A stretch of 64,000 nt of DNA from a virus. The position numbers and the translations under genes were made by a program. A model generated the notes under the pieces. That model saw only the letters and a program-made list of their open reading frames with translations. It was not told the DNA's origin and made no database searches. How positions within the stretch are numbered: position 1 is the stretch's first letter; each line of letters starts with the position of its first letter. The stretch is from the IMG/VR virus record IMGVR_UViG_3300022752_000027, positions 1 through 64,000 of that record; one strand, written 5' to 3'. This document shows, piece by piece, positions 1 to 64,000 of the stretch.

Positions 1-327
1 GTTCAAGGCATGTTATATAATGGTCTTGTACAACCAAACTATCCATCTATCTCAGGAAGACCTACTAATATGTTAGGACATCTTCTAGAGAAATATCAGT
101 ACGTTGAACCTAACTATCCGTTAATTGCTGAAGCTTTATGGCTTTTAGCAGATCCAGATAGTTATAGAGCTAAAGTAAAAGAACAGGGTAAATCTGAAGC
201 TGTAGAAAAGACAGTTCGTCAATTAAAGACAGAACAAGCTAAAATGCAGACAAGTGCCCCTGTTGTTGAAAAAGAAGAAACAGTACAAAGAAGAATCCCA
301 CGTGGTGGTAACTTCTTTAAACGATAA
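1..327 (+). CDS. C-terminal part of the protein preceding the major capsid gene (scaffold/structural candidate), 5'-truncated by the window
   Basis: Frame is open from base 1 (VQG-MLYNG...) to TAA at 325-327; lies directly upstream of the capsid gene. Confidence 0.6.
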   Translation, partial: VQGMLYNGLVQPNYPSISGRPTNMLGHLLEKYQYVEPNYPLIAEALWLLADPDSYRAKVKEQGKSEAVEKTVRQLKTEQAKMQTSAPVVEKEETVQRRIPRGGNFFKR

Positions 328-359
328 ATGATAACCCTTTTAATTAAATAAATAAGTAA

Positions 360-1982
360 ATGGCAACTCCAGTTTTAAACAATGGTATATTTCTACGAGA
401 TACCAATTATGCGGCTAGTTCGCACGTAGATTCATACCACCTGGTTAACATGCTGAAGAATGCGGAGCCGATGGACCTTGGACCAGTTGACCTTTGGGCA
501 ATGGCACAAAAGGTTGAGATGCCGCTTTATCAGATGTCTTCCTTTGGTGGTAAGAATGTAATTAATGTAGACAATGCACGTGGTGAATACAAGTGGCAGA
601 CTCCTGTAGTTCAGGATCTTCCTTATATTGTAGATTCACAAGCTGCAGGTATTGTAGGTCTTGATGGTACTACTTTCCAGATCAAATTGTCACGCAGAGA
701 ATTTGGTCATGGTGATATCATCACTTACGATAAGTATAACGGATTTGAAATGTATGTTACTGCAGATGATATCCTTCCTCTTGGTGACGGTTTCTTGTAC
801 ACTGTACAACTCGTAAACAATGATACTGGTAACGGTATTGATGCTGATCAGTATCTTGTATCTGGTACCAAAATCTTCCGTAAAGGTTCTGCTCGTGGTG
901 AATATGGAGAAAGATTCTCTGATATCATCACAGCTACTGGCTTCCGTGAATTCTACAACTTTGTAGGTGGTGCAGAAGCACACGTACACTACTCTATTTC
1001 TAGCCGTGCTGATCTTATGATCAAGGGTGGTTTGAATGCAGATGGTACTGTACCTGTAACTGAAATCTGGAGAAACTTTGATAAGAACATTGATCCTGCT
1101 GTAGCTAACTTGGATACCATGGTTAGCCGTATGGGTAAGGATTATGTTAAACGTGCTATGTCTAACGGTTCTCTTAGCCGTACCTTCTTGACTACTTTGG
1201 AAGCTGCACACTTGACTAAAGTTGCAAATGACATTGAAACCTACTTGATGTGGGGACAAGGAGGTAGAGTACGTCAGGATGGTCCAGATGATATCCGTCT
1301 GTCAGTTGGTCTCTGGAAGCAGCTTGATAACTCATTCAAGCGTGTATACAACAAGTCTGGCTTTAGCTTGGATTTGTTCCGTTCTGAAATTTATAATTTC
1401 TATGCTGGTAAGGTTGAATTCAAGGGTCCAGATCCTAAGCGTCAACTGATTGTACAAACTGGTATGGGAGGTATGAGAATGGTAAATGAAGCAATCCGTA
1501 GAGAGGCTGTAGCTTCAGGTCTTGTAATCCAAGCTGCATCTGATGCAGGTATTGGTGCAGTATCTGGTCAAAGCATGGACTTGAACTTTGGATTTGCATT
1601 CACATCATATGTGATTCCATTCTTGGCAAACGTGAAGTTTGTATTGAATCCTGCATTTGATAACTTGCATACTAATGACATTGAAAACCCAATCATTGAT
1701 GGTTTTCCATTATCATCTTATAGCTTCATCATTTTTGATATCACTGACAACACCAATGATAACATCTTCTTGTTAAAGTTGTCTTGGGATAATCAATTGA
1801 AGTGGTGGTATCAAAATGGTACTATGGACTACATGGGTCGTACCCAAGGATTCCAGTCTTCTGGTCAATTCAACGGTTACCGTGTATTCATGACCCAAAC
1901 TATGCCTGCAATCTGGGTAAAAGACCCAACCAAGGTATTGAAGATTGTTATGAGAAACCCTGTAACAGGTGGTTCGTTCTAA
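360..1982 (+). CDS. Major capsid protein, crAss-like
   Basis: 540 aa with strongly biased codon usage; followed by a strong terminator; segments such as ETYLMWGQGG, VGLWKQL, VQTGMGG and FVLNPAFD, plus position, resemble crAss-like capsid proteins. Confidence 0.85.
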   Translation: MATPVLNNGIFLRDTNYAASSHVDSYHLVNMLKNAEPMDLGPVDLWAMAQKVEMPLYQMSSFGGKNVINVDNARGEYKWQTPVVQDLPYIVDSQAAGIVGLDGTTFQIKLSRREFGHGDIITYDKYNGFEMYVTADDILPLGDGFLYTVQLVNNDTGNGIDADQYLVSGTKIFRKGSARGEYGERFSDIITATGFREFYNFVGGAEAHVHYSISSRADLMIKGGLNADGTVPVTEIWRNFDKNIDPAVANLDTMVSRMGKDYVKRAMSNGSLSRTFLTTLEAAHLTKVANDIETYLMWGQGGRVRQDGPDDIRLSVGLWKQLDNSFKRVYNKSGFSLDLFRSEIYNFYAGKVEFKGPDPKRQLIVQTGMGGMRMVNEAIRREAVASGLVIQAASDAGIGAVSGQSMDLNFGFAFTSYVIPFLANVKFVLNPAFDNLHTNDIENPIIDGFPLSSYSFIIFDITDNTNDNIFLLKLSWDNQLKWWYQNGTMDYMGRTQGFQSSGQFNGYRVFMTQTMPAIWVKDPTKVLKIVMRNPVTGGSF

Positions 1983-2001
1983 TCATAATTTGTAATCATG
2001 T

Positions 2002-2027
2002 AAAGGGGGAGGGAAACCTCCCCTTTT
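2002..2027 (+). terminator. Intrinsic terminator after the capsid gene
   Basis: AAAG-GGGGAGG-GAAA-CCTCCCC-TTTT: GC stem, GNRA loop, T tract. Confidence 0.85.
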
Positions 2028-2044
2028 ATATAAAATTTAAAAAC

Positions 2045-2248
2045 ATGGGAATTTATAATAGACTTAAAACACAAGTTTGGCAAAGACTTGGTGACAGCCT
2101 TAATACAGTAGGTCCTCTTATTGGAACTACTGATCCTGATTTTACTCCACCTGCAGCTGGTATTATTTATGTTAATACTGCAGCACCATCAATTTGGATT
2201 TCTTCAAATACTTTGGATCCAAACTGCTGGAGACTTATCTGGTATTAA
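2045..2248 (+). CDS. Small protein (67 aa), possible capsid decoration/head-fibre-like domain
   Basis: ATG at 2045 in an A-rich context; PDFTPPAAGIIYVNTAAPSIWIS...W resembles small beta-rich fibre modules. Confidence 0.6.
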   Translation: MGIYNRLKTQVWQRLGDSLNTVGPLIGTTDPDFTPPAAGIIYVNTAAPSIWISSNTLDPNCWRLIWY

Positions 2249-2258
2249 AAAATAATTT

Positions 2259-2288
2259 AAAAGGGGGAGGATAATTACTCCCCTTTTT
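2259..2288 (+). terminator. Intrinsic terminator
   Basis: AAAAGGGGGAG-GATAATTA-CTCCCCTTTTT. Confidence 0.8.
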
Positions 2289-2322
2289 ATACTTTTATCA
2301 TAAATTTATTAAACCAACAAAA

Positions 2323-3339
2323 ATGAGTTTTACATTAATTGAACAGAACCCTGCAATTAAAAAAGGGCCAATTGCTATTAAACCGTACTTCAATAGCAAT
2401 GTACAAAACATGGGATTAGAGAAGTACGGATTATCATTGTATGATGGTGTACATCATGAGGAACAATTAGCTTGTGTTGAATTGAATGGTATCAGTAGAT
2501 ACCTTACTGGATTGAATGAATTTGCACCAGATGTAAAGATGCTTCCAGATCCAGAACAACGTGAGGCTAAGATTAGAGAGATTAGAAATACAGTTTGTCA
2601 ACTTGAGAAAGAACTTGCGGCAAACGTTATTAATCCCGATGATCCAGAATTTTGGAATAAGGTTAAATTACTAAGACCTGATAATCATGAGTTTTGGAGT
2701 AAGATAACACTTCGTTGTGGTAATGAACCATTGTTTTTAGATCCAGCAAAGGATCCATATGATTTAATTAAATTATATGCTATTCAGGCTGGTGGCTTTT
2801 CTATAATAGCAAAAAGCTATGAGGAGGCTAGAACTAAACAAAAACCACCGAAGTTTTATTTAGACAAGTACGAAGATACTGTGTCTACTAAAACAGAAAG
2901 TAAGAAGCTTCGTAACAAAGCATTGTCTGAGTTGCAGAAGTTATTTGATAAGAATACAAATAAACTGCTTTACATCGCTAAAGTAGTTGATGTAAGTAGT
3001 GTTCAGTACAAGAAATCTACACCAACAGATGTATTGTATGATAACATGGATACGTTCATTAATGGTAACGGTACCGAGAAGAATGCAAACAGAGCAGCAC
3101 AAATGTTCTTAGATGCAGCTAATCAGGACATGGAATCATTAAAACTGCGATCTATAGTTAAAGACTCTACTTACTATAAGTTGATTGCTACTAAATCAGA
3201 TGGATTTATCTATGAAGTAGCATCAGGTGCTATGATGGGTAGAACCCCTTCAGAAGTTGTTGAATATCTTAAGAATCCTCTAAATGAAGAAATTCTTGTG
3301 AATTTGACAAAAAAAGTTGAGAAGTATTGGAATCAATAA
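2323..3339 (+). CDS. Conserved crAss-like protein downstream of the capsid gene (structural/assembly, function unknown)
   Basis: 338-aa ORF with an A-rich start context; synteny. Confidence 0.6.
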   Translation: MSFTLIEQNPAIKKGPIAIKPYFNSNVQNMGLEKYGLSLYDGVHHEEQLACVELNGISRYLTGLNEFAPDVKMLPDPEQREAKIREIRNTVCQLEKELAANVINPDDPEFWNKVKLLRPDNHEFWSKITLRCGNEPLFLDPAKDPYDLIKLYAIQAGGFSIIAKSYEEARTKQKPPKFYLDKYEDTVSTKTESKKLRNKALSELQKLFDKNTNKLLYIAKVVDVSSVQYKKSTPTDVLYDNMDTFINGNGTEKNANRAAQMFLDAANQDMESLKLRSIVKDSTYYKLIATKSDGFIYEVASGAMMGRTPSEVVEYLKNPLNEEILVNLTKKVEKYWNQ

Positions 3340-3368
3340 GTATATTAATAATATAAACTATTTGTAAA

Positions 3369-3569
3369 ATGAAAAAGACAAAGAAAATGATGACTAGCGG
3401 CATGAGCAATAAAAATGCAAAAGCTGTTGCCCAAAAAGTACCAGGTTCTAAAGGTGTTACTCCTGGTGTAAATCCTAAAGTTTCTGCTACGCCTACCAAA
3501 TCATATGGTGGTAAAATGAAGATGGGAGGCAAAATGGGTTATGGTGGTATGAAGAAAAAAGCTTGCTAA
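3369..3569 (+). CDS. Small Lys/Gly-rich basic protein
   Basis: 66 aa; ends SYGG-KMKMGG-KMGYGG-MKKKAC; TAATG overlap with the next ORF. Confidence 0.7.
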   Translation: MKKTKKMMTSGMSNKNAKAVAQKVPGSKGVTPGVNPKVSATPTKSYGGKMKMGGKMGYGGMKKKAC

Positions 3570-3703
3570 TGAATAACCTGCTTTCCAAAGAGGAAAAAAA
3601 CAAAATGGTTTCTTACGAGAAACCTCAAGGAAAGAATAACAAGTCCCCCTATAAAAATGGGGGGCCTGTTAAAACCCTTAAAAAATGTGCCTGTGGCTGC
3701 TAA
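3569..3703 (+). CDS. Small basic protein (44 aa; not in ORF track)
   Basis: MNNLLSKEEKNKMVSYEKPQGKNNKSPYKNGGPVKTLKKCACGC; start coupled to the upstream stop (TAATG). Confidence 0.6.
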   Translation: MNNLLSKEEKNKMVSYEKPQGKNNKSPYKNGGPVKTLKKCACGC

Positions 3704-3767
3704 GAAGCAAATGATAAAACGCAAGGATGGATCCTACAGTCAACGAGGACTGTGGGACATATCTTAG
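3693..3767 (+). pseudogene. Orphaned 5' part of a small basic-protein gene truncated by the endonuclease insertion
   Basis: GTG start: MAAKKQMIKRKDGSYSQRGLWD-IS*; LWD lines up with LWN of the ORF after the endonuclease. Confidence 0.55.
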
Positions 3768-4440
3768 ATACTATTATGCTATCTTTAACTAAAGAACAGT
3801 CAATAAAATACATGACTAATAAAAGTCGTGAAGGAGTTATTTACAAAATAGTAAATTTAATTAATAATGATTTTTACATAGGAAGTACTCAAAATTTTAT
3901 TAAAAGATACTATACTCATATTAATCACATAAGAACTAATAAACAGTCTTGTGTTTTGTTAATTAGGGCTATTAATAAATACGGAGAGGAAAACTTTAAA
4001 TTAGAAATTATTGAAGAATGTTTACCGGATCAAATACTTGTTCGAGAACAATATTATTTAGACACCTTGCGCCCTAACTATAACACGGCAAAAGTTGCAG
4101 GTAGTAATATTGGGATAAAAAGAAGCAAAGAAGTCAAAGAAAAAAAATCCGCACAACAAAAGAAAAATTGGCAAAATAAAGAATACAAAGAAAAACATTT
4201 AGAGCTGTTATCTAAAAATTGGAAATCTGGAGAACAGCATAAAATGGCAAAATTGACTGAGATAAAAGTAATTGAAATAAAATTTAATTTAAAATTAGGT
4301 CATACACCAAAACAAGTTTCGGATATGCTAGGCGTTAGTTATCACTCGGTAAAAGATATTTCTAGAAACAAAACTTGGAAAAATATAATCGTATGAAAAA
4401 GAAATTAAATAAATTAGGCGTAGAAAATTCTTTGTGGAAT
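3759..4440 (+). mobile_element. Homing-endonuclease insertion, approximate limits
   Basis: AT-rich GIY-YIG cassette bounded by similar codon strings CTG TGG GAC (3750-3758) and TTG TGG AAT (4432-4440). Confidence 0.55.
3776..4396 (+). CDS. Free-standing GIY-YIG homing endonuclease
   Basis: GVIYKIVNLINNDFYIGST..KRY...E(Q)YY...NYN catalytic domain followed by a basic linker and HTH-like C-terminus; ATG 3776 preferred over GTG 3752. Confidence 0.88.
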   Translation: MLSLTKEQSIKYMTNKSREGVIYKIVNLINNDFYIGSTQNFIKRYYTHINHIRTNKQSCVLLIRAINKYGEENFKLEIIEECLPDQILVREQYYLDTLRPNYNTAKVAGSNIGIKRSKEVKEKKSAQQKKNWQNKEYKEKHLELLSKNWKSGEQHKMAKLTEIKVIEIKFNLKLGHTPKQVSDMLGVSYHSVKDISRNKTWKNIIV

Positions 4441-4530
4441 AACATCCGTGCTAATAAAGGTTCTGGTAAGAAACCTACTGCTGAAATGCTTAAGCAAGAA
4501 AAGAAGATTAAAGCTAAAACTAAAAAGTAA
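4393..4530 (+). CDS. Small basic protein (45 aa; not in ORF track)
   Basis: MKKKLNKLGVENSLWNNIRANKGSGKKPTAEMLKQEKKIKAKTKK; ATGA overlap upstream and TAATG overlap downstream. Confidence 0.7.
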   Translation: MKKKLNKLGVENSLWNNIRANKGSGKKPTAEMLKQEKKIKAKTKK

Positions 4531-4775
4531 TGGCAAAGTCACCGGCTTGGCAAAGAAAAGAAGGTAAGTCACCATCTGGAGGACTTAATGCTAAGGGACG
4601 TGCTTCATTAAAAGCAGCAGGTCATGATATTAAAGCACCTCAACCTGAAGGTGGTCCTAGAAAGAAATCTTTTTGTGCTAGAATGTCTGGTATGAAAAAG
4701 AAACTAACTTCTAGCAAAACAGCTAATGATCCTAATAGCAGGATCAATAAGTCCTTGCGTAAATGGAAATGTTAA
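4530..4775 (+). CDS. Small basic conserved phage protein (DUF6321-like, tentative)
   Basis: AWQRKEGK..GGLNAKGR...RKKSFCARM...DPNSRINKSLRKWKC is a recognisable, widespread small phage protein pattern. Confidence 0.7.
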   Translation: MAKSPAWQRKEGKSPSGGLNAKGRASLKAAGHDIKAPQPEGGPRKKSFCARMSGMKKKLTSSKTANDPNSRINKSLRKWKC

Positions 4776-4788
4776 ATCAATTACTATA

Positions 4789-5136
4789 ATGGCAAAGAAA
4801 ATTAAAAAATATCAGGGCGATAAAGCAAGTAGTCAAGTTACTAAAACTAGCTCTAATTCAACATCAAAAAGTATTGATTCTAAGTTTTACATTGATCCTA
4901 AAAAAGTAGGCGCTAAAGTAAATGTTGATCCTAAATTTTATATTGACCCTAAAAAGGTAGGTGCTAAACCTACAAATGATAAGGGTTTTTATAAGGATGT
5001 TCCCAAGAAAAAACCAGGCGGACAACTTAAAACAGTTGATGCCTCTAAAAATCCTGGTCTTGCTCAACTTCCTAAACCAGTAAGGAATAATATGGGGTAT
5101 GCTAAAAAAGGTGGTACTATTAAAAAGAAAAAATAA
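4789..5136 (+). CDS. Lys-rich protein with an internal tandem repeat (115 aa)
   Basis: ATG 4789 preferred over 4726; ends GYAKKGGTIKKKK. Confidence 0.7.
   Translation: MAKKIKKYQGDKASSQVTKTSSNSTSKSIDSKFYIDPKKVGAKVNVDPKFYIDPKKVGAKPTNDKGFYKDVPKKKPGGQLKTVDASKNPGLAQLPKPVRNNMGYAKKGGTIKKKK
4873..4968 (+). repeat. Two-copy 51-nt (17-aa) coding tandem repeat
   Basis: IDSKFYIDPKKVGAKVN / VDPKFYIDPKKVGAK, with mostly synonymous differences. Confidence 0.85.
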
Positions 5137-5282
5137 TGGCTGAAAAGAAAGATAAAAAATGGATTCAGAAGGCAATTAATCCTAAGCATAAAGGATATTG
5201 TACTCCCATGACTAAGTCTACCTGTACTCCAAAAAGAAAGGCGTTAGCAATGACCCTTAAAAAAATGGCCAAGAATAAATGA
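5136..5282 (+). CDS. Small basic protein (48 aa; not in ORF track)
   Basis: MAEKKDKKWIQKAINPKHKGYCTPMTKSTCTPKRKALAMTLKKMAKNK; TAATG and ATGA coupling on both sides. Confidence 0.7.
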   Translation: MAEKKDKKWIQKAINPKHKGYCTPMTKSTCTPKRKALAMTLKKMAKNK

Positions 5283-5986
5283 ATAACACTACTCTACAAT
5301 TAAAGATTAAGCAGCGACTTAATAAGTTAGCTAGTAATGATTATGACAACATTGAATGTTGGCAGATTGTAGAGGCATTTAATAAGGCACAAATTCATTG
5401 GGTTAGAAGACAAATCATTGGTCTTAATGCAGAAAGACAAGGGGATGAGCAAACAACAAGAAAGATTGATGATTTGCAAAACCTGTTAAAAGAAATATCT
5501 TTTCCAGTAATCCCTAAGAATTTATATGTAGAATCTGGACCATTACCGTCAGACTACCTACAGTATAAAAGAATAAGCGCCGATGCAAAAAAAGAATGCT
5601 GCACAAATCCAGCTGATTTAGCAGTAATTTTTATTGCTGAAGAACAGAATGTACCATTACTATTACAAAACACATTGAAGAAACCAAGTTTTGAATGGGG
5701 TGAAACATTCTGTACAATAGTTGGTGACAAGATTAGAATTTATACAAATAATGAATTTGATGTTGTCAATCCATATCTCATGTATTACAGAGAACCTGTA
5801 AAACTTCAAATAGCCGGTTGTGTTGATCCATATACATTAGCAACATCTACAACGGATGTTATTTGTGAGTTCCAGGATAATATTACAGAAATTCTGATTG
5901 ATGATACTGTAAAAATTCTAGCTGGAGATATTGAATCAATGAACCAGTATACAATAGCTAATAACTCGTCAGAATCAAATACATAA
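5279..5986 (+). CDS. Putative head-tail adaptor / ring protein
   Basis: 235 aa; helical N-terminus, LPSDYL, YYREP and terminal EILIDDTVKILAG pattern typical of crAss-like ring proteins. Confidence 0.6.
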   Translation: MNNTTLQLKIKQRLNKLASNDYDNIECWQIVEAFNKAQIHWVRRQIIGLNAERQGDEQTTRKIDDLQNLLKEISFPVIPKNLYVESGPLPSDYLQYKRISADAKKECCTNPADLAVIFIAEEQNVPLLLQNTLKKPSFEWGETFCTIVGDKIRIYTNNEFDVVNPYLMYYREPVKLQIAGCVDPYTLATSTTDVICEFQDNITEILIDDTVKILAGDIESMNQYTIANNSSESNT

Positions 5987-6429
5987 TGAATAACGTTCTT
6001 CAAAGATCCTTGAAAGGATCAACAACAGCAGCATCACCTGCAATAAAACCTTCTAAAAATGATATGGGTGTATTAGTATCTGAATTTTTAGAGTCTGTAA
6101 CTATTGTGCACAAAGCACATCTGAAAATTACTGGTCCTGGTTCATTTGCTGCTCATACTGCAATGGGTGCTTTCTATGATGAGATTGGTGATCTTGTTGA
6201 TGGTATTGCTGAGGCATACCAAGGATTGACAGAATCTCTTCTTGATATTCCTGCTACACAACCTGTTTCATTTACAAGTGCTGCCGATTGTGTTACATAC
6301 CTTAATGGTTTGTATGAAAAAGTAAATGCTGTACAGGCAAGTTGCTCATACTCTGAAATTAATAATGAATTAGATAACGTCAAAACTCTTATTAATAGTA
6401 CTAAGTATAAGCTTATTTTCTTAAAATAA
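5986..6429 (+). CDS. Dps/ferritin-like four-helix-bundle protein (DUF5856-like)
   Basis: HKAHL...SFAAHTAMGAFYDEI..LVDGIAEAYQG matches Dps-type H..H..D..E spacing; ends YKLIFLK. Confidence 0.75.
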   Translation: MNNVLQRSLKGSTTAASPAIKPSKNDMGVLVSEFLESVTIVHKAHLKITGPGSFAAHTAMGAFYDEIGDLVDGIAEAYQGLTESLLDIPATQPVSFTSAADCVTYLNGLYEKVNAVQASCSYSEINNELDNVKTLINSTKYKLIFLK

Positions 6430-6497
6430 TTTGGAACTTCATATAGAATTATCTATATTAAGTATATATATTTATTAACTTTTAAATTTTTTATAAC

Positions 6498-7835
6498 ATG
6501 TCTTATTTTAATCATGCCTTTCAAAAAGCATTTGTAGGTACTGAGGGATTCACTGCCCTTGGTGGTGGTGTACTTGGTACTGCTGGTAATATTCTTGCCA
6601 CTGGTCAATTTGCTTTTGTTGATCCAAATACTTGGACAGTAAGACCAACTACTTTTTCTGGTGAAGCTTGTCCTTTAGTTCTTGCTGCTGGTTCATTGTA
6701 TCAGAATGACAAAATTGGTAAGTTCCACGGTGGCTACCAAGAGTCTAACAAATCTAAAACGATTAATCCTAAGTATATCTCAAGATTTTATCGTGTAGAT
6801 TCTTGTAATCCTCAGAATGCACAAGTAACTGTGGGTGTTAACAACACTACTGATCTTGAAGCACAACCTACTTGTATCAAGCCATTCTATTGCGGCGAAA
6901 CCTATTACCTCCGTTTGGATATTAAAGGTTCACCAGTACTTCGTACCCTCAGCCGTAATACTTACTATACTGCTGATGCTTATACTGGTTGCTGCCCTGC
7001 AGATGCTATTGCACCTGTAGCAGTTAATCCTTTGATTGTATATGCTAACTGGGCAAATAACTTCTTGAGAAGTCCTCTGATCAAGCCATTTGTAAACATT
7101 CAGATTACTTACTCTACAGATGCTGGTGCTACATGGTCACAACTTGCTCCAAGTGATGCATATGTAGATAATGGTGAACCTGTACCAGCTGGTGCATCTA
7201 CTTCATTGACTGATCTTGCACAGTATCTTAATGGTACAACTGTATGGCCTGCTAATGCAACTCCAGAAGATACTCTTGCTGGTTTGATCATTAACGGTGG
7301 TTACATTGATACTCAGTTTGGTAACTGTACTTTCTATCCAAATGATTCTGTACTTGCTCGTGTGGAACCAGTTAAAATCTATGTTTCTGAAACTGATTTG
7401 AATGGTGACCCATGTGCATTTACTGGTCTTTGTGTAACTGAACAATGTTTGCCTGTACAAGGTAGTGGCTATGGTGAAACAGTTGCTCGTGATGTAATCC
7501 AATCAGAAATGTATTCACAGAACTACTTCTATACTGGTATGGATCTCCGTATCCGTGAGATTACTCAAGGATATGATTTGACCAATGCAATTGATAGAAC
7601 TGGTCAGTATACTCGTTACTACATTCAGCATAGTGTTCCACGTTTCAACAATCCTACTGGCACATTTGATAATGATCAATATTTGCTTGAGATTGTTACT
7701 GATGGTATAAATACAGCCTTTGAAACATATATGACTGCATGGCTTAATGCTTCACAAACAGGTAACTGTGTTGTACTTGAAGAATTCATTTGTTACGATG
7801 AATGTACTCCAGTTACTCCTACTGAAGCACCGTAA
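6498..7835 (+). CDS. Abundant virion structural protein (auxiliary capsid-type candidate)
   Basis: 445 aa; capsid-like codon bias; own AT-rich upstream region and downstream terminator. Confidence 0.55.
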   Translation: MSYFNHAFQKAFVGTEGFTALGGGVLGTAGNILATGQFAFVDPNTWTVRPTTFSGEACPLVLAAGSLYQNDKIGKFHGGYQESNKSKTINPKYISRFYRVDSCNPQNAQVTVGVNNTTDLEAQPTCIKPFYCGETYYLRLDIKGSPVLRTLSRNTYYTADAYTGCCPADAIAPVAVNPLIVYANWANNFLRSPLIKPFVNIQITYSTDAGATWSQLAPSDAYVDNGEPVPAGASTSLTDLAQYLNGTTVWPANATPEDTLAGLIINGGYIDTQFGNCTFYPNDSVLARVEPVKIYVSETDLNGDPCAFTGLCVTEQCLPVQGSGYGETVARDVIQSEMYSQNYFYTGMDLRIREITQGYDLTNAIDRTGQYTRYYIQHSVPRFNNPTGTFDNDQYLLEIVTDGINTAFETYMTAWLNASQTGNCVVLEEFICYDECTPVTPTEAP

Positions 7836-7849
7836 TCTGACTAAATACT

Positions 7850-7890
7850 AAAAAGGGGAGAGGGAGCTACAAACTCTCCTCTCCTTTTTT
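7850..7890 (+). terminator. Intrinsic terminator
   Basis: AAAAAGGGGAGAGGGAG-CTACAAA-CTCTCCTCTCCTTTTTT. Confidence 0.8.
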
Positions 7891-7917
7891 ATTTTTATAA
7901 CTCCAACTATTTCTATA

Positions 7918-8478
7918 ATGGAAAAACATCAATTAGCCATAGATATACCTGATACCCTAACACCATGTATTTTTAGGGTTGTAGATGCAAGTATTTACAG
8001 TGACATGATTCCTGTAGACTGCACAAGGATTGAAATTACTCCTCCTGGATTTACATCAGCTTTTGCTGTGGAGGATTTAGAACCAGGTTTTCTGGCTAAT
8101 CTAAGTGCTTGTGACTTAGGATTACAAACAGCAAACTGTGGTAATACCTATAATGAATTTTCAGATGGAGTATATATTGTAAAATACAGTGTTAATCCAA
8201 ATGAGATAGTTTACGCAGAGTATAATCATTTGCGTACAACTGTTGCTTTGAATAAAATTAATAGCTTACTTTGTTGCCTAGACATTCAGGATTGTGATCC
8301 AAAAACACCCCTGAAAGAAACATTAAAGGAAATTCAGTTTTTAACCACAATGTTAAAAGCAGCCAAGGCTAAAGTAGAGTATTGCCATTCACCAAAATTA
8401 GGAATGGATATATATAACTACGTAATTAAAAAACTTGATAAGCTTGCTTGTGGTTGTGGTTGTGACTCATGTAATTAA
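7918..8478 (+). CDS. Virion protein (tail hub/fibre attachment candidate)
   Basis: 186 aa; Ig-like DGVYIVKYSV strand followed by helices; ends ACGCGCDSCN. Confidence 0.5.
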   Translation: MEKHQLAIDIPDTLTPCIFRVVDASIYSDMIPVDCTRIEITPPGFTSAFAVEDLEPGFLANLSACDLGLQTANCGNTYNEFSDGVYIVKYSVNPNEIVYAEYNHLRTTVALNKINSLLCCLDIQDCDPKTPLKETLKEIQFLTTMLKAAKAKVEYCHSPKLGMDIYNYVIKKLDKLACGCGCDSCN

Positions 8479-8495
8479 TTTAAAACCAATATATT

Positions 8496-8678
8496 ATGAG
8501 TAAATGTGCAAATTGTGGAACAACATTAAGTTGTGGATGCCAAAAAAGAAGTTTTCCAGATGGAAGAGCAGGATGTAGTAAATGTATAAATACTCCTGCT
8601 AAATCAGAAACAAAATACCAGAATTTAAAAGATAATGCACCAGTGATTAATGCAGCATCACTAAACAAAAAAGATTAA
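8496..8678 (+). CDS. Small Cys-rich protein (possible zinc ribbon)
   Basis: CANC..LSCGC...GCSKC within 60 aa. Confidence 0.65.
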   Translation: MSKCANCGTTLSCGCQKRSFPDGRAGCSKCINTPAKSETKYQNLKDNAPVINAASLNKKD

Positions 8679-8679
8679 C

Positions 8680-11600
8680 ATGAGCTTTCCTATAGTATAT
8701 GTTGTAACTAGAAATACAAATGGAGTATATAAATCAATTGATGGTGGTGCTACTTTTGTACAAACTGGAACAAACAATTTAACATCCCAAGTTACTGATG
8801 TTGCTCTTTCAGATAGACCTGAGTCACATTCTGTAATTTTATATGGTGATGGACCAACTACAACACCATATTATTCTTTTAATGACGGGGCAAGTTATCA
8901 AGCTGGAGAAAATACTGTAGGAAAAGAAGTAACATATGTAGGTCAATTTACATATGTTTTTGGTAGTACAAATTCTGCATCTGGTAGTGGTGCTATTTTA
9001 GAAATGTCTTTTGATGAAGGCATGTCTATTGGAGCTACAATAGATGTTACATCATTGTTTAATTATGCCGGTGCTGTATATAATAATATTACCATTACTG
9101 GATTTGACTTTACAAATAGTGCGGGTGGTTATATAACTATTGCTGGTGATCAAAATAACGGAGCAGCAGATCAAATATTAACAAGAACATATGATCGAGG
9201 CGTATCTTTTCCTAATGCCTTAATACTTCCAGGAAATCTTGGAATTATTAGGGGTGTATGGGTAAGTCCAGAAAGAAATGTTGTATTTGCTATTGGAGAA
9301 CCTGATACAATAAGAGGAGTATTATATAGTATTAATCCTTCTTTAACTGAGGCTCCGGTAAAAGTACTTGATAATTTTATGGCTGGTAGTATTGCAAATG
9401 ACTTAACAGTTAAGTTTGCTTCGGTTCCACCAACGTATAATACAAGTGCAACATTTGAAGATCCCACAATACAGTATATAAAATTCAAATCTAAAGTTTA
9501 TTTTTTAGATAGTTCAGGAAAAGTTTATTATTCAGATGATTATGGTTTTACTTGGGAATATCGATCAACTGTTCCAGGTGTATGTGTAGATATTGTTGCT
9601 CTTTCAGAAAATACAGTTTTAGTATTAAGCAAATCACCTACTTCAGTATTTAAATCTGTAGACGGTGGATTTACTTTTATAGAAAATCCTCAAGCATCTT
9701 GGGTTGATCCAAAAGCAATTTCTCATGTTGCATCAACAGATTGTAGTCATTGCAATCCTGGATTTACACCAACAATGGCTACCATTGGATTTTGTAAAAG
9801 GGAAGATAGATATATTGGAACATTATGTAATCCTCCATACATATATTCTGAATTTTTAGCTGCTTGTGCAAAACCATCAACGATTGTCCCAACTAATCTT
9901 ATTATATCTCTTGATTACTCTAACAGTGTAGAATTTAATGAACGCCTACTCTTTAGAAAATATATTGAGTTGTTAATCTCAAAATTAGAGGACCGTTTGT
10001 TAGATGGCTCAATGAAAGTAGCTATAATTGGATGGTCATCCCAAGCATGTCTACAGCAACCATTTACAAGTGATATAAATCTGTTATATACTGCTCTTTA
10101 CACAGATCCACCGATTGTTCAGGGTGCAGGATGTTTTCAAAATGGCACAAACCATACAGAAGCTATGTGTCTTGCAATCAGAACTCTTTATGAGGAATCT
10201 CTTTTAAGACCTGATGCTGAAAATGTTCTTGCTTTGTTTACTGATGGTGCTAACGGATACGAAGCAAATCCACTTTCCTATAGTGGATGTGATTTAAGTG
10301 ATATTGGATTATTACCTGTTGTTCCACCAGATACTGCCCAAGATAATATAGTATTTTGGGATCATGAACAGCTTGATATGTATCGACTAGTTAAAAATGC
10401 AAAAGAGCAATTAAATAACGGAAAAGGATTTAAATTAATTGCTACTATACTGGGGAATACTGTTGAAAGAGAAAGTGTCAAAGACTTTTTAATTACATAT
10501 CCTGTAAGTAATTTAAACTCTGGTCCATTAGGTCCTGATTATGCAGTGCCTTCTCGTATACCAAATACAGATAAATATTATTTTCTTGATGGTGGTACTT
10601 TTGATAATGCACAATTTATTGCTGATCAAATTAGATTAGGATTAGCTGCAGAGGTTGTATCTTCACCAACATGCCCAGATGGATGTATACCAAAAGCAGG
10701 AATTGACAATTTAGGGTACTGTTCATGCGATGAACGATTGGCTTGGACAGATTGTACATTTGATATAAAAAATTGTGATACTGGAGAAGTTGTTGCTGTA
10801 AAGAGTCAATTTATTGCGATAACTCCAGGTACTGTAATAAGATTAAATCCGCAGGGGGCAGTAGATTCCACTTACAATCCTTGGTTCTATGATGGTGGGG
10901 CAGGATGCTGGCTTGTAGTTGAAACTGGTATTGCCAATCCTAACATTTCTTATATTAGACCAGATGTTAGTGCTGGAGGATATGGTGGATATCCTAGTTG
11001 CTCCGCATGTGCACTACCGCCATGGTATAGACTTACTGACTGTTTAGATAATACATTTATTATTTATACTCAAAATCCGGAGTTTCAAACTTTACTTGAT
11101 GCAGGAACTGATACAATAACTCATAATAATTATCCTGATCGTTGTTTTTTAATTGAAAATATTGGTTCAGATAATACTTATGAAGAAAGTAATATTACAT
11201 TTTCAGGAATTGATTTTAAAGGATTAGGTTGCCAATCTTGTCCTAGACAACAGGCAGTAAATTTTAAATTAACAAGATTAAACTTAGATTGTTCTTCTGA
11301 TCCAACAAACATAATTTATAGTTTAGGGCTTACATCAGATTTACAACCATATATTAGTCAGATTGTAAATTTAGAAGGTTTTAGTAATATTTGTTGGTTA
11401 GTTGAACTTGATTCTGAAATACAAACTGTATATCAGCCTGTAGTTGTAACTAATGCATATCCTACTTGCACAGATTGCCAACCACCAATAACATACAGGT
11501 TTGTAAATTCTTGTGAAGATTCTAATGTAGTATTATACAGCAATCAAGATTTTTCACAATATGTTGGTCAAATAGTTAATCTTCAGGAATATCCTGGAAA

Positions 11601-12180
11601 TTGTTTTCTATGCGATTTATCAACTGATAACTCTCCATCAGTGCAGAATCTAACAATTAATGGTGAACCGTATGCAAGTTGCCCAGATTGTTTAGTTACT
11701 TATTATCAGCTTACAAATTGTGCTAATCCTAATGTTATTTTGATAAGTCAATCAACTGAGTTATCAAGATATTTAGGGAAAACAATTACCGCAGCTGGGT
11801 ATACAGGACTCTGCTTTACAGTAACACAACCTAAATGTGATTGTATAAGAGTAACAATAAACGGAGTAGAATATGATGCTTATGCTCAAACTAATCAGTT
11901 TAATGGAAGAAATGTATACTACATTACAACAGATGCCGGTGATGAGCTGTCTATAGCATGGAGTGTAAATCCAAATAGATGGGAATTGTTTGACCGTACT
12001 ACATTAAATGCATATGGGTTTAATACTAAAGATAGTGATTGCCCATTTAGTAATTATTGGACAATCATCCAGGGTTCTCCGTATATTATAACAACAGTTA
12101 GTTTCTGTGCAGATAGGATTTATAACATTGCACCTGAACTAGAGTTTATTGATTGCCAACCTTGTATAAACTGTATATAA
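8680..12180 (+). CDS. Multidomain fibre/adhesin: Asp-box beta-propeller, vWA domain and Cys-rich repeats
   Basis: Asp-boxes (SIDGGATF, SDDYGFTW, SVDGGFTF and others); MIDAS motif DYSNS...T...TDG; five CxxC-terminated repeats. Confidence 0.75.
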   Translation: MSFPIVYVVTRNTNGVYKSIDGGATFVQTGTNNLTSQVTDVALSDRPESHSVILYGDGPTTTPYYSFNDGASYQAGENTVGKEVTYVGQFTYVFGSTNSASGSGAILEMSFDEGMSIGATIDVTSLFNYAGAVYNNITITGFDFTNSAGGYITIAGDQNNGAADQILTRTYDRGVSFPNALILPGNLGIIRGVWVSPERNVVFAIGEPDTIRGVLYSINPSLTEAPVKVLDNFMAGSIANDLTVKFASVPPTYNTSATFEDPTIQYIKFKSKVYFLDSSGKVYYSDDYGFTWEYRSTVPGVCVDIVALSENTVLVLSKSPTSVFKSVDGGFTFIENPQASWVDPKAISHVASTDCSHCNPGFTPTMATIGFCKREDRYIGTLCNPPYIYSEFLAACAKPSTIVPTNLIISLDYSNSVEFNERLLFRKYIELLISKLEDRLLDGSMKVAIIGWSSQACLQQPFTSDINLLYTALYTDPPIVQGAGCFQNGTNHTEAMCLAIRTLYEESLLRPDAENVLALFTDGANGYEANPLSYSGCDLSDIGLLPVVPPDTAQDNIVFWDHEQLDMYRLVKNAKEQLNNGKGFKLIATILGNTVERESVKDFLITYPVSNLNSGPLGPDYAVPSRIPNTDKYYFLDGGTFDNAQFIADQIRLGLAAEVVSSPTCPDGCIPKAGIDNLGYCSCDERLAWTDCTFDIKNCDTGEVVAVKSQFIAITPGTVIRLNPQGAVDSTYNPWFYDGGAGCWLVVETGIANPNISYIRPDVSAGGYGGYPSCSACALPPWYRLTDCLDNTFIIYTQNPEFQTLLDAGTDTITHNNYPDRCFLIENIGSDNTYEESNITFSGIDFKGLGCQSCPRQQAVNFKLTRLNLDCSSDPTNIIYSLGLTSDLQPYISQIVNLEGFSNICWLVELDSEIQTVYQPVVVTNAYPTCTDCQPPITYRFVNSCEDSNVVLYSNQDFSQYVGQIVNLQEYPGNCFLCDLSTDNSPSVQNLTINGEPYASCPDCLVTYYQLTNCANPNVILISQSTELSRYLGKTITAAGYTGLCFTVTQPKCDCIRVTINGVEYDAYAQTNQFNGRNVYYITTDAGDELSIAWSVNPNRWELFDRTTLNAYGFNTKDSDCPFSNYWTIIQGSPYIITTVSFCADRIYNIAPELEFIDCQPCINCI

Positions 12181-12192
12181 CTATAGAATAAA

Positions 12193-13113
12193 ATGAATAT
12201 TGCCGGAAGATGTGTTACACTTGTTGCCTGTCGAACTGGAGAAGTATCTTATTACTCTACCACGGCTGAGACTCTGGCTGATACTATTGTTAACTTAGTT
12301 GGTATAGGCAATATTGTTGAAATAAATGATCCACTGCATTTTGCAGAACAGTATTATACAATAATTAGCAGTTGTAATTTATTTGAATATAGTGAACTTT
12401 GTCAAGAGTGTAACTCAAGTCCAAATCAAATTGCTGATATTGCAGGAGACCTTCTTCAATACTGGGCAGCTACATCTTTTGGTTCAGATTGCCCATATAT
12501 AAATCGTGCCTTTGTATTAGTAAACTGTAGATCAAATTATACATTTGATAGAATACCAAGTATAGTTCAATCACCTGAAACAGCATTAGTCACATCTACA
12601 GATATGACAGCCTACGTAGGCATGGTGGTTAATATTATGGAATACCCAGGTATATGTTTTAATATACTTGGTCCATATGATGCAAATACGGGATGTCCAT
12701 GTGATGAGTTTACTATAATGGATGCGTTTCCTGATTGTGAATGCTGTTATCCACCAGTTGATGACCAACCTGTTGATTGTTGTGATATTCCTAAGTATAC
12801 ACAAAAGCCAGTTAAAAAGTTTTATCATATAGTAGATTCAGAATGTGAGATACGAGATAACCAAAAATTTGGTAATGGATACTACAAACTTTTTAATGAA
12901 GTAAAGAATGGAATACAAAACTGCTGCAGTAATATAGATTTTGATAAACTTTGGATTAAAAAAGAACTATCTGATTACTCTAGAATTAATCCTTCTGACC
13001 AATGTGTTACAATAATTCCTCCGATTGTTGAGCCATGTATAGGTCCAGATCCTCTTGCTTTAGCATGTAGTCCGGTAACAAACATAACTACTGTATCAAT
13101 TTTTGTCGCATAA
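12193..13113 (+). CDS. Cys-rich virion protein sharing the repeat of the upstream gene
   Basis: LVNC...YVGMVVNIMEYPGICF...FPDCECC. Confidence 0.6.
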   Translation: MNIAGRCVTLVACRTGEVSYYSTTAETLADTIVNLVGIGNIVEINDPLHFAEQYYTIISSCNLFEYSELCQECNSSPNQIADIAGDLLQYWAATSFGSDCPYINRAFVLVNCRSNYTFDRIPSIVQSPETALVTSTDMTAYVGMVVNIMEYPGICFNILGPYDANTGCPCDEFTIMDAFPDCECCYPPVDDQPVDCCDIPKYTQKPVKKFYHIVDSECEIRDNQKFGNGYYKLFNEVKNGIQNCCSNIDFDKLWIKKELSDYSRINPSDQCVTIIPPIVEPCIGPDPLALACSPVTNITTVSIFVA

Positions 13114-13149
13114 TTTTTAAATAAAGTAAAAATTTAGTAAATTAACAAT

Positions 13150-14685
13150 ATGGCACTCCCTATAAAACCTAAGGATACACAAGAAGGATGTAATCCTATT
13201 TCATCTAATTGCATTATTTGGCAAGGACCAGATATTCCTTGTATAGATTTATGCAATGGTGATTCAGTAAGTGATGTTGTTGCAAAACTTGCAGAAGAGT
13301 TATGTAGAATTGCTGATCAATTGAATATCAGCCTTTTAGACTTATCTTGCTTTGGAACATTATCACCAACACCTCAGACTTTTAGGGATGTTGTTAATCT
13401 GCTTATTACTAAGATTTGCAGCTTAGAAAATGTTGACCCCACAGGAGCATCATCTAGCGGATGTCCAGATGACTGTTTAGTTACAGTTGCAGAATGCTTA
13501 CAGTCTCAAGATGCATTAGGAAATACTATAACAGCACTTCCTCTAAAAGACTATTTGATTCTTATTGCTAATAGAATCTGTACAATAATATCTCAAATTA
13601 ATACTTTAACATCTGCTGTAACAGATTTACAAAATAGAGTTGATAATATTGAAAATCAACTTGCTAATCCTGTACTTCCTGCACAAATCGAAATAACTTC
13701 TGGAAACTGTGTTGGAAATGGTGCAACATTAACAATTCAAGCATTTGTTCTTGCACTAGAGACTGAGTTTTGTAGACTTAGTACTTTAGTAGGTACCGCC
13801 AGTGAAATTAATACAGCAATATCACAACAGTGTTTAGTTGATGGTCAGCCTCTTGATAATGCTCCTCAGTTGTCCAATCCTGGTTCAAATATGAGTAATA
13901 TTCCAGGATGGGTCAATGGATCATCATATGGAACATTAGCCGATGCAGTAAATAATCTATGGCTTACGGTATGTGATATGAGAGTTGCTATTGCCGATAT
14001 GCAAGCAACATTAGCTACATGTTGTGGAGCTACCTGTGATGATGTTAATTGGAACTTTACTGCAACAGGTGTAGACGGACAAAAGAATCTTACATTATAT
14101 CTCACAGGATCAATACCAGCAGCATTTGATTATTGTAGCGGCTCTACAAGTCCAGTTACCGTTCTTAATGCTGCAGGACAAACAGGTACATATCCTCTTG
14201 ATATTATAACTAATATTAATTCAGGAGCACCGTTAACTTTAGACTTAACAACAGGTCCTGTTAACCAAGGTGGTCTATGGTATAGAGTAACTGTTCCATT
14301 ATGTGTAACAAATGGTACACTTACATGTAGTACAACACATGTATATGAATTTTATGATCCAGAATGGTGTACTAAACGAGCATTCCAATTTACATCTGCC
14401 AATGTTACTCCAAATACAAGCGGAACATTATCTCTTTCAATTGTAAATTCAGGATTAGCTACAACCTATACATTAAGATTATACCTTGATAATGGACAAC
14501 CTGTACCTGTATTAATAAATACACATGTAAGTCCTATACAGGTAGGCGGTTCTTACTCATATAGTTTCCCAGGAACATATGCCTCGGGAGATACATATTT
14601 TGTTGAGGTAACATCATCACAAGTTGGTGCTGGACCAGCAAAAACTATTGTATGTCAAACTGATACAATTCCTGTTGCATCATAA
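13150..14685 (+). CDS. Cys-rich tail fibre-like protein with a coiled coil
   Basis: N-terminal CNPISSNCIIWQGPDIPC module; heptad stretch INTLTSAVTDLQNRVDNIENQL; beta-rich C-terminus. Confidence 0.6.
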   Translation: MALPIKPKDTQEGCNPISSNCIIWQGPDIPCIDLCNGDSVSDVVAKLAEELCRIADQLNISLLDLSCFGTLSPTPQTFRDVVNLLITKICSLENVDPTGASSSGCPDDCLVTVAECLQSQDALGNTITALPLKDYLILIANRICTIISQINTLTSAVTDLQNRVDNIENQLANPVLPAQIEITSGNCVGNGATLTIQAFVLALETEFCRLSTLVGTASEINTAISQQCLVDGQPLDNAPQLSNPGSNMSNIPGWVNGSSYGTLADAVNNLWLTVCDMRVAIADMQATLATCCGATCDDVNWNFTATGVDGQKNLTLYLTGSIPAAFDYCSGSTSPVTVLNAAGQTGTYPLDIITNINSGAPLTLDLTTGPVNQGGLWYRVTVPLCVTNGTLTCSTTHVYEFYDPEWCTKRAFQFTSANVTPNTSGTLSLSIVNSGLATTYTLRLYLDNGQPVPVLINTHVSPIQVGGSYSYSFPGTYASGDTYFVEVTSSQVGAGPAKTIVCQTDTIPVAS

Positions 14686-14703
14686 TAATAAATAATAAAG
14701 AAA

Positions 14704-17268
14704 ATGAGCTGTAAAAAATGTGCAAGTGGAAGTAAAACATGTGGCTGTAGGGATACTGCTTATACTACTCCTATAGTAACTACATGTTTACCTGCATGTC
14801 CTCCACGCTGTTCAGAATATATGAGTGCTGCATGTATAGTACTTTCTGATGGTATTAATGACCTTGGTATTGCACCGGGTCAGTCATTAGAAAGCATTCT
14901 TCAAAGAATAGCACTTATCCTTACTAATCCAATGTGTGTTGAATATTCGGGAGGCATTGGATCTGGAATAGGAAATGAATTACCATTTGCTGGCAACGGT
15001 ATTGTAGAGGTAGGTGTAGATGCACCAACAAATATTTTTGTTACTCCTATTGTACCTGTAACAACTCCTGGTGGAAATCTTACTCTTACATTACAAGATC
15101 AACCTTCTAATACTGTATTTGCAGGTCCTACTAGTGGTCCAGATGCTATTCCGACATTTAGAGCATTGGTCATTGACGATATTCCTGATTTTACTACCGG
15201 GTCTTCAATCCTTATGGGAGATGGTGCAGGTAAATTTACTAATGTAACTATTGGTCCAAAACTTACATTTTCTGGTGGTATTCTTAATGCCGATGTTGAT
15301 GTAGTAGTTGGTGCAGATAATGGACTTAGTAAAAATCCATTAAATGATGATGAGGTATGGTTGGGAGGAACACTTCTTCAGAATACTGTAATTGATGGAG
15401 ATACCAATGCTTACTCTTTTACTTTAAGTGCCCTACAAGATTTTATAGTTGAAACAGATAGTACTATTTATTTCAAAACTGAGCTTGGAACTAATAAAAC
15501 AGAACTTTTCTATAATTCCAATACATCTGTATTTCAATTTACAGACTTTACTTCAGCCACTGAATTAGCATATGCTGGTGTGGCTGGAATTGACTCATTT
15601 ATAGGAATTGATACAAGCTACGGAACTGCATACGTTAGTGTAGAAAAAGGTGGTTCTGATAATGAAATTATTATTCATACTCCTAAGATTGATGGCGGTA
15701 CAGCACTTGTAAATCAAGTACTTACATTAAAAGCTACTACTGGTAAGGCTGAATGGGAAAATGTTATTGCTACTATTTCTGCAAGTGAGGGTCTTATTAC
15801 AGATCCTTTAAATCCAGATGATGTGCAACTTGGCGGTCCTTCAGGTTCTCCTTCTGCACTTACTCAAAACAGATATATAGATAATGATGGTTACACATTA
15901 AAGCTTTCTGCTACAACTGGAGCAGCACAGCTATTAGAACTTGAAAATAACTTTAATAGCAGTACATGTTTAACACTTACTCAAATAGCAGGCGACTTAT
16001 TAGGAGAAGCTATTTATATTATTGCAGATGGTGTAGGTATTGCAATTGATACACAAACTACTGGATTTGAGATTGAACAAAGAGGTAATGCTTCATATAT
16101 ATCTACTATAAGTGATGCAGGTGCCGTAAGAGAGGTTTTAAATATTAGATCTCCTTATTTGTCATCTTTACCGATTGTTGGATATGGAGCACAATTATCA
16201 TTTACATTAAATAATTTAGTAACTGCTGGCTCTTTACAGTATTCATCATTTATTACTTCAAGTTATACTAATGTAACAACAGGTACTGGTGCAACAAAAC
16301 TTTCACTAGCTACTAAAAATACTGGTGATGCAAATCCTGTAACTAATCTTGAAGTACTTGGTACAGGTCAACTTGTACTAAACAAGTATTTATCTACATC
16401 ATCTTTTGCTGGTACTGCAGTTGGTTTATTAGGATTTGATGCTTCAGGTAATATTATTACTGAATCAGCAAGTGGTGTATCAGTAAGTGCTGCTGAAGGT
16501 TTATCAATCGGAGCAACACCTGGTCAAGTAGAATTAGGTAAGTCTACTCTTTCCGTAGGTGCTGACTTTAGCGCTAACAGATTTATAAATACCGGACTTT
16601 ACAACTTTACTTTATCAGGTACTAAGAATGGTGCAAGTACATCAATACTAAGTGTTGATAATACAGCTGGAACAACTAACTCTAGTGCCATCAGAGCATC
16701 AACTAATGGAACAAGTGGTTATGCTATTTATGGATCAACAACTGCTCTTGGAGCTGTTTCTGTGTATGGTAATGCAAGTAATGGTACAGCTGTTCAAGGT
16801 ATATCAGCAAATGGTGCTGGTGTAGTTGCTACATCAACATCTGGAATTGCATTACAGTCAACTGGATCTGGAAACTTAGCAGGTTCATTTACTAGAACTC
16901 AAAGCAACAATACTATTGAAAATGCAATAAAATTTGTAAAGCTTTGCTCTGGAACTGCTGCTGCTGGTATCGGTACAGGACTTTTAGTAAATATTGAAGA
17001 CGACTCTGGTAGCGCAAATACAGCAGGTAGTCTTACATTTGAATATACTGATGTAACATCTGCAACAAGAGATGCACTCTTTAAAGTAAAAGTAGTTGAC
17101 TCAGGTACTCAACTTACATTGGTTGAGGTAGGTAGTGGTCAGACTATACGATTCCCACAGAATTTGCCTGGACCATATGCCAATGATACAGCAGCTAGTG
17201 CTGGTGGTGTACCACAATATGCATTGTACATTGATTCTAGTTCAACAGTTAAACTTTGTCAAATTTAA
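14704..17268 (+). CDS. Tail fibre protein
   Basis: Cys-rich N-terminus, AGPTSG..A.PTFRAL fibre motif, three internal repeats, and a Gly/Ser/Thr-rich AIYG/AVQG segment. Confidence 0.7.
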   Translation: MSCKKCASGSKTCGCRDTAYTTPIVTTCLPACPPRCSEYMSAACIVLSDGINDLGIAPGQSLESILQRIALILTNPMCVEYSGGIGSGIGNELPFAGNGIVEVGVDAPTNIFVTPIVPVTTPGGNLTLTLQDQPSNTVFAGPTSGPDAIPTFRALVIDDIPDFTTGSSILMGDGAGKFTNVTIGPKLTFSGGILNADVDVVVGADNGLSKNPLNDDEVWLGGTLLQNTVIDGDTNAYSFTLSALQDFIVETDSTIYFKTELGTNKTELFYNSNTSVFQFTDFTSATELAYAGVAGIDSFIGIDTSYGTAYVSVEKGGSDNEIIIHTPKIDGGTALVNQVLTLKATTGKAEWENVIATISASEGLITDPLNPDDVQLGGPSGSPSALTQNRYIDNDGYTLKLSATTGAAQLLELENNFNSSTCLTLTQIAGDLLGEAIYIIADGVGIAIDTQTTGFEIEQRGNASYISTISDAGAVREVLNIRSPYLSSLPIVGYGAQLSFTLNNLVTAGSLQYSSFITSSYTNVTTGTGATKLSLATKNTGDANPVTNLEVLGTGQLVLNKYLSTSSFAGTAVGLLGFDASGNIITESASGVSVSAAEGLSIGATPGQVELGKSTLSVGADFSANRFINTGLYNFTLSGTKNGASTSILSVDNTAGTTNSSAIRASTNGTSGYAIYGSTTALGAVSVYGNASNGTAVQGISANGAGVVATSTSGIALQSTGSGNLAGSFTRTQSNNTIENAIKFVKLCSGTAAAGIGTGLLVNIEDDSGSANTAGSLTFEYTDVTSATRDALFKVKVVDSGTQLTLVEVGSGQTIRFPQNLPGPYANDTAASAGGVPQYALYIDSSSTVKLCQI

Positions 17269-17280
17269 TAGTAAAAGAAA

Positions 17281-17559
17281 ATGGCTTGCTTATCCTCAAT
17301 TCCGTTAACTACAATTAATGTAACTAGTACAACTATTACACTTAATTGGGGTGCTGTAGAAAATGCAACGGGATATCAGTTAGAATATAAAGTAAATGAT
17401 CCTGCAGTTTTAGTATATACAATACTTCCCCAACAAACTACTACATCTGTTGTAGCAAGTTCATTAATACCAGGAACAGAATATCAGTTCAGAGTAAATA
17501 CTTTATGCAGTGGCGGTGAATCTTGTTACTCTGCAACAATTCTAAAAAGTACGCTGTAA
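17281..17559 (+). CDS. Single fibronectin type III domain protein
   Basis: NVTSTTITLNW....ATGYQLEYK...SLIPGTEYQFRVNTLC. Confidence 0.8.
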   Translation: MACLSSIPLTTINVTSTTITLNWGAVENATGYQLEYKVNDPAVLVYTILPQQTTTSVVASSLIPGTEYQFRVNTLCSGGESCYSATILKSTL

Positions 17560-17562
17560 TAA

Positions 17563-18981
17563 ATGACTCCATTACTTACAATAACGTATACCCCTCAGTA
17601 TCAGGGTTGCCATAGAGTTTGTTTTAGAACTACGCAACTGCAATACTGTTGTTATTTAGATAATAGCGGATCTACAATAGGTACACCAAAAACAGTAGAT
17701 ATTTATTTGTCTAATTATACTCAGTGTTTAGGTTTTATACCATCAGAAATAAGCTGTAATGGTGATACTGCTGTAACAGGTTATATACAACCATGCTGCT
17801 CTGATGAAACGTCTTTAAGTAATAGAACTGCATTCACAGCAACATTTGCCTCTACTGAATGCACATCCTATAATATTTTATGCCCAGAGTCAGGAATAGG
17901 CGAGTTAACTATTAATAACCCAGGATATGGATGGCCTGTCGGAGTCACACCTACCATATCAGTAATTGATTCATTTTTATATGGTAGTGGTTTTGTTACA
18001 TCTGTAACTATGAACTGTGAACCAGGAGATTCATACTGTTCGATAGATAGTATAACTATAGAAAATCCCGGAATCAATTATTATTATTTAAATCTTATTA
18101 GTGTAGATGTTAGTCCTTTACCATCTTGTATCGGTGAAGAATTAATAGTTGATGGAGCATTTACTAATGGTTTAAATGATTGGACTGTTAATCCTATTGT
18201 AAGTCCAGCAGCTTGGTACATGTCAGGTTCAAATGCACGATATGCAATTGATATATATGGGGGAACATTACCAGGGTCACTTAGCCAAAACGTATTGACT
18301 CCAGGTAAAACTTATGATATTAGTTTTTCACTTGAAATAGGAGTAAGTAGTGGAATTGGAAATGTAATTGTAACTGCTGGTACATTTGATCCTTCGGGTA
18401 CACAACCAAATCAATATTTGCATGTCCAAAATCCAGGTCCAATATTTAATGGACTAATAACTGCAACTCTTCCATGTGTAGGAACAAATGAATTTAGTAT
18501 TTATGTATCATCTACTACTCCATCAATAGCATCAAGAGTAGAAATATATAATGTTTCTGTTGTACAACAATGCACTGTCATAGAGCCTGATATTGAAGTA
18601 ACAGCTTTAGATGACTGTGGAACATTTACAGTTCCTAATTGTGATGGCACAGATAATCCAATAACATACGAACTTCTCGGAAATCCTGATTTTAGTATTA
18701 ATGTATGCGCTGGTGGAACAGGACCTGACGCGCCTAAATATGATGTAGTACCTTCAATTGTATCATGTTGTGATTGTAGGCTGTATCAAGTAATAGTAAA
18801 TAGTGAAATTGATATTTACTATACTGATTGTAATCAAACAATTGATGTAGTGACTGTTCAAACTGGATTACAAGGTGTAACAGTTTGTGCTATTCCAGAT
18901 AGCATATTTACAGTTAACAAGCTTGATAGATTAGAAATTATATCAATAACTGAAGTAGGAACTTGCATACCTAATCAATAG
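17563..18981 (+). CDS. Cys-rich virion protein with a putative carbohydrate-binding module
   Basis: Two I(N/E)NPG repeats; ELIVDGAFTNGLNDW...LSQNVLTPGKTYDISF resembles CBM4/9-like jelly-roll domains. Confidence 0.55.
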   Translation: MTPLLTITYTPQYQGCHRVCFRTTQLQYCCYLDNSGSTIGTPKTVDIYLSNYTQCLGFIPSEISCNGDTAVTGYIQPCCSDETSLSNRTAFTATFASTECTSYNILCPESGIGELTINNPGYGWPVGVTPTISVIDSFLYGSGFVTSVTMNCEPGDSYCSIDSITIENPGINYYYLNLISVDVSPLPSCIGEELIVDGAFTNGLNDWTVNPIVSPAAWYMSGSNARYAIDIYGGTLPGSLSQNVLTPGKTYDISFSLEIGVSSGIGNVIVTAGTFDPSGTQPNQYLHVQNPGPIFNGLITATLPCVGTNEFSIYVSSTTPSIASRVEIYNVSVVQQCTVIEPDIEVTALDDCGTFTVPNCDGTDNPITYELLGNPDFSINVCAGGTGPDAPKYDVVPSIVSCCDCRLYQVIVNSEIDIYYTDCNQTIDVVTVQTGLQGVTVCAIPDSIFTVNKLDRLEIISITEVGTCIPNQ

Positions 18982-19012
18982 TCCACATTTGTTGGTTTTT
19001 GTGTGACTCTTT

Positions 19013-19045
19013 AAATACCCCTAGGTAATGACTTAGGGGTATTTT
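19013..19045 (+). terminator. Intrinsic terminator ending the fibre block
   Basis: AAATACCCCTAGGT-AATG-ACTTAGGGGTATTTT. Confidence 0.8.
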
Positions 19046-19104
19046 ACTATATTTGAACTTAATATACACAACTTGAAGTAATATTTTGTAAATTATAATA
19101 TAGC

Positions 19105-19689
19105 ATGCGTAACTTTAGAAAACCAGATTTATCGGCGCCTAGATATAGAATCAAAAGAAAAAATCTTATAACTGATGAGTTTATGACTGACTTTTATAAC
19201 AGGCACCCCGAACTCAATCAGTATAAAAAAAGTGATATAAAAGAAATAGTAAAAAACTTTAATCAACTTTTATGGGAAGAGATAATTGAGAATAGGGACG
19301 GGGTTGAATTACCAGAAGGACTGGGATATATTTTTATAGGTGCCTGTCCACATGTTAAAAAAGATAACATAGATTATGGTAAATCAATTAAGTACGGTAT
19401 GACGGTTACTCATAAAAACTATGATACGGATGGATACCTTGGAAAAATATTCTATAGTAACTATAGTGCAAAATATAAACTAAGGGACAGAAGCATATGG
19501 GCATTTAATGGAGGAAGATATTTTAAAAGAGCAGTAACAAAATCTTTTAGGGACGACTGGAGAAAATATCTAGTAATAGATAATACAACTAAAGTATCAA
19601 AAATGTATAAAAAGATGAGGCAAAAGGATTATTTTGATACTATACGAGAAAAGCAATTCAACGAGTATAACGAATTTGATATAGACTAA
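19105..19689 (+). CDS. IHF/HU-like protein of the crAss tail module
   Basis: IKEIVKNFNQLLWEEII...GVELPEGLGYIFI resembles the HU/IHF helix-plus-GFG strand; lies just before the ring genes. Confidence 0.6.
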   Translation: MRNFRKPDLSAPRYRIKRKNLITDEFMTDFYNRHPELNQYKKSDIKEIVKNFNQLLWEEIIENRDGVELPEGLGYIFIGACPHVKKDNIDYGKSIKYGMTVTHKNYDTDGYLGKIFYSNYSAKYKLRDRSIWAFNGGRYFKRAVTKSFRDDWRKYLVIDNTTKVSKMYKKMRQKDYFDTIREKQFNEYNEFDID

Positions 19690-20354
19690 TGACTACAATT
19701 GGAGAAGCCATATCAAGAGTAAGGAATGTAATAAAAGCCGCAACCACGGATTCTTTTGTTACAGATAGAGTAATCTACAGCCTTATTCAAAAATACGCAA
19801 AAATGTTTATTAAACGTGAAAGCACTATCAGTAGCCGTGCACGTTTTGGTAGTCTATTTAAAAGACTTCCATGTATACCTTTAATTGAGGTAGATAAGAT
19901 TGAAGCATGCTGTGATATAAAATCAGGATGTACAATAATGCGCACTAAAGATAAACTTCCTGGTATTCTTGAAGGTCCGCAAGGAGTATTGTTAAGATCA
20001 GTAAGTTCTGTAGATAATTCCACCGAAGTTTATAGGACTACTCCAGCATTGTATAGCGGTATGACAAAGACATCTGCTTTTAAATACAATAAGAATAAGT
20101 ATTACTGGTATATGAATGGCTATATTTATATACCAGGTATCGAATGGGATGCAATATCTATAGAAGGGATATTTGATTCTGATTTATCAGGATACACCTG
20201 TGATGATCCTTGTATGCAACTCCAAGATCAGCCTATTAATATTCCACCTGAATTATTTGCAGAAATTGAACAGCAAGTTGTAAATGACTTTATGAAGTCA
20301 GCACAGCTTCCGCAGGATACATTTATTTCTGATAAACAAAGCATTCTTAGATAA
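19689..20354 (+). CDS. Tail ring/tubular protein
   Basis: 221 aa; position and motifs (YYWYMNGYIY, IPPEL..IEQQV). Confidence 0.6.
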   Translation: MTTIGEAISRVRNVIKAATTDSFVTDRVIYSLIQKYAKMFIKRESTISSRARFGSLFKRLPCIPLIEVDKIEACCDIKSGCTIMRTKDKLPGILEGPQGVLLRSVSSVDNSTEVYRTTPALYSGMTKTSAFKYNKNKYYWYMNGYIYIPGIEWDAISIEGIFDSDLSGYTCDDPCMQLQDQPINIPPELFAEIEQQVVNDFMKSAQLPQDTFISDKQSILR

Positions 20355-21259
20355 TGAACTACAACTATACTCTAAAATATAGAACTTTTGAATCTTTACT
20401 TGAAGATGTCAAATTAGATTTACGTAGCCTAGCTACAGATGGAACTATTGATCCATCTCAGTTGCTTAAAGTAGCAATTCGCGTAAACTACGATTTAGGT
20501 CTAAGAGTTTACATGACAAAGGAAAGACTTCTTGAAGTATGCAAGAACCGTGTTAAGCTACCTGATGATTTCTTTGTAATGAACTTTGCATTGGTTTGTG
20601 GTGAGGCAACATATACATTTACTCCACCACAAGGAACTAATGTTCAGCAGGTTACGCCTGAATGGAGGCCTTGGGTAGAACAAAATTATTGCAGTAATGT
20701 ATCTCTTCCAGAGCAGCCGGTATGTTTAACGCAATGTGGTTCAAGTTATCAGTTAATACAAGTTGTAAATACAGAAACAAGAACCTATTCGCATTTTATG
20801 CCAATTAGATTTAAGAATTCTCAATACGTTGATTGTGATTGCCCTAACTTAAATTATTTGGCAAAAGATGAGGCATATATAAAAGATGGCTGGATCTATA
20901 CAAATTTTGAAGACGGTAACTTATACGTAAACTATCAGGGTACTCTGGAGGATTCTGAAGGTAACCTTATGGTTCCTGATCATCCTTATCTTAATGAGTA
21001 TTATGAATATGCTCTTAAGAAAAGAATACTAGAGAATCTTTTAATGGATGGCACTAATGTAACTGCCCAGTTACAACTTGTTTCACAAGAGTATAGAGCT
21101 GCTAGAAATAATGCTTTGTCTGTAGTAAATACACCTAATTTCTCTGAGATGGAGAAACTCTGGGCTGCTAACAGAAAGGCAATGTATGGAAAGTACTATG
21201 ACATGTTCAAGTCTTATCCGTACCCAACATCAAACTTGAGAGTAAATAATGCTGTGTAA
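20354..21259 (+). CDS. Tail ring/tubular protein (P22 gp4-like position)
   Basis: VKLPDDF, YTNFEDG.LYVNY, VPDHP...EY.EYAL; immediately precedes the stabilisation protein. Confidence 0.65.
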   Translation: MNYNYTLKYRTFESLLEDVKLDLRSLATDGTIDPSQLLKVAIRVNYDLGLRVYMTKERLLEVCKNRVKLPDDFFVMNFALVCGEATYTFTPPQGTNVQQVTPEWRPWVEQNYCSNVSLPEQPVCLTQCGSSYQLIQVVNTETRTYSHFMPIRFKNSQYVDCDCPNLNYLAKDEAYIKDGWIYTNFEDGNLYVNYQGTLEDSEGNLMVPDHPYLNEYYEYALKKRILENLLMDGTNVTAQLQLVSQEYRAARNNALSVVNTPNFSEMEKLWAANRKAMYGKYYDMFKSYPYPTSNLRVNNAV

Positions 21260-21261
21260 TA

Positions 21262-24200
21262 ATGGCTAAGGAAAAACAAAATAACCCCACAGGACAAACC
21301 TCTTTATCTACAACTAATTCCTTTAATAAAGGAATGGTTAAAGATATGTCTGAATCATTTATGCCTGAAGGTACATGGTATCATGCAAGAAATCTTGTTA
21401 CCAATTCAAATCAGGGTGATTTAGGTGTTGTAGGAAATGAACCTTCAAATATTCAATGTGTAAGTATTAGTTACACGTTCATTGGTGCTATTCCAATTAT
21501 AGATGATTACTGGGCTATTTTTAGTACCGATGACTCAATGTCGGAAATAGGTTTATTTAAAGAACAATCATGTGAATACTATATTATTAGTAGGGATGCA
21601 CAATGGAACTTTAAAAGGTCTAATATCATTATTGGTGTATCTAAAAAAAATTTTGATTGTTCCTTTCAACTCTATTGGGCAGATGGATTAAATCCTGACA
21701 GGACTTTAAATATAGGTGATATTACACTTGGATCATACCCTAACGTATTAACTCAAAACCCTTGGCCGGGTGTTCCATATATCTGTACAGATACATTAGC
21801 TGGACCATGTGAAAACTGTGAACCTAATAAACCGCTTGTTCTTGCTGTTGAAAGAACAAGGTTAGCAGCACTAATGAAAATACCATGTGTAACTATTCAA
21901 AAAGGATACAGTGGTGGCCAGTTACCAAACGGATCTTATTATGCAACAATCGCCTATAGCGTTAACCAACAAAGGGTTACTGACTATTTTAACCCTTCTC
22001 AAGTTCAGCCTCTTTTTAGCCATGAGAATCTTCAAGGCGCTCTTGATATTAATTTTAGTAACCTTGATACAGACAACTTTAATGAGTTTCAGTTAGTTAT
22101 TGTAGCTACGGTTAATCAACAAACCGTTGCTAGAATCATAGGGTACTATAATACCCAAACTAATGCGGTATCAATAGATTTTATAAATCCTGAACTAGAA
22201 TCTGTACCTATTCAATATATACCCCTAAGATCACCTGCCTACGAAAAATCAGAAAGTGTCTATTCAGTAAATAATTACATGATTAGAACGGCACCAACTG
22301 GTAGGTTTGATTTTAACTATCAGCCGCTTGCTAATCAAATAGAAACTAACTGGGTACTTACAGAGTATCCAGTAGATTATTATGAAAAAGGTGGCAATGA
22401 AACAGGATACATGCGTGATGAACAATACTGTTTCTGGATCAGGTGGGTTTATAATACAGGTGAAAGATCAAGTTCGTATCATATTCCAGGTCGCAAAGCA
22501 TTTACTTGGGAACATGATACATATGGTATTGGAAGTCCCGACAATATTGAGTATCAACAAGATAATACATATACTCCTGAAACATGGGAAGTTGTTAATA
22601 CAGCATATGCAACTACTCCAATAAGTATGTTGCCTCCAGCAACTGCACCACTTATTTCAGGCTTAGTAATCGCTAAGGGTAAGATGGGTTATTGGCAGTC
22701 AACAGAAACATATCCTGCTGATAAGCCAGATGTATGGAATGCTACTCAATATGTATGGGCTGGTACAACTAATACAGATTATAATTTGTGTGGTTTACCA
22801 ATTAGGCACCATAAAATGCCATCTGATTTTTTGTATTCTAGTGGTTCTTCTATTGTTAATCCAGCAGCTAGTCTTAACTATAGTCATGTAAGAGTAAATC
22901 CTTTTATAGGTAATCTTGAGTCAAAACCTGTTGCAATTAGATTATTAGGTGTTGAATTTGAAAACATCAAAGCACCTGTAGATAATGAAGGTAATATAAT
23001 ACCTGGTATTGTGGGATATGAAATCCTTAGAAGTAACAGACAGGGTAATAGAACTATTATTGCTAAGGGTATAATTAACAACATGCGTTCCTACAGAGAA
23101 AATACTGGAGGAAACTTTCCTAATTCATCAGCAAGTGAAATACTATATCCTAATTATGTAGGTAATTATCTTGGACCAGACTTTACCCTATCAAACTATA
23201 TGGGTGATGATAGATTACCTAAAAATGTTTATAGTGATTATCTACGTGATTATAAAACAGACTTTTTTACATTCCATTCTCCCGATACTACATTTCAAAA
23301 TCCGTTTCTTTCTGGAACTGAATTAAAACTATATGGTGAACTTGGTCATCCATATAACATGCGTGGTGAATTTGAACCAGTACCAGGACATCCAAAAGAA
23401 AAACTTATTACTAATGTTGCCTTCATAGTATCCGTAGTTCTGGCTATAGGACATGCCGCTAAAGCATTAAGAGGTGATCAATCAAGGACAATTCGTTCTG
23501 GTAGTTTATTTAATGCTGGTGTTTCAATGGCAGGTACTTCAACGGGAACATCTATTGGTAATATTCCAGGAGCAGCAGAAAATGCGCTTGCTAATGCTTT
23601 TTATATAAATGGTCTTAATCCTTTATTACCCGGTTTTAGTACCATAACCAATCTAGCCTCTAATTTAATTGGTCAGGATGTTGCAATAGGGGCACTTCTT
23701 GCTGCCCATGGTGTTTTTAATGCTTCTGCAACAGTAGGTCTTGGTACTATTGGAGCAAGTGAAGATATTCAAATTCAACAATCTGATTTTCAGCATTTAC
23801 CAAATGCCGTGCAAAGTTTTGCTGGTGTTCCAACATTTGCATATTATTGGGCAACTAGAATAGATGCATTAGTTGAATTAATAAAAGCATTATTACCATA
23901 TAGAGATTATGTTTATAGGTCTGTATCGCATCTTGATTTATCTGTGGTAAGTCCCGGTAATGTAAAGATTGGAAATACACGAAGATGGATCAAAGATTCA
24001 ACGTATTTAGAAAATCAGTTTACAGTACTTGGTAATTTACAAGTTAATAATTTATATAGACCAAAAGCAGTTGGATTACAAGTAGGAAATATTGGATTTA
24101 GTAACCCTCAAGTTGTCGATAGCTCCGTACAGACTATTGGATCAGTTACTGGTGGTGATGGAAGTGTTGGATTTACCGGTGCCATAAATTATGGAATAAA

Positions 24201-26460
24201 ATGGAGAAAGCCAAGTGATGGATTTTTTAGAGCAACGGCATCATGTTATTATGCTGGAATAAAAGTAAGATACCGTAATCAGTACGGACAAATCGAATCA
24301 CCAAAACAGATTCCAACAGGCTGTGTATTTACAGCACTACCAGGTGGACAAGAAATAACAAATGCATATGTTAATTCAACAAATCCAAACGGTAACATAT
24401 CTCTTGTAGTAGTAAACAAAACGCCAGTTATATTAGGTGGTGATGTATATATTGGTAGATATACTGAAAAAAATACATTCTTCTATTTTTATGATTGGTT
24501 GTATAAAGTTGTGAATGGTACTGAATTAGATTATACATTCAAGTACATGATCAATACTCCAAGATTTTATGCAGATTTTACTAAATATGATATATCAGAT
24601 TTCTTTGAAGGAATTGGAAATTCTCTTGCCTCATTAGTTTCAGAGAATGACGCAACAACAATGGCATCTGCCTTACCAAATAATAAATTTAATTTAGATA
24701 CAAACAGTTTAATATATATTGCAGGATATCCATCCTTTACCCTAAGCTTAAGATTTGGAGTAAATAACTCCTACATGTATTTGTTTCAATCTGGTATTAG
24801 AGAATTTTTTGTTGAATCTGAGTATAATGTAGATCATAGAGATTGGGGAGAACTGCCGGTAGAAAAAATATATGACCCATACGGTTATGCAAATCTTAAT
24901 GATTTGTTTGATACTGAAATTATTAAAGCTGACAATTATTATAAGTATGATATTTCTCTTGGTCTTTCTAAGGTTTACAATAGTTATATATCTTGGGGAA
25001 ATTCTCAAGACAGATCATACAATCCATTTGTAGCAGAAACCTGTTATACCTATTTCCCTAATAGGGTAATATACTCATTACCAGCAGATAAAGAAGATAA
25101 GAAAGATTACTGGAGAGTATTTTTAGTAAATAACTATAATGACTTTATTGATAAGGTAACTGCATTTAAATCGATTAATAAAAACGGAGCAATAATACTT
25201 TTTGAGAATAGCACTCCATTATTATTTAATGCGGTAGATCAGTTACAAACTGTTGCTGGTACAAAAATTACAATCGGAGATGGAGGTTTATTTAGCCAAC
25301 CATTACAGACATTAAATAATGCTGATATTGAATTCCAGCACGGAGCATGTCAAGACAGACTTAGTGTAATCAATACTCCAGCAGGTATTTACTGGATGAG
25401 TGCATCACAAGGTAAGGTCTTTACTGTAGCTGATGGTATGATGGCCATATCAGATATGGGACTTAAATGGTGGTTCTCTAAATACTTGAAGTTCTTTATA
25501 TTAGAACAGTTTCCTAATTTTGATATTACCGCAAATCCTGTATTTGGTGTTGGTTGTCAAAGTGTATATGACAATGATAATGGCCTTTTATATTTCTGTA
25601 AGAAAGATTATCGACTTAAGCCAGAGTATCTGCCTGGATCAACTTATATAGGATCTGGAGAATTTAGTATACGTAATGGTGGCGTTTCTGTAAAAGTTAA
25701 GTTCAGAGACCCTCAATATTTTGAGGATGTATCTTGGACAATAAGCTTTGATACTAAAACTAAAGTTTGGTTGTCTTTTCATGATTGGCATCCTGAATAT
25801 GCATTATCAAGTATTAAAGGCTTTAATACAACACAAACTAGTGGAGTTGCAAGTTCAATCTGGAAACATGGAAACTTTACAAATAGTTTCTGCAAATTCT
25901 ATGGGGTAGACTATCCATTTACTATTGACTACGTATCATCTACAGGTCAAACAGTAAATACAACCCGTAGTGTAGAATACCTTCTTGAATCGTATGTTTA
26001 CGATACAGACGGCATTGACAGATTCCAAATCTTGGATTACAACTTTGATGAAGCTATTATATACAATACTGAGCAGACTTCTGGTTTACTTAATCTTAAA
26101 CCGACACCTAAAAACAATGCACCTCTAATAGTTAATTACCCTATTGTAAATCCATCTAGCATAGACATCCTTTATTCTAAGGAAGAGCAAAAAATTAGAT
26201 TCAATCAGTTCTGGGATATAACTAACAACAGAGGTGAATTCTTTGCCGGTGTTTTAGTACAGCAACCTATCTGGAATACAGAACTTAATGGTTATGTTAG
26301 GGTTCTTAATCCTGCAAACCTAAATTATGCAAAACCTGCATTTGAACGTAAGAAGTTTAGACATTATCTAAACCATCTGGTACTTACTAAAAAGATATCA
26401 AACAACGTAAAGATGCTATTAAAGATCGTTAATAATAAGCTTTTAAATTCTCCAAGATAA
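21262..26460 (+). CDS. Tail stabilisation / muzzle protein (P22 gp10-like)
   Basis: 1732 aa; F.KGM.KD start, LYWADGLNPDR, GYMRDE.Y, GGDVYIGRY, WTISF....WLSFHDWHP. Confidence 0.8.
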   Translation: MAKEKQNNPTGQTSLSTTNSFNKGMVKDMSESFMPEGTWYHARNLVTNSNQGDLGVVGNEPSNIQCVSISYTFIGAIPIIDDYWAIFSTDDSMSEIGLFKEQSCEYYIISRDAQWNFKRSNIIIGVSKKNFDCSFQLYWADGLNPDRTLNIGDITLGSYPNVLTQNPWPGVPYICTDTLAGPCENCEPNKPLVLAVERTRLAALMKIPCVTIQKGYSGGQLPNGSYYATIAYSVNQQRVTDYFNPSQVQPLFSHENLQGALDINFSNLDTDNFNEFQLVIVATVNQQTVARIIGYYNTQTNAVSIDFINPELESVPIQYIPLRSPAYEKSESVYSVNNYMIRTAPTGRFDFNYQPLANQIETNWVLTEYPVDYYEKGGNETGYMRDEQYCFWIRWVYNTGERSSSYHIPGRKAFTWEHDTYGIGSPDNIEYQQDNTYTPETWEVVNTAYATTPISMLPPATAPLISGLVIAKGKMGYWQSTETYPADKPDVWNATQYVWAGTTNTDYNLCGLPIRHHKMPSDFLYSSGSSIVNPAASLNYSHVRVNPFIGNLESKPVAIRLLGVEFENIKAPVDNEGNIIPGIVGYEILRSNRQGNRTIIAKGIINNMRSYRENTGGNFPNSSASEILYPNYVGNYLGPDFTLSNYMGDDRLPKNVYSDYLRDYKTDFFTFHSPDTTFQNPFLSGTELKLYGELGHPYNMRGEFEPVPGHPKEKLITNVAFIVSVVLAIGHAAKALRGDQSRTIRSGSLFNAGVSMAGTSTGTSIGNIPGAAENALANAFYINGLNPLLPGFSTITNLASNLIGQDVAIGALLAAHGVFNASATVGLGTIGASEDIQIQQSDFQHLPNAVQSFAGVPTFAYYWATRIDALVELIKALLPYRDYVYRSVSHLDLSVVSPGNVKIGNTRRWIKDSTYLENQFTVLGNLQVNNLYRPKAVGLQVGNIGFSNPQVVDSSVQTIGSVTGGDGSVGFTGAINYGIKWRKPSDGFFRATASCYYAGIKVRYRNQYGQIESPKQIPTGCVFTALPGGQEITNAYVNSTNPNGNISLVVVNKTPVILGGDVYIGRYTEKNTFFYFYDWLYKVVNGTELDYTFKYMINTPRFYADFTKYDISDFFEGIGNSLASLVSENDATTMASALPNNKFNLDTNSLIYIAGYPSFTLSLRFGVNNSYMYLFQSGIREFFVESEYNVDHRDWGELPVEKIYDPYGYANLNDLFDTEIIKADNYYKYDISLGLSKVYNSYISWGNSQDRSYNPFVAETCYTYFPNRVIYSLPADKEDKKDYWRVFLVNNYNDFIDKVTAFKSINKNGAIILFENSTPLLFNAVDQLQTVAGTKITIGDGGLFSQPLQTLNNADIEFQHGACQDRLSVINTPAGIYWMSASQGKVFTVADGMMAISDMGLKWWFSKYLKFFILEQFPNFDITANPVFGVGCQSVYDNDNGLLYFCKKDYRLKPEYLPGSTYIGSGEFSIRNGGVSVKVKFRDPQYFEDVSWTISFDTKTKVWLSFHDWHPEYALSSIKGFNTTQTSGVASSIWKHGNFTNSFCKFYGVDYPFTIDYVSSTGQTVNTTRSVEYLLESYVYDTDGIDRFQILDYNFDEAIIYNTEQTSGLLNLKPTPKNNAPLIVNYPIVNPSSIDILYSKEEQKIRFNQFWDITNNRGEFFAGVLVQQPIWNTELNGYVRVLNPANLNYAKPAFERKKFRHYLNHLVLTKKISNNVKMLLKIVNNKLLNSPR

Positions 26461-28148
26461 TGGCAAAGTTTAAAGTAAGCAAGTACGGACAATGGAAGTA
26501 TCCGGGACAGCCTACTGCAGTTCCAACAGAAGATGGTAGAATAACAATGGAAGGAGTGCCGTATCCTGTAATGGGATATGTACCAGGTCAACCTCCAATC
26601 ATAATGCAGCCTGGAAGTAACTATCAATTTCCAGGAAAAATGGTATATGAAATACCAATGGCTTATGGAGGAGATATATCTATACCAGATCTATCTAGAC
26701 CTAATTGGCTAGATAAAGCTCAGAAAGGTCAGCAGGTAAAATACTATGATGATCCATTACAGTTTAAACAAGCTAATAAAGCATATGAGGATAGTCTAAG
26801 TTTATATAATCAATATCCAGTACCATCATGGATGGTTAACCATAAAAGTGTACCCTGGCAAGAAATACAAAATGAATTTATTAGAAATAGAGATCCAGGT
26901 TATCTCAACTATTTTGGCGCAGTATTAAATGATAAACTAGCACTAGATCAAAAATCAAAAACTAAAATTGCACCTGTTGGTATAGCCCCGCTAACTGCAG
27001 ATACAGAAACATCAGATACCTCATATAATTACGTTTATAAAAAACCAACTCAGAAACCGGTATATAAAGAAAAGCCCAAAGTAGAATCCATACCATATAG
27101 AGAAGCTAGACTTGAAATGTCAGATACAGGTCTTATGCCTATGACATATATGCCTCCAAGTAATACAGCAGCTGTATTATCTAAAATCAAAGAGGAAGAC
27201 ATGTATAAACAAGCGCCTAAAGTAATTCCTGCACCTAACTTTAGGCATGGTGGTTGGCTAGATACATATCAAGATGGTAGTCAAGTAGCTGCTAATCTTC
27301 CCTGGATAAATCAACAAGGTCAATATCAAGATCCAAATGGTGTAGGACCTACTGTGCAAAAAGCTGCACAAGCTAAAGAAGAAAAACTTAAGCAGGCAGT
27401 ACGAAATAGTCAATCTATGCAGTTACCATCAGGAGCAATAACTCCTGTAATGGGTCCTGTAGAATATGCATTGATGGCACCTGTTGCTGGAGCATCTGCT
27501 ATGAAAGCAGCACCTATTATTGGATCAGCTTTAAATGCACCAATTGCAGGAGTATCTGGAGCAACTATAGGTAATGCTTTAGGTGCTTTAGGGGCAACAG
27601 ATGCGGTAGTAAATAGATTACCAGAGATTCCAGGACAACTAAGCAGAGGGGAATATATGGATGCTGCAGTTAATGCAGCTACAGGAGCACTAGATTTATA
27701 TGGTGCTAATATGGTTAGTCCATTATTTAAAGGCCCCACAAAAGGTATCACAAATACATACAATCCTTCCGAAGATGATATCATTAGAGGTTTGCTGAGA
27801 AACGCAAATCGTAATGAAATAGAAAGAATGAATAGGGTAAAACCAGTGGACGTAAGTTTATCTCAATACCCATATCTAAAATCAGGTCCTACTCTTAGCA
27901 AACATGATGAACTTGTTATGGATAGTTATACCAGCGGTAGATGGCCTAATGAACCAGGGTTTTGGAGATGGTATAATAAAAAAGAGCATGGACTAGATTA
28001 TGATAGGCCAATTACTAAATTTTATGATCCAGCCATTCCGAAAGAAAAAGATGGAGGATGGTTAGATAACTATCAAGATTATAACTATATTAAGTATAAA
28101 GACTTATCTTTGTCAAAAGGCACAGGCTGGTTGGATAATTACAAATAA
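26460..28148 (+). CDS. Putative internal/ejected cargo protein
   Basis: 562 aa, Cys-free; repeated WLD and xxGG motifs; Gly/Ala hydrophobic segment. Confidence 0.6.
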   Translation: MAKFKVSKYGQWKYPGQPTAVPTEDGRITMEGVPYPVMGYVPGQPPIIMQPGSNYQFPGKMVYEIPMAYGGDISIPDLSRPNWLDKAQKGQQVKYYDDPLQFKQANKAYEDSLSLYNQYPVPSWMVNHKSVPWQEIQNEFIRNRDPGYLNYFGAVLNDKLALDQKSKTKIAPVGIAPLTADTETSDTSYNYVYKKPTQKPVYKEKPKVESIPYREARLEMSDTGLMPMTYMPPSNTAAVLSKIKEEDMYKQAPKVIPAPNFRHGGWLDTYQDGSQVAANLPWINQQGQYQDPNGVGPTVQKAAQAKEEKLKQAVRNSQSMQLPSGAITPVMGPVEYALMAPVAGASAMKAAPIIGSALNAPIAGVSGATIGNALGALGATDAVVNRLPEIPGQLSRGEYMDAAVNAATGALDLYGANMVSPLFKGPTKGITNTYNPSEDDIIRGLLRNANRNEIERMNRVKPVDVSLSQYPYLKSGPTLSKHDELVMDSYTSGRWPNEPGFWRWYNKKEHGLDYDRPITKFYDPAIPKEKDGGWLDNYQDYNYIKYKDLSLSKGTGWLDNYK

Positions 28149-28153
28149 ATTTC

Positions 28154-30370
28154 ATGAAAAAAGAAATTCTAAAACTTACAGGTCTTACTGAGGATCAATT
28201 CTATAGAATGTACCCTACAGAAGAAGCATTTAAAAAAGCTTACCCTAATTATAAAATGGGTGGTACTCCTGAAGCATTTCCTCAGATAGCAACTGCAGAT
28301 AACTTCTTTAGTTATGGAGTTCCTGTACCTCCTACTATTCATGCATATGGAGGACCTGTATATCCACAGATCCAGACTGAGGCACAGTTCTTTAGCCCTG
28401 TTTATAGTAATAGTAATAATGCATATGCCGTAGGTGGTAGTTACATGGAAGCATATCCTCAAGCTAAAACATATCCACAAGGTCCAGTAGGTGGTTCTGC
28501 ATTTTATACTATGCAGGACGGTGGTCAAGGTATGCCTGAACCACAGAAAGACCAGACCTTCTATACGCAAAAGATGAATGACTTCTTTGATAAATTGCGT
28601 CAGTCGGCCTATAAAAATATACAGAATGGTATTATGAATAGTGAACCAGATACTACCTCAGCAACCCCAGAACTTAGTATGGGTAGAAGAGGTGGTATGC
28701 TTTCATATCAAAGTAATACATCAACTGGTCAAACAACAACACCAACTGCAACACCTAATTATCAAACAGTTACAACTGCAGATGGGCAGACGTTTCTTGT
28801 AGGACCTAATAATCAGCTGTATTCTCCATTTAAGGGTAATCAAACTGCTGCAACAACAAATCAAAATGCTGTAAACTATTATCCATATATGAATAATGGT
28901 AGATATATCGGTACTGGTCTTGATGCTGTTGCTAATTACTTAATTCCAAATAATCAAAGAGAAAGATATAGAAACATTAGGGAGCAAAGAGGACTTGGTT
29001 TAGGTGATCTTACACCGTCTCAACTTGAGTCAATAAAATCTGGTGCTGCTAATGTTGCGGATATTAATTTAGATTATAGGCGTACTCTTTTTCCCTGGTC
29101 AAAAAATAAACTTAAAAGTGTAAATATTAAGTTTAAAACTCCTGGACAAGCTGCTGATACACAAACAACCCAGGCACCATTATTAATGCCTAACCAAAAG
29201 TCTTTTGATCCAACTGTTAAAACACAACAGCCTACTACATCTCAACAGACAAGTACTACTTCAACAACTACTCCAGCGAGTAATCAAACTCAGCAAACTG
29301 CTACAACAGCAACTACATCAACAGCTGCTCCGACAAAACAGACTACTGCAGATGTAAATAAAGCTGTAGCTGCAATGCAGGAAGAAGCAAGAAGCAGAGG
29401 TATACAAAGTCCATTCTTCTATAATCCTGAATCTGATGAAGATCTTATGCCTGCTGATGAAAGAATGAGGGCACAGGAAGCTAAATCAGCTGTAGATGCT
29501 GAATTTAAAAATTACGAGAACTATAAGAAGTTTAGGGCTATTCAGGAAAGAATGGGAACTACTCCAGAAGAGTATGACTATACTAAAGTTTATGATTACC
29601 AGACTAAGGAAGCAACTAGACCAGGTGCAAAAGCTTCAACTCCTGCAGCAACAATGCAGTCAAGTAATACTAAAAAAAGTCAAGCACCATCTAATACAAA
29701 GTCTATGGATCCTAATGTAGCTAAAAAGAAAGCAGCTATGAAAAATCCTCCTGTTAATCAAGAATTTATTGATGCCATAAAAGGGGTACAAAATACTGCT
29801 CCCGCAGGTACTATGGATACTACTACTTGGCCTGGTATTTATTCTGCTCCTGGAACACAAAAGTATGATGGACCAGATCTCCCATTTAGAATGGGAGGAC
29901 CATACGCATTGCCAATGTATCAAGGTATGACTGGACCAAGTCAGGTACCATTTCAAGCACCTTGGCAAAGAACATTAGATCTTATTGACCAAGGTAATTA
30001 TAAACTAAATGAAAAGGGACAGTCACAATACGTTGGACCAGATGAGTTTGAAGTTGGTTATAATGTAGGTCGAACTAAGAAAAAAGATGTTAATCCATAT
30101 GGTTCTGCCATGATGCGTATGGCAGCTGGAGTTATAGATAACGTTAGAAATAGGAATGAGGCTAAAAACTATATGGAACAGTCGCTTGCTGCAGATCAAG
30201 TATTCGGACAGTTTGGTCAAGACCGTGGTGATTATACTATAAATACAGGTGCATTTAGACCTGATCAAATGATTCCAGTTGGACAAAATGGTGGTATGAT
30301 GATGTATGATGTTGCTGATTTATTTTTTCTAACTCCTCAGATGCTTAAAAAAACTAAGGGTAATAAGTAA
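28154..30370 (+). CDS. Putative cargo protein, low-complexity and probably disordered
   Basis: 738 aa, Cys-free; Thr/Gln-rich tract; many xxGG motifs. Confidence 0.6.
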   Translation: MKKEILKLTGLTEDQFYRMYPTEEAFKKAYPNYKMGGTPEAFPQIATADNFFSYGVPVPPTIHAYGGPVYPQIQTEAQFFSPVYSNSNNAYAVGGSYMEAYPQAKTYPQGPVGGSAFYTMQDGGQGMPEPQKDQTFYTQKMNDFFDKLRQSAYKNIQNGIMNSEPDTTSATPELSMGRRGGMLSYQSNTSTGQTTTPTATPNYQTVTTADGQTFLVGPNNQLYSPFKGNQTAATTNQNAVNYYPYMNNGRYIGTGLDAVANYLIPNNQRERYRNIREQRGLGLGDLTPSQLESIKSGAANVADINLDYRRTLFPWSKNKLKSVNIKFKTPGQAADTQTTQAPLLMPNQKSFDPTVKTQQPTTSQQTSTTSTTTPASNQTQQTATTATTSTAAPTKQTTADVNKAVAAMQEEARSRGIQSPFFYNPESDEDLMPADERMRAQEAKSAVDAEFKNYENYKKFRAIQERMGTTPEEYDYTKVYDYQTKEATRPGAKASTPAATMQSSNTKKSQAPSNTKSMDPNVAKKKAAMKNPPVNQEFIDAIKGVQNTAPAGTMDTTTWPGIYSAPGTQKYDGPDLPFRMGGPYALPMYQGMTGPSQVPFQAPWQRTLDLIDQGNYKLNEKGQSQYVGPDEFEVGYNVGRTKKKDVNPYGSAMMRMAAGVIDNVRNRNEAKNYMEQSLAADQVFGQFGQDRGDYTINTGAFRPDQMIPVGQNGGMMMYDVADLFFLTPQMLKKTKGNK

Positions 30371-30379
30371 TTTTGTACT

Positions 30380-33211
30380 ATGTATAATAAAAGCTTTGTA
30401 CAGGCCTATCAAATGGCCCCCACATATATACCAAATTCATTAGCTAAAAAGCCTTTATCAGTAAGGCAGTCATTAGGTCCTGTAGATAGGTCTATGGCTA
30501 ATGTAGAAACAGAAGGTGGTGAAACTGTATTTCTTCCGGATAAAGAAGGATTGCCAGCACATTTTAGAATACATGGTCCGAGACATACTCAGGGCGGAGT
30601 ACCCATGAATATACCCCCAGACTCTTTTGTATTTAGTGATACAAAGAGTATGAGGATTAAGGATCCAGATCTTATAAAAGAGTTTGGAATGCCTGCAAGT
30701 AAAAAAGGTTATACTCCAGCTGAGATTGCAAAAAAATATGATATAAATAAGTTTAGAAGAATTCTGCAAGATCCAGATTCTGATAAACTGCAGATTCAAA
30801 CTGCAGAGTATAACATTGCAAACTTTCAAGTTAAACTAGGAAAGTTAGCACTAATTCAAGAATCTATGAAAGGATTTCCTGGAGGAATTCCTTTAGTTGC
30901 TATGCCATATCTGGCAAAGTACAACATAGATCCTGAGATGATTTTGCCAACTATTCTTCCATCTGGTGGAGGTAATCAAATGCCTCAACAAATGCCAACA
31001 GCAAGATATGGTGGTGGAATGCAGATGTTCCAAGTTGGTGGAACTAATCAGATGACACCTCAACAACAGGCTGAGTTAGATTCATTACCATCAAGAAGAG
31101 ATATTAGACGTGCAGAAAGAAGAGCAAAACGTGAGGCAGAAAAAAAATATTTAATTAATTACTATGTTCAACTTCTTAATGGAGTTGTTTCAGATACTAC
31201 AGCTGGAAATGATGAGGAAGCCAATTTATCTACAGGCGTATTCTATAGACAAGATTCAAACGGTAACCCATACTACGTAGACGGTAGAGGTATCCGAGTA
31301 AAAAGTTTTGATACTTCTTATTATGGTCCTAATAACTTACCTACTACTAAAGATGGTGAAAGAATTATTGAGAAGAATGGCAAAAGATACCGTGTAACAA
31401 CCACTGTAAAGAAAGGTACTAAGATAGACCAGTCTAAAGTAAAGCCTAAAGATCAAGCTGTTAATAGCGGAGATATATATCTTGAGAATGGTAAGTATTA
31501 CCAAATTGGGGATTATGATACCACAAAACCAATCCGCGCAACTAAATCAGGTCAACAAATTGATCCTGCACAGTTTGAACAAAACAAAATAAAGGCAACT
31601 GAAATTCTTAATAGACTTCAAAAGGATGGTGCTGCAGTATACCATGACCAACCATTTACTGTAGGCAATCAAACTAAAAATCCTGGATGGGAAATTAAGT
31701 CCAATGCCAGAAACAAAATGACTACAGAAGAAAAAGAATTCTTAACTGATTTCTTTTCTGTAGGTAAAAACTCTGGACAGATTGGAGCAGGTACTCCAGA
31801 ATTAAATGTATCTCTACAGGGTGCAGGAGATAGCGGATTCTATGGATTTACTAATCCAGATTTTTATGAATACCGTTTTTGGAAAGCTAGAAATCAAGAT
31901 AAAGCTGCTGCAGATTGGGATAAACTTCCAGAAGAAACAGTAAATGGTGTACCTGGTAGAAAGGCTAACAGAAAAAACATGTTACTTAGTATAGGATTTG
32001 ATATTAATGATCCACATCTATCAGCTAACATAGATAATCCTGAGAAGCTTTATAATAAAGACTTTGTATCTGGTAGAAAAGTAGCTAAGCTTAATAGACC
32101 AATAAAAGATGCCGATGGTAAGGAGTACAACAATCTTGGATTTGCAGATGCTTTAGAATCTTATTTTACAGATGCTGACTTCAGACCAGGACTTGGTTCT
32201 GATAAAAAATTAGGTCTTGAACATGCTGATGCATTTACCTATGACAAACCTGTTACAGAAGTTTCTCCTGGAGATGAGGAAGTAACTAAAGAAGAGGAAA
32301 TTCTTAAAAAAGAAACTCCTAATTATAGAAGATCAGGAGCATATGCACCTTGGTGGTTACAAGATATTATAAAAACATCAGGAGCATTATATGATCTATA
32401 CGACATTAAAAAATATAAGCCATATAAGCCTACATATGCGCCATATGTTCCTAGTCCTACGTTCTATGATCCAACCAGAGAAATAGCTGCTCTGCAGGAA
32501 ACTGCAGGTATTGCTACTGATGTAATGCGGGGTATGGGAACTAGTGCACAATCAATGGGTGCTAGACTTGCCGCCATTCAAGGTACAGCTGCAGAAAGTA
32601 TTGCAAATACAATGGGTAAATACAACAACTTAAATGTTGGTGTAGCTAATGAATTTGCATACAAGAAAGCTGATATCATGAATGAGGCAGCGATAAAGAA
32701 CCAAATGTTTACTAAGCAATACGTAGATGAGTTTAATACACTTAATCAAAACTACGATAATGCTAAACGTATGGCTAGAGGTAATCTACGTCAATCTTAT
32801 ATTGATGCTGTTACAAATAGGGCGCAGGCACAGGTATTAAATGATCTGTATCCTAATTACCAAATTGACCCAGCTACTGGTGGCTTTATGGTATTTAACA
32901 GAGGAACAGATATGGTTCCAGATGAAAATGCTGGACAAACATCTATGGCTAGACAAAATGCTGATGCATTCTATAATTGGTGGAAGAATGATCATCCAGA
33001 TCTTGATGCTGATCAGGCTACTTCTATCTGGACTGCTACGTCAAGAATGAAACCTCAGACCATGACTCCACAACAGGATTATTATAATGCATATTCTAAT
33101 GTGCTTAATAGTAACATGCCTGTGCAGAATCCTGGACCTGGTAATTATTATCTGAATCAAAGAAACGGTGGACCTGTACCATTTACATATACAGTAGGCT
33201 ATTCACGATAA
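30380..33211 (+). CDS. Putative cargo protein
   Basis: ANVETEGGE...GPRHTQGGVP...FVFSD motif recalled from crAss-like cargo proteins; Cys-free. Confidence 0.65.
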   Translation: MYNKSFVQAYQMAPTYIPNSLAKKPLSVRQSLGPVDRSMANVETEGGETVFLPDKEGLPAHFRIHGPRHTQGGVPMNIPPDSFVFSDTKSMRIKDPDLIKEFGMPASKKGYTPAEIAKKYDINKFRRILQDPDSDKLQIQTAEYNIANFQVKLGKLALIQESMKGFPGGIPLVAMPYLAKYNIDPEMILPTILPSGGGNQMPQQMPTARYGGGMQMFQVGGTNQMTPQQQAELDSLPSRRDIRRAERRAKREAEKKYLINYYVQLLNGVVSDTTAGNDEEANLSTGVFYRQDSNGNPYYVDGRGIRVKSFDTSYYGPNNLPTTKDGERIIEKNGKRYRVTTTVKKGTKIDQSKVKPKDQAVNSGDIYLENGKYYQIGDYDTTKPIRATKSGQQIDPAQFEQNKIKATEILNRLQKDGAAVYHDQPFTVGNQTKNPGWEIKSNARNKMTTEEKEFLTDFFSVGKNSGQIGAGTPELNVSLQGAGDSGFYGFTNPDFYEYRFWKARNQDKAAADWDKLPEETVNGVPGRKANRKNMLLSIGFDINDPHLSANIDNPEKLYNKDFVSGRKVAKLNRPIKDADGKEYNNLGFADALESYFTDADFRPGLGSDKKLGLEHADAFTYDKPVTEVSPGDEEVTKEEEILKKETPNYRRSGAYAPWWLQDIIKTSGALYDLYDIKKYKPYKPTYAPYVPSPTFYDPTREIAALQETAGIATDVMRGMGTSAQSMGARLAAIQGTAAESIANTMGKYNNLNVGVANEFAYKKADIMNEAAIKNQMFTKQYVDEFNTLNQNYDNAKRMARGNLRQSYIDAVTNRAQAQVLNDLYPNYQIDPATGGFMVFNRGTDMVPDENAGQTSMARQNADAFYNWWKNDHPDLDADQATSIWTATSRMKPQTMTPQQDYYNAYSNVLNSNMPVQNPGPGNYYLNQRNGGPVPFTYTVGYSR

Positions 33212-33268
33212 TTTAAACCTGAAAAGTTTATTAAACTTTATAAATTTTTTCGTATTTTAGTATAAGAA

Positions 33269-36200
33269 ATGGCAACGTACATACCTGGCATACAAGATTA
33301 CATTCCACAAATCCAGCCGTTCAAGCCGGATTTTAACTTTTTCCAATCTGCATTAGAGCAGAAACAACAGCAGTATCAAGCTGGCTATAATAAGATTAGT
33401 GCCGTATATGGCCAACTTCTTAATTCTGAGCTACTTAGAGATGCTAATAAGGAAAGAAGGGATGCGTTATTTACAGAAATTGACGCAGATATCAAAAGGC
33501 TTTCTGGCGTAGATTTATCTCTGCAGGAAAATGTCAAAGAGGCAAGTAAGCTATTCCAACCTTTAATTAATAATGATTACTTTAGAAAGGATGTAGCATA
33601 TACTAAACAACATTATGCTCAGCTCAGAAGAGCAGATGGCATGATGAGAAATCCTGATCCTAAAAGTGATGAAAGATATTGGCAAGAAGGTGTTACAGCA
33701 TTGCATTATCAGGCTGAAGATTTTTCTAAATCAACAGATGAAGAATCAATGCGATATAGAAATCCTGTCTATACGCCGAAGATTGATGTAACAGAAAAAC
33801 TATTTAAGTTCGGTAAAGATAACGACATTAATCCTGAGTCAGATCCAATCCGTAGTGGTGGCTTCATGTATAAGTACACCAATGGTAGACCAGCAATTCC
33901 AACATTACAAAATACATTCTCTTCGGTGCTTATGTCAGACCCTAGAATTAAGGCAATGACTGATACTGAAGCATATCTAGAAAGAAAGAATTACTCTAAA
34001 GAGAATGCTACTAGATTTAATGGAGATGAGTTAGCAGCTGAGACAGAATATTTGCAAAACAAAATTGCAGACATTAATAAGTATTATGAAAAAGCTACTA
34101 AACAAACTGAAGAGAAGGCCAATAGAGTAAATACTACTAAGAAGGTTATTGAAGATAGAATTGCTACTTATGGTATTGACCCAGACCTAGACCAAGATCT
34201 TGTTAAAATGTACCAAGGTGCAATGACAGATCAAAGCACTATTGCTAGTAATCAGCAAAAAAATAAAGATGTTACTAGCCAAATCAACGGTATAGATATG
34301 AATTCTCTTGACAGGGAATCATTACGCTATAGAGTAGATAATGCAATGTCCTACTTTAAAATTGATGGACTTGCTGCTCAGACTGCAGAACAATATGCAA
34401 TGAGCAAACAAAAGGTTGATTTTCAGGTAGATCCTTATGCTCTTGAAGCTACTAAGCATAGATATGCTATGGCTAGACAAGATGATCAGCAAGACCATGA
34501 AAAGAAAATGAAAATCATGGACATTGCTAGTGAAATGTTTAAAGCAAGTGGCAATGCTCAGGCTGGTAAAAGTCTTAATCCATTTTATGGAACTGGATTG
34601 CTTCTAAAGATCCCTACTCCTGGAGGAGTTACAGCTGATAATTTAGATATACAAAGAGGAAATGAAGCTGCTGCTCAAACTAAATTAGATCAAAGTACTA
34701 AAATAGTTGATACAAACATTGAGGATTTTCTCGCTATACAAAACAGTATAATCAAAAATCCTGGTGCTACTCCTGAACAAAAAGCAAAGGCAGAACAGGA
34801 TATAAAAGATAGATTAGGTGAGTATCAGGTAGTAAGTAAACAAGAAGCATATACTAAAGATCTTCCTACAGACGTAACTGATTTTGGAGCCGGAATAGGT
34901 AAAATATTACTTGGCGCAGGATTATGGACAGAGGCTATTGCAGGAACTATATTTACTGGTGGATTTTCATTGCCTGCTCAAATTGGAGTAGCATCAACAG
35001 GCACAATTGCTATTGGTAAAGGTATATCAGATATTGTTGGTGCTGTAGGGGGCAAAGAAGAAGTTGGAGAAAAAATAACTCAGTCAAAAGGCTTGGTTGT
35101 TAAAAATGCTAATGGAACATATGATCTAGTACCTCAAGCTCAAAGAACACATTTTACTGATCCTAGCAGTGAAAGTTACTATGATAATGTAAATAAGAAA
35201 GTTCTTGAAGGTTTAAATGAAACCTATGCTTTATATAAAGGAACTCCATATGAAGGAATAATTAGAGAAAAAATTAATAAGACTAACGATAGACAACAGC
35301 AGCTTAAAACTTATAATGATGTTTTAGATGGTGTAAAGAGAATAACAACTGAAAATAATCAGGTACTTAGCACAGCAATGGCTAATGAAGCTGGTACAAC
35401 GGCTGAAAATGCAAAGTTATATTGGAAACCTGATATGACTGGCAGTAGGACAGAAAATGAATTTGTTTCTGCATATGTAGAAGCTAACAAAAATAATACA
35501 AAGGATTATCCTCAAACTACATTTATGAGTTATGTAGTCGGCTCTACTTTTGCTGATTTTACTGGAGATACAAAATGGACAGTGTCAGAGGAAGAAAGAC
35601 TTCAAGATATGAGAGATGATGCTATTGATCTCTATGAAGAACTAATAGATGCCCATGAAACATTAGCTAAAAATCCTGATGGTAATTTAAAACTTAAATC
35701 AGTATTTGATGATGGACTAGTTGCAGATGAGGGTATAAATAGATTTTTTTCAAATGCGTCATATTATGGATTTGATGCTGCTTTTTATGACGAGGCAGGA
35801 TTTAAAATGGGAATGGATTTCTTTCAAAAAGATTTTATACCAAAAACAGCATCTCCATCGTTTAGAGATGAGAATGGCGTTAAGATAGTCTATGGCTCAG
35901 GTCTAGAAATTACTAGAGATGAGTATGCTGAAATGAAGCATGATCCAAAAGCTGAAATGGCACTTAAAACATTTTTGGCATCAGCATCAATGAACTATGG
36001 AGGTAAGACCGGTGAAAATCAAATGAGACCTACCGGGGCATATTATCTAAGTGCAATTGCAGCTAATGATGCTAATAAAGTAGCAATGACTTGGGAACTT
36101 GATCCAGCATGGGTAAAAGAACATGCAGGTACTAAAGATGCGCATGGACCAACTTGGGACTTACAGCAAAAGTTTGCCGAAAAGGAAAAAGAAAAAGGTG

Positions 36201-36595
36201 GTATTCCTGACTATAAGATAACATTCTTTATGGATGCTGATAAAGCAGAGTCATCACCATTCCAAGCAATGCAGCTTTCAAGTGAAGAAATGCTAATGAA
36301 TATGAATGGTCAAATTACACTTGATGCTCATGAAAAATATGCTGGAAATGCAAGTATTTCTAAAAGTGCATTAGGTGGCTATACATATAATGGTTACATA
36401 AAAGCCATGGATGAACTTGGTAATTATATAACTAATCCAATATTTGGAAATTCTGATGCTGACCTAAACTCTCTATATGGGTATCTTAATAATATAATGG
36501 GTTCAGCAGCAATGTCAAATATGCAACAAGAAGCAGCATTAAGAAACCAACAGAATCTTCAGTTTGATCCAACAGCAGTGCTTGAAACAGAATAA
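33269..36595 (+). CDS. Putative ejected protein with a membrane-inserting segment
   Basis: 1108 aa, helical, Cys-free; Gly-rich hydrophobic hairpin near the middle. Confidence 0.6.
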   Translation: MATYIPGIQDYIPQIQPFKPDFNFFQSALEQKQQQYQAGYNKISAVYGQLLNSELLRDANKERRDALFTEIDADIKRLSGVDLSLQENVKEASKLFQPLINNDYFRKDVAYTKQHYAQLRRADGMMRNPDPKSDERYWQEGVTALHYQAEDFSKSTDEESMRYRNPVYTPKIDVTEKLFKFGKDNDINPESDPIRSGGFMYKYTNGRPAIPTLQNTFSSVLMSDPRIKAMTDTEAYLERKNYSKENATRFNGDELAAETEYLQNKIADINKYYEKATKQTEEKANRVNTTKKVIEDRIATYGIDPDLDQDLVKMYQGAMTDQSTIASNQQKNKDVTSQINGIDMNSLDRESLRYRVDNAMSYFKIDGLAAQTAEQYAMSKQKVDFQVDPYALEATKHRYAMARQDDQQDHEKKMKIMDIASEMFKASGNAQAGKSLNPFYGTGLLLKIPTPGGVTADNLDIQRGNEAAAQTKLDQSTKIVDTNIEDFLAIQNSIIKNPGATPEQKAKAEQDIKDRLGEYQVVSKQEAYTKDLPTDVTDFGAGIGKILLGAGLWTEAIAGTIFTGGFSLPAQIGVASTGTIAIGKGISDIVGAVGGKEEVGEKITQSKGLVVKNANGTYDLVPQAQRTHFTDPSSESYYDNVNKKVLEGLNETYALYKGTPYEGIIREKINKTNDRQQQLKTYNDVLDGVKRITTENNQVLSTAMANEAGTTAENAKLYWKPDMTGSRTENEFVSAYVEANKNNTKDYPQTTFMSYVVGSTFADFTGDTKWTVSEEERLQDMRDDAIDLYEELIDAHETLAKNPDGNLKLKSVFDDGLVADEGINRFFSNASYYGFDAAFYDEAGFKMGMDFFQKDFIPKTASPSFRDENGVKIVYGSGLEITRDEYAEMKHDPKAEMALKTFLASASMNYGGKTGENQMRPTGAYYLSAIAANDANKVAMTWELDPAWVKEHAGTKDAHGPTWDLQQKFAEKEKEKGGIPDYKITFFMDADKAESSPFQAMQLSSEEMLMNMNGQITLDAHEKYAGNASISKSALGGYTYNGYIKAMDELGNYITNPIFGNSDADLNSLYGYLNNIMGSAAMSNMQQEAALRNQQNLQFDPTAVLETE

Positions 36596-36597
36596 CT

Positions 36598-39500
36598 ATG
36601 GTAGATAACTTTCAGATACCTACTGGTAATCAAGGGGTAGATCCTATTGATCAGTATCTTACTACTCTTGCAAAAACAACACAGTATTTAGATCAAGCTG
36701 TACCCAGATTAGAACAAGGCATAGATCAGATATTACCTCCTCAAGCAAAAAATAAGTCTCAGTATACTGGTTTTAACCAACAGAAAGCTGATGCAGCTTT
36801 GGGTACTTATAATGGTATGGCTTCGTTTACTCCTAATAATACAAAGCCAAAACAAGGAGGAAACGTTGATTATATACAAGGACTGATTGCATCAGCAATA
36901 TCATCACCCATTCCTACATCTGGTGCTGCAAGCCAAGTAAGAAAAACTGGTTTTGCAGCTGGTCCAGATAAATTAAACTTTGATAGGTATTATGCACATA
37001 ATGCATATAAGAAACTTGGATGGAATCCTTACGTAGATAACGAGGCTATTTATAATGCTAATAGTTCTTGGACAGATGATTTTGGAAGAGCATGGGACCA
37101 GTGGGGAAAGCTTGCATCATTAGGTTTTAAACAGACTGCCCAAAATTGGGATGATTTGTTTACTTTAAATACTGCTGGGGATACCAAAAATGCCAGAGAA
37201 ATGAATAGATTAATGTCTATTTCATCATCTACAAGAGGTGGTATTGGTGGTTTTGTTACGAATCAATTTGCAAATTCTGCCTACACATTTGGTGTAATGG
37301 GAGAAATACTTGCAGAAGAAGCTGCATTATGGGGAGCAACTGCATTAACTGAAGGTGCATTAGCATCACCTGCCGTAGCTAGAACTGCAGCCAATATAAA
37401 AAAATTATTTTCTGCGGGTAACGCCGCTGAAAATGCTGCAGATGCCATAAGAGCAAGTAAGACTGTTGAAGAAGCAAAATCTATGACTACTGCCGTAAAT
37501 TCTGTTCAGGATGTTTCTCAAGCTAGAAAGTTTTGGAATGGTGTGGCTGGATTTATAAATCCATTTTCCGATACTGCTGAGACAATAAAGAATATTAGAA
37601 CAGGTGCCAACGGCTACGATAAATTAACAGATGTAGCTAAAGCCACTAAAACATTTGGAGCATTCTTTAGGGATATGCGACTCATGAATACAGCACTAGC
37701 AGAATCAAGATTAGAAGGAGGCTTTGTACAAAATGAAGTCTTCAATAAACTTATTCAAGATTGGAATAAGAACAATGTTGTTCCGCCAGATGATATAGCA
37801 GCAAACAAAATGCTTAAGCAAGCAAAAGATGCTGGTATTAGAACAACAATGATGAATATGCCAGCAATTCTATATTCTAATAAGATTGTATTTGATAAGG
37901 CATTAAACGGATTCAAACCATTTAGAGAAACCTTAGATGGTAGTCTTGGTACAATGGTAAAGAAACTAGGTGGCAAGGGTAAGGCATACGAAGGATTTAT
38001 AGATACGGCTAATCCTAAAACATGGTTTACTAAAAGAAATTTTAAAAGAATTGGTAACCAGTTCAAGCCAGCAAACATAGCAAAAGGAGGAATGAGATAC
38101 TTATCTGCCAACCTAGCAGAAGGATTGCAGGAAGTATATCAAGAAGCTATAAGTGAAGCCACAACTAATTACTTTACACAGAAGTATCTTAATGCAGATA
38201 GAGCAGGTTACTTGTCATATGCTGCTGCATTAGGTGAAGGATTTGGAAATCAGATATCTGGTAAAGGTGCTGAAACATTCTTATCTGGTTTCTTGATGGG
38301 AGGTCTTGTACAAGGACCACAAGCATTAGCATTTCAGTATGCTCCGCAGGTAGTTAAAGACTTTCAGGAAAGAAGAAAAGATCCAGCAAAGTATGCTGAA
38401 AGACAAAATCTTAGAAAGCAACAACAAGAAAAGATAACTAACTTCCTTAATAAAGTAGCAGAAGACCCTAAAGCCGTGTTTGATCCTGTATATGCTAATC
38501 TACAGGCACAAAAGGACTTTGCAACAAAGATGGATCTAGCTGAAGCTGATGGTAATAAGAAAGAACATAAAGATGCTTCTCAGGATTCAATACTTGAACA
38601 TGTACAACTTCTTTTAAATAAGGGATATATTGATTTATTAAAAGATCAGATTTCAAGTTTTAAAGGACTAAGCGATGCTGAATTACTTCAGGCATTTGGA
38701 TATAGTCAAGAAAATGGAAATGCTAATGAGTATAATAAATCTATTAGGGAAAAACTAAATGGTGTAGAGGCAAAGATTGAAGAGATTACCAAAAGACATG
38801 AGAAGTATAGTAGTATAAAGAATCCATTTGATCCAGACTCTGATGAGTTTCTTGATTATGCAGGATTTGAAACTGCAAGACAAGCAGCTATCTATAACGA
38901 ATATACTTTTAGCCAAGCTGAAAAAAGAATGGCTGGTATTCTACAGGAGACTTCTAAATTTGCTGGAGGTGCTGTTGCTGGTACTATTACTAATCTTTTT
39001 AATCTAGATCAGTTAAATAATGAAATCAAACTTTTAAAACAAGAGGCTACAGTATTATCTCAGGGTGATGCAGAGCAAAAGAAACTTGCAAAGAAAAAAC
39101 AAAAGGCATTAGATGCATTAACTGCCCTTAGAGGAAGTATTGAACTGTATAGTCAAGACCTTGAAAAGCATAGAAAAAGTCTTGTAGATAAGGAAGCAAA
39201 AAAAGAATTATCAGAAGACGGCACACCAGAATATTTAGAATATTCAAGAAAAGAACTTGATAATGATTTAAGAAAATACATCTCTACAATTACTGGACTA
39301 CCTCTAGATGATGCATCTATGGATAAACTGGTTATTGATTTCCAGGATTATTATGAATTAGATCATGACAAACGTGTAGCTAGTGTTAACGTAAATAAAC
39401 TTAATGATCCTAACTTCTTCTTTAAGACAGCAAGAAGATTTAGTGAATCACAAAGAGAAACTCTTAAGGCAGCACAGAAATATATAAATGATGCCTATGC

Positions 39501-40470
39501 TGAATTCATGCGTAGGAAAGATAGCAATCAGTTACTAGGGGACTTGTACGATAAGTATAAGGTATTTGTACTACCTGAAGATATTGCTGATTTTGTTGCT
39601 GGTAAAAAACTACCTTCAGAGTTTGTTGATGTGGCTACCAAAGTTCCTCTTGAAAAAGACAGTCCTAAGTATGCCGAAATAATAATGTATCTCAAAGAGT
39701 TTGAAGAAGCTATGGGATACAAGTTTGAAGGTATGCCAGAGATTGTAGAAGTAGAGGAAGAAAAACCTGAAGAGGTTAAAGAGGAAGAAGTAAGTCTACA
39801 ACCTGAAACTCCAACAGTAACTAAACCAGTTACTACAGATATGGCTGTAGGAGATATTCCTAAAGACCTTATTGCCCAATTACGTGCACAATTTAGAATT
39901 GATAATAATAATATGATTAATGCAGGGCAGACTGCTATGATGGAATCTGAATTCTCCAAATGGGTTCAGACTAGTTCTAGTGCTGCTAACATTATTTATA
40001 ACTGGAACATGGCTAATAACCTTATAGATAAGAGTACACCTAGACCACAAGTTTCAGAAAAAGCAACTGGGGTTTCCACAGAATTAGTTAAATTTGAAGA
40101 GTTAACAGAAAACACTGTACTTATAATGAAAGATACTGGCAAGTTCCCATTAAAGCGCGCAAGAGTTATTGAAACTGATGCAGCTAATAGAACTATTACA
40201 GTTCAACCTGTCGGTACCGAAGATAGAGTAACTTTTATAGAAAGTGAAATACCTAATGAAATTGCTAGTATATATAAGACAGGAGTAGTTGCTCCTGAAG
40301 CCACCCCAGAAGTTACCTCTGGAGAACAGCAATTGTCAAATGAAAATTTAACTGCTGTTACTACTGAAGAGGAACTTATAAATAGCATTAACGAGGACGT
40401 GGAAAAAGCCAAGTCCATGACAAAAGAAGATAGAGATAACGACCTTTTAAACTCATTAGGCTGTAAATAA
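36598..40470 (+). CDS. Large ejected protein
   Basis: 1290 aa; EGLQEVYQE and FLSGFLMGG motifs; single penultimate Cys. Confidence 0.65.
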   Translation: MVDNFQIPTGNQGVDPIDQYLTTLAKTTQYLDQAVPRLEQGIDQILPPQAKNKSQYTGFNQQKADAALGTYNGMASFTPNNTKPKQGGNVDYIQGLIASAISSPIPTSGAASQVRKTGFAAGPDKLNFDRYYAHNAYKKLGWNPYVDNEAIYNANSSWTDDFGRAWDQWGKLASLGFKQTAQNWDDLFTLNTAGDTKNAREMNRLMSISSSTRGGIGGFVTNQFANSAYTFGVMGEILAEEAALWGATALTEGALASPAVARTAANIKKLFSAGNAAENAADAIRASKTVEEAKSMTTAVNSVQDVSQARKFWNGVAGFINPFSDTAETIKNIRTGANGYDKLTDVAKATKTFGAFFRDMRLMNTALAESRLEGGFVQNEVFNKLIQDWNKNNVVPPDDIAANKMLKQAKDAGIRTTMMNMPAILYSNKIVFDKALNGFKPFRETLDGSLGTMVKKLGGKGKAYEGFIDTANPKTWFTKRNFKRIGNQFKPANIAKGGMRYLSANLAEGLQEVYQEAISEATTNYFTQKYLNADRAGYLSYAAALGEGFGNQISGKGAETFLSGFLMGGLVQGPQALAFQYAPQVVKDFQERRKDPAKYAERQNLRKQQQEKITNFLNKVAEDPKAVFDPVYANLQAQKDFATKMDLAEADGNKKEHKDASQDSILEHVQLLLNKGYIDLLKDQISSFKGLSDAELLQAFGYSQENGNANEYNKSIREKLNGVEAKIEEITKRHEKYSSIKNPFDPDSDEFLDYAGFETARQAAIYNEYTFSQAEKRMAGILQETSKFAGGAVAGTITNLFNLDQLNNEIKLLKQEATVLSQGDAEQKKLAKKKQKALDALTALRGSIELYSQDLEKHRKSLVDKEAKKELSEDGTPEYLEYSRKELDNDLRKYISTITGLPLDDASMDKLVIDFQDYYELDHDKRVASVNVNKLNDPNFFFKTARRFSESQRETLKAAQKYINDAYAEFMRRKDSNQLLGDLYDKYKVFVLPEDIADFVAGKKLPSEFVDVATKVPLEKDSPKYAEIIMYLKEFEEAMGYKFEGMPEIVEVEEEKPEEVKEEEVSLQPETPTVTKPVTTDMAVGDIPKDLIAQLRAQFRIDNNNMINAGQTAMMESEFSKWVQTSSSAANIIYNWNMANNLIDKSTPRPQVSEKATGVSTELVKFEELTENTVLIMKDTGKFPLKRARVIETDAANRTITVQPVGTEDRVTFIESEIPNEIASIYKTGVVAPEATPEVTSGEQQLSNENLTAVTTEEELINSINEDVEKAKSMTKEDRDNDLLNSLGCK

Positions 40471-40471
40471 A

Positions 40472-43400
40472 ATGATAAATTGTAGTCTTACACCTGACCA
40501 AATCAGAACCTTACGAGTAAAGATTTCAGGTGACTTACTAGATATTCTAGGTAGTCCTGATGCCCAATTTGATGTAAAATCTTATTTGAGGGATCTTTAT
40601 AATTTTATTGAAGCTGGATCAAACGGAAACAAAAATCTTGCATTAGACTATGCAAGAATGGGATCTGTAATTATATCTCAGTTGGTTACAAATAGACCGA
40701 CTGATATTGCCAAGCTTTTATTTAAAGGTCTGGATCTCAATGAGTTAATGAAGAAAAACATTGAGTTTGCAGATCCCACTAATGGATTAAATCTGGTAAA
40801 CGAATATGTTGCACCAATTGTTTCTGAAGAGACTGTAGAAGAAATTGTTGCTGAAGAAGAGAAACAAATACAACAAAAAAAAGTAGAAGACAAGATTTCT
40901 AGTACTGGACCTACCATTGAAAGATTACGTCCAACAACTGCAGTATCTACTACTATAAATGAATTAGTAGATCCAGATGATGCAAGTCTTGGGGCTGATC
41001 CAGGAATGCGGTACTACACAAAATTTGTACGTGAAATACTTACAAACTATATTGGCAAACGTGTAGGAACTTCAGAATTTTCTGGAATAGATTATCCAGG
41101 TATTTATGGTGGATTATTTATCACCATGATGCGCTACAATCAAATACCTGTAGCACAACTCCATTCTAAAATGGACCTGAGTAGAGCTGAAGACAAGCAT
41201 AAGTATGATAATGATTTTGTCTATGTAATAACTGATGAGAATGGTTTTCCGGTAACTTTTGATGAAAACTATAAAGTATCAGGATCTGGTAAATTAATTT
41301 ATTATAATACCAGATTCCTTCCTGTAAAACAAGACGGAAAATTTATTTTAACAAATGTTAAGAACGTCCAGAATCCTAAGGAATTATCTAAAAACCTTGG
41401 CATAAGTGAATTAGATGCTGAGAAGATGTTAGATGCTCAATTTAGGGCACTAGAACAAGCTTATGAATATCTTAAAGCTAATCCAGAAGGTAAGCTTCTG
41501 TATTCAATACGTGGGGGGAGTTACGGTACAGTTGTAAATGAAAATGCTGCTTTTGTAGATCCAAAATCAATAGATTTTGAAAACGCGGCTAAAAAAGTAA
41601 TGCTTATTAATAAGCAACAAGCAGCTGAAGCAACAGGATCATCAAATTCTAAGGGTGGTTTTTATCTTACTGCTACTGGTAAAGGCATGATGTTTATGAA
41701 AATTAAGAAGTTATCTGATACAGATATTAATCTTATTTTCAACGTACTTACTAAGAATCTTACTAACCAAGCTGGTCAACCTGTATCACTCGAGACAAGA
41801 AAGAATATCATTCAGACATATATAAAAACGTCTCCAAATGATTTATCTATATCAATAGATTCTACGAACAATAAACTAGTCCTTAAATACAAGGGTGAGA
41901 TTATTGACTTAGATAACGTAGATGCTGTAAAGAATGCCATTGCTAGAGATAAGACAGGTAACCTCCGTGAATATACGTTTGCAACAAACAAGTTCAATGA
42001 CGAACAAGCAATACCCCTCTATAGTGTAGAGATAGATGAAAGGACTGGTGGAGCATATATTTCTGGTATTAAGCCCATGTCTCCGATTGAATACATGAGT
42101 CATGTATCAGAAGTAAAAGTAGAACTTGAACCTGATGGAACTATAAAGCAGTATAATGCATATTTTAGTTTAACCTCTACGCCAGAGACTATTGGAAAAA
42201 CTGTAGTTAAAACAGAAGCCCCTACTGCTGACCCTACAATTAGAGAAAAGAAAAATGAAATAGTTGATCAGTTATTTAGAGGTGAGGAAGTAACAGGAGA
42301 TATTCAGAGACCACAGAACAGTGTTACTCGTTTTGAATTCATAAAGCCTGATGGTACTGTAGTCAATTTCTACAACAGGAATGCTGAGCCTATAAATGAA
42401 TCAGACCTCAATAAGAAAGCTAGATTAAAACTAGTAGAGAAGGTAACTACCGAAGATGGTAGAGAATTCTATAATGTTGTAGAAGTATACATTGGAGATA
42501 AGTATGTAGGCAACATTCAGGAGACAGACTTTAGACAACCTAAAAAAACTGAAGAGGCTATTGCAAAGGCTGAACCTATTGTAAAAGAACAAGAGAGTAA
42601 ATCATCAAGTGATGCAGATACTATAAGTAAGATCCTTAAGAATAATGATCTGCTTAAAAGATTACGTAACAAGCTTGATGACCAGACCAATGTCAAGGCT
42701 ACTGCAGAGCAGATAAAACTGGCCAAAGAATGGTATGAGAACAGTCCTCTTTCTAAGTTTATTCCATTTACTGTAGCATTTAATATAATCAATACTAAGA
42801 CCAGAGGATCTATTGCTACATGGGACGTACATGGTATTACTCTATTCAAAGGATCTAACTATTCTGATCTATACCATGAAGCATGGCATGGCTTTACTCA
42901 GATGTTCTTGACTAAAGAGCAAAGGGATTCATTGTATGCAGAGGCTAGAAAAAATAAAGGAACCTTTAAGAGTTTCAGAGGACGAGAAGTATCATATGCT
43001 AATGCTACCAGAGAAGAACTAGAAGAGAAACTGGCAGAAGACTTTAGAGAATTTATGTTGTCTAAAGGCAAGAAGGTAAATGAGAAGGCACCGGTAAAAA
43101 ATAAGATATTCAAACTTTTATTAGACTTATTAAACTACCTGTTTGGTAAGACTAGTGTACAGGATGTACAGGATAATAGCATGGGTAACCCTGTTATTAG
43201 TGAGATGTTTGAGAAACTAAGAGTAGGAGATATAAACGAGTATACGTTTAATCAGGCTAATGCTGAATTCTCTTTACTTAATAGTACTATACAACCATTA
43301 GATCCTACCATGGATGGTCCTGGAACCATCTCTAGACAGGATGCAAAATTACTGGTAGATACTACAGATGCATTAATTGGGGAACTAATTGATAAACTAA

Positions 43401-46400
43401 ACGAAGCAGAGAATACTAAGACATTTACTAGAGCACTGCTACTAGATAAGGAAGGAAGAACCCTTGCATATAAGTATGTAGAGGAACAGCTTACTAATAA
43501 GCTAGAAGAACTCCTACTAGAGCATAATGCTATGGATGCTGATGCTGATAAGCAAGAGATTGACTATAAGATTAGTTTGCTTGCATATGCATTGCGCAAC
43601 TTTGGTGATAGTAACAATCCCTTCAACACATTCGGTCTTGTAAAATACCATGGTCAGACTTCAGAATTCTTGGAATTTGAGGATAGACTTGGTGATATGC
43701 CTGAGGATGTCAATGTATACGAACGTAATGAATTTGACCGTAAGGCTGGTAACGAAACTGCTATGAAGGCATTAGCAGGTACTTCCCTACTCTATACTAT
43801 AAGATCATTGTATTCACATGATGCTAATGGTAATGTAGAAAAGAACATGCTTGGTTTCCCGAAACTTGCTGACTTTAATAGAAGCTGGAATAGGATTACT
43901 AATATTACTGAAGGGTCTAACAACGTAGACGATATTTTTAAGAAGCTTCAGGATGCATCTGCTGATTACCCCATTATAAAACAGTTTATTGATAAGGTAG
44001 GTAGTCCTGCTAATCTGGAGAACTCATCTGTTAGACTTTGGTCAGACATAGAAAAGATTATGACCATGCCTCGCATTGGTCTTGTAAGCCTCAGAGTAAA
44101 GGTAGAGAATAGTAAACCCGAAGGTTCTGAGAAGATTAAAAAGACTGTTATTGTAACAGCTACTCAGGCTACTGGAGAATATACTAAGGTTGGTAGAAAA
44201 TGGGATAGTCAATTTGCTATTGCAACAGGTCCTTACATTACCGTAGATGAGAATAACGTCAACACTCTTAATATTGATAAGGTACTAGCAGATTTTCCAG
44301 CTGTTACATTTGATAATGCTTTCAGGTTTATGGAAGCCGTAGGTATGCCATTAGAATCATCTAAGGTTGCTGAGAAAGCATTTAGAGAATCTAACATGCT
44401 TGTTGATGTTCGTAATATTCATACAACTCTAAAGGGAATTCAGGAATATCATAATCAGTATTCTCCTACTAAACGTTTGACAATTACCAAACCATCTGAA
44501 ATTCTTAAAGACTTTAAGGTAAAGATAAGTTTGGATCCAGGTGTTTCTGATTCTGAAAAAAGAAGAGCAATAAGTACGCAGATAAAACTTGGAGGAAGTA
44601 CAACTACTTTTAATAATCTTCAGAAGTTTCAACTAAAATGGTCTGACGACTTTTCGGATACTACTGTATCTAATGCAGAGAACCAGAACCAGTATGAAAG
44701 ATCATTAAGAAGTACAGCTTCTCAAATGATCTCTAAGATAAATGCTGCTAATACCGAAACTGAACTTACGCAGGATGGTGTTACTAATGCAGATGATTTA
44801 AGTATGAATCATTTGTCCCGTAGACGTAATCCGTTTGTAAAAACATCAGCTTTCTTCAGAAGACTGTTTGATAAAAACGGAGAAAAGAAAACTGGCATTG
44901 TAAATAATAAAATGACTACGGCTAAAATAGACCTGATGAATATGTCAGGGGTAAGCCGAGAGTTAATCAATGTAAAAGGTATTGTTGAGAATTCTGGTAT
45001 ATCATCATCTAGCGCAGATGGAGTTACTAAGAGACTAGAAGACATGCTTATGATGATGTTGTATGGTGTCAATGAAGCAACACGTCACGCTGATAAGTCT
45101 ACTACATATTTATATAAGGTTCTAGATGAGCAAGGCAATGTACACTTAATTGATATTGCTTCTTTCTCTGATGCTGTTGGAGAAAACAGTTCTACGGGGG
45201 TACAGAAATACGTAAACCAGCTTGTACAATATTTGGCAAGTGAATACGAACGTATTCAAAAATTAGAAGATGGTGATGAAGCTGGAACTGTTACGGTAGG
45301 TAAATCTAATTATTATAAGACAGGTACTCAGTTTGCAATCTTTGATAGAATTTTATCTGATACTACTAAAAACAAACTGAAAACTTTCCGTAGTGCCAAA
45401 GCAAATAGCATTAGAACTGCTGAAACTTTTTATCGATACTTGAATGATCCAATCAACAGAGATCTTAAAGATACTGTTGAGAAAGAAATCAAAGAGTATC
45501 TATTTAGTAGAAGTGGGGTCATTACTGAAAAATTAAATGAAGTAAACTTCTTTCAGAATGATCAGCTTGTAGATGAGCTTGTTAAAAGAATGCTCCGCAC
45601 TAAGAAAAAGGGATATGAGAAATCTGAAACCTTTACAACGTTATCCAGAGATAGAAAGAAGGAGATTGTAGATTCAATAGCTATTGCCTATACCGCAAAT
45701 GACTGGTTGCATAAATATGAATCTACTCTTTTGTTCTATGGTGATCCTGCATTATATGACCATAGCAAAGATGAATTCTTTAAAAGAAATGCTGGTTTCT
45801 CTGCTACAGGAGACATTCCTCGTACAGATAAATATATGATTGAGTATATAAATCAAAAACTTCAGGAGAATTCTTTAGCCGGTAAATTAGGTATGAAGCC
45901 TAAATCATTTGGCAAAGTAATGTCTGCTGCAGTAATGCAGGATACAGCTACAAAATCAATTTATCTAGAGGATTATCTTAAGTATGCTAAAGAAAAAGAA
46001 GAGGCAAGACTAAGAGGCCTTAACTTATCCGATGAGAAAATAAATGAAGCATTAGCAAAAATTGAGGAAATCTTCAATGATGCATATGCAGCTATGAAAG
46101 AAGGTGATGGTCAAGGTTGGATCAACTTTGATGCATACAGATCTTTATTGTTATCTCTTAATAAATGGTCTTATTATCAGGAACAGCTCTATAATAAAGT
46201 AGTAAATAATGAACCAGTAGATGTAAGTGAATTACTTCAGTTCTTCCCTGTTAAGAAGATGCAATACTGGGGACCACTTAAGACAGACGGTCTTCCTGTA
46301 TATGGATTCCATAAGTATTCTTTGATGCCGTTAATTCCTAATGTTACCGTAGGTACTCATATGGAAACACTACAGCAAAGAATGTTGGAGCAAGGTGTAG

Positions 46401-49400
46401 ACTATGCAATGTTCCAGTCTGGATCTAAGATTAATACAATTACTAATGAAGAGGGTAAGGTAGATAAGTTCTATAATGATAACACTAATAAGACAGATCA
46501 GGGTGTAGCATTTGCTAACCCTGCGTATACCTTTACTAAGAACAACATATTCCTCGATTACTTTAAGGATCAGCTTGAAGTAAATGATGCATATAAAGGA
46601 TCTGTAACATTCCCAACACAGCTGAGAACCTTGATTGAGGAAGGCCTTATGGAGAATGGTGTTCCAACTGATTGGAAACCAAAACTTAAGGATAAGTCTG
46701 AAAGAATTAAAAAGTGGAAAGAAGAGACCGATAAAGAAGATTCAAATAACTATAGACTCCTTAATCTTTATGAGGCTAAGCTTAGAAGATTAGTTAAACT
46801 TAAAAAAGAAAAATTAAAGAAAGAGATTGGTAATAAGCCGGAAGACCTGGTCAAGTTCATAAGAAAAGAACTGACTAGAAGAGAAATGGCTGAGCATAGT
46901 ATTGACTTTGTTGATTTTGATGCACAGAAAAACAAATTCAAGAATAGCTTAGACCTGTCTTTGATGGCAGACACTATTGAAAGAGCACTTGTTGCTGTTG
47001 TACAAAAGAATCTAATAAACCAAAAAGTAAATGGTGAGAGTCTTGTACAAGTAGCAGGTACTGGATTTGAAAAAGCTAATTTCCGTAAACCATCTAAAGA
47101 AGAAATTAAAGAATACGGCCAAAGAGGTTTAAGATTCTACCATCTTAAGGATGGAAAAACAAAAGCAATGCAAATAAAAGTTGCAATGCAGGGTAAGTTT
47201 AAAGAACTTCTAAAGCTACAAGATGTAAGAGATCTGGCCAGAGAACAAGAGATATCAGAACTGGATGCATTAAACATGCGCCTCAAAGATCAAGAATGGG
47301 TAAATAATAATAGAGATCTTATTACATCTGTTGCAGTAAGGATCCCAACCCAGGGATTAAACTCAATGGAGTTTATGGAGATAGCAGAATTTTTACCTGA
47401 GTCTGCCGGTAATATTATTATACTTCCTGCAGAAATTGTAGGTAAAACAGGTGGTGACTTTGACATCGATAAGATGTTTACACTGTTTCCAAACATTAAA
47501 ATTGATGAGAATGGTCTAGCACAAGTTGAATCAGGTGATACTATTGCTGGAATTGAAAACGATATCTTATTTATTACAAAAGAAATTTTGGAGAAAGAAG
47601 ATAACTTCCTTTCCCTCATAACTCCTAATACAACTATTACCCTTAAGGCTATTGCAGAACAGATTGCTGAAAAGCTGAAAGGCAAAAAACAAAAGAGATC
47701 TGCAACAGATATTTTTGAATCAGAAGTTAACCTAGAGAAACATCAGTCTAATAATATTGGTAAGATGATCCTAGGTATTATTGCTGTTAACAATACCTTT
47801 AGCACAATATTCAATAGAACAGGTCTTGTTTTACTTCCTGAAAGAGTTGTAACCAGCACCGAATCTGGAAATGTATATGGTAGGCAAACCCTAGAACTAC
47901 CACATAACACTATAGATGGTAATATCTCATTGTCTAGTTTATACTCTGCTGATGGAATTGATAAGATTGCAGACTTAATTAGTCAAATGATCAATGGTTC
48001 TGTGGACGTAGCTAAAGATGATTGGATCTTTGATTTGCAGGCTGATAAAGAAGCTATTTCTAAAATTGTATTCATGATTCAAGCCGGTGTTCCTGCTAAA
48101 CAGGTTGCACTATTTATGTCACAGCCTATTATTAGAGAGTACATCAGAAAACAAAAAATGCTTCGTAGTAAATTCAATGAGCCACTTGGTATCAAAGATC
48201 CTGGCACATACTATAGAATTACTGCAAGAGATCAAATTTTATTTGGTAAAGAGTTTGGATTTGGCCTAAAGAAAAAAGATTATGAAAAAGAAGGTACTGT
48301 AAAGAAATGGATGCTATGGCCAACAATTGAACGTCTTGCTGAAACAGCGGACAAAAATCTTTTTTCAGAAAAGTCACTTGAGGATAATATTAAAAGCAAA
48401 GAGTACACAGATGTAGATAGGGCAGTGTTTGCACATTACCTAGAAATAGAGGAGATGGCAAATGGAGTTACTAATCTTACACAGAAGTTAAACTTTGATA
48501 CTAGTAAGACCTCTACACTATTTGAAGCAAGAACAAAACTTAGTGACTTAAACGACCTAGCAAACGGTATATCACAGGAGTCTATTGGTATGATTATCAA
48601 TAATTCTCCGAAGGGTGCATTTAAGATTCAAGACTTTATCATTGATGTATTCAAAGATATGTTTCCATTAAGAGATGGTGACAAACTAAATGATCATATA
48701 TCTGAATCCTTATTAGCACGAGATAAAAAGTTTAGACAAAAACTGTCAACACTTAAGAAAAGAATAGGTATGACTGATGATGAGGATGTGATCAATAAAT
48801 ATAGGTCGGATCTTATTTCATTTATCTTCCAACAGCATTATTATAAGTTTGATCAGAATGCAAAAACTTATAATGGCGTAGATCTTACTTATGATATTCA
48901 GGAAGTAAAGTCACTTAATAATGGTGCTTTTGTAAAGGACGGTGTACTCTATGTAGATAGAGCAAAAATTAAAGAGATTTTTAATTCTGAAAGATATAAG
49001 TCTGGACAAGCCTGGGCATATGCAATTGCTCCTTTGGATCCATCTGTTTTATCTCTTTATGATAAAGATGTTGCAGAAGCACTATATAGTAAATACACAT
49101 ACCAAAGAGAGATTAATAGATCCATAGCTACAAATAGTTTTGAAAATGTATCTAAGACTAAGGAATTCTTTGAGTATAAAAAAGAACTTAAGGATGATCC
49201 AAACGCAGATTTCAAGGCATATGAAATGGTCCTTAGAGATAGGACACTAGATGGCTTGAATTACCATGGACACATGTTCTTTGGTAAAAGAGCATATGCT
49301 AAACAGATTATGGCTCTGAAAGATACTAATCCAGAACTGTTTGAAAAGTATCAATTCCTCAGCGACCTAGAGATTGTTAATACTAAATATGGGGTCACAG

Positions 49401-50488
49401 AAATATCTAACCTTAGAATTGGCGGAAGACCAAGAGGAAAAGATATAGAAAGACTTTATGATAACCTTCAGGAACTTTCAGATCCAACAGTAAGAAAAGT
49501 AAAAGATTCTTTTGAGAATGCTGTACTAAGCAATCTGTTTCAGAAGATGACACACTTTGCATTACTTCAGTCTGGTATTGATACAGGAAGTACATTTAGT
49601 CTGATTCCATTTGTATCAAATGAAAGTTATCTTAATCTAGTTAAGGAACCATATGAACAGTTCTTAGCTGATTCTGATACTAGACCACTAGATTTATATG
49701 ATAACTTGTTTGAAGCACAGTATTCCGAGGAAAGTAACAAAGCTCTGAAGGTAAAAGTAAAAGCTTTTGCTAAATCCATTTATGGTATAACACCGTATGA
49801 AAGATATACAAGGGAGTATATATCTACTCCTAATGAAGAAAGTGTAGAAATTACAGCCCTTGATAAAGTTAGAATAGCAAAAGATAACTTAACTAATACT
49901 TTAGTATTTGCTCCAATCAGTACCACGATGCTTACTGAAGCTATAATGAAAGAATTTGCTGAAGCAATTAAAGCATCAGGAAAAAAACAACTTGTAGTAT
50001 TTAATGAGATAGATGGAAGAACTAAAAATGTACAGGGTAATAATTCTGTATATAGAGCAATGGGTGATATGTCCTATGGTATTGTAACTAAAAAAGGACC
50101 TATGCCTACTAAACCTGATGGTAAACAGGATAAACTAGCAATGTTTACTGACCAGACCCTAGATAACAATAAGACTATGATTGACGAAATGATTAAAGGC
50201 CTTGCTGCAAAACAAGCCGAAGGTTATGAGTTAATCTTTGATCTTAATGGCTATGGTCAATACATGGCAGGATACAATGAATATGCACCAACCGGAAAAG
50301 ACAAACCTGATTTTGATGCATCAGCTCCAGAAACTTTTAACTATCTTTCGCAGCAGTTATTTGAGAACTTTGGATACTTAAATCCTAATTACTTAAAGAC
50401 ACTTGAGGGTAGAAGAATTGTACAGTCTAGACAGCCTGTAACAGATGACGAAATATTTGACCTTAAAAAATCTTGTAAATTAGCGTAA
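40472..50488 (+). CDS. Giant virion-packaged DNA-dependent RNA polymerase (crAss-type) with a zincin-like domain
   Basis: RIPTQG...GGDFDIDK (catalytic motif at 47456-47473, as in phi14:2 gp66); also DGQGW and VDVAKD; HEAWH at 42875-42889. Confidence 0.9.
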   Translation: MINCSLTPDQIRTLRVKISGDLLDILGSPDAQFDVKSYLRDLYNFIEAGSNGNKNLALDYARMGSVIISQLVTNRPTDIAKLLFKGLDLNELMKKNIEFADPTNGLNLVNEYVAPIVSEETVEEIVAEEEKQIQQKKVEDKISSTGPTIERLRPTTAVSTTINELVDPDDASLGADPGMRYYTKFVREILTNYIGKRVGTSEFSGIDYPGIYGGLFITMMRYNQIPVAQLHSKMDLSRAEDKHKYDNDFVYVITDENGFPVTFDENYKVSGSGKLIYYNTRFLPVKQDGKFILTNVKNVQNPKELSKNLGISELDAEKMLDAQFRALEQAYEYLKANPEGKLLYSIRGGSYGTVVNENAAFVDPKSIDFENAAKKVMLINKQQAAEATGSSNSKGGFYLTATGKGMMFMKIKKLSDTDINLIFNVLTKNLTNQAGQPVSLETRKNIIQTYIKTSPNDLSISIDSTNNKLVLKYKGEIIDLDNVDAVKNAIARDKTGNLREYTFATNKFNDEQAIPLYSVEIDERTGGAYISGIKPMSPIEYMSHVSEVKVELEPDGTIKQYNAYFSLTSTPETIGKTVVKTEAPTADPTIREKKNEIVDQLFRGEEVTGDIQRPQNSVTRFEFIKPDGTVVNFYNRNAEPINESDLNKKARLKLVEKVTTEDGREFYNVVEVYIGDKYVGNIQETDFRQPKKTEEAIAKAEPIVKEQESKSSSDADTISKILKNNDLLKRLRNKLDDQTNVKATAEQIKLAKEWYENSPLSKFIPFTVAFNIINTKTRGSIATWDVHGITLFKGSNYSDLYHEAWHGFTQMFLTKEQRDSLYAEARKNKGTFKSFRGREVSYANATREELEEKLAEDFREFMLSKGKKVNEKAPVKNKIFKLLLDLLNYLFGKTSVQDVQDNSMGNPVISEMFEKLRVGDINEYTFNQANAEFSLLNSTIQPLDPTMDGPGTISRQDAKLLVDTTDALIGELIDKLNEAENTKTFTRALLLDKEGRTLAYKYVEEQLTNKLEELLLEHNAMDADADKQEIDYKISLLAYALRNFGDSNNPFNTFGLVKYHGQTSEFLEFEDRLGDMPEDVNVYERNEFDRKAGNETAMKALAGTSLLYTIRSLYSHDANGNVEKNMLGFPKLADFNRSWNRITNITEGSNNVDDIFKKLQDASADYPIIKQFIDKVGSPANLENSSVRLWSDIEKIMTMPRIGLVSLRVKVENSKPEGSEKIKKTVIVTATQATGEYTKVGRKWDSQFAIATGPYITVDENNVNTLNIDKVLADFPAVTFDNAFRFMEAVGMPLESSKVAEKAFRESNMLVDVRNIHTTLKGIQEYHNQYSPTKRLTITKPSEILKDFKVKISLDPGVSDSEKRRAISTQIKLGGSTTTFNNLQKFQLKWSDDFSDTTVSNAENQNQYERSLRSTASQMISKINAANTETELTQDGVTNADDLSMNHLSRRRNPFVKTSAFFRRLFDKNGEKKTGIVNNKMTTAKIDLMNMSGVSRELINVKGIVENSGISSSSADGVTKRLEDMLMMMLYGVNEATRHADKSTTYLYKVLDEQGNVHLIDIASFSDAVGENSSTGVQKYVNQLVQYLASEYERIQKLEDGDEAGTVTVGKSNYYKTGTQFAIFDRILSDTTKNKLKTFRSAKANSIRTAETFYRYLNDPINRDLKDTVEKEIKEYLFSRSGVITEKLNEVNFFQNDQLVDELVKRMLRTKKKGYEKSETFTTLSRDRKKEIVDSIAIAYTANDWLHKYESTLLFYGDPALYDHSKDEFFKRNAGFSATGDIPRTDKYMIEYINQKLQENSLAGKLGMKPKSFGKVMSAAVMQDTATKSIYLEDYLKYAKEKEEARLRGLNLSDEKINEALAKIEEIFNDAYAAMKEGDGQGWINFDAYRSLLLSLNKWSYYQEQLYNKVVNNEPVDVSELLQFFPVKKMQYWGPLKTDGLPVYGFHKYSLMPLIPNVTVGTHMETLQQRMLEQGVDYAMFQSGSKINTITNEEGKVDKFYNDNTNKTDQGVAFANPAYTFTKNNIFLDYFKDQLEVNDAYKGSVTFPTQLRTLIEEGLMENGVPTDWKPKLKDKSERIKKWKEETDKEDSNNYRLLNLYEAKLRRLVKLKKEKLKKEIGNKPEDLVKFIRKELTRREMAEHSIDFVDFDAQKNKFKNSLDLSLMADTIERALVAVVQKNLINQKVNGESLVQVAGTGFEKANFRKPSKEEIKEYGQRGLRFYHLKDGKTKAMQIKVAMQGKFKELLKLQDVRDLAREQEISELDALNMRLKDQEWVNNNRDLITSVAVRIPTQGLNSMEFMEIAEFLPESAGNIIILPAEIVGKTGGDFDIDKMFTLFPNIKIDENGLAQVESGDTIAGIENDILFITKEILEKEDNFLSLITPNTTITLKAIAEQIAEKLKGKKQKRSATDIFESEVNLEKHQSNNIGKMILGIIAVNNTFSTIFNRTGLVLLPERVVTSTESGNVYGRQTLELPHNTIDGNISLSSLYSADGIDKIADLISQMINGSVDVAKDDWIFDLQADKEAISKIVFMIQAGVPAKQVALFMSQPIIREYIRKQKMLRSKFNEPLGIKDPGTYYRITARDQILFGKEFGFGLKKKDYEKEGTVKKWMLWPTIERLAETADKNLFSEKSLEDNIKSKEYTDVDRAVFAHYLEIEEMANGVTNLTQKLNFDTSKTSTLFEARTKLSDLNDLANGISQESIGMIINNSPKGAFKIQDFIIDVFKDMFPLRDGDKLNDHISESLLARDKKFRQKLSTLKKRIGMTDDEDVINKYRSDLISFIFQQHYYKFDQNAKTYNGVDLTYDIQEVKSLNNGAFVKDGVLYVDRAKIKEIFNSERYKSGQAWAYAIAPLDPSVLSLYDKDVAEALYSKYTYQREINRSIATNSFENVSKTKEFFEYKKELKDDPNADFKAYEMVLRDRTLDGLNYHGHMFFGKRAYAKQIMALKDTNPELFEKYQFLSDLEIVNTKYGVTEISNLRIGGRPRGKDIERLYDNLQELSDPTVRKVKDSFENAVLSNLFQKMTHFALLQSGIDTGSTFSLIPFVSNESYLNLVKEPYEQFLADSDTRPLDLYDNLFEAQYSEESNKALKVKVKAFAKSIYGITPYERYTREYISTPNEESVEITALDKVRIAKDNLTNTLVFAPISTTMLTEAIMKEFAEAIKASGKKQLVVFNEIDGRTKNVQGNNSVYRAMGDMSYGIVTKKGPMPTKPDGKQDKLAMFTDQTLDNNKTMIDEMIKGLAAKQAEGYELIFDLNGYGQYMAGYNEYAPTGKDKPDFDASAPETFNYLSQQLFENFGYLNPNYLKTLEGRRIVQSRQPVTDDEIFDLKKSCKLA

Positions 50489-53400
50489 TGAACTCTTGTC
50501 CGATACCATCAGAATTTGAACCATTAGTAGAACATGCTAAGTCCGTAGGTATACCTGAAAGGTCTGCTGTAAGTCAGGCATTAAGAGCATATATGATTCA
50601 TAACTCCAATCTAAAGCCAGGAGAAGAACCTAGTATGCCAACTAATTATGAGTTCAATAAGATAATGGATGATTATAATATCTTCATTAACTCTCCTGAT
50701 AGGCAAACGGTTACAGAAGCTCCAGTAGGTTCTAAGGATTACTTTGCTGATATAGAAAATGCATTTCCTTGGTATAAGGTTATAAGAGAAGGTCTGCAAG
50801 TTGACACTGAATCTCAGTCAAATCTTAAAGGTCGTGCTATTATAAATGCTATTGCAGAAAAACTAAGTAGCAATTTAGGTGTACCCTATCAGTTTGTTAC
50901 TGCTGCTGAGGCACAAGAACTTACTAAAGATGTAAATATTTGGTCTGGACAACCTGCATTTTATTTCGGAGATACTATTTATATCCTACCAGAATTAGCA
51001 ACAGAGAAATCTGTCTTCCATGAATTTGCTCATCCATTAGTAAGAGCTATTGCAACAGCTAATCCTGAGTTATTCAAGAATCTGTACAAGCAAGTAATGG
51101 CCACATCGAAGGGTCAAGAATTACTTGACCGTTCAAAGAAAGCTTATCCTTCTGCTGCACCAAATGATCCAATCATAATGGAGGAAGTATTGGTTATGGC
51201 TTTAACTCAGGCAGCAACAGACACAACTGATTCTGCATTTAACAAGTTCATTTCCAATCTGTTATATGCAATCAAGCAACTTCTACGCAGAGTATTTGGA
51301 AAAGTAAAAGTTGAAAAACTTAATCCTAATACTACTATTGGGGAGCTGGCAGATATGCTGATGATGGAGAAGTTTGATATAGATACAAAATCTATTAGCC
51401 GTGAAGACATTGCTGCTTACATGACTGAGTATGATAACCTTATTGAGTCTATTGATAAGTTATCTCAGAGTACATTACAGGGGTCAACTGATGAATTATT
51501 CAATATGATCTCTGGTCATATTCAGCTTATAAAAAACAACAAGGACTATAAGGCAATGGATCAGATCCTAAAGGATTTGTACCAGAGATCTGACCTGAAA
51601 GAAATTTATGAGAGTTTAGCACCATACCAAAGTAAAAACGAGTATTTAATAAACGAGATGACTCGGCTCCAGCAGGATGCAGAGTTTGCTAAACAACATA
51701 CAAAAGCATTCCTTGATAGTCTGTTGCGCCTCAATGCAATGACAGATAGAGTACATACTGAACTTATCAATCTTGTGAAGGATATGAATTCCCAAGATAA
51801 TGTAGGTAAAGTATTTTACTTTAACAACATTATGAACTCATGGGATGAGTTCTTAAATGGTATGGAGACTACCATTAATAATGAACTACAGTCTGGAGCA
51901 ATTAAGCCGGACAATCCTATTATATCATTAGTTGGAGGTATCAGAAGAAAGATATCTAATGCACAGAAGACAGCAAACAAAGTATATGCTGAAGGTGTAT
52001 CACAGGTTCTTAAGTCTCAAATAGCACCAATGAAGACTGCTATTGATGAGAAGTATGACCAGATTATGGAGGATCTCCGTAAAAGAAATGCTCCTGCAAG
52101 TATTATAGCACAGAAACAAAAAGACTATTGGGGTCTTGAGGGACCAGAACTTGCTGAATTCCTAGACCTTAAGAATAAAAAAGATAAGGGATTACCAATG
52201 TCTTCTGTTGAATCTCATAACTACGAGATTCTAAAAATGAAGAGTTATAGAGATGGTGCATATCTTACTGATGAGAAGATTGATTACCTAATGACTGGCA
52301 GACTTGGTGATGGTCATGCTCTTAATTCTTTTATAGAAGGTTTTGTATATAACCAAGATCCAATTGTATTTGGATTTGCCGGATGGGTAAAGGATAATCT
52401 TACTGAAGTATTTACCTCATCACAAAGAAAAGGTAATTCTTTTCTTAATGAGGTTAAGCCATTACTAGAGGCTGCTGGTTATAACCAATCTAACCCTGCT
52501 GCATTCGGAAGAAGAGCAACCTTTAGAGATAAGAAAGGTGGTGTAGATAAAGATGGTAAGTACGTCACTAAAGATGTAAATACTATTATCAATCCTTGGA
52601 AAGACTATAGGGCTGATATTGCTAGATTAGAAGCAGAGATTAGAGCAGCAACTGAAGTAGCATATTCATCAGGAAATAATGATGAGGTTCTACGACTTAA
52701 GAAAGAAAAACGAGACTACGAACAGAAGTATTTTCATACCCCATATACAGAAGAATACTATAAAAGATTTAGTGTATTTAATCAAGGTCCTGGAGATATT
52801 ATTGGCGCAAAAGCTGAGGCTGCTAGAAATGAATTATTATCAAAAATTCAGAATCTTACTACATCAATTGGTATCTCTACAACAAATGAGAACTTTGATA
52901 CTAGAGATGAACTAGCTAATCTTTGGAGAGAATACAGACAGCTGCATTCTAACTATACATCTTCGGGTCAATTAAAAGATGCTGAAGGAATTAAGATTGC
53001 AGAAAGACTGAGAGAATTTAGAAATGCATCTAAGGATCTATACGATAATACTCTTATCCCTGAGTTGTTTACTAGTTCTCTTGCTGCATATGAACAGTCC
53101 CTTATTGACCAAGGCTATGAGAAATGGGGTGTACCATTCATGAAGCTGAGAAATAAATGGATTGAAAAGAACACCAGAACTGTAATCAAAGATAACTTCT
53201 ACGCAGAGCAAAAAAGAATTACAGATGAGATTAAGCAGATAAGTAGCAAGCTACCTAAAAATCTACAGGCTGAGTTTGATATAAGCAAACACTATGAGAA
53301 GCTTCTGCAGTTGATGAATCCTTACAGAGATGAGGATAATCAACCAGAAGCTACAGCAATGGACTTGCGTAACATCGAAGCCATTAAAGAAACTCAGGAA

Positions 53401-56220
53401 TTAATTAATCTTGCAAAAGAAAATCTACCTAGACTTACTGGTCTGACACAACTGGAGCATGCTACTCTTAGTAATTACTACGAAAAATTATCTGAGGGAG
53501 AACCTGTTACTAAAGAAGAAAGAGAAGAAGTAAAAGTACTATTAGATAAGAAGTCACAGTTTGGATTATCTAAAGAAGATAAGGCTAGACTGTATGAATT
53601 GTATGCGGAATTAGGAGAATTACAGAAGTCATATCCCACAGACTATTACATGGATATGTTTAACAACTATCTGAGTTTAGTTGACATGGATCTTTTAGAG
53701 TCAAACTTTGACATGAAGGATCTCACTATGGATACTGCAGACAGAGTTTTGAATATGGACTTCTATAATACTATAGTTAGCACTAATCCAGAATTCAAAG
53801 AATGGTTTGATAAAAATCACATTATCAAAACTGTTACTGATAAGTTTGGAGTAAAGACTAGAAAGATAGAACGTGTAAAGGCATGGAGTGTAGTAAGACC
53901 AAGGAACATACAATACTATGACATATTCAGCTTTACTAATTCTTTAGGTCAGCCTGAGTCTATTGTAGGTATGCCTAACCACCTTTATTATGAAAGAACG
54001 GTAAAGCAAAAGTTTGTTACAAAGCCTGTATCTGTACTTGAAGCAATTGAACAGGGAGATATTACTAAGGCCAACATGGATAATAAAGGTAACTGGTTAC
54101 CTAGATTAGACATTGACGATAAGAAGTATGTAAATGAAAAGTTCTTTAATATCCGTGACACGGATAAGAACTTATACAATGCTATTATTGCTTTAACTAA
54201 ATGGCACTTTACTTTCCAAGAGAATAGTCCTAATAGTTCTAAGTTAGGTTTTGATATACCCCGATATAGAAAAGAAGGTTACGAATCTAGAATGGAATAC
54301 TTTACCGCCGAGGGTAAATTAGAAAATCCTATATCTAGATGGTGGAGAAGATTTAAATCATTGTGGCAACCCTCACCTGATGATGCCGAAGAAGGATACA
54401 ACTTTAAGGATCAGATGATGATGATGGATGGTGAAGTATACAATGATCAGAATGCTGGAATTCCAATCACTGGTCTATCTGCATTAGAAGCAGATGACGT
54501 ATCACTAGATCTTACTTATGGTATGTTAAAGTTTATGGTATCATCCGAAAAGCAAAGAAAGCTTATCGAGATGAATCCAATGGCTAGAGCATTGCAGATG
54601 GTAATGAGAGGTTCTGAAGATGCTATTAATGAATTTAAAAACATTAATAAAAGAACACAGAAAAATAACAGCACCTGGAATCTTGTTGGAGAAAAAACAA
54701 CACTAGGTAAAAGCAAAGGAAAGTCAGTAAGGGAAACAGCAATAGATAACTTTATAGAAAGAGAATTTGAAGGAGTAGTACGCAAGGGTGTACTAGGTAA
54801 AGATAAAGACAATGCATTTGTTAACAAAGTAGTAGATAATATCATGAGATTATCTGCCTTTGGATACTTTGCTATGGACATACCTAGTGGTCTGAAAAAC
54901 TCTTTTTCTGCTAGAATACAAAGTATTCAAGAAGCAGCTGGAGGTAAGTATTACAACATGACTAACTATGCTAAAGGAGTAGCTTGGTCAAATAAAACCA
55001 TGTGGGAAATAAGTCTTAACGTAAATAAGTTTGGACCTAAGTCACATGATCAGCAGCTCGTTGAAATATTTGATGCTGTGCAAGGAAGATTTGAAGAAAA
55101 GTTTGCAGATCATGGTTCAAGATCATTAACTAAAGATGCACTTGGTGGATTGACCTGGATGACTAGCTTCCGTAAATGGACAGAATTAAATTCATCGCTG
55201 TCTATATTCGGCGCAATGCTGCATCACGAAAAAAATGTAGAGCAAACAATTAATGGAGTTACTAAAAGAATTGCATATATAGATGCATGGGAGACAGTAG
55301 ACAATCAAATAAGATTAAAAGAAGGTGTAGACCCTGAATGGGGGATTAATGGTGCTAAGTTTAAAGCATTTAAGAATAAGGTACAAGGTGTTAATAACAG
55401 CCTGAACGGTTCTTTTGCTAAGTTTGATTATGCAGAGGCTGATAAGTTTATGGCTTTCAGATTTGTAATAGCCTTTAAACGCTGGTTCATTAGAATGTTC
55501 TTAAACAGATATCAGTACAGAGGTAGTATGCGTAATCCTAAATACAGATACGACGCTGCTGTAGGTGATACTGTTATGGGATTCCATGTTGAAGCAATGA
55601 GAGCATTATTTAGAGGAATACAAAGTAGAGGAGAATACTTTAATTTCTTATCCCCATCTGAGAAAGCAGCATTGTGGAAGACAACTATGGATGTAGCATA
55701 CCTTATTTTATTCAGCATGGCTATATCAATGATCTTTGGATTTGATGAAGATGATGAAGATAAGTTTGAAAAACTTAGAGATAGATCAGGACCTCTTCCA
55801 TTCTTTGGGGTAAGTGAAAATGAAGCTGACTTTAAATTAGGGGGATGGCTAACAAACCATGCACTACTTATGACAATGCAACTTAAGAATGAAACGGTTC
55901 AATGGTTACCTTTGCCTGGACTAGGTGCAGATAACTATCTAGAGATGCTTAAGATGGATGCAATAGCAATGAAAAATACTTTAGATAACTATAAGAAGAT
56001 GGGTGGTGCATTAATTCTTGTTTCTGGTAATGCATTATTTGGAACAGATAGTACTAAAGCATATTGGGATCAAAGAGAAGGACCATACTCATGGATGCAA
56101 GAAGGAGAAGAAGGAAGTAAAGCATTGAGTTATTTCTTTAGATCATTCGGTGTTACAGGTAAATCATTAGATCCTGCACAAGCAACAACTAACTGGGTTA
56201 AATCATCAAATTGGAGATAA
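50488..56220 (+). CDS. Large ejected protein with an N-terminal zincin-like domain and a C-terminal hydrophobic helix
   Basis: HEFAH at 51019-51033 with downstream EE; VAYLILFSMAISMIFGF near the C-terminus. Confidence 0.7.
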   Translation: MNSCPIPSEFEPLVEHAKSVGIPERSAVSQALRAYMIHNSNLKPGEEPSMPTNYEFNKIMDDYNIFINSPDRQTVTEAPVGSKDYFADIENAFPWYKVIREGLQVDTESQSNLKGRAIINAIAEKLSSNLGVPYQFVTAAEAQELTKDVNIWSGQPAFYFGDTIYILPELATEKSVFHEFAHPLVRAIATANPELFKNLYKQVMATSKGQELLDRSKKAYPSAAPNDPIIMEEVLVMALTQAATDTTDSAFNKFISNLLYAIKQLLRRVFGKVKVEKLNPNTTIGELADMLMMEKFDIDTKSISREDIAAYMTEYDNLIESIDKLSQSTLQGSTDELFNMISGHIQLIKNNKDYKAMDQILKDLYQRSDLKEIYESLAPYQSKNEYLINEMTRLQQDAEFAKQHTKAFLDSLLRLNAMTDRVHTELINLVKDMNSQDNVGKVFYFNNIMNSWDEFLNGMETTINNELQSGAIKPDNPIISLVGGIRRKISNAQKTANKVYAEGVSQVLKSQIAPMKTAIDEKYDQIMEDLRKRNAPASIIAQKQKDYWGLEGPELAEFLDLKNKKDKGLPMSSVESHNYEILKMKSYRDGAYLTDEKIDYLMTGRLGDGHALNSFIEGFVYNQDPIVFGFAGWVKDNLTEVFTSSQRKGNSFLNEVKPLLEAAGYNQSNPAAFGRRATFRDKKGGVDKDGKYVTKDVNTIINPWKDYRADIARLEAEIRAATEVAYSSGNNDEVLRLKKEKRDYEQKYFHTPYTEEYYKRFSVFNQGPGDIIGAKAEAARNELLSKIQNLTTSIGISTTNENFDTRDELANLWREYRQLHSNYTSSGQLKDAEGIKIAERLREFRNASKDLYDNTLIPELFTSSLAAYEQSLIDQGYEKWGVPFMKLRNKWIEKNTRTVIKDNFYAEQKRITDEIKQISSKLPKNLQAEFDISKHYEKLLQLMNPYRDEDNQPEATAMDLRNIEAIKETQELINLAKENLPRLTGLTQLEHATLSNYYEKLSEGEPVTKEEREEVKVLLDKKSQFGLSKEDKARLYELYAELGELQKSYPTDYYMDMFNNYLSLVDMDLLESNFDMKDLTMDTADRVLNMDFYNTIVSTNPEFKEWFDKNHIIKTVTDKFGVKTRKIERVKAWSVVRPRNIQYYDIFSFTNSLGQPESIVGMPNHLYYERTVKQKFVTKPVSVLEAIEQGDITKANMDNKGNWLPRLDIDDKKYVNEKFFNIRDTDKNLYNAIIALTKWHFTFQENSPNSSKLGFDIPRYRKEGYESRMEYFTAEGKLENPISRWWRRFKSLWQPSPDDAEEGYNFKDQMMMMDGEVYNDQNAGIPITGLSALEADDVSLDLTYGMLKFMVSSEKQRKLIEMNPMARALQMVMRGSEDAINEFKNINKRTQKNNSTWNLVGEKTTLGKSKGKSVRETAIDNFIEREFEGVVRKGVLGKDKDNAFVNKVVDNIMRLSAFGYFAMDIPSGLKNSFSARIQSIQEAAGGKYYNMTNYAKGVAWSNKTMWEISLNVNKFGPKSHDQQLVEIFDAVQGRFEEKFADHGSRSLTKDALGGLTWMTSFRKWTELNSSLSIFGAMLHHEKNVEQTINGVTKRIAYIDAWETVDNQIRLKEGVDPEWGINGAKFKAFKNKVQGVNNSLNGSFAKFDYAEADKFMAFRFVIAFKRWFIRMFLNRYQYRGSMRNPKYRYDAAVGDTVMGFHVEAMRALFRGIQSRGEYFNFLSPSEKAALWKTTMDVAYLILFSMAISMIFGFDEDDEDKFEKLRDRSGPLPFFGVSENEADFKLGGWLTNHALLMTMQLKNETVQWLPLPGLGADNYLEMLKMDAIAMKNTLDNYKKMGGALILVSGNALFGTDSTKAYWDQREGPYSWMQEGEEGSKALSYFFRSFGVTGKSLDPAQATTNWVKSSNWR

Positions 56221-56224
56221 TAGA

Positions 56225-56368
56225 ATGGCAAAAACAGTATCAGTAAAGAATGCCTTTGCACCTAAAGGCAGCAGAAAAAAAAGACCAGGTGTAATATCTA
56301 AGACAAAGAACAGTGGTTTGAAGTCTAGTAAAAACTATAAGAAACCTTATAGAGGTCAAGGAAGATAA
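56225..56368 (+). CDS. Small basic protein (47 aa; not in ORF track)
   Basis: MAKTVSVK...SSKNYKKPYRGQGR; the terminal YRGQG motif is one I recognise from small phage proteins. Confidence 0.7.
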   Translation: MAKTVSVKNAFAPKGSRKKRPGVISKTKNSGLKSSKNYKKPYRGQGR

Positions 56369-56398
56369 AGAAAAACCCCGGATTTCTCCGGGGCTTCC
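56369..56398 (-). terminator. Terminator between the convergent modules
   Basis: On the - strand: CCCCGGA-GAAA-TCCGGGG-TTTTTCT; may act in both directions. Confidence 0.8.
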
Positions 56399-56422
56399 TC
56401 ACCACAATAACAAACTAACACA

Positions 56423-56707
56423 TCACACCAAGGTTGTGGCAAGTTTGCCAAACCTAGCTTCTTTTGTTTTGTCAACAATATTTATAAGCAGTTCTTCCGA
56501 ACACCAAGCAACCATCATTGCTTTGATGTGTGTTTTAACTGCCTTAGTATCATTAAATACTTCAGATACTTGAAGTATCTGTCCATTCTTAGCTACTGTT
56601 TTTACAACATAGCCATAGACAGTTGTTCTTTCTTTCTCTCCAGTTTCTTCATTAACTACCATGATTCTTCTTTTTGAATCATGGATTTGGATTGTTGGTT
56701 CTTTCAT
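56423..56707 (-). CDS. Small protein, YegP/DUF1508-like
   Basis: VAKNGQILQVSEVF....AVKTHI resembles the A.NG.I...SE.Y pattern. Confidence 0.5.
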   Translation of the reverse strand: MKEPTIQIHDSKRRIMVVNEETGEKERTTVYGYVVKTVAKNGQILQVSEVFNDTKAVKTHIKAMMVAWCSEELLINIVDKTKEARFGKLATTLV

Positions 56708-57084
56708 TGGATTATAGCTTTAATATTAGGACGAAAATACGAAGGACCTTTTAATATTTTACCATCTTCTCGATAAATTGGTTTGCCATCAGCCCCTAAC
56801 TTACTCATATTAGATCTATGAATCTCTCTAAATACTTCTTCAATCTTATGTTGAAGACCGTGCTTTAGTATTGTACCATAGATAATATAAAGCTGGTCCC
56901 CTAAAGCATCAGCAATTCCAACTAAATCTTCTTTTTCTACGGCCTCAAGATACTCATTGTTCTCTTCTGCAAGTAGAGAGTATCTTAATTTGCCTTCATT
57001 GCTACTAATAAATCTTGGTTTGTTTCCATCCTTCTGGTCAAACACAGTGTGGAAATCACCAACCATCTGAATATAGTCTCTCAT
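56704..57084 (-). CDS. MazG/PRA-PH-like NTP pyrophosphohydrolase
   Basis: V.DFH..F, EENNEY, IADALGDQLY, EIHRSNMSK, REDGKILKG. Confidence 0.85.
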   Translation of the reverse strand: MRDYIQMVGDFHTVFDQKDGNKPRFISSNEGKLRYSLLAEENNEYLEAVEKEDLVGIADALGDQLYIIYGTILKHGLQHKIEEVFREIHRSNMSKLGADGKPIYREDGKILKGPSYFRPNIKAIIQ

Positions 57085-57089
57085 ATCTA

Positions 57090-57500
57090 CTACTCGGGTT
57101 TAAAGGTATAAATTAATTTATCATGCAAGGATTCTGTATGACTCCAAAGATTATTACCCATACCCTCATAGTCAGGATAATTAGGATTATAATTAATTCG
57201 GCTATATAACATACCTTTAATTAGTAGCATATAAGCAATAGCGTCACCAATCTTTTCATCTATTGCCTCAGCCGTTGATGTCTCTGAAGCAATCATATCT
57301 TTTACAGACTGCAGGTGTTTAACAGCATATTCCCATGCTACCTGTTCAGCTTTACAATGGTACGACAATCCTCCTGCCGCCCTTTTAAAATTAGAAAATA
57401 CATCTTCTGTAGATGCATACTCTGCATTCTTATTATGAAATCTTTCCATAATTTCAGCAAGACTATGCAATGCCATTTCCTCAAAATCTTTATAGTTCAT
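57090..57500 (-). CDS. All-alpha protein, DUF1599/Nmad1-like (nucleotide-modification associated)
   Basis: KNAEYA...FSNF...KH......DEKIGDAIAY. Confidence 0.55.
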   Translation of the reverse strand: MNYKDFEEMALHSLAEIMERFHNKNAEYASTEDVFSNFKRAAGGLSYHCKAEQVAWEYAVKHLQSVKDMIASETSTAEAIDEKIGDAIAYMLLIKGMLYSRINYNPNYPDYEGMGNNLWSHTESLHDKLIYTFKPE

Positions 57501-57549
57501 AATTGTGCTATAAGTATGGGGGGGGATTTCATGCCCCTCCCCAGATTAA

Positions 57550-58434
57550 TTAAAGTTCAGGAAGCTCTAACGGACTGTTGTCGTCAAAGATACTAAGAAT
57601 CTCATCAGAATTTACAGGCTGCTCCACATCTTCAATAACATCAAATATATTCATTTGATTTTCAGGAACTTGCTCTTCTTCAGTCTGAGGAATTGCAGGC
57701 ACTGCTGGTACACCGTGAACAATATTATTCATAATGTAAGCATGCACTCTGCTTTGATCTTCAAACCATGTCTTAGGATGCGAAGTTCTTAATGCAATAC
57801 CGATGATATTGTAGAAGTTCCATAAGTTATTCTCAGAGTACTCATCAAATAACTTTACTTTTCCACACAGCATATCTTTGATTTGGGATACCTGTTCTTT
57901 ATTAAGAACCTCTTCTTCAATAAACAATACACCGATGATCTCAGACATCTGCTTAAGTGTAAGTTCTTTTTGAATCATTGAATTCTTACTAGAACATAGA
58001 TAGTTGTAGAAGATGTTAGCTTGATTAAGCTGTGTCTCAATCATTTCTACGGCTAATTGATCTGCATTACCTGTATGCTTTCTAGCAAAGTTGGATAGAT
58101 GTCCAGCAAATACATAGGTATTAGTCTTTGCTACATAGGCACCGATACCGCACTTAAATCTAGTTGACTTATCATATGAGTTACCCCATACAAACATCAT
58201 CTTTAAGTCTGGATCTGTACCGTAGTCTAGCAAGATTTTACCCATTGCTACATTTCCTGAATAACTAGAAGCATAAAGCTCTTCTTTAATGTTAAAGCCT
58301 TTATTGACAATAGTTCCAAGACTCTTGTCAATAATTGACTTATGGCTAATAGGGGTATATCTACCCCCATGATTTGGTATTGTAACCTGCTCCAGGAAGG
58401 AACGGGTTATACCCTTTGGCAATGTTCTGCTCAT
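57550..58434 (-). CDS. DUF932-like protein with an acidic tail
   Basis: YTPISH, NSYDKS, RKHTG, NLWNFYN. Confidence 0.6.
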   Translation of the reverse strand: MSRTLPKGITRSFLEQVTIPNHGGRYTPISHKSIIDKSLGTIVNKGFNIKEELYASSYSGNVAMGKILLDYGTDPDLKMMFVWGNSYDKSTRFKCGIGAYVAKTNTYVFAGHLSNFARKHTGNADQLAVEMIETQLNQANIFYNYLCSSKNSMIQKELTLKQMSEIIGVLFIEEEVLNKEQVSQIKDMLCGKVKLFDEYSENNLWNFYNIIGIALRTSHPKTWFEDQSRVHAYIMNNIVHGVPAVPAIPQTEEEQVPENQMNIFDVIEDVEQPVNSDEILSIFDDNSPLELPEL

Positions 58435-58435
58435 T

Positions 58436-60424
58436 CTAAAAAAGTGTTAATTGATATTGGTTTTGAGAACTGGTAATATTACCTATCTCTTTATAGATAC
58501 GATCTATATAATACTTTTCATTCACATCATAATCAGGCCATGGAAGATCTATATATTCATTGAATACACGCTGTTGCCATCTTCCTGATTCTGTTTGTAT
58601 CTCTCTACCATCTGCATTATTATGCTTTACTATTTTACATCCTTTATTGGAGACATAGTAACGTACAATTTTCTGCAACTCTTTGCTTATTCTTTCTACT
58701 CCTACTATACATGTTTCAATAAACTTCCAATCTCCTTTGGCTTTTACACCTGCACAATAATCAAATATATTTTTATTGTCTCGTAGATAATGTTCTGGTA
58801 TTACATCATGAACGAAGTAATAATAAATAGCTTTAGGAATAATCAGGAAACTTTTGTTCTTATGAAGAGCTAAGTCTGCAAATTCAAATCTACCCTTGCA
58901 TTTAGTTGCGTTATAATAATAGCAATCTTTATCTTGGGTAAATATATAATGCGGATTTTGCAACTTCAAGTTTTCCCACTCTTCTTTAGAGCATGCTTTT
59001 GTTTTATGTACAGCAATGTAATTGTTTACATCAGCAAGTATGAGCTTGTTATACTGGTCATGTTCAAGACTTAGCTTTGTTAGCTTCTCCCATTCTGCAC
59101 AGATTTCTAGATACTTGTCTTTGTAATGCGCTGGTATCATCATCTCAAGACCATCTGTATTCTGCATAATAGGAATAGAACCTGGAATACCCATACTAAG
59201 CATCTCATATAACATAGTCAGACAAAGCTGGCCGTTAACAGTAATGCGCATAGTAAACTCAGGATCATACAGAAAACTATTCTCGTCATTGCTCAGACCA
59301 TAAGTACTATTAAGAATAATCTTATAGACATAATTCCTAGGATCTTTCTTAGGTATCTTTTTCCTCTCCTCAAAGAACCATTGATACTGTTCACAGAATT
59401 CTTCTTTTGGTAAATGTGCTGGTGCCCATTTATTCATGATAGCCAAATTAGGATAAAAACTAGTAACGTCAGACGTCATTATTATCATTCCATCTTTTGC
59501 CTCATATATACCTGGAGTTGTTGCACCGTGCACACCGCCTAAACCAAAGTCAGTTTTAACACCCTTATGTGTAATAGAATACTTAAATCCACCTTTTGTA
59601 TTTCTTGTATCAAGAACTATGGATTTAAACTTCTCTAGTACACTCTTAAATTCAGGATGTTTAAACTTAATATAAGGTAGTATAATATCATTGATCCTAA
59701 TAGACTCTCTTCTTGTACGTAACTTATTAAGCTCATAGGTACTTATGCCTGTTTTCTTCTTGAGAAAATGTAGGAATAGTAACTTAGAAATTCTAGGTTC
59801 AGAAGCACTAAACATATCCAGTTCATACTCTTTTGTTAATGCCTTACGTAAAGCTATCTGACTCTTACTGAGTTCATATATTTTAGCCGTAGACTTAACG
59901 TCATTAATACAATACTGAATAATAGTATCTAGCTGTTCTTGTTTTGTTATAGACGTTGTATGATGAATCGGCATCTCTTGGATGTTATACCAATCCATGC
60001 TATACTGAATCCACTTCAAACTAGATTTCTTTGCAGGATTATCCCAATGATTTAGCTTATAAAGATCAATAGTATTTATTACACTATTGTTCCAGTTAGA
60101 TTTAAAGTCTTGTTCATTAATAACTCTTTGTGCCTCCTCATATATTTCAGCTGCTATATCCTGTCCGTGCATGTTATCATAAATACCTACACCAAACCGA
60201 CTCATTATAAACGATGTAATATGATTGTCGAATCCTATACCATTAAAACTGATATGGAATTCATCATCAATTACATTATCTACAAGAAATAAATATAGCT
60301 TCTGTACATCATTACGAAGCTTTGATATTACAAATACTCTTAAATCTTCAGGATCTTTATAATGTTGTGCACAAAGAACTGTACAATCTACTAATGTCTC
60401 ATAGTCTATGATCCAATGATTCAT
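58436..60424 (-). CDS. polB: Family B DNA polymerase
   Basis: Exonuclease motifs DYET, FNGIGFD, YCINDV; polymerase motifs SDVTSFYPN, KIILNSTYG, NTDG. Confidence 0.92.
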   Translation of the reverse strand: MNHWIIDYETLVDCTVLCAQHYKDPEDLRVFVISKLRNDVQKLYLFLVDNVIDDEFHISFNGIGFDNHITSFIMSRFGVGIYDNMHGQDIAAEIYEEAQRVINEQDFKSNWNNSVINTIDLYKLNHWDNPAKKSSLKWIQYSMDWYNIQEMPIHHTTSITKQEQLDTIIQYCINDVKSTAKIYELSKSQIALRKALTKEYELDMFSASEPRISKLLFLHFLKKKTGISTYELNKLRTRRESIRINDIILPYIKFKHPEFKSVLEKFKSIVLDTRNTKGGFKYSITHKGVKTDFGLGGVHGATTPGIYEAKDGMIIMTSDVTSFYPNLAIMNKWAPAHLPKEEFCEQYQWFFEERKKIPKKDPRNYVYKIILNSTYGLSNDENSFLYDPEFTMRITVNGQLCLTMLYEMLSMGIPGSIPIMQNTDGLEMMIPAHYKDKYLEICAEWEKLTKLSLEHDQYNKLILADVNNYIAVHKTKACSKEEWENLKLQNPHYIFTQDKDCYYYNATKCKGRFEFADLALHKNKSFLIIPKAIYYYFVHDVIPEHYLRDNKNIFDYCAGVKAKGDWKFIETCIVGVERISKELQKIVRYYVSNKGCKIVKHNNADGREIQTESGRWQQRVFNEYIDLPWPDYDVNEKYYIDRIYKEIGNITSSQNQYQLTLF

Positions 60425-60430
60425 TAGTCA

Positions 60431-60802
60431 TTATTCTGTTACCTCTGTTTCAAAATACTTTTGGAAGTCGTAGGTATCTGAATTAAAAGCAAAATGTTTT
60501 ACGAATGCTTCAATGTCAGTTCTTTCTTCTAGATAATACTCCTGATATGTTTCAAGAGTTCTTCTCTCTTCTTTAACCATTTTGTCTGCAGACTTTGGAT
60601 TCTTTCTAGGCTCTGGGTCACCATTAGGATCTAGCTTTGCAATCAAATGGAATTGATCTTTCTTGTTCTTACCGATAACAGCTAAGACTTTAAGCTGTGA
60701 ATCAAAGATACATTCTACAAATGGACAGTCTTCCGTTGCAGGAATCATTTTAAACGTCTTGTTGTTCTTCCAACTAGACGTAAATAACATCATATTATTC
60801 AT
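60431..60802 (-). CDS. Hypothetical protein
   Basis: 123-aa ORF with an A-rich start context. Confidence 0.6.
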   Translation of the reverse strand: MNNMMLFTSSWKNNKTFKMIPATEDCPFVECIFDSQLKVLAVIGKNKKDQFHLIAKLDPNGDPEPRKNPKSADKMVKEERRTLETYQEYYLEERTDIEAFVKHFAFNSDTYDFQKYFETEVTE

Positions 60803-60812
60803 GTTGGTTTTT

Positions 60813-61373
60813 TTAAAGATGCTGGAACAAAGATATAGATTTAATCTCTGCCTTCAAATTTTCTTTCTCTAAATCTGGCTTTGAACATAACTCCCCAACC
60901 TCACGTAAGATTTTCTCACTGACATTCAACAGGTTAGCATATTGCTCATAGTAAATTTCGGGATTCAGATAACTATTTATTTGGTGATAATTAGACTTGT
61001 TTGCCATAAAAAACTTTAGGATTTTATTCTTGGTATCAGTACTCATTTTAGAATACTTGCCATCAAGAAAATATCCCCAGTCTATAGCATATTCCGTCAT
61101 ATCAAAAACATAAACACCTTCGTCATCTTCAGTTTCATAATAAGAGTGAAACAATTTATTACTTGTAAGTTTTGTTTTCTCAAATCTTCTGAAGACATCA
61201 TCGTCCCTTAGATGATATACACACACAAACTTCATATCTTCAGGAACATATTGACCGGTCCAACTGATATAACTTTCAATTGGAACAGCCTCAGAACCTT
61301 TTCTAATATCCAGAAGCGGATATATAAACAATCTAGACTTTTGGATATATTCAGTATACAGTTTATTAATCAT
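60813..61373 (-). CDS. Hypothetical protein
   Basis: 186-aa ORF (YIQKSRLFIYPLL...GKYSKMS). Confidence 0.6.
   Translation of the reverse strand: MINKLYTEYIQKSRLFIYPLLDIRKGSEAVPIESYISWTGQYVPEDMKFVCVYHLRDDDVFRRFEKTKLTSNKLFHSYYETEDDEGVYVFDMTEYAIDWGYFLDGKYSKMSTDTKNKILKFFMANKSNYHQINSYLNPEIYYEQYANLLNVSEKILREVGELCSKPDLEKENLKAEIKSISLFQHL
60828..60858 (-). promoter_or_regulatory. Bacteroidota housekeeping-sigma promoter (-33/-7)
   Basis: On the - strand: TTTG (60858-60855), 19 nt, TATCTTTG (60835-60828), matching TTTG-N19-21-TAnnTTTG; ~25 nt upstream of ATG 60802. Confidence 0.7.
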
Positions 61374-61375
61374 GT

Positions 61376-62335
61376 TTATAGGGTGATTTTACCTGTTGCA
61401 AACTCATAAGGTAAAGCGTAGTATCGGTTATCATAATGATATCTAGCTACTTCAAGTTTGTTTCTAAGTTTTTCTCTCCATAATAACATAGTATTTTTTT
61501 CAACATCAAACACATATACCTGCTGATATTTGTCAATTACTAAAAAACTAAAGCTGATATCTGATGGATCAATCTGCTTTGTGCAAGATACAAGCTCAAT
61601 ATACATTGCTGCTTGCATCCAGTAGTTATAGTACTCAACTGTATCTGCAAAATCACTAATAGTCTTACTAGTAGTTTTAAGGTCGCAAACTGTAATCTTA
61701 GAATCCTTTGTTATAATTCTATCTACAATACCTTTAATACCAAAAGGGTAATCACTAATGGTACAGTTTAACATTACCTCGCTTTCTACATAGTCACCAG
61801 ATAAAGTATCCATAGCCATCTGGTTACTTCTAATAACCTCTACTGAATTCTTTGCTCTAGTGTACATATCCTCATCAATAACATCCTTACCAGATCTATT
61901 TTTCAGGAACTCAAAATAACTTATGGCGTCATCCGTCAGGATTTTTTCTAGTCTCTGCTCATCCGTTTTAAGTCTCTGATGAAAATTAACATCTTTAAGG
62001 ATGTCAAGTATTTCGCTCTGAAAACTTGACATTGATTCATCTGTACGTCTCTGTTCTATAGCAGTTCTAAATACACGATCTATTACCTGTTTGGTTGGAC
62101 CTGTAGGTACAGACCCAGAAGCAAGAACAAATTGCTTATCAAATGATTCTGCATCAAGCAGAAGGCAGTGCAATAGCCTGCCCTCTACAAGATGCGTATC
62201 TGTTCTATCCTCCTGTTGGTTTAGAATGTAATGCTTATAGAATATAGACGGTGAATACAATAACTTATTTAATCCAGAGTAACTGAAATAAAACTTGTTT
62301 TCGTAAAATCTATCTTCTGCTTGGGGATCAAACAT
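61376..62335 (-). CDS. PD-(D/E)XK exonuclease (Cas4/RecB/ExoVIII-like)
   Basis: SYSGL, G.LLHCLLL, E..KGIVDRI, DLKTT, YWMQAAMY. Confidence 0.85.
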   Translation of the reverse strand: MFDPQAEDRFYENKFYFSYSGLNKLLYSPSIFYKHYILNQQEDRTDTHLVEGRLLHCLLLDAESFDKQFVLASGSVPTGPTKQVIDRVFRTAIEQRRTDESMSSFQSEILDILKDVNFHQRLKTDEQRLEKILTDDAISYFEFLKNRSGKDVIDEDMYTRAKNSVEVIRSNQMAMDTLSGDYVESEVMLNCTISDYPFGIKGIVDRIITKDSKITVCDLKTTSKTISDFADTVEYYNYWMQAAMYIELVSCTKQIDPSDISFSFLVIDKYQQVYVFDVEKNTMLLWREKLRNKLEVARYHYDNRYYALPYEFATGKITL

Positions 62336-63416
62336 CTACTTCCTCTGTTTTGGTTGTTTGCATATATTCTTCGTACGGCATTGGTACAATACTTACTCTA
62401 AGAAGATTATTCTCCTGTATCTCGCGCATTATACCATAGTCACTAACCTTATTAATTATTTTCTCTACCAGTGCACCGTAGATTTCCTCAGTAAGGCAGC
62501 TGTTTTCTTTGAATAAAGCCAACGCTTCTATATTATCTGCATGCTGTAGCTTTGCAACTGCTGCCATAAAAGTCTTATGCGCCTTGGTATTACGATGTTT
62601 ATAATAAGCAATGGCATAATTTACTTCTTTAAGCAGCTTCCAGATATAATAAGACGATGGACTTATGTTACAGTTATATAACATGTTCATTGCTACAGAC
62701 TTATCTTCATCACTACCACGGAGCATCATTAGTAATGTATCATAGATATCTTGATCTATAGTAACCTTATCTATTCCCTTGAATAAACTATTGACACTAA
62801 CAACAGGTAGTTTTTTAGACAGCATTGTATACAGAATGAAGGCACCATCATCGGTGATATATTTTCTTCTACGTTCATTAGCATACATTGTCCAGTCTTC
62901 ATACCTACTGTTAAGTTCTTTGGTATACATTACACAAGTTTGCTGGTTAAGATAATCAGGACTAACCCCTGCTCTAGAAGACATGAAATTTATAAATTCA
63001 TTCTTAAGACCAACACCACAATCCTCAAATTCTAGGACATTAGTATGCCCATCTATTAATAGTGCCCTAGAATCTACAGCATGATCATACATTGAAGCAT
63101 AATCTGCTATATGATCATTGCCAATAATGAAATTTGCATTACTAATATCATTAGTAATCTTAAGCTCATACCTTTTGCAAATCTCTTTAATGTCATCTTT
63201 CTTAAGATTATTCTTTGGCAAGATAAATCCTTTGGCACCTTTAGGTATACTGGTTATATCTGTATACGTAGTAAAGACTTTATGTATCTTACTATAATTA
63301 TCATCATTAAGAAAATGAACATTATAGTGCATACCAGGTCTGAGCATTAGCCCAGACCTTTCAATAAACTTTAATCTACTTAATTGTTCCTCTGTTAATT
63401 TTATGCTTCTCTGCAT
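62328..63416 (-). CDS. Hypothetical protein, possible BRCT-like N-terminal domain
   Basis: KDDIKEICKRYELKITNDISNANFIIG resembles a BRCT helix-strand segment. Confidence 0.45.
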   Translation of the reverse strand: MQRSIKLTEEQLSRLKFIERSGLMLRPGMHYNVHFLNDDNYSKIHKVFTTYTDITSIPKGAKGFILPKNNLKKDDIKEICKRYELKITNDISNANFIIGNDHIADYASMYDHAVDSRALLIDGHTNVLEFEDCGVGLKNEFINFMSSRAGVSPDYLNQQTCVMYTKELNSRYEDWTMYANERRRKYITDDGAFILYTMLSKKLPVVSVNSLFKGIDKVTIDQDIYDTLLMMLRGSDEDKSVAMNMLYNCNISPSSYYIWKLLKEVNYAIAYYKHRNTKAHKTFMAAVAKLQHADNIEALALFKENSCLTEEIYGALVEKIINKVSDYGIMREIQENNLLRVSIVPMPYEEYMQTTKTEEVDV

Positions 63417-63422
63417 ACATTA

Positions 63423-64000
63423 TTATTTTACGGCCATTTTAACGATTTCAGGATCAATCATAAGCTTAGTAAACTTGGCTTTATTACCATTGATTACATT
63501 CTTAATGATGTGATATTTAATGTCATTAGTAAATACATCGGCAGTTACTATATTCTTTACGCGCTCTAGGATCTTATCTGTTACTGTCTCTGTATTACTA
63601 TAGTTAACAGTATAATTAATAAGACGAGTAGCTAGAACACTTGCAATGTCAGCACGATAATTAGAACCTGTTCCAATTGTTTCATACATCTCAGACTTGA
63701 TGTTATCCCAGTTCTGATTCAGGAGAATCTGATTAGGAGAAATCATCTTGTCAAGCTTGTTATTGATAAACATTGTAAACATTGTACCGAATGTCTCACC
63801 TACAGAACCTTCTGCAATAAATTGAATCATTGGAAGATTGTTCTCGAAAGAATCAAAGCTACTAATAGAGTTAAAGAATGTAGTAATACTACGAGCATTT
63901 GTTTCTTTAGTAACTAGCTCTGGATGCAACAATAGGAAGTTGATACAACGAGTATCTAGCTTTGCAGATTCTGCCCATTTTGCCCAGCAATCTATATCAA
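63423..64000 (-). CDS. AAA+ (MoxR-like) ATPase, C-terminal part; 5' end outside the window
   Basis: Frame is open to the window edge (DIDCWAKWAE...RCINFLLLHPE...NARS); lid/sensor-like region only, Walker motifs not visible. Confidence 0.55.
   Translation of the reverse strand, partial: DIDCWAKWAESAKLDTRCINFLLLHPELVTKETNARSITTFFNSISSFDSFENNLPMIQFIAEGSVGETFGTMFTMFINNKLDKMISPNQILLNQNWDNIKSEMYETIGTGSNYRADIASVLATRLINYTVNYSNTETVTDKILERVKNIVTADVFTNDIKYHIIKNVINGNKAKFTKLMIDPEIVKMAVK

Follow-up and report, generated by a model that had tools for sequence, protein, structure and literature searches.

Our analysis, which joins a cysteine count to family alignments, a comparison of gene boundaries and fold prediction, points to three giant proteins (A, B and C), probably packed and injected by this crAss-like phage, that are rather likely to form a head-to-tail chain with inter-protein disulfides, in which the cargo is kept together, pulled N-end first and separated by reduction. 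The window, the whole stretch of DNA analysed, comprises positions 1 to 64,000 of IMG/VR record IMGVR_UViG_3300022752_000027, and all coordinates below refer to its plus strand. Seven consecutive proteins at 26460–56220, together 9,889 aa, contain four Cys in total. Protein A, the first link (36598–40470, 1290 aa), carries a single Cys, residue 1289 (TGT 40462–40464), in the closing residues LGCK. Protein B, the middle link (40472–50488, 3338 aa), has only Cys 4, in its start MINC (TGT 40481–40483), and Cys 3335, four residues from the C-end in the closing residues KSCKLA (TGT 50474–50476) and invariant in a 44-sequence alignment. Protein C, the last link (50488–56220, 1910 aa), has its sole Cys at residue 4, in its start MNSC (TGT 50497–50499), and a C-end without Cys. 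On recount, every position and residue given for these four Cys in the original prediction was exact. The 27 remaining window ORFs of at least 100 aa, a set that excludes four antisense ORFs nested inside cargo genes, carry 219 Cys in 10,438 residues (2.10%), a rate that predicts about 207 for the seven proteins; random placement would put one of four Cys within each facing four-residue end with a probability of about 6e-13.

The other four proteins of the run, at 26460–28148 (562 aa), 28154–30370 (738 aa), 30380–33211 (943 aa) and 33269–36595 (1108 aa), have 0 Cys in 3,351 aa. They sit between protein A and a Cys-bearing 1732-aa virion protein, whose ORF matches phrog_37948 (virion structural protein), and their position and composition suggest that they too are cargo. 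No PHROG match was found for these four, and neither PHROGs nor Pfam was informative on the six cargo-position proteins or on B, the single match being a sub-threshold DUF7831. Elsewhere in the window, the tail module is rich in Cys, with 3–7% in several proteins.

Judged by homology, protein B is a phi14:2-gp66-like, two-barrel virion RNA polymerase. It matches the phi14:2 gp66 structure (PDB 6VR4, chain 6vr4_A) with E = 1e-22 over three stretches, and its catalytic DFDxD motif reads DFDID at residues 2329–2333 (nt 47456–47470), with D2329, D2331 and D2333 invariant in 44 homologues. A tblastn search with B matched 62 phage records, nearly all crass-like; the same search with C against named phages gave no match. 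Homology and gene position suggest that B would be packed in the virion and act on early genes. Window B (3338 aa) also bears an HExxH motif, which the 2020 gp66 preprint assigns to gp65 orthologues. The phi14:2 proteins gp67-gp66-gp65, and likewise crAss001-type gp47, the RNA polymerase and its partners, constitute a module homologous to A-B-C, and proteins of this module have been detected in virions (2020 preprint; crAss001 atlas).

The terminal Cys are conserved in all three families, as the original prediction required of orthologs. In 58/62 A homologues a single Cys is present and falls among the last 4 residues, the other 4/62 being short forms of 768–1149 aa; across the family's 103,034 residues no Cys is internal or N-terminal, and C1289 is invariant in a 34-sequence alignment. 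B homologues carry an N-end Cys in 113/120 cases and a C-end Cys in 116/120; internal Cys number 28 over 437,911 residues. As called, seven of the 120 lack the former and four the latter, and every such exception begins or stops at a site that is internal in full-length relatives; from these alignment positions, we take them for truncated forms, although some may be genuine splits that have no pair. Searches for loci related to three of them in viral contigs, and to one in metagenome contigs, gave other relatives or nothing. Among C homologues, a Cys lies in the opening 10 residues of 104/108 and in the closing 10 of 0/108; we assign no explanation to the four without an N-end Cys. Overall, the terminal Cys lies 0–8 residues from the C-end or at residue 2–9 from the N-end. 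The family consensus is Asp/Glu-rich ahead of the C-end Cys of A and forms a basic amphipathic stretch past the N-end Cys of B. Internal Cys are tolerated in gut crassviruses, with seven in the CrAssphage LMMB fusion and three in the B protein of DAC15.

Importantly, the terminal Cys also occur in pairs across gene boundaries. In a set of 74 non-redundant related loci (79 were fetched), 129 of the junctions from A|B downstream have Cys on both sides, 0 have an orphan Cys and four have none on either side; upstream of A, the relatives show 0 pairs, one orphan and 52/53 junctions without Cys. Since these loci share ancestry, the 129 pairs represent far fewer independent events. In cultured phi14:2, gp67 has its Cys at −1, gp66 at 3 and −2, and gp65 at 3, and phi14:2, PhiCrAssBcn2 and DAC15 obey the same rule as the window. 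The absence of orphans among the 133 junctions from A|B downstream speaks against a reading that we regard as very improbable, in which each terminal Cys acts separately, in homodimers or in attachment to the Cys-rich tail or portal, and the facing positions are incidental. That reading can appeal to the Cys content of the window's tail module (3–7% in several proteins) and to LMMB, in which an 861-aa protein has a lone C-end Cys and the next gene lacks a partner; against it, both Cys vanish together wherever genes fuse, and the predicted fold described below sets both in one interface.

Splits and fusions of the genes follow the pairing in both directions, as had been anticipated: stand-alone modules bear Cys at both ends, and where genes are fused the pair is missing at that site. 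An extra protein of 396–782 aa, with Cys at both ends, occurs in five loci. The ones in L031, L056 and L061 match internal stretches of B or C which, in other loci, have no Cys at those sites; the L073 protein likewise matches internal stretches of B or C in other loci, by alignment only, and no relative was found for the L099 one. Conversely, an N-end Cys is absent from the A+B fusions Fpv1 gp33, cr1_1, cr118_1, L072 and L092, all of which retain the C-end pair; Fpv1 gp33, L072 and L092 contain not one further Cys, while cr1_1 has one internal Cys and cr118_1 four. The B+C fusions, CrAssphage LMMB and, after start correction, crAss002, retain the A|B pair only, and L090, which spans B and part of C, has 0 Cys in 3,974 aa. 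RNA polymerase fusions have been recorded by Drobysheva et al. The fused polyproteins of Fpv1 (gp33), cr1_1, cr118_1, LMMB and crAss002 thus comprise the same modules as the window proteins, joined by peptide bonds, whereas the joints in the window are gene boundaries, each with a flanking Cys pair. These fusion data are better fitted by the head-to-tail order A-B-C, as read from sequence, than by a cluster of all four Cys or a loop from the N-end to the C-end of B; the loop was set aside on this ground.

The genes at both window junctions abut or overlap by one base and share the sequence TGTAAAT. One could attribute the Cys pattern to DNA-level signals at stop-start gene boundaries, of which it would be a by-product, and the shared TGTAAAT and the tight spacing would suit this; we find it scarcely credible. 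A DNA-level artefact is contradicted by PhiCrAssBcn2 and DAC15, whose A gene is encoded on the opposite strand, far from the start of B, and still has its sole Cys at the C-end. The Cys position moreover shifts by several codons among relatives of ~30% identity, and the junctions upstream of A, which are just as tight, carry no Cys.

Our fold prediction suggests how the first joint may be built. The input was residues 1–650 of window B with residues 1131–1290 of A, covered the A|B joint only and used no alignments. The fold scored 0.62 against 0.00 for the best of three controls, with a low chain B pLDDT of 38–39; the score mark is one reached by 51/78 solved complexes and 2/108 mismatched pairs. 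Runs shared at least 22% of contacts, with a partner pLDDT of at least 51. The predicted interface joins residues 1260–1289 of A (40375–40464), an acidic C-terminal helix that ends in Cys 1289 and contains all confident A-chain interface residues, to residues 4–24, 45–50, 56, 60 and 70–79 of B, within the N-terminal segment 4–79 (40481–40708) that would serve as its receptor. Both Cys fall inside this interface, for which the fold gives no Cys-Cys distance. The last 30 residues of A are thus predicted to dock on the first 80 of B. Modelling of facing end peptides, as suggested with the original prediction, speaks for it tentatively: the A|B joint scored above all three controls, in a model of this one joint made without alignments and at low chain B pLDDT.

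The disulfide chemistry is suggested by analogy with the cyanopodophage A4 (Anabaena phage A-4L), for which the available part of a 2025 PNAS cryo-EM study of the pre-ejectosome describes a solved disulfide between gp27 Cys1715 and gp26 Cys5 and a C-terminal helix of gp27 inserted in gp26 (PMC12002296). In the A-4L record, the sole Cys of gp27 lies three residues from its C-end and the sole Cys of gp26 is residue 5. Like the window proteins, these are consecutive ejection proteins, otherwise Cys-free, whose only Cys sit at facing ends. In contrast to the window, A4 belongs to the family Saffermanviridae and has two such proteins, a single joint and no RNA polymerase. No homology of gp27 or gp26 to A, B or C was found by BLASTP (best E = 0.008), and on this sequence comparison the A4 pair is an analogue of the window proteins, not a family member. 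The solved A4 bond, as reported in that part of the study (PMC12002296), also weighs against a metal bridge, in which the facing Cys would share a Zn, Fe or Cu ion with other ligands and form no disulfide. We consider such a bridge quite improbable: it was already allowed as an option in the original prediction, and 12% of B homologues have a His ahead of the C-end Cys, but each end offers one Cys, and the family consensus holds no other conserved ligand near any of the four ends. A single metal site formed by all four Cys was set aside on the fusion data, the fused forms keeping just two.

We propose that the acidic C-terminal helix of each link would dock on the N-terminal segment of the next, and that the single facing Cys pair would then form an inter-protein disulfide once the particle leaves the reducing cytoplasm, taking the place of the peptide bond by which these modules are connected in fused-gene relatives. 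The resulting unit would span 6,538 aa and be almost unbranched at its joints. A, B and C would be held together in the capsid, each drawing its successor through the tail channel with the N-end leading, and the reducing host cytoplasm would then part the three. The moment at which the disulfides would form, the ordered ejection and the reductive release are the steps of this scheme that we infer. Oxidation of crassvirus particles does take place, as the disulfides in the tail of the crAss001 virion show. Searches of the 123,735-base genome for thioredoxin, glutaredoxin and DsbA family members gave no match, and oxidation would therefore have to be spontaneous; a search of the genome for Erv1 gave no signal, with control genomes silent too. 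The Cys pattern, its conservation, the boundary pairing and the predicted A|B docking all argue for the Cys-linked chain as first put forward, an interpretation that the evidence as a whole supports only in part.

An alternative that we judge unlikely is that the link is an assembly lock, by which A, B and C are packed together in fixed proportion and then leave separately or unordered. Drobysheva et al. propose cleavage of the fused forms, so that a covalent link may matter for packing and not for ejection; their "likely cleaved" polyproteins fit a linkage that is needed no later than packing. The A4 disulfide, in the available part of its description (PMC12002296), belongs to a static pre-ejectosome ring, and our fold predicts docking through a folded interface rather than an extended thread. 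Yet a disulfide could not act in assembly, because the host cytoplasm is reducing, and the strict C-end-to-N-end polarity and very short overhangs suit a thread in a narrow channel and would be needless for a lock in the capsid.

Similarly to the crassviruses, the Schitoviridae combine giant virion RNA polymerases (N4 gp50, DEV gp71 vRNAP) with companion ejection proteins in which Cys is suppressed. Unlike the DFDxD two-barrel enzymes, their polymerase is a T7-like single-subunit one. In contrast to A, B and C, which retain terminal Cys, their proteins lack Cys wholly and hence have no terminal pairs; absence of Cys from the whole protein, the Schitoviridae type, holds for the four proteins at 26460–36595 and not for A, B and C. 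The available text of one study ascribes the suppression to passage through the periplasm and backs the earlier statement that the phage N4 virion RNA polymerase has no Cys (PMC11445570).

The original prediction also held that such a linkage had not been described. For Crassvirales this stands, in that we found nothing in print and no paper that describes a terminal Cys pairing rule; beyond them, one disulfide between a C-end and an N-end has been solved, in A4, as the accessible part of that paper reports (PMC12002296), where it appears as structural detail of one phage, with no rule linked to gene splits or fusions. The 2020 gp66 preprint contains 0 occurrences of cysteine, Cys or disulfide, and the crAss001 atlas contains 0 occurrences of cysteine, mentions disulfides in the tail only and states the extrusion order as unknown.

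Taken more broadly, it is quite possible, if short of probable, that every RNA-polymerase cargo boundary in Crassvirales is bridged by a disulfide, separate genes thus yielding a redox-cleavable polyprotein of ~600–750 kDa that is ejected N-end first into the host and cut by the reducing power of its cytoplasm, and that the same device arose independently in cyanophage A4. The question addressed is how podophages get megadalton protein loads, a 3,000-aa polymerase among them, through the narrow tail. The Cys rule names which ends are tied and so offers a concrete hypothesis for the cultured phages phi14:2, crAss001 and DAC15. It also flags true start codons, as for crAss002 gp33, separates truncated gene calls from whole ones, and marks neighbouring giant proteins of one delivery unit in uncultured genomes. 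If this broader reading is true, terminal Cys pairs would be a general signature for the order and linkage of ejected proteins in uncultured phages.

The terminal Cys pattern in this crAss-like phage is confirmed, shows strong conservation and closely tracks gene boundaries, and an end-to-end link of three giant proteins is the best reading of it. The seven consecutive proteins translated from the plus-strand gene run that ends at 56220 (562, 738, 943, 1108, 1290, 3338 and 1910 aa; 9,889 aa in sum) hold only four Cys, all at facing ends of the last three, here called A (36598-40470), B (40472-50488) and C (50488-56220): residue 1289 of 1290 in A (TGT 40462), residues 4 and 3335 of 3338 in B (TGT 40481 and 50474) and residue 4 of 1910 in C (TGT 50497). 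Translation and a codon check thus bear out the positions from which the original prediction proposed a head-to-tail chain. In the other 27 window ORFs of at least 100 aa, four antisense ORFs that lie within cargo genes not being counted, Cys makes up 219 of 10,438 residues (2.10%), a background that predicts ~207 Cys for the seven proteins versus the 4 observed; random placement would put one Cys into every one of the four facing 4-residue ends with a probability of ~6e-13.

B matches gp66, the virion RNA polymerase of Cellulophaga phage phi14:2 (PDB 6VR4; E = 1e-22), and carries an invariant DFDID at residues 2329-2333, and tblastn of B among named phages found only distant crass-like relatives. 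The window comes from a virus record of 123,735 bases that is rated as complete. Upstream of the Cys-free run, a 1732-aa protein matches a PHROG of virion structural proteins, and a match to a head-protein PHROG lies at 360-1982. PHROG and Pfam searches gave no family match for A, C or the four Cys-free proteins, whose cargo role we infer from position, composition and the virion proteins of the crAss001 atlas (PMC10172136), which places proteins corresponding to the window cargo in crAss001 virions. The tail/fibre module at 7918-18981 is Cys-rich (1.4-6.9% in six proteins of 186-1166 aa), the opposite of the downstream Cys-free cargo run. An HExxH motif, HEAWH, at 42875-42889 (B residues 802-806) is invariant in 44 B homologues; Pfam calls no domain there, and, unlike this motif in B, the zincin-like protease domain of the gp66 preprint (10.1101/2020.03.07.982082) was assigned to gp65 orthologues. 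A 12-pair GC-rich hairpin with a T run at 56371-56398, between C and convergent minus-strand genes, is likely the terminator closing the structural operon. A search of the window for tRNA genes was negative.

Across the families, the terminal Cys persist. Among the best 120 of 420 B homologues, to ~30% identity, a Cys lies within the first 10 residues of 113 and within the last 10 of 116, with 28 internal Cys in 437,911 residues, spread over 23 proteins. Judged by alignment, the exceptions are shortened forms, which may reflect errors in gene calling, broken contigs or real splits: the 7 that lack an N-end Cys start at positions equivalent to window-B residues 42 to 1463, and the 4 without a C-end Cys end at residues 2080 to 3095. 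Exactly one Cys, within the last 4 residues, is found in 58 of all 62 A homologues found, the remaining four being short (768-1149 aa), and the family has no internal or N-terminal Cys in 103,034 residues. C has a Cys at residue 2-9 in 104 of 108 homologues (four have no N-end Cys) and in the last 10 residues in none of the 108; its 26 internal Cys fall in 16 proteins. Since A has no N-end Cys and C no C-end Cys, the chain would start at A and end at C. Many B homologues (P0011-P0030, P0054, P0064, P0079, P0111, P0113) reach 3,700-4,980 aa, with Pfam matches that include a RecD/PIF1-type helicase, an AlkB-like 2OG oxygenase and DUF1768/NADAR, so that the polymerase protein would also bring other enzymes into the host; these extra domains are almost Cys-free. 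Several relatives (L021 1418-4477; L032, L044, L054, L067, L069, L070, L094) carry a Cys pair, residues 128 and 134, in the protein immediately preceding A, versus no Cys in the window copy (33269-36595).

Pairing was scored in loci found by scanning viral contigs with a 44-sequence B alignment (79 loci with 10-kb flanks; 74 after five with B ends identical to another were dropped). Plus-strand ORFs of at least 300 aa were considered, B being the ORF with a DFD motif or, in three loci without that exact motif, the longest ORF; junctions had gaps of at most 1500 nt, and Cys was sought in the upstream protein's last 10 and the downstream protein's first 10 residues. From the A|B junction downstream, 129 junctions were Cys|Cys, none was one-sided and four had no Cys (three upstream of a fused A+B protein, one after C). 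Upstream of A, 52 had none, no pair occurred and the sole orphan, with Cys on one facing end only, was a 5'-truncated ORF in locus L032 with Cys at -9, counted from the C-end. The 129 pairs overstate independent events because the loci are related; even so, the absence of orphans from A|B downstream is striking. In L005 (4457-16811) a break, probably due to sequence error or recent disruption, divides B into pieces of 3699 and 361 aa that have no Cys pair where they meet; the near-identical L011 has B whole (4117 aa).

Fusions lose the pair at the fused site. The A+B protein of Flavobacterium phage Fpv1, gp33 (4401 aa), carries a single Cys, at -2, and gp34 carries Cys 3; those of Suoliviridae cr1_1 and cr118_1 (4551 and 4946 aa) have no N-end Cys, Cys at -4 and one and four internal Cys, and the C proteins after them have Cys 5 and Cys 3; and two further A+B fusions (L072, L092) each have a single, C-end Cys. 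Where B and C are fused, as in CrAssphage LMMB, only the A|B pair (-2 and 3) is kept and there is no C-end Cys; crAss002 is the same once the gp33 start shifts 32 codons to an internal Met-Ser-Cys. This gene (MN917146, 17151-29888) is annotated from 32 codons upstream, and the Met-Ser-Cys matches the N-end of the LMMB orthologue, so the terminal-Cys rule suggests that the internal Met is the real start. In L090, B and part of C share one frame open at its 3' end (3,974 aa, 0 Cys). Elsewhere in these phages (LMMB 5625-9124, crAss002 6456-8129), a 264-aa protein with three [KR]-C-G-G-[KRH] motifs, a 557-aa crAss002 protein whose sole Cys lies within R-C-G-G-K near its C-end and an 861-aa LMMB protein with a lone Cys at -2, followed by a protein without Cys, may represent a second, different Cys device in Intestiviridae.

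Splits do the converse. Five loci place an extra protein of 396-782 aa with Cys at both ends between B and C (L031 17632-19383, L056 20037-22004, L061 17920-19110, L073 19188-21536, L099 8510-10030), and by BLASTP four are parts of longer proteins elsewhere, the L099 module having no relative found. The whole L031 module aligns to the L047 C protein (residues 1-563), whose Cys lie only at residue 4 and 706 residues from the C-end; the L061 module to the L058 C protein (residues 1-349), which has Cys only at residue 3; the L056 module to the L037 B protein (residues 3401-3851), with Cys only at 3 and -2; and the L073 module to internal parts of B or C. By the first three alignments, a site that forms a gene boundary has a Cys on either side, and the equivalent internal site has no Cys. 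Depending on the phage, a module of ~400-780 aa stands alone with Cys at both ends, is fused to the B C-end or is fused to the C N-end. Conservation and pairing in orthologues, loss at fusions and gain at splits all turned out as anticipated. The split and fusion patterns fit an A-B-C chain but not a single cluster of four Cys or a B protein closed into a loop.

The joints also have a defined anatomy. The Cys lies 0-3 residues from the C-end in A and 0-8 in B, and at residue 2-9, mostly 3 or 4, at N-ends. An acidic stretch (consensus E-D-x-D-N-D-F-L-N-S-L-G-C) precedes the A Cys and a basic amphipathic segment follows the B N-end Cys. The consensus of the B C-end and C N-end, with Cys-Pro in 57% of C N-ends, differs from that of the A|B joint, so the two joints are not interchangeable, which would give the chain its order. 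The terminal fold suggested in the original prediction, run as window B 1-650 with A 1131-1290, scored 0.62 (runs 0.60, 0.65, 0.62) versus 0.00 for the best of three controls; the mark for such folds is reached by 51 of 78 solved complexes versus 2 of 108 mismatched pairs. No alignments were used, contact agreement between runs is 22% or more, and pLDDT is 51 or more for the partner and 38-39 for chain B. Every confident contact joins A 1260-1289 to B 4-79, and the predicted interface list, a list of residues rather than a Cys-Cys distance, includes both Cys. The predicted fold supports binding of A to B, short of proof.

A DNA-level effect as the source of the pattern is contradicted by PhiCrAssBcn2 (crAss001-like) and DAC15, in which A lies on the strand opposite to B and C and its sole Cys, at -3, is still terminal; Cys sit at 5 and -9 or -1 in their B proteins and at 5 or 4 in their C proteins. 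Cultured phi14:2 has gp67 Cys -1, gp66 Cys 3 and -2 and gp65 Cys 3, with no others in 5,398 aa. In phage T7 (1229-8052 of L104), gp14 has one Cys, residue 2, and gp15 and gp16 have none.

A disulfide is the most likely chemistry of the link. In cyanopodophage A4, the cryo-EM account (PMC12002296) describes a disulfide from gp27 Cys1715 to gp26 Cys5, likewise at facing ends of two ejection proteins; in the A-4L record these are the single Cys of gp27 (1717 aa) and gp26 (1114 aa), and gp29 has none. BLASTP of the A-4L proteins against window A, B and C found no homology (best E = 0.008), so the pair is an analogue, probably convergent. The atlas (PMC10172136) reports many disulfides in the crAss001 virion tail, so crassvirus particles do oxidise; the thioredoxin, glutaredoxin and DsbA families have no match in the 123,735-base genome, which would leave oxidation to occur spontaneously or through the host. 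For Schitoviridae, suppression of Cys in ejected proteins has been described (PMC11445570). The gp66 preprint does not mention cysteine, Cys or disulfide, nor do the 2026 N4 paper and the atlas mention cysteine; in the main texts of published literature on crAss phages or ejection proteins with cysteine or disulfide, we found nothing on terminal Cys.

As an alternative, the link could be a lock that only holds A, B and C together inside the capsid, which fits the description of fused forms as 'likely cleaved' (10.1101/2020.03.07.982082). An ejected thread is suggested by the C-end-to-N-end polarity, by the shortness of the overhangs and by equivalence to the fused polyproteins. The crAss001 atlas (PMC10172136) favours extrusion of partly unfolded cargo in the N-to-C direction and describes the extrusion order as not understood. 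Ordered ejection with reductive release is a reasonable extension of the end-to-end link: the A-B-C thread would pass a narrow channel and would be cut by cytoplasmic reduction.
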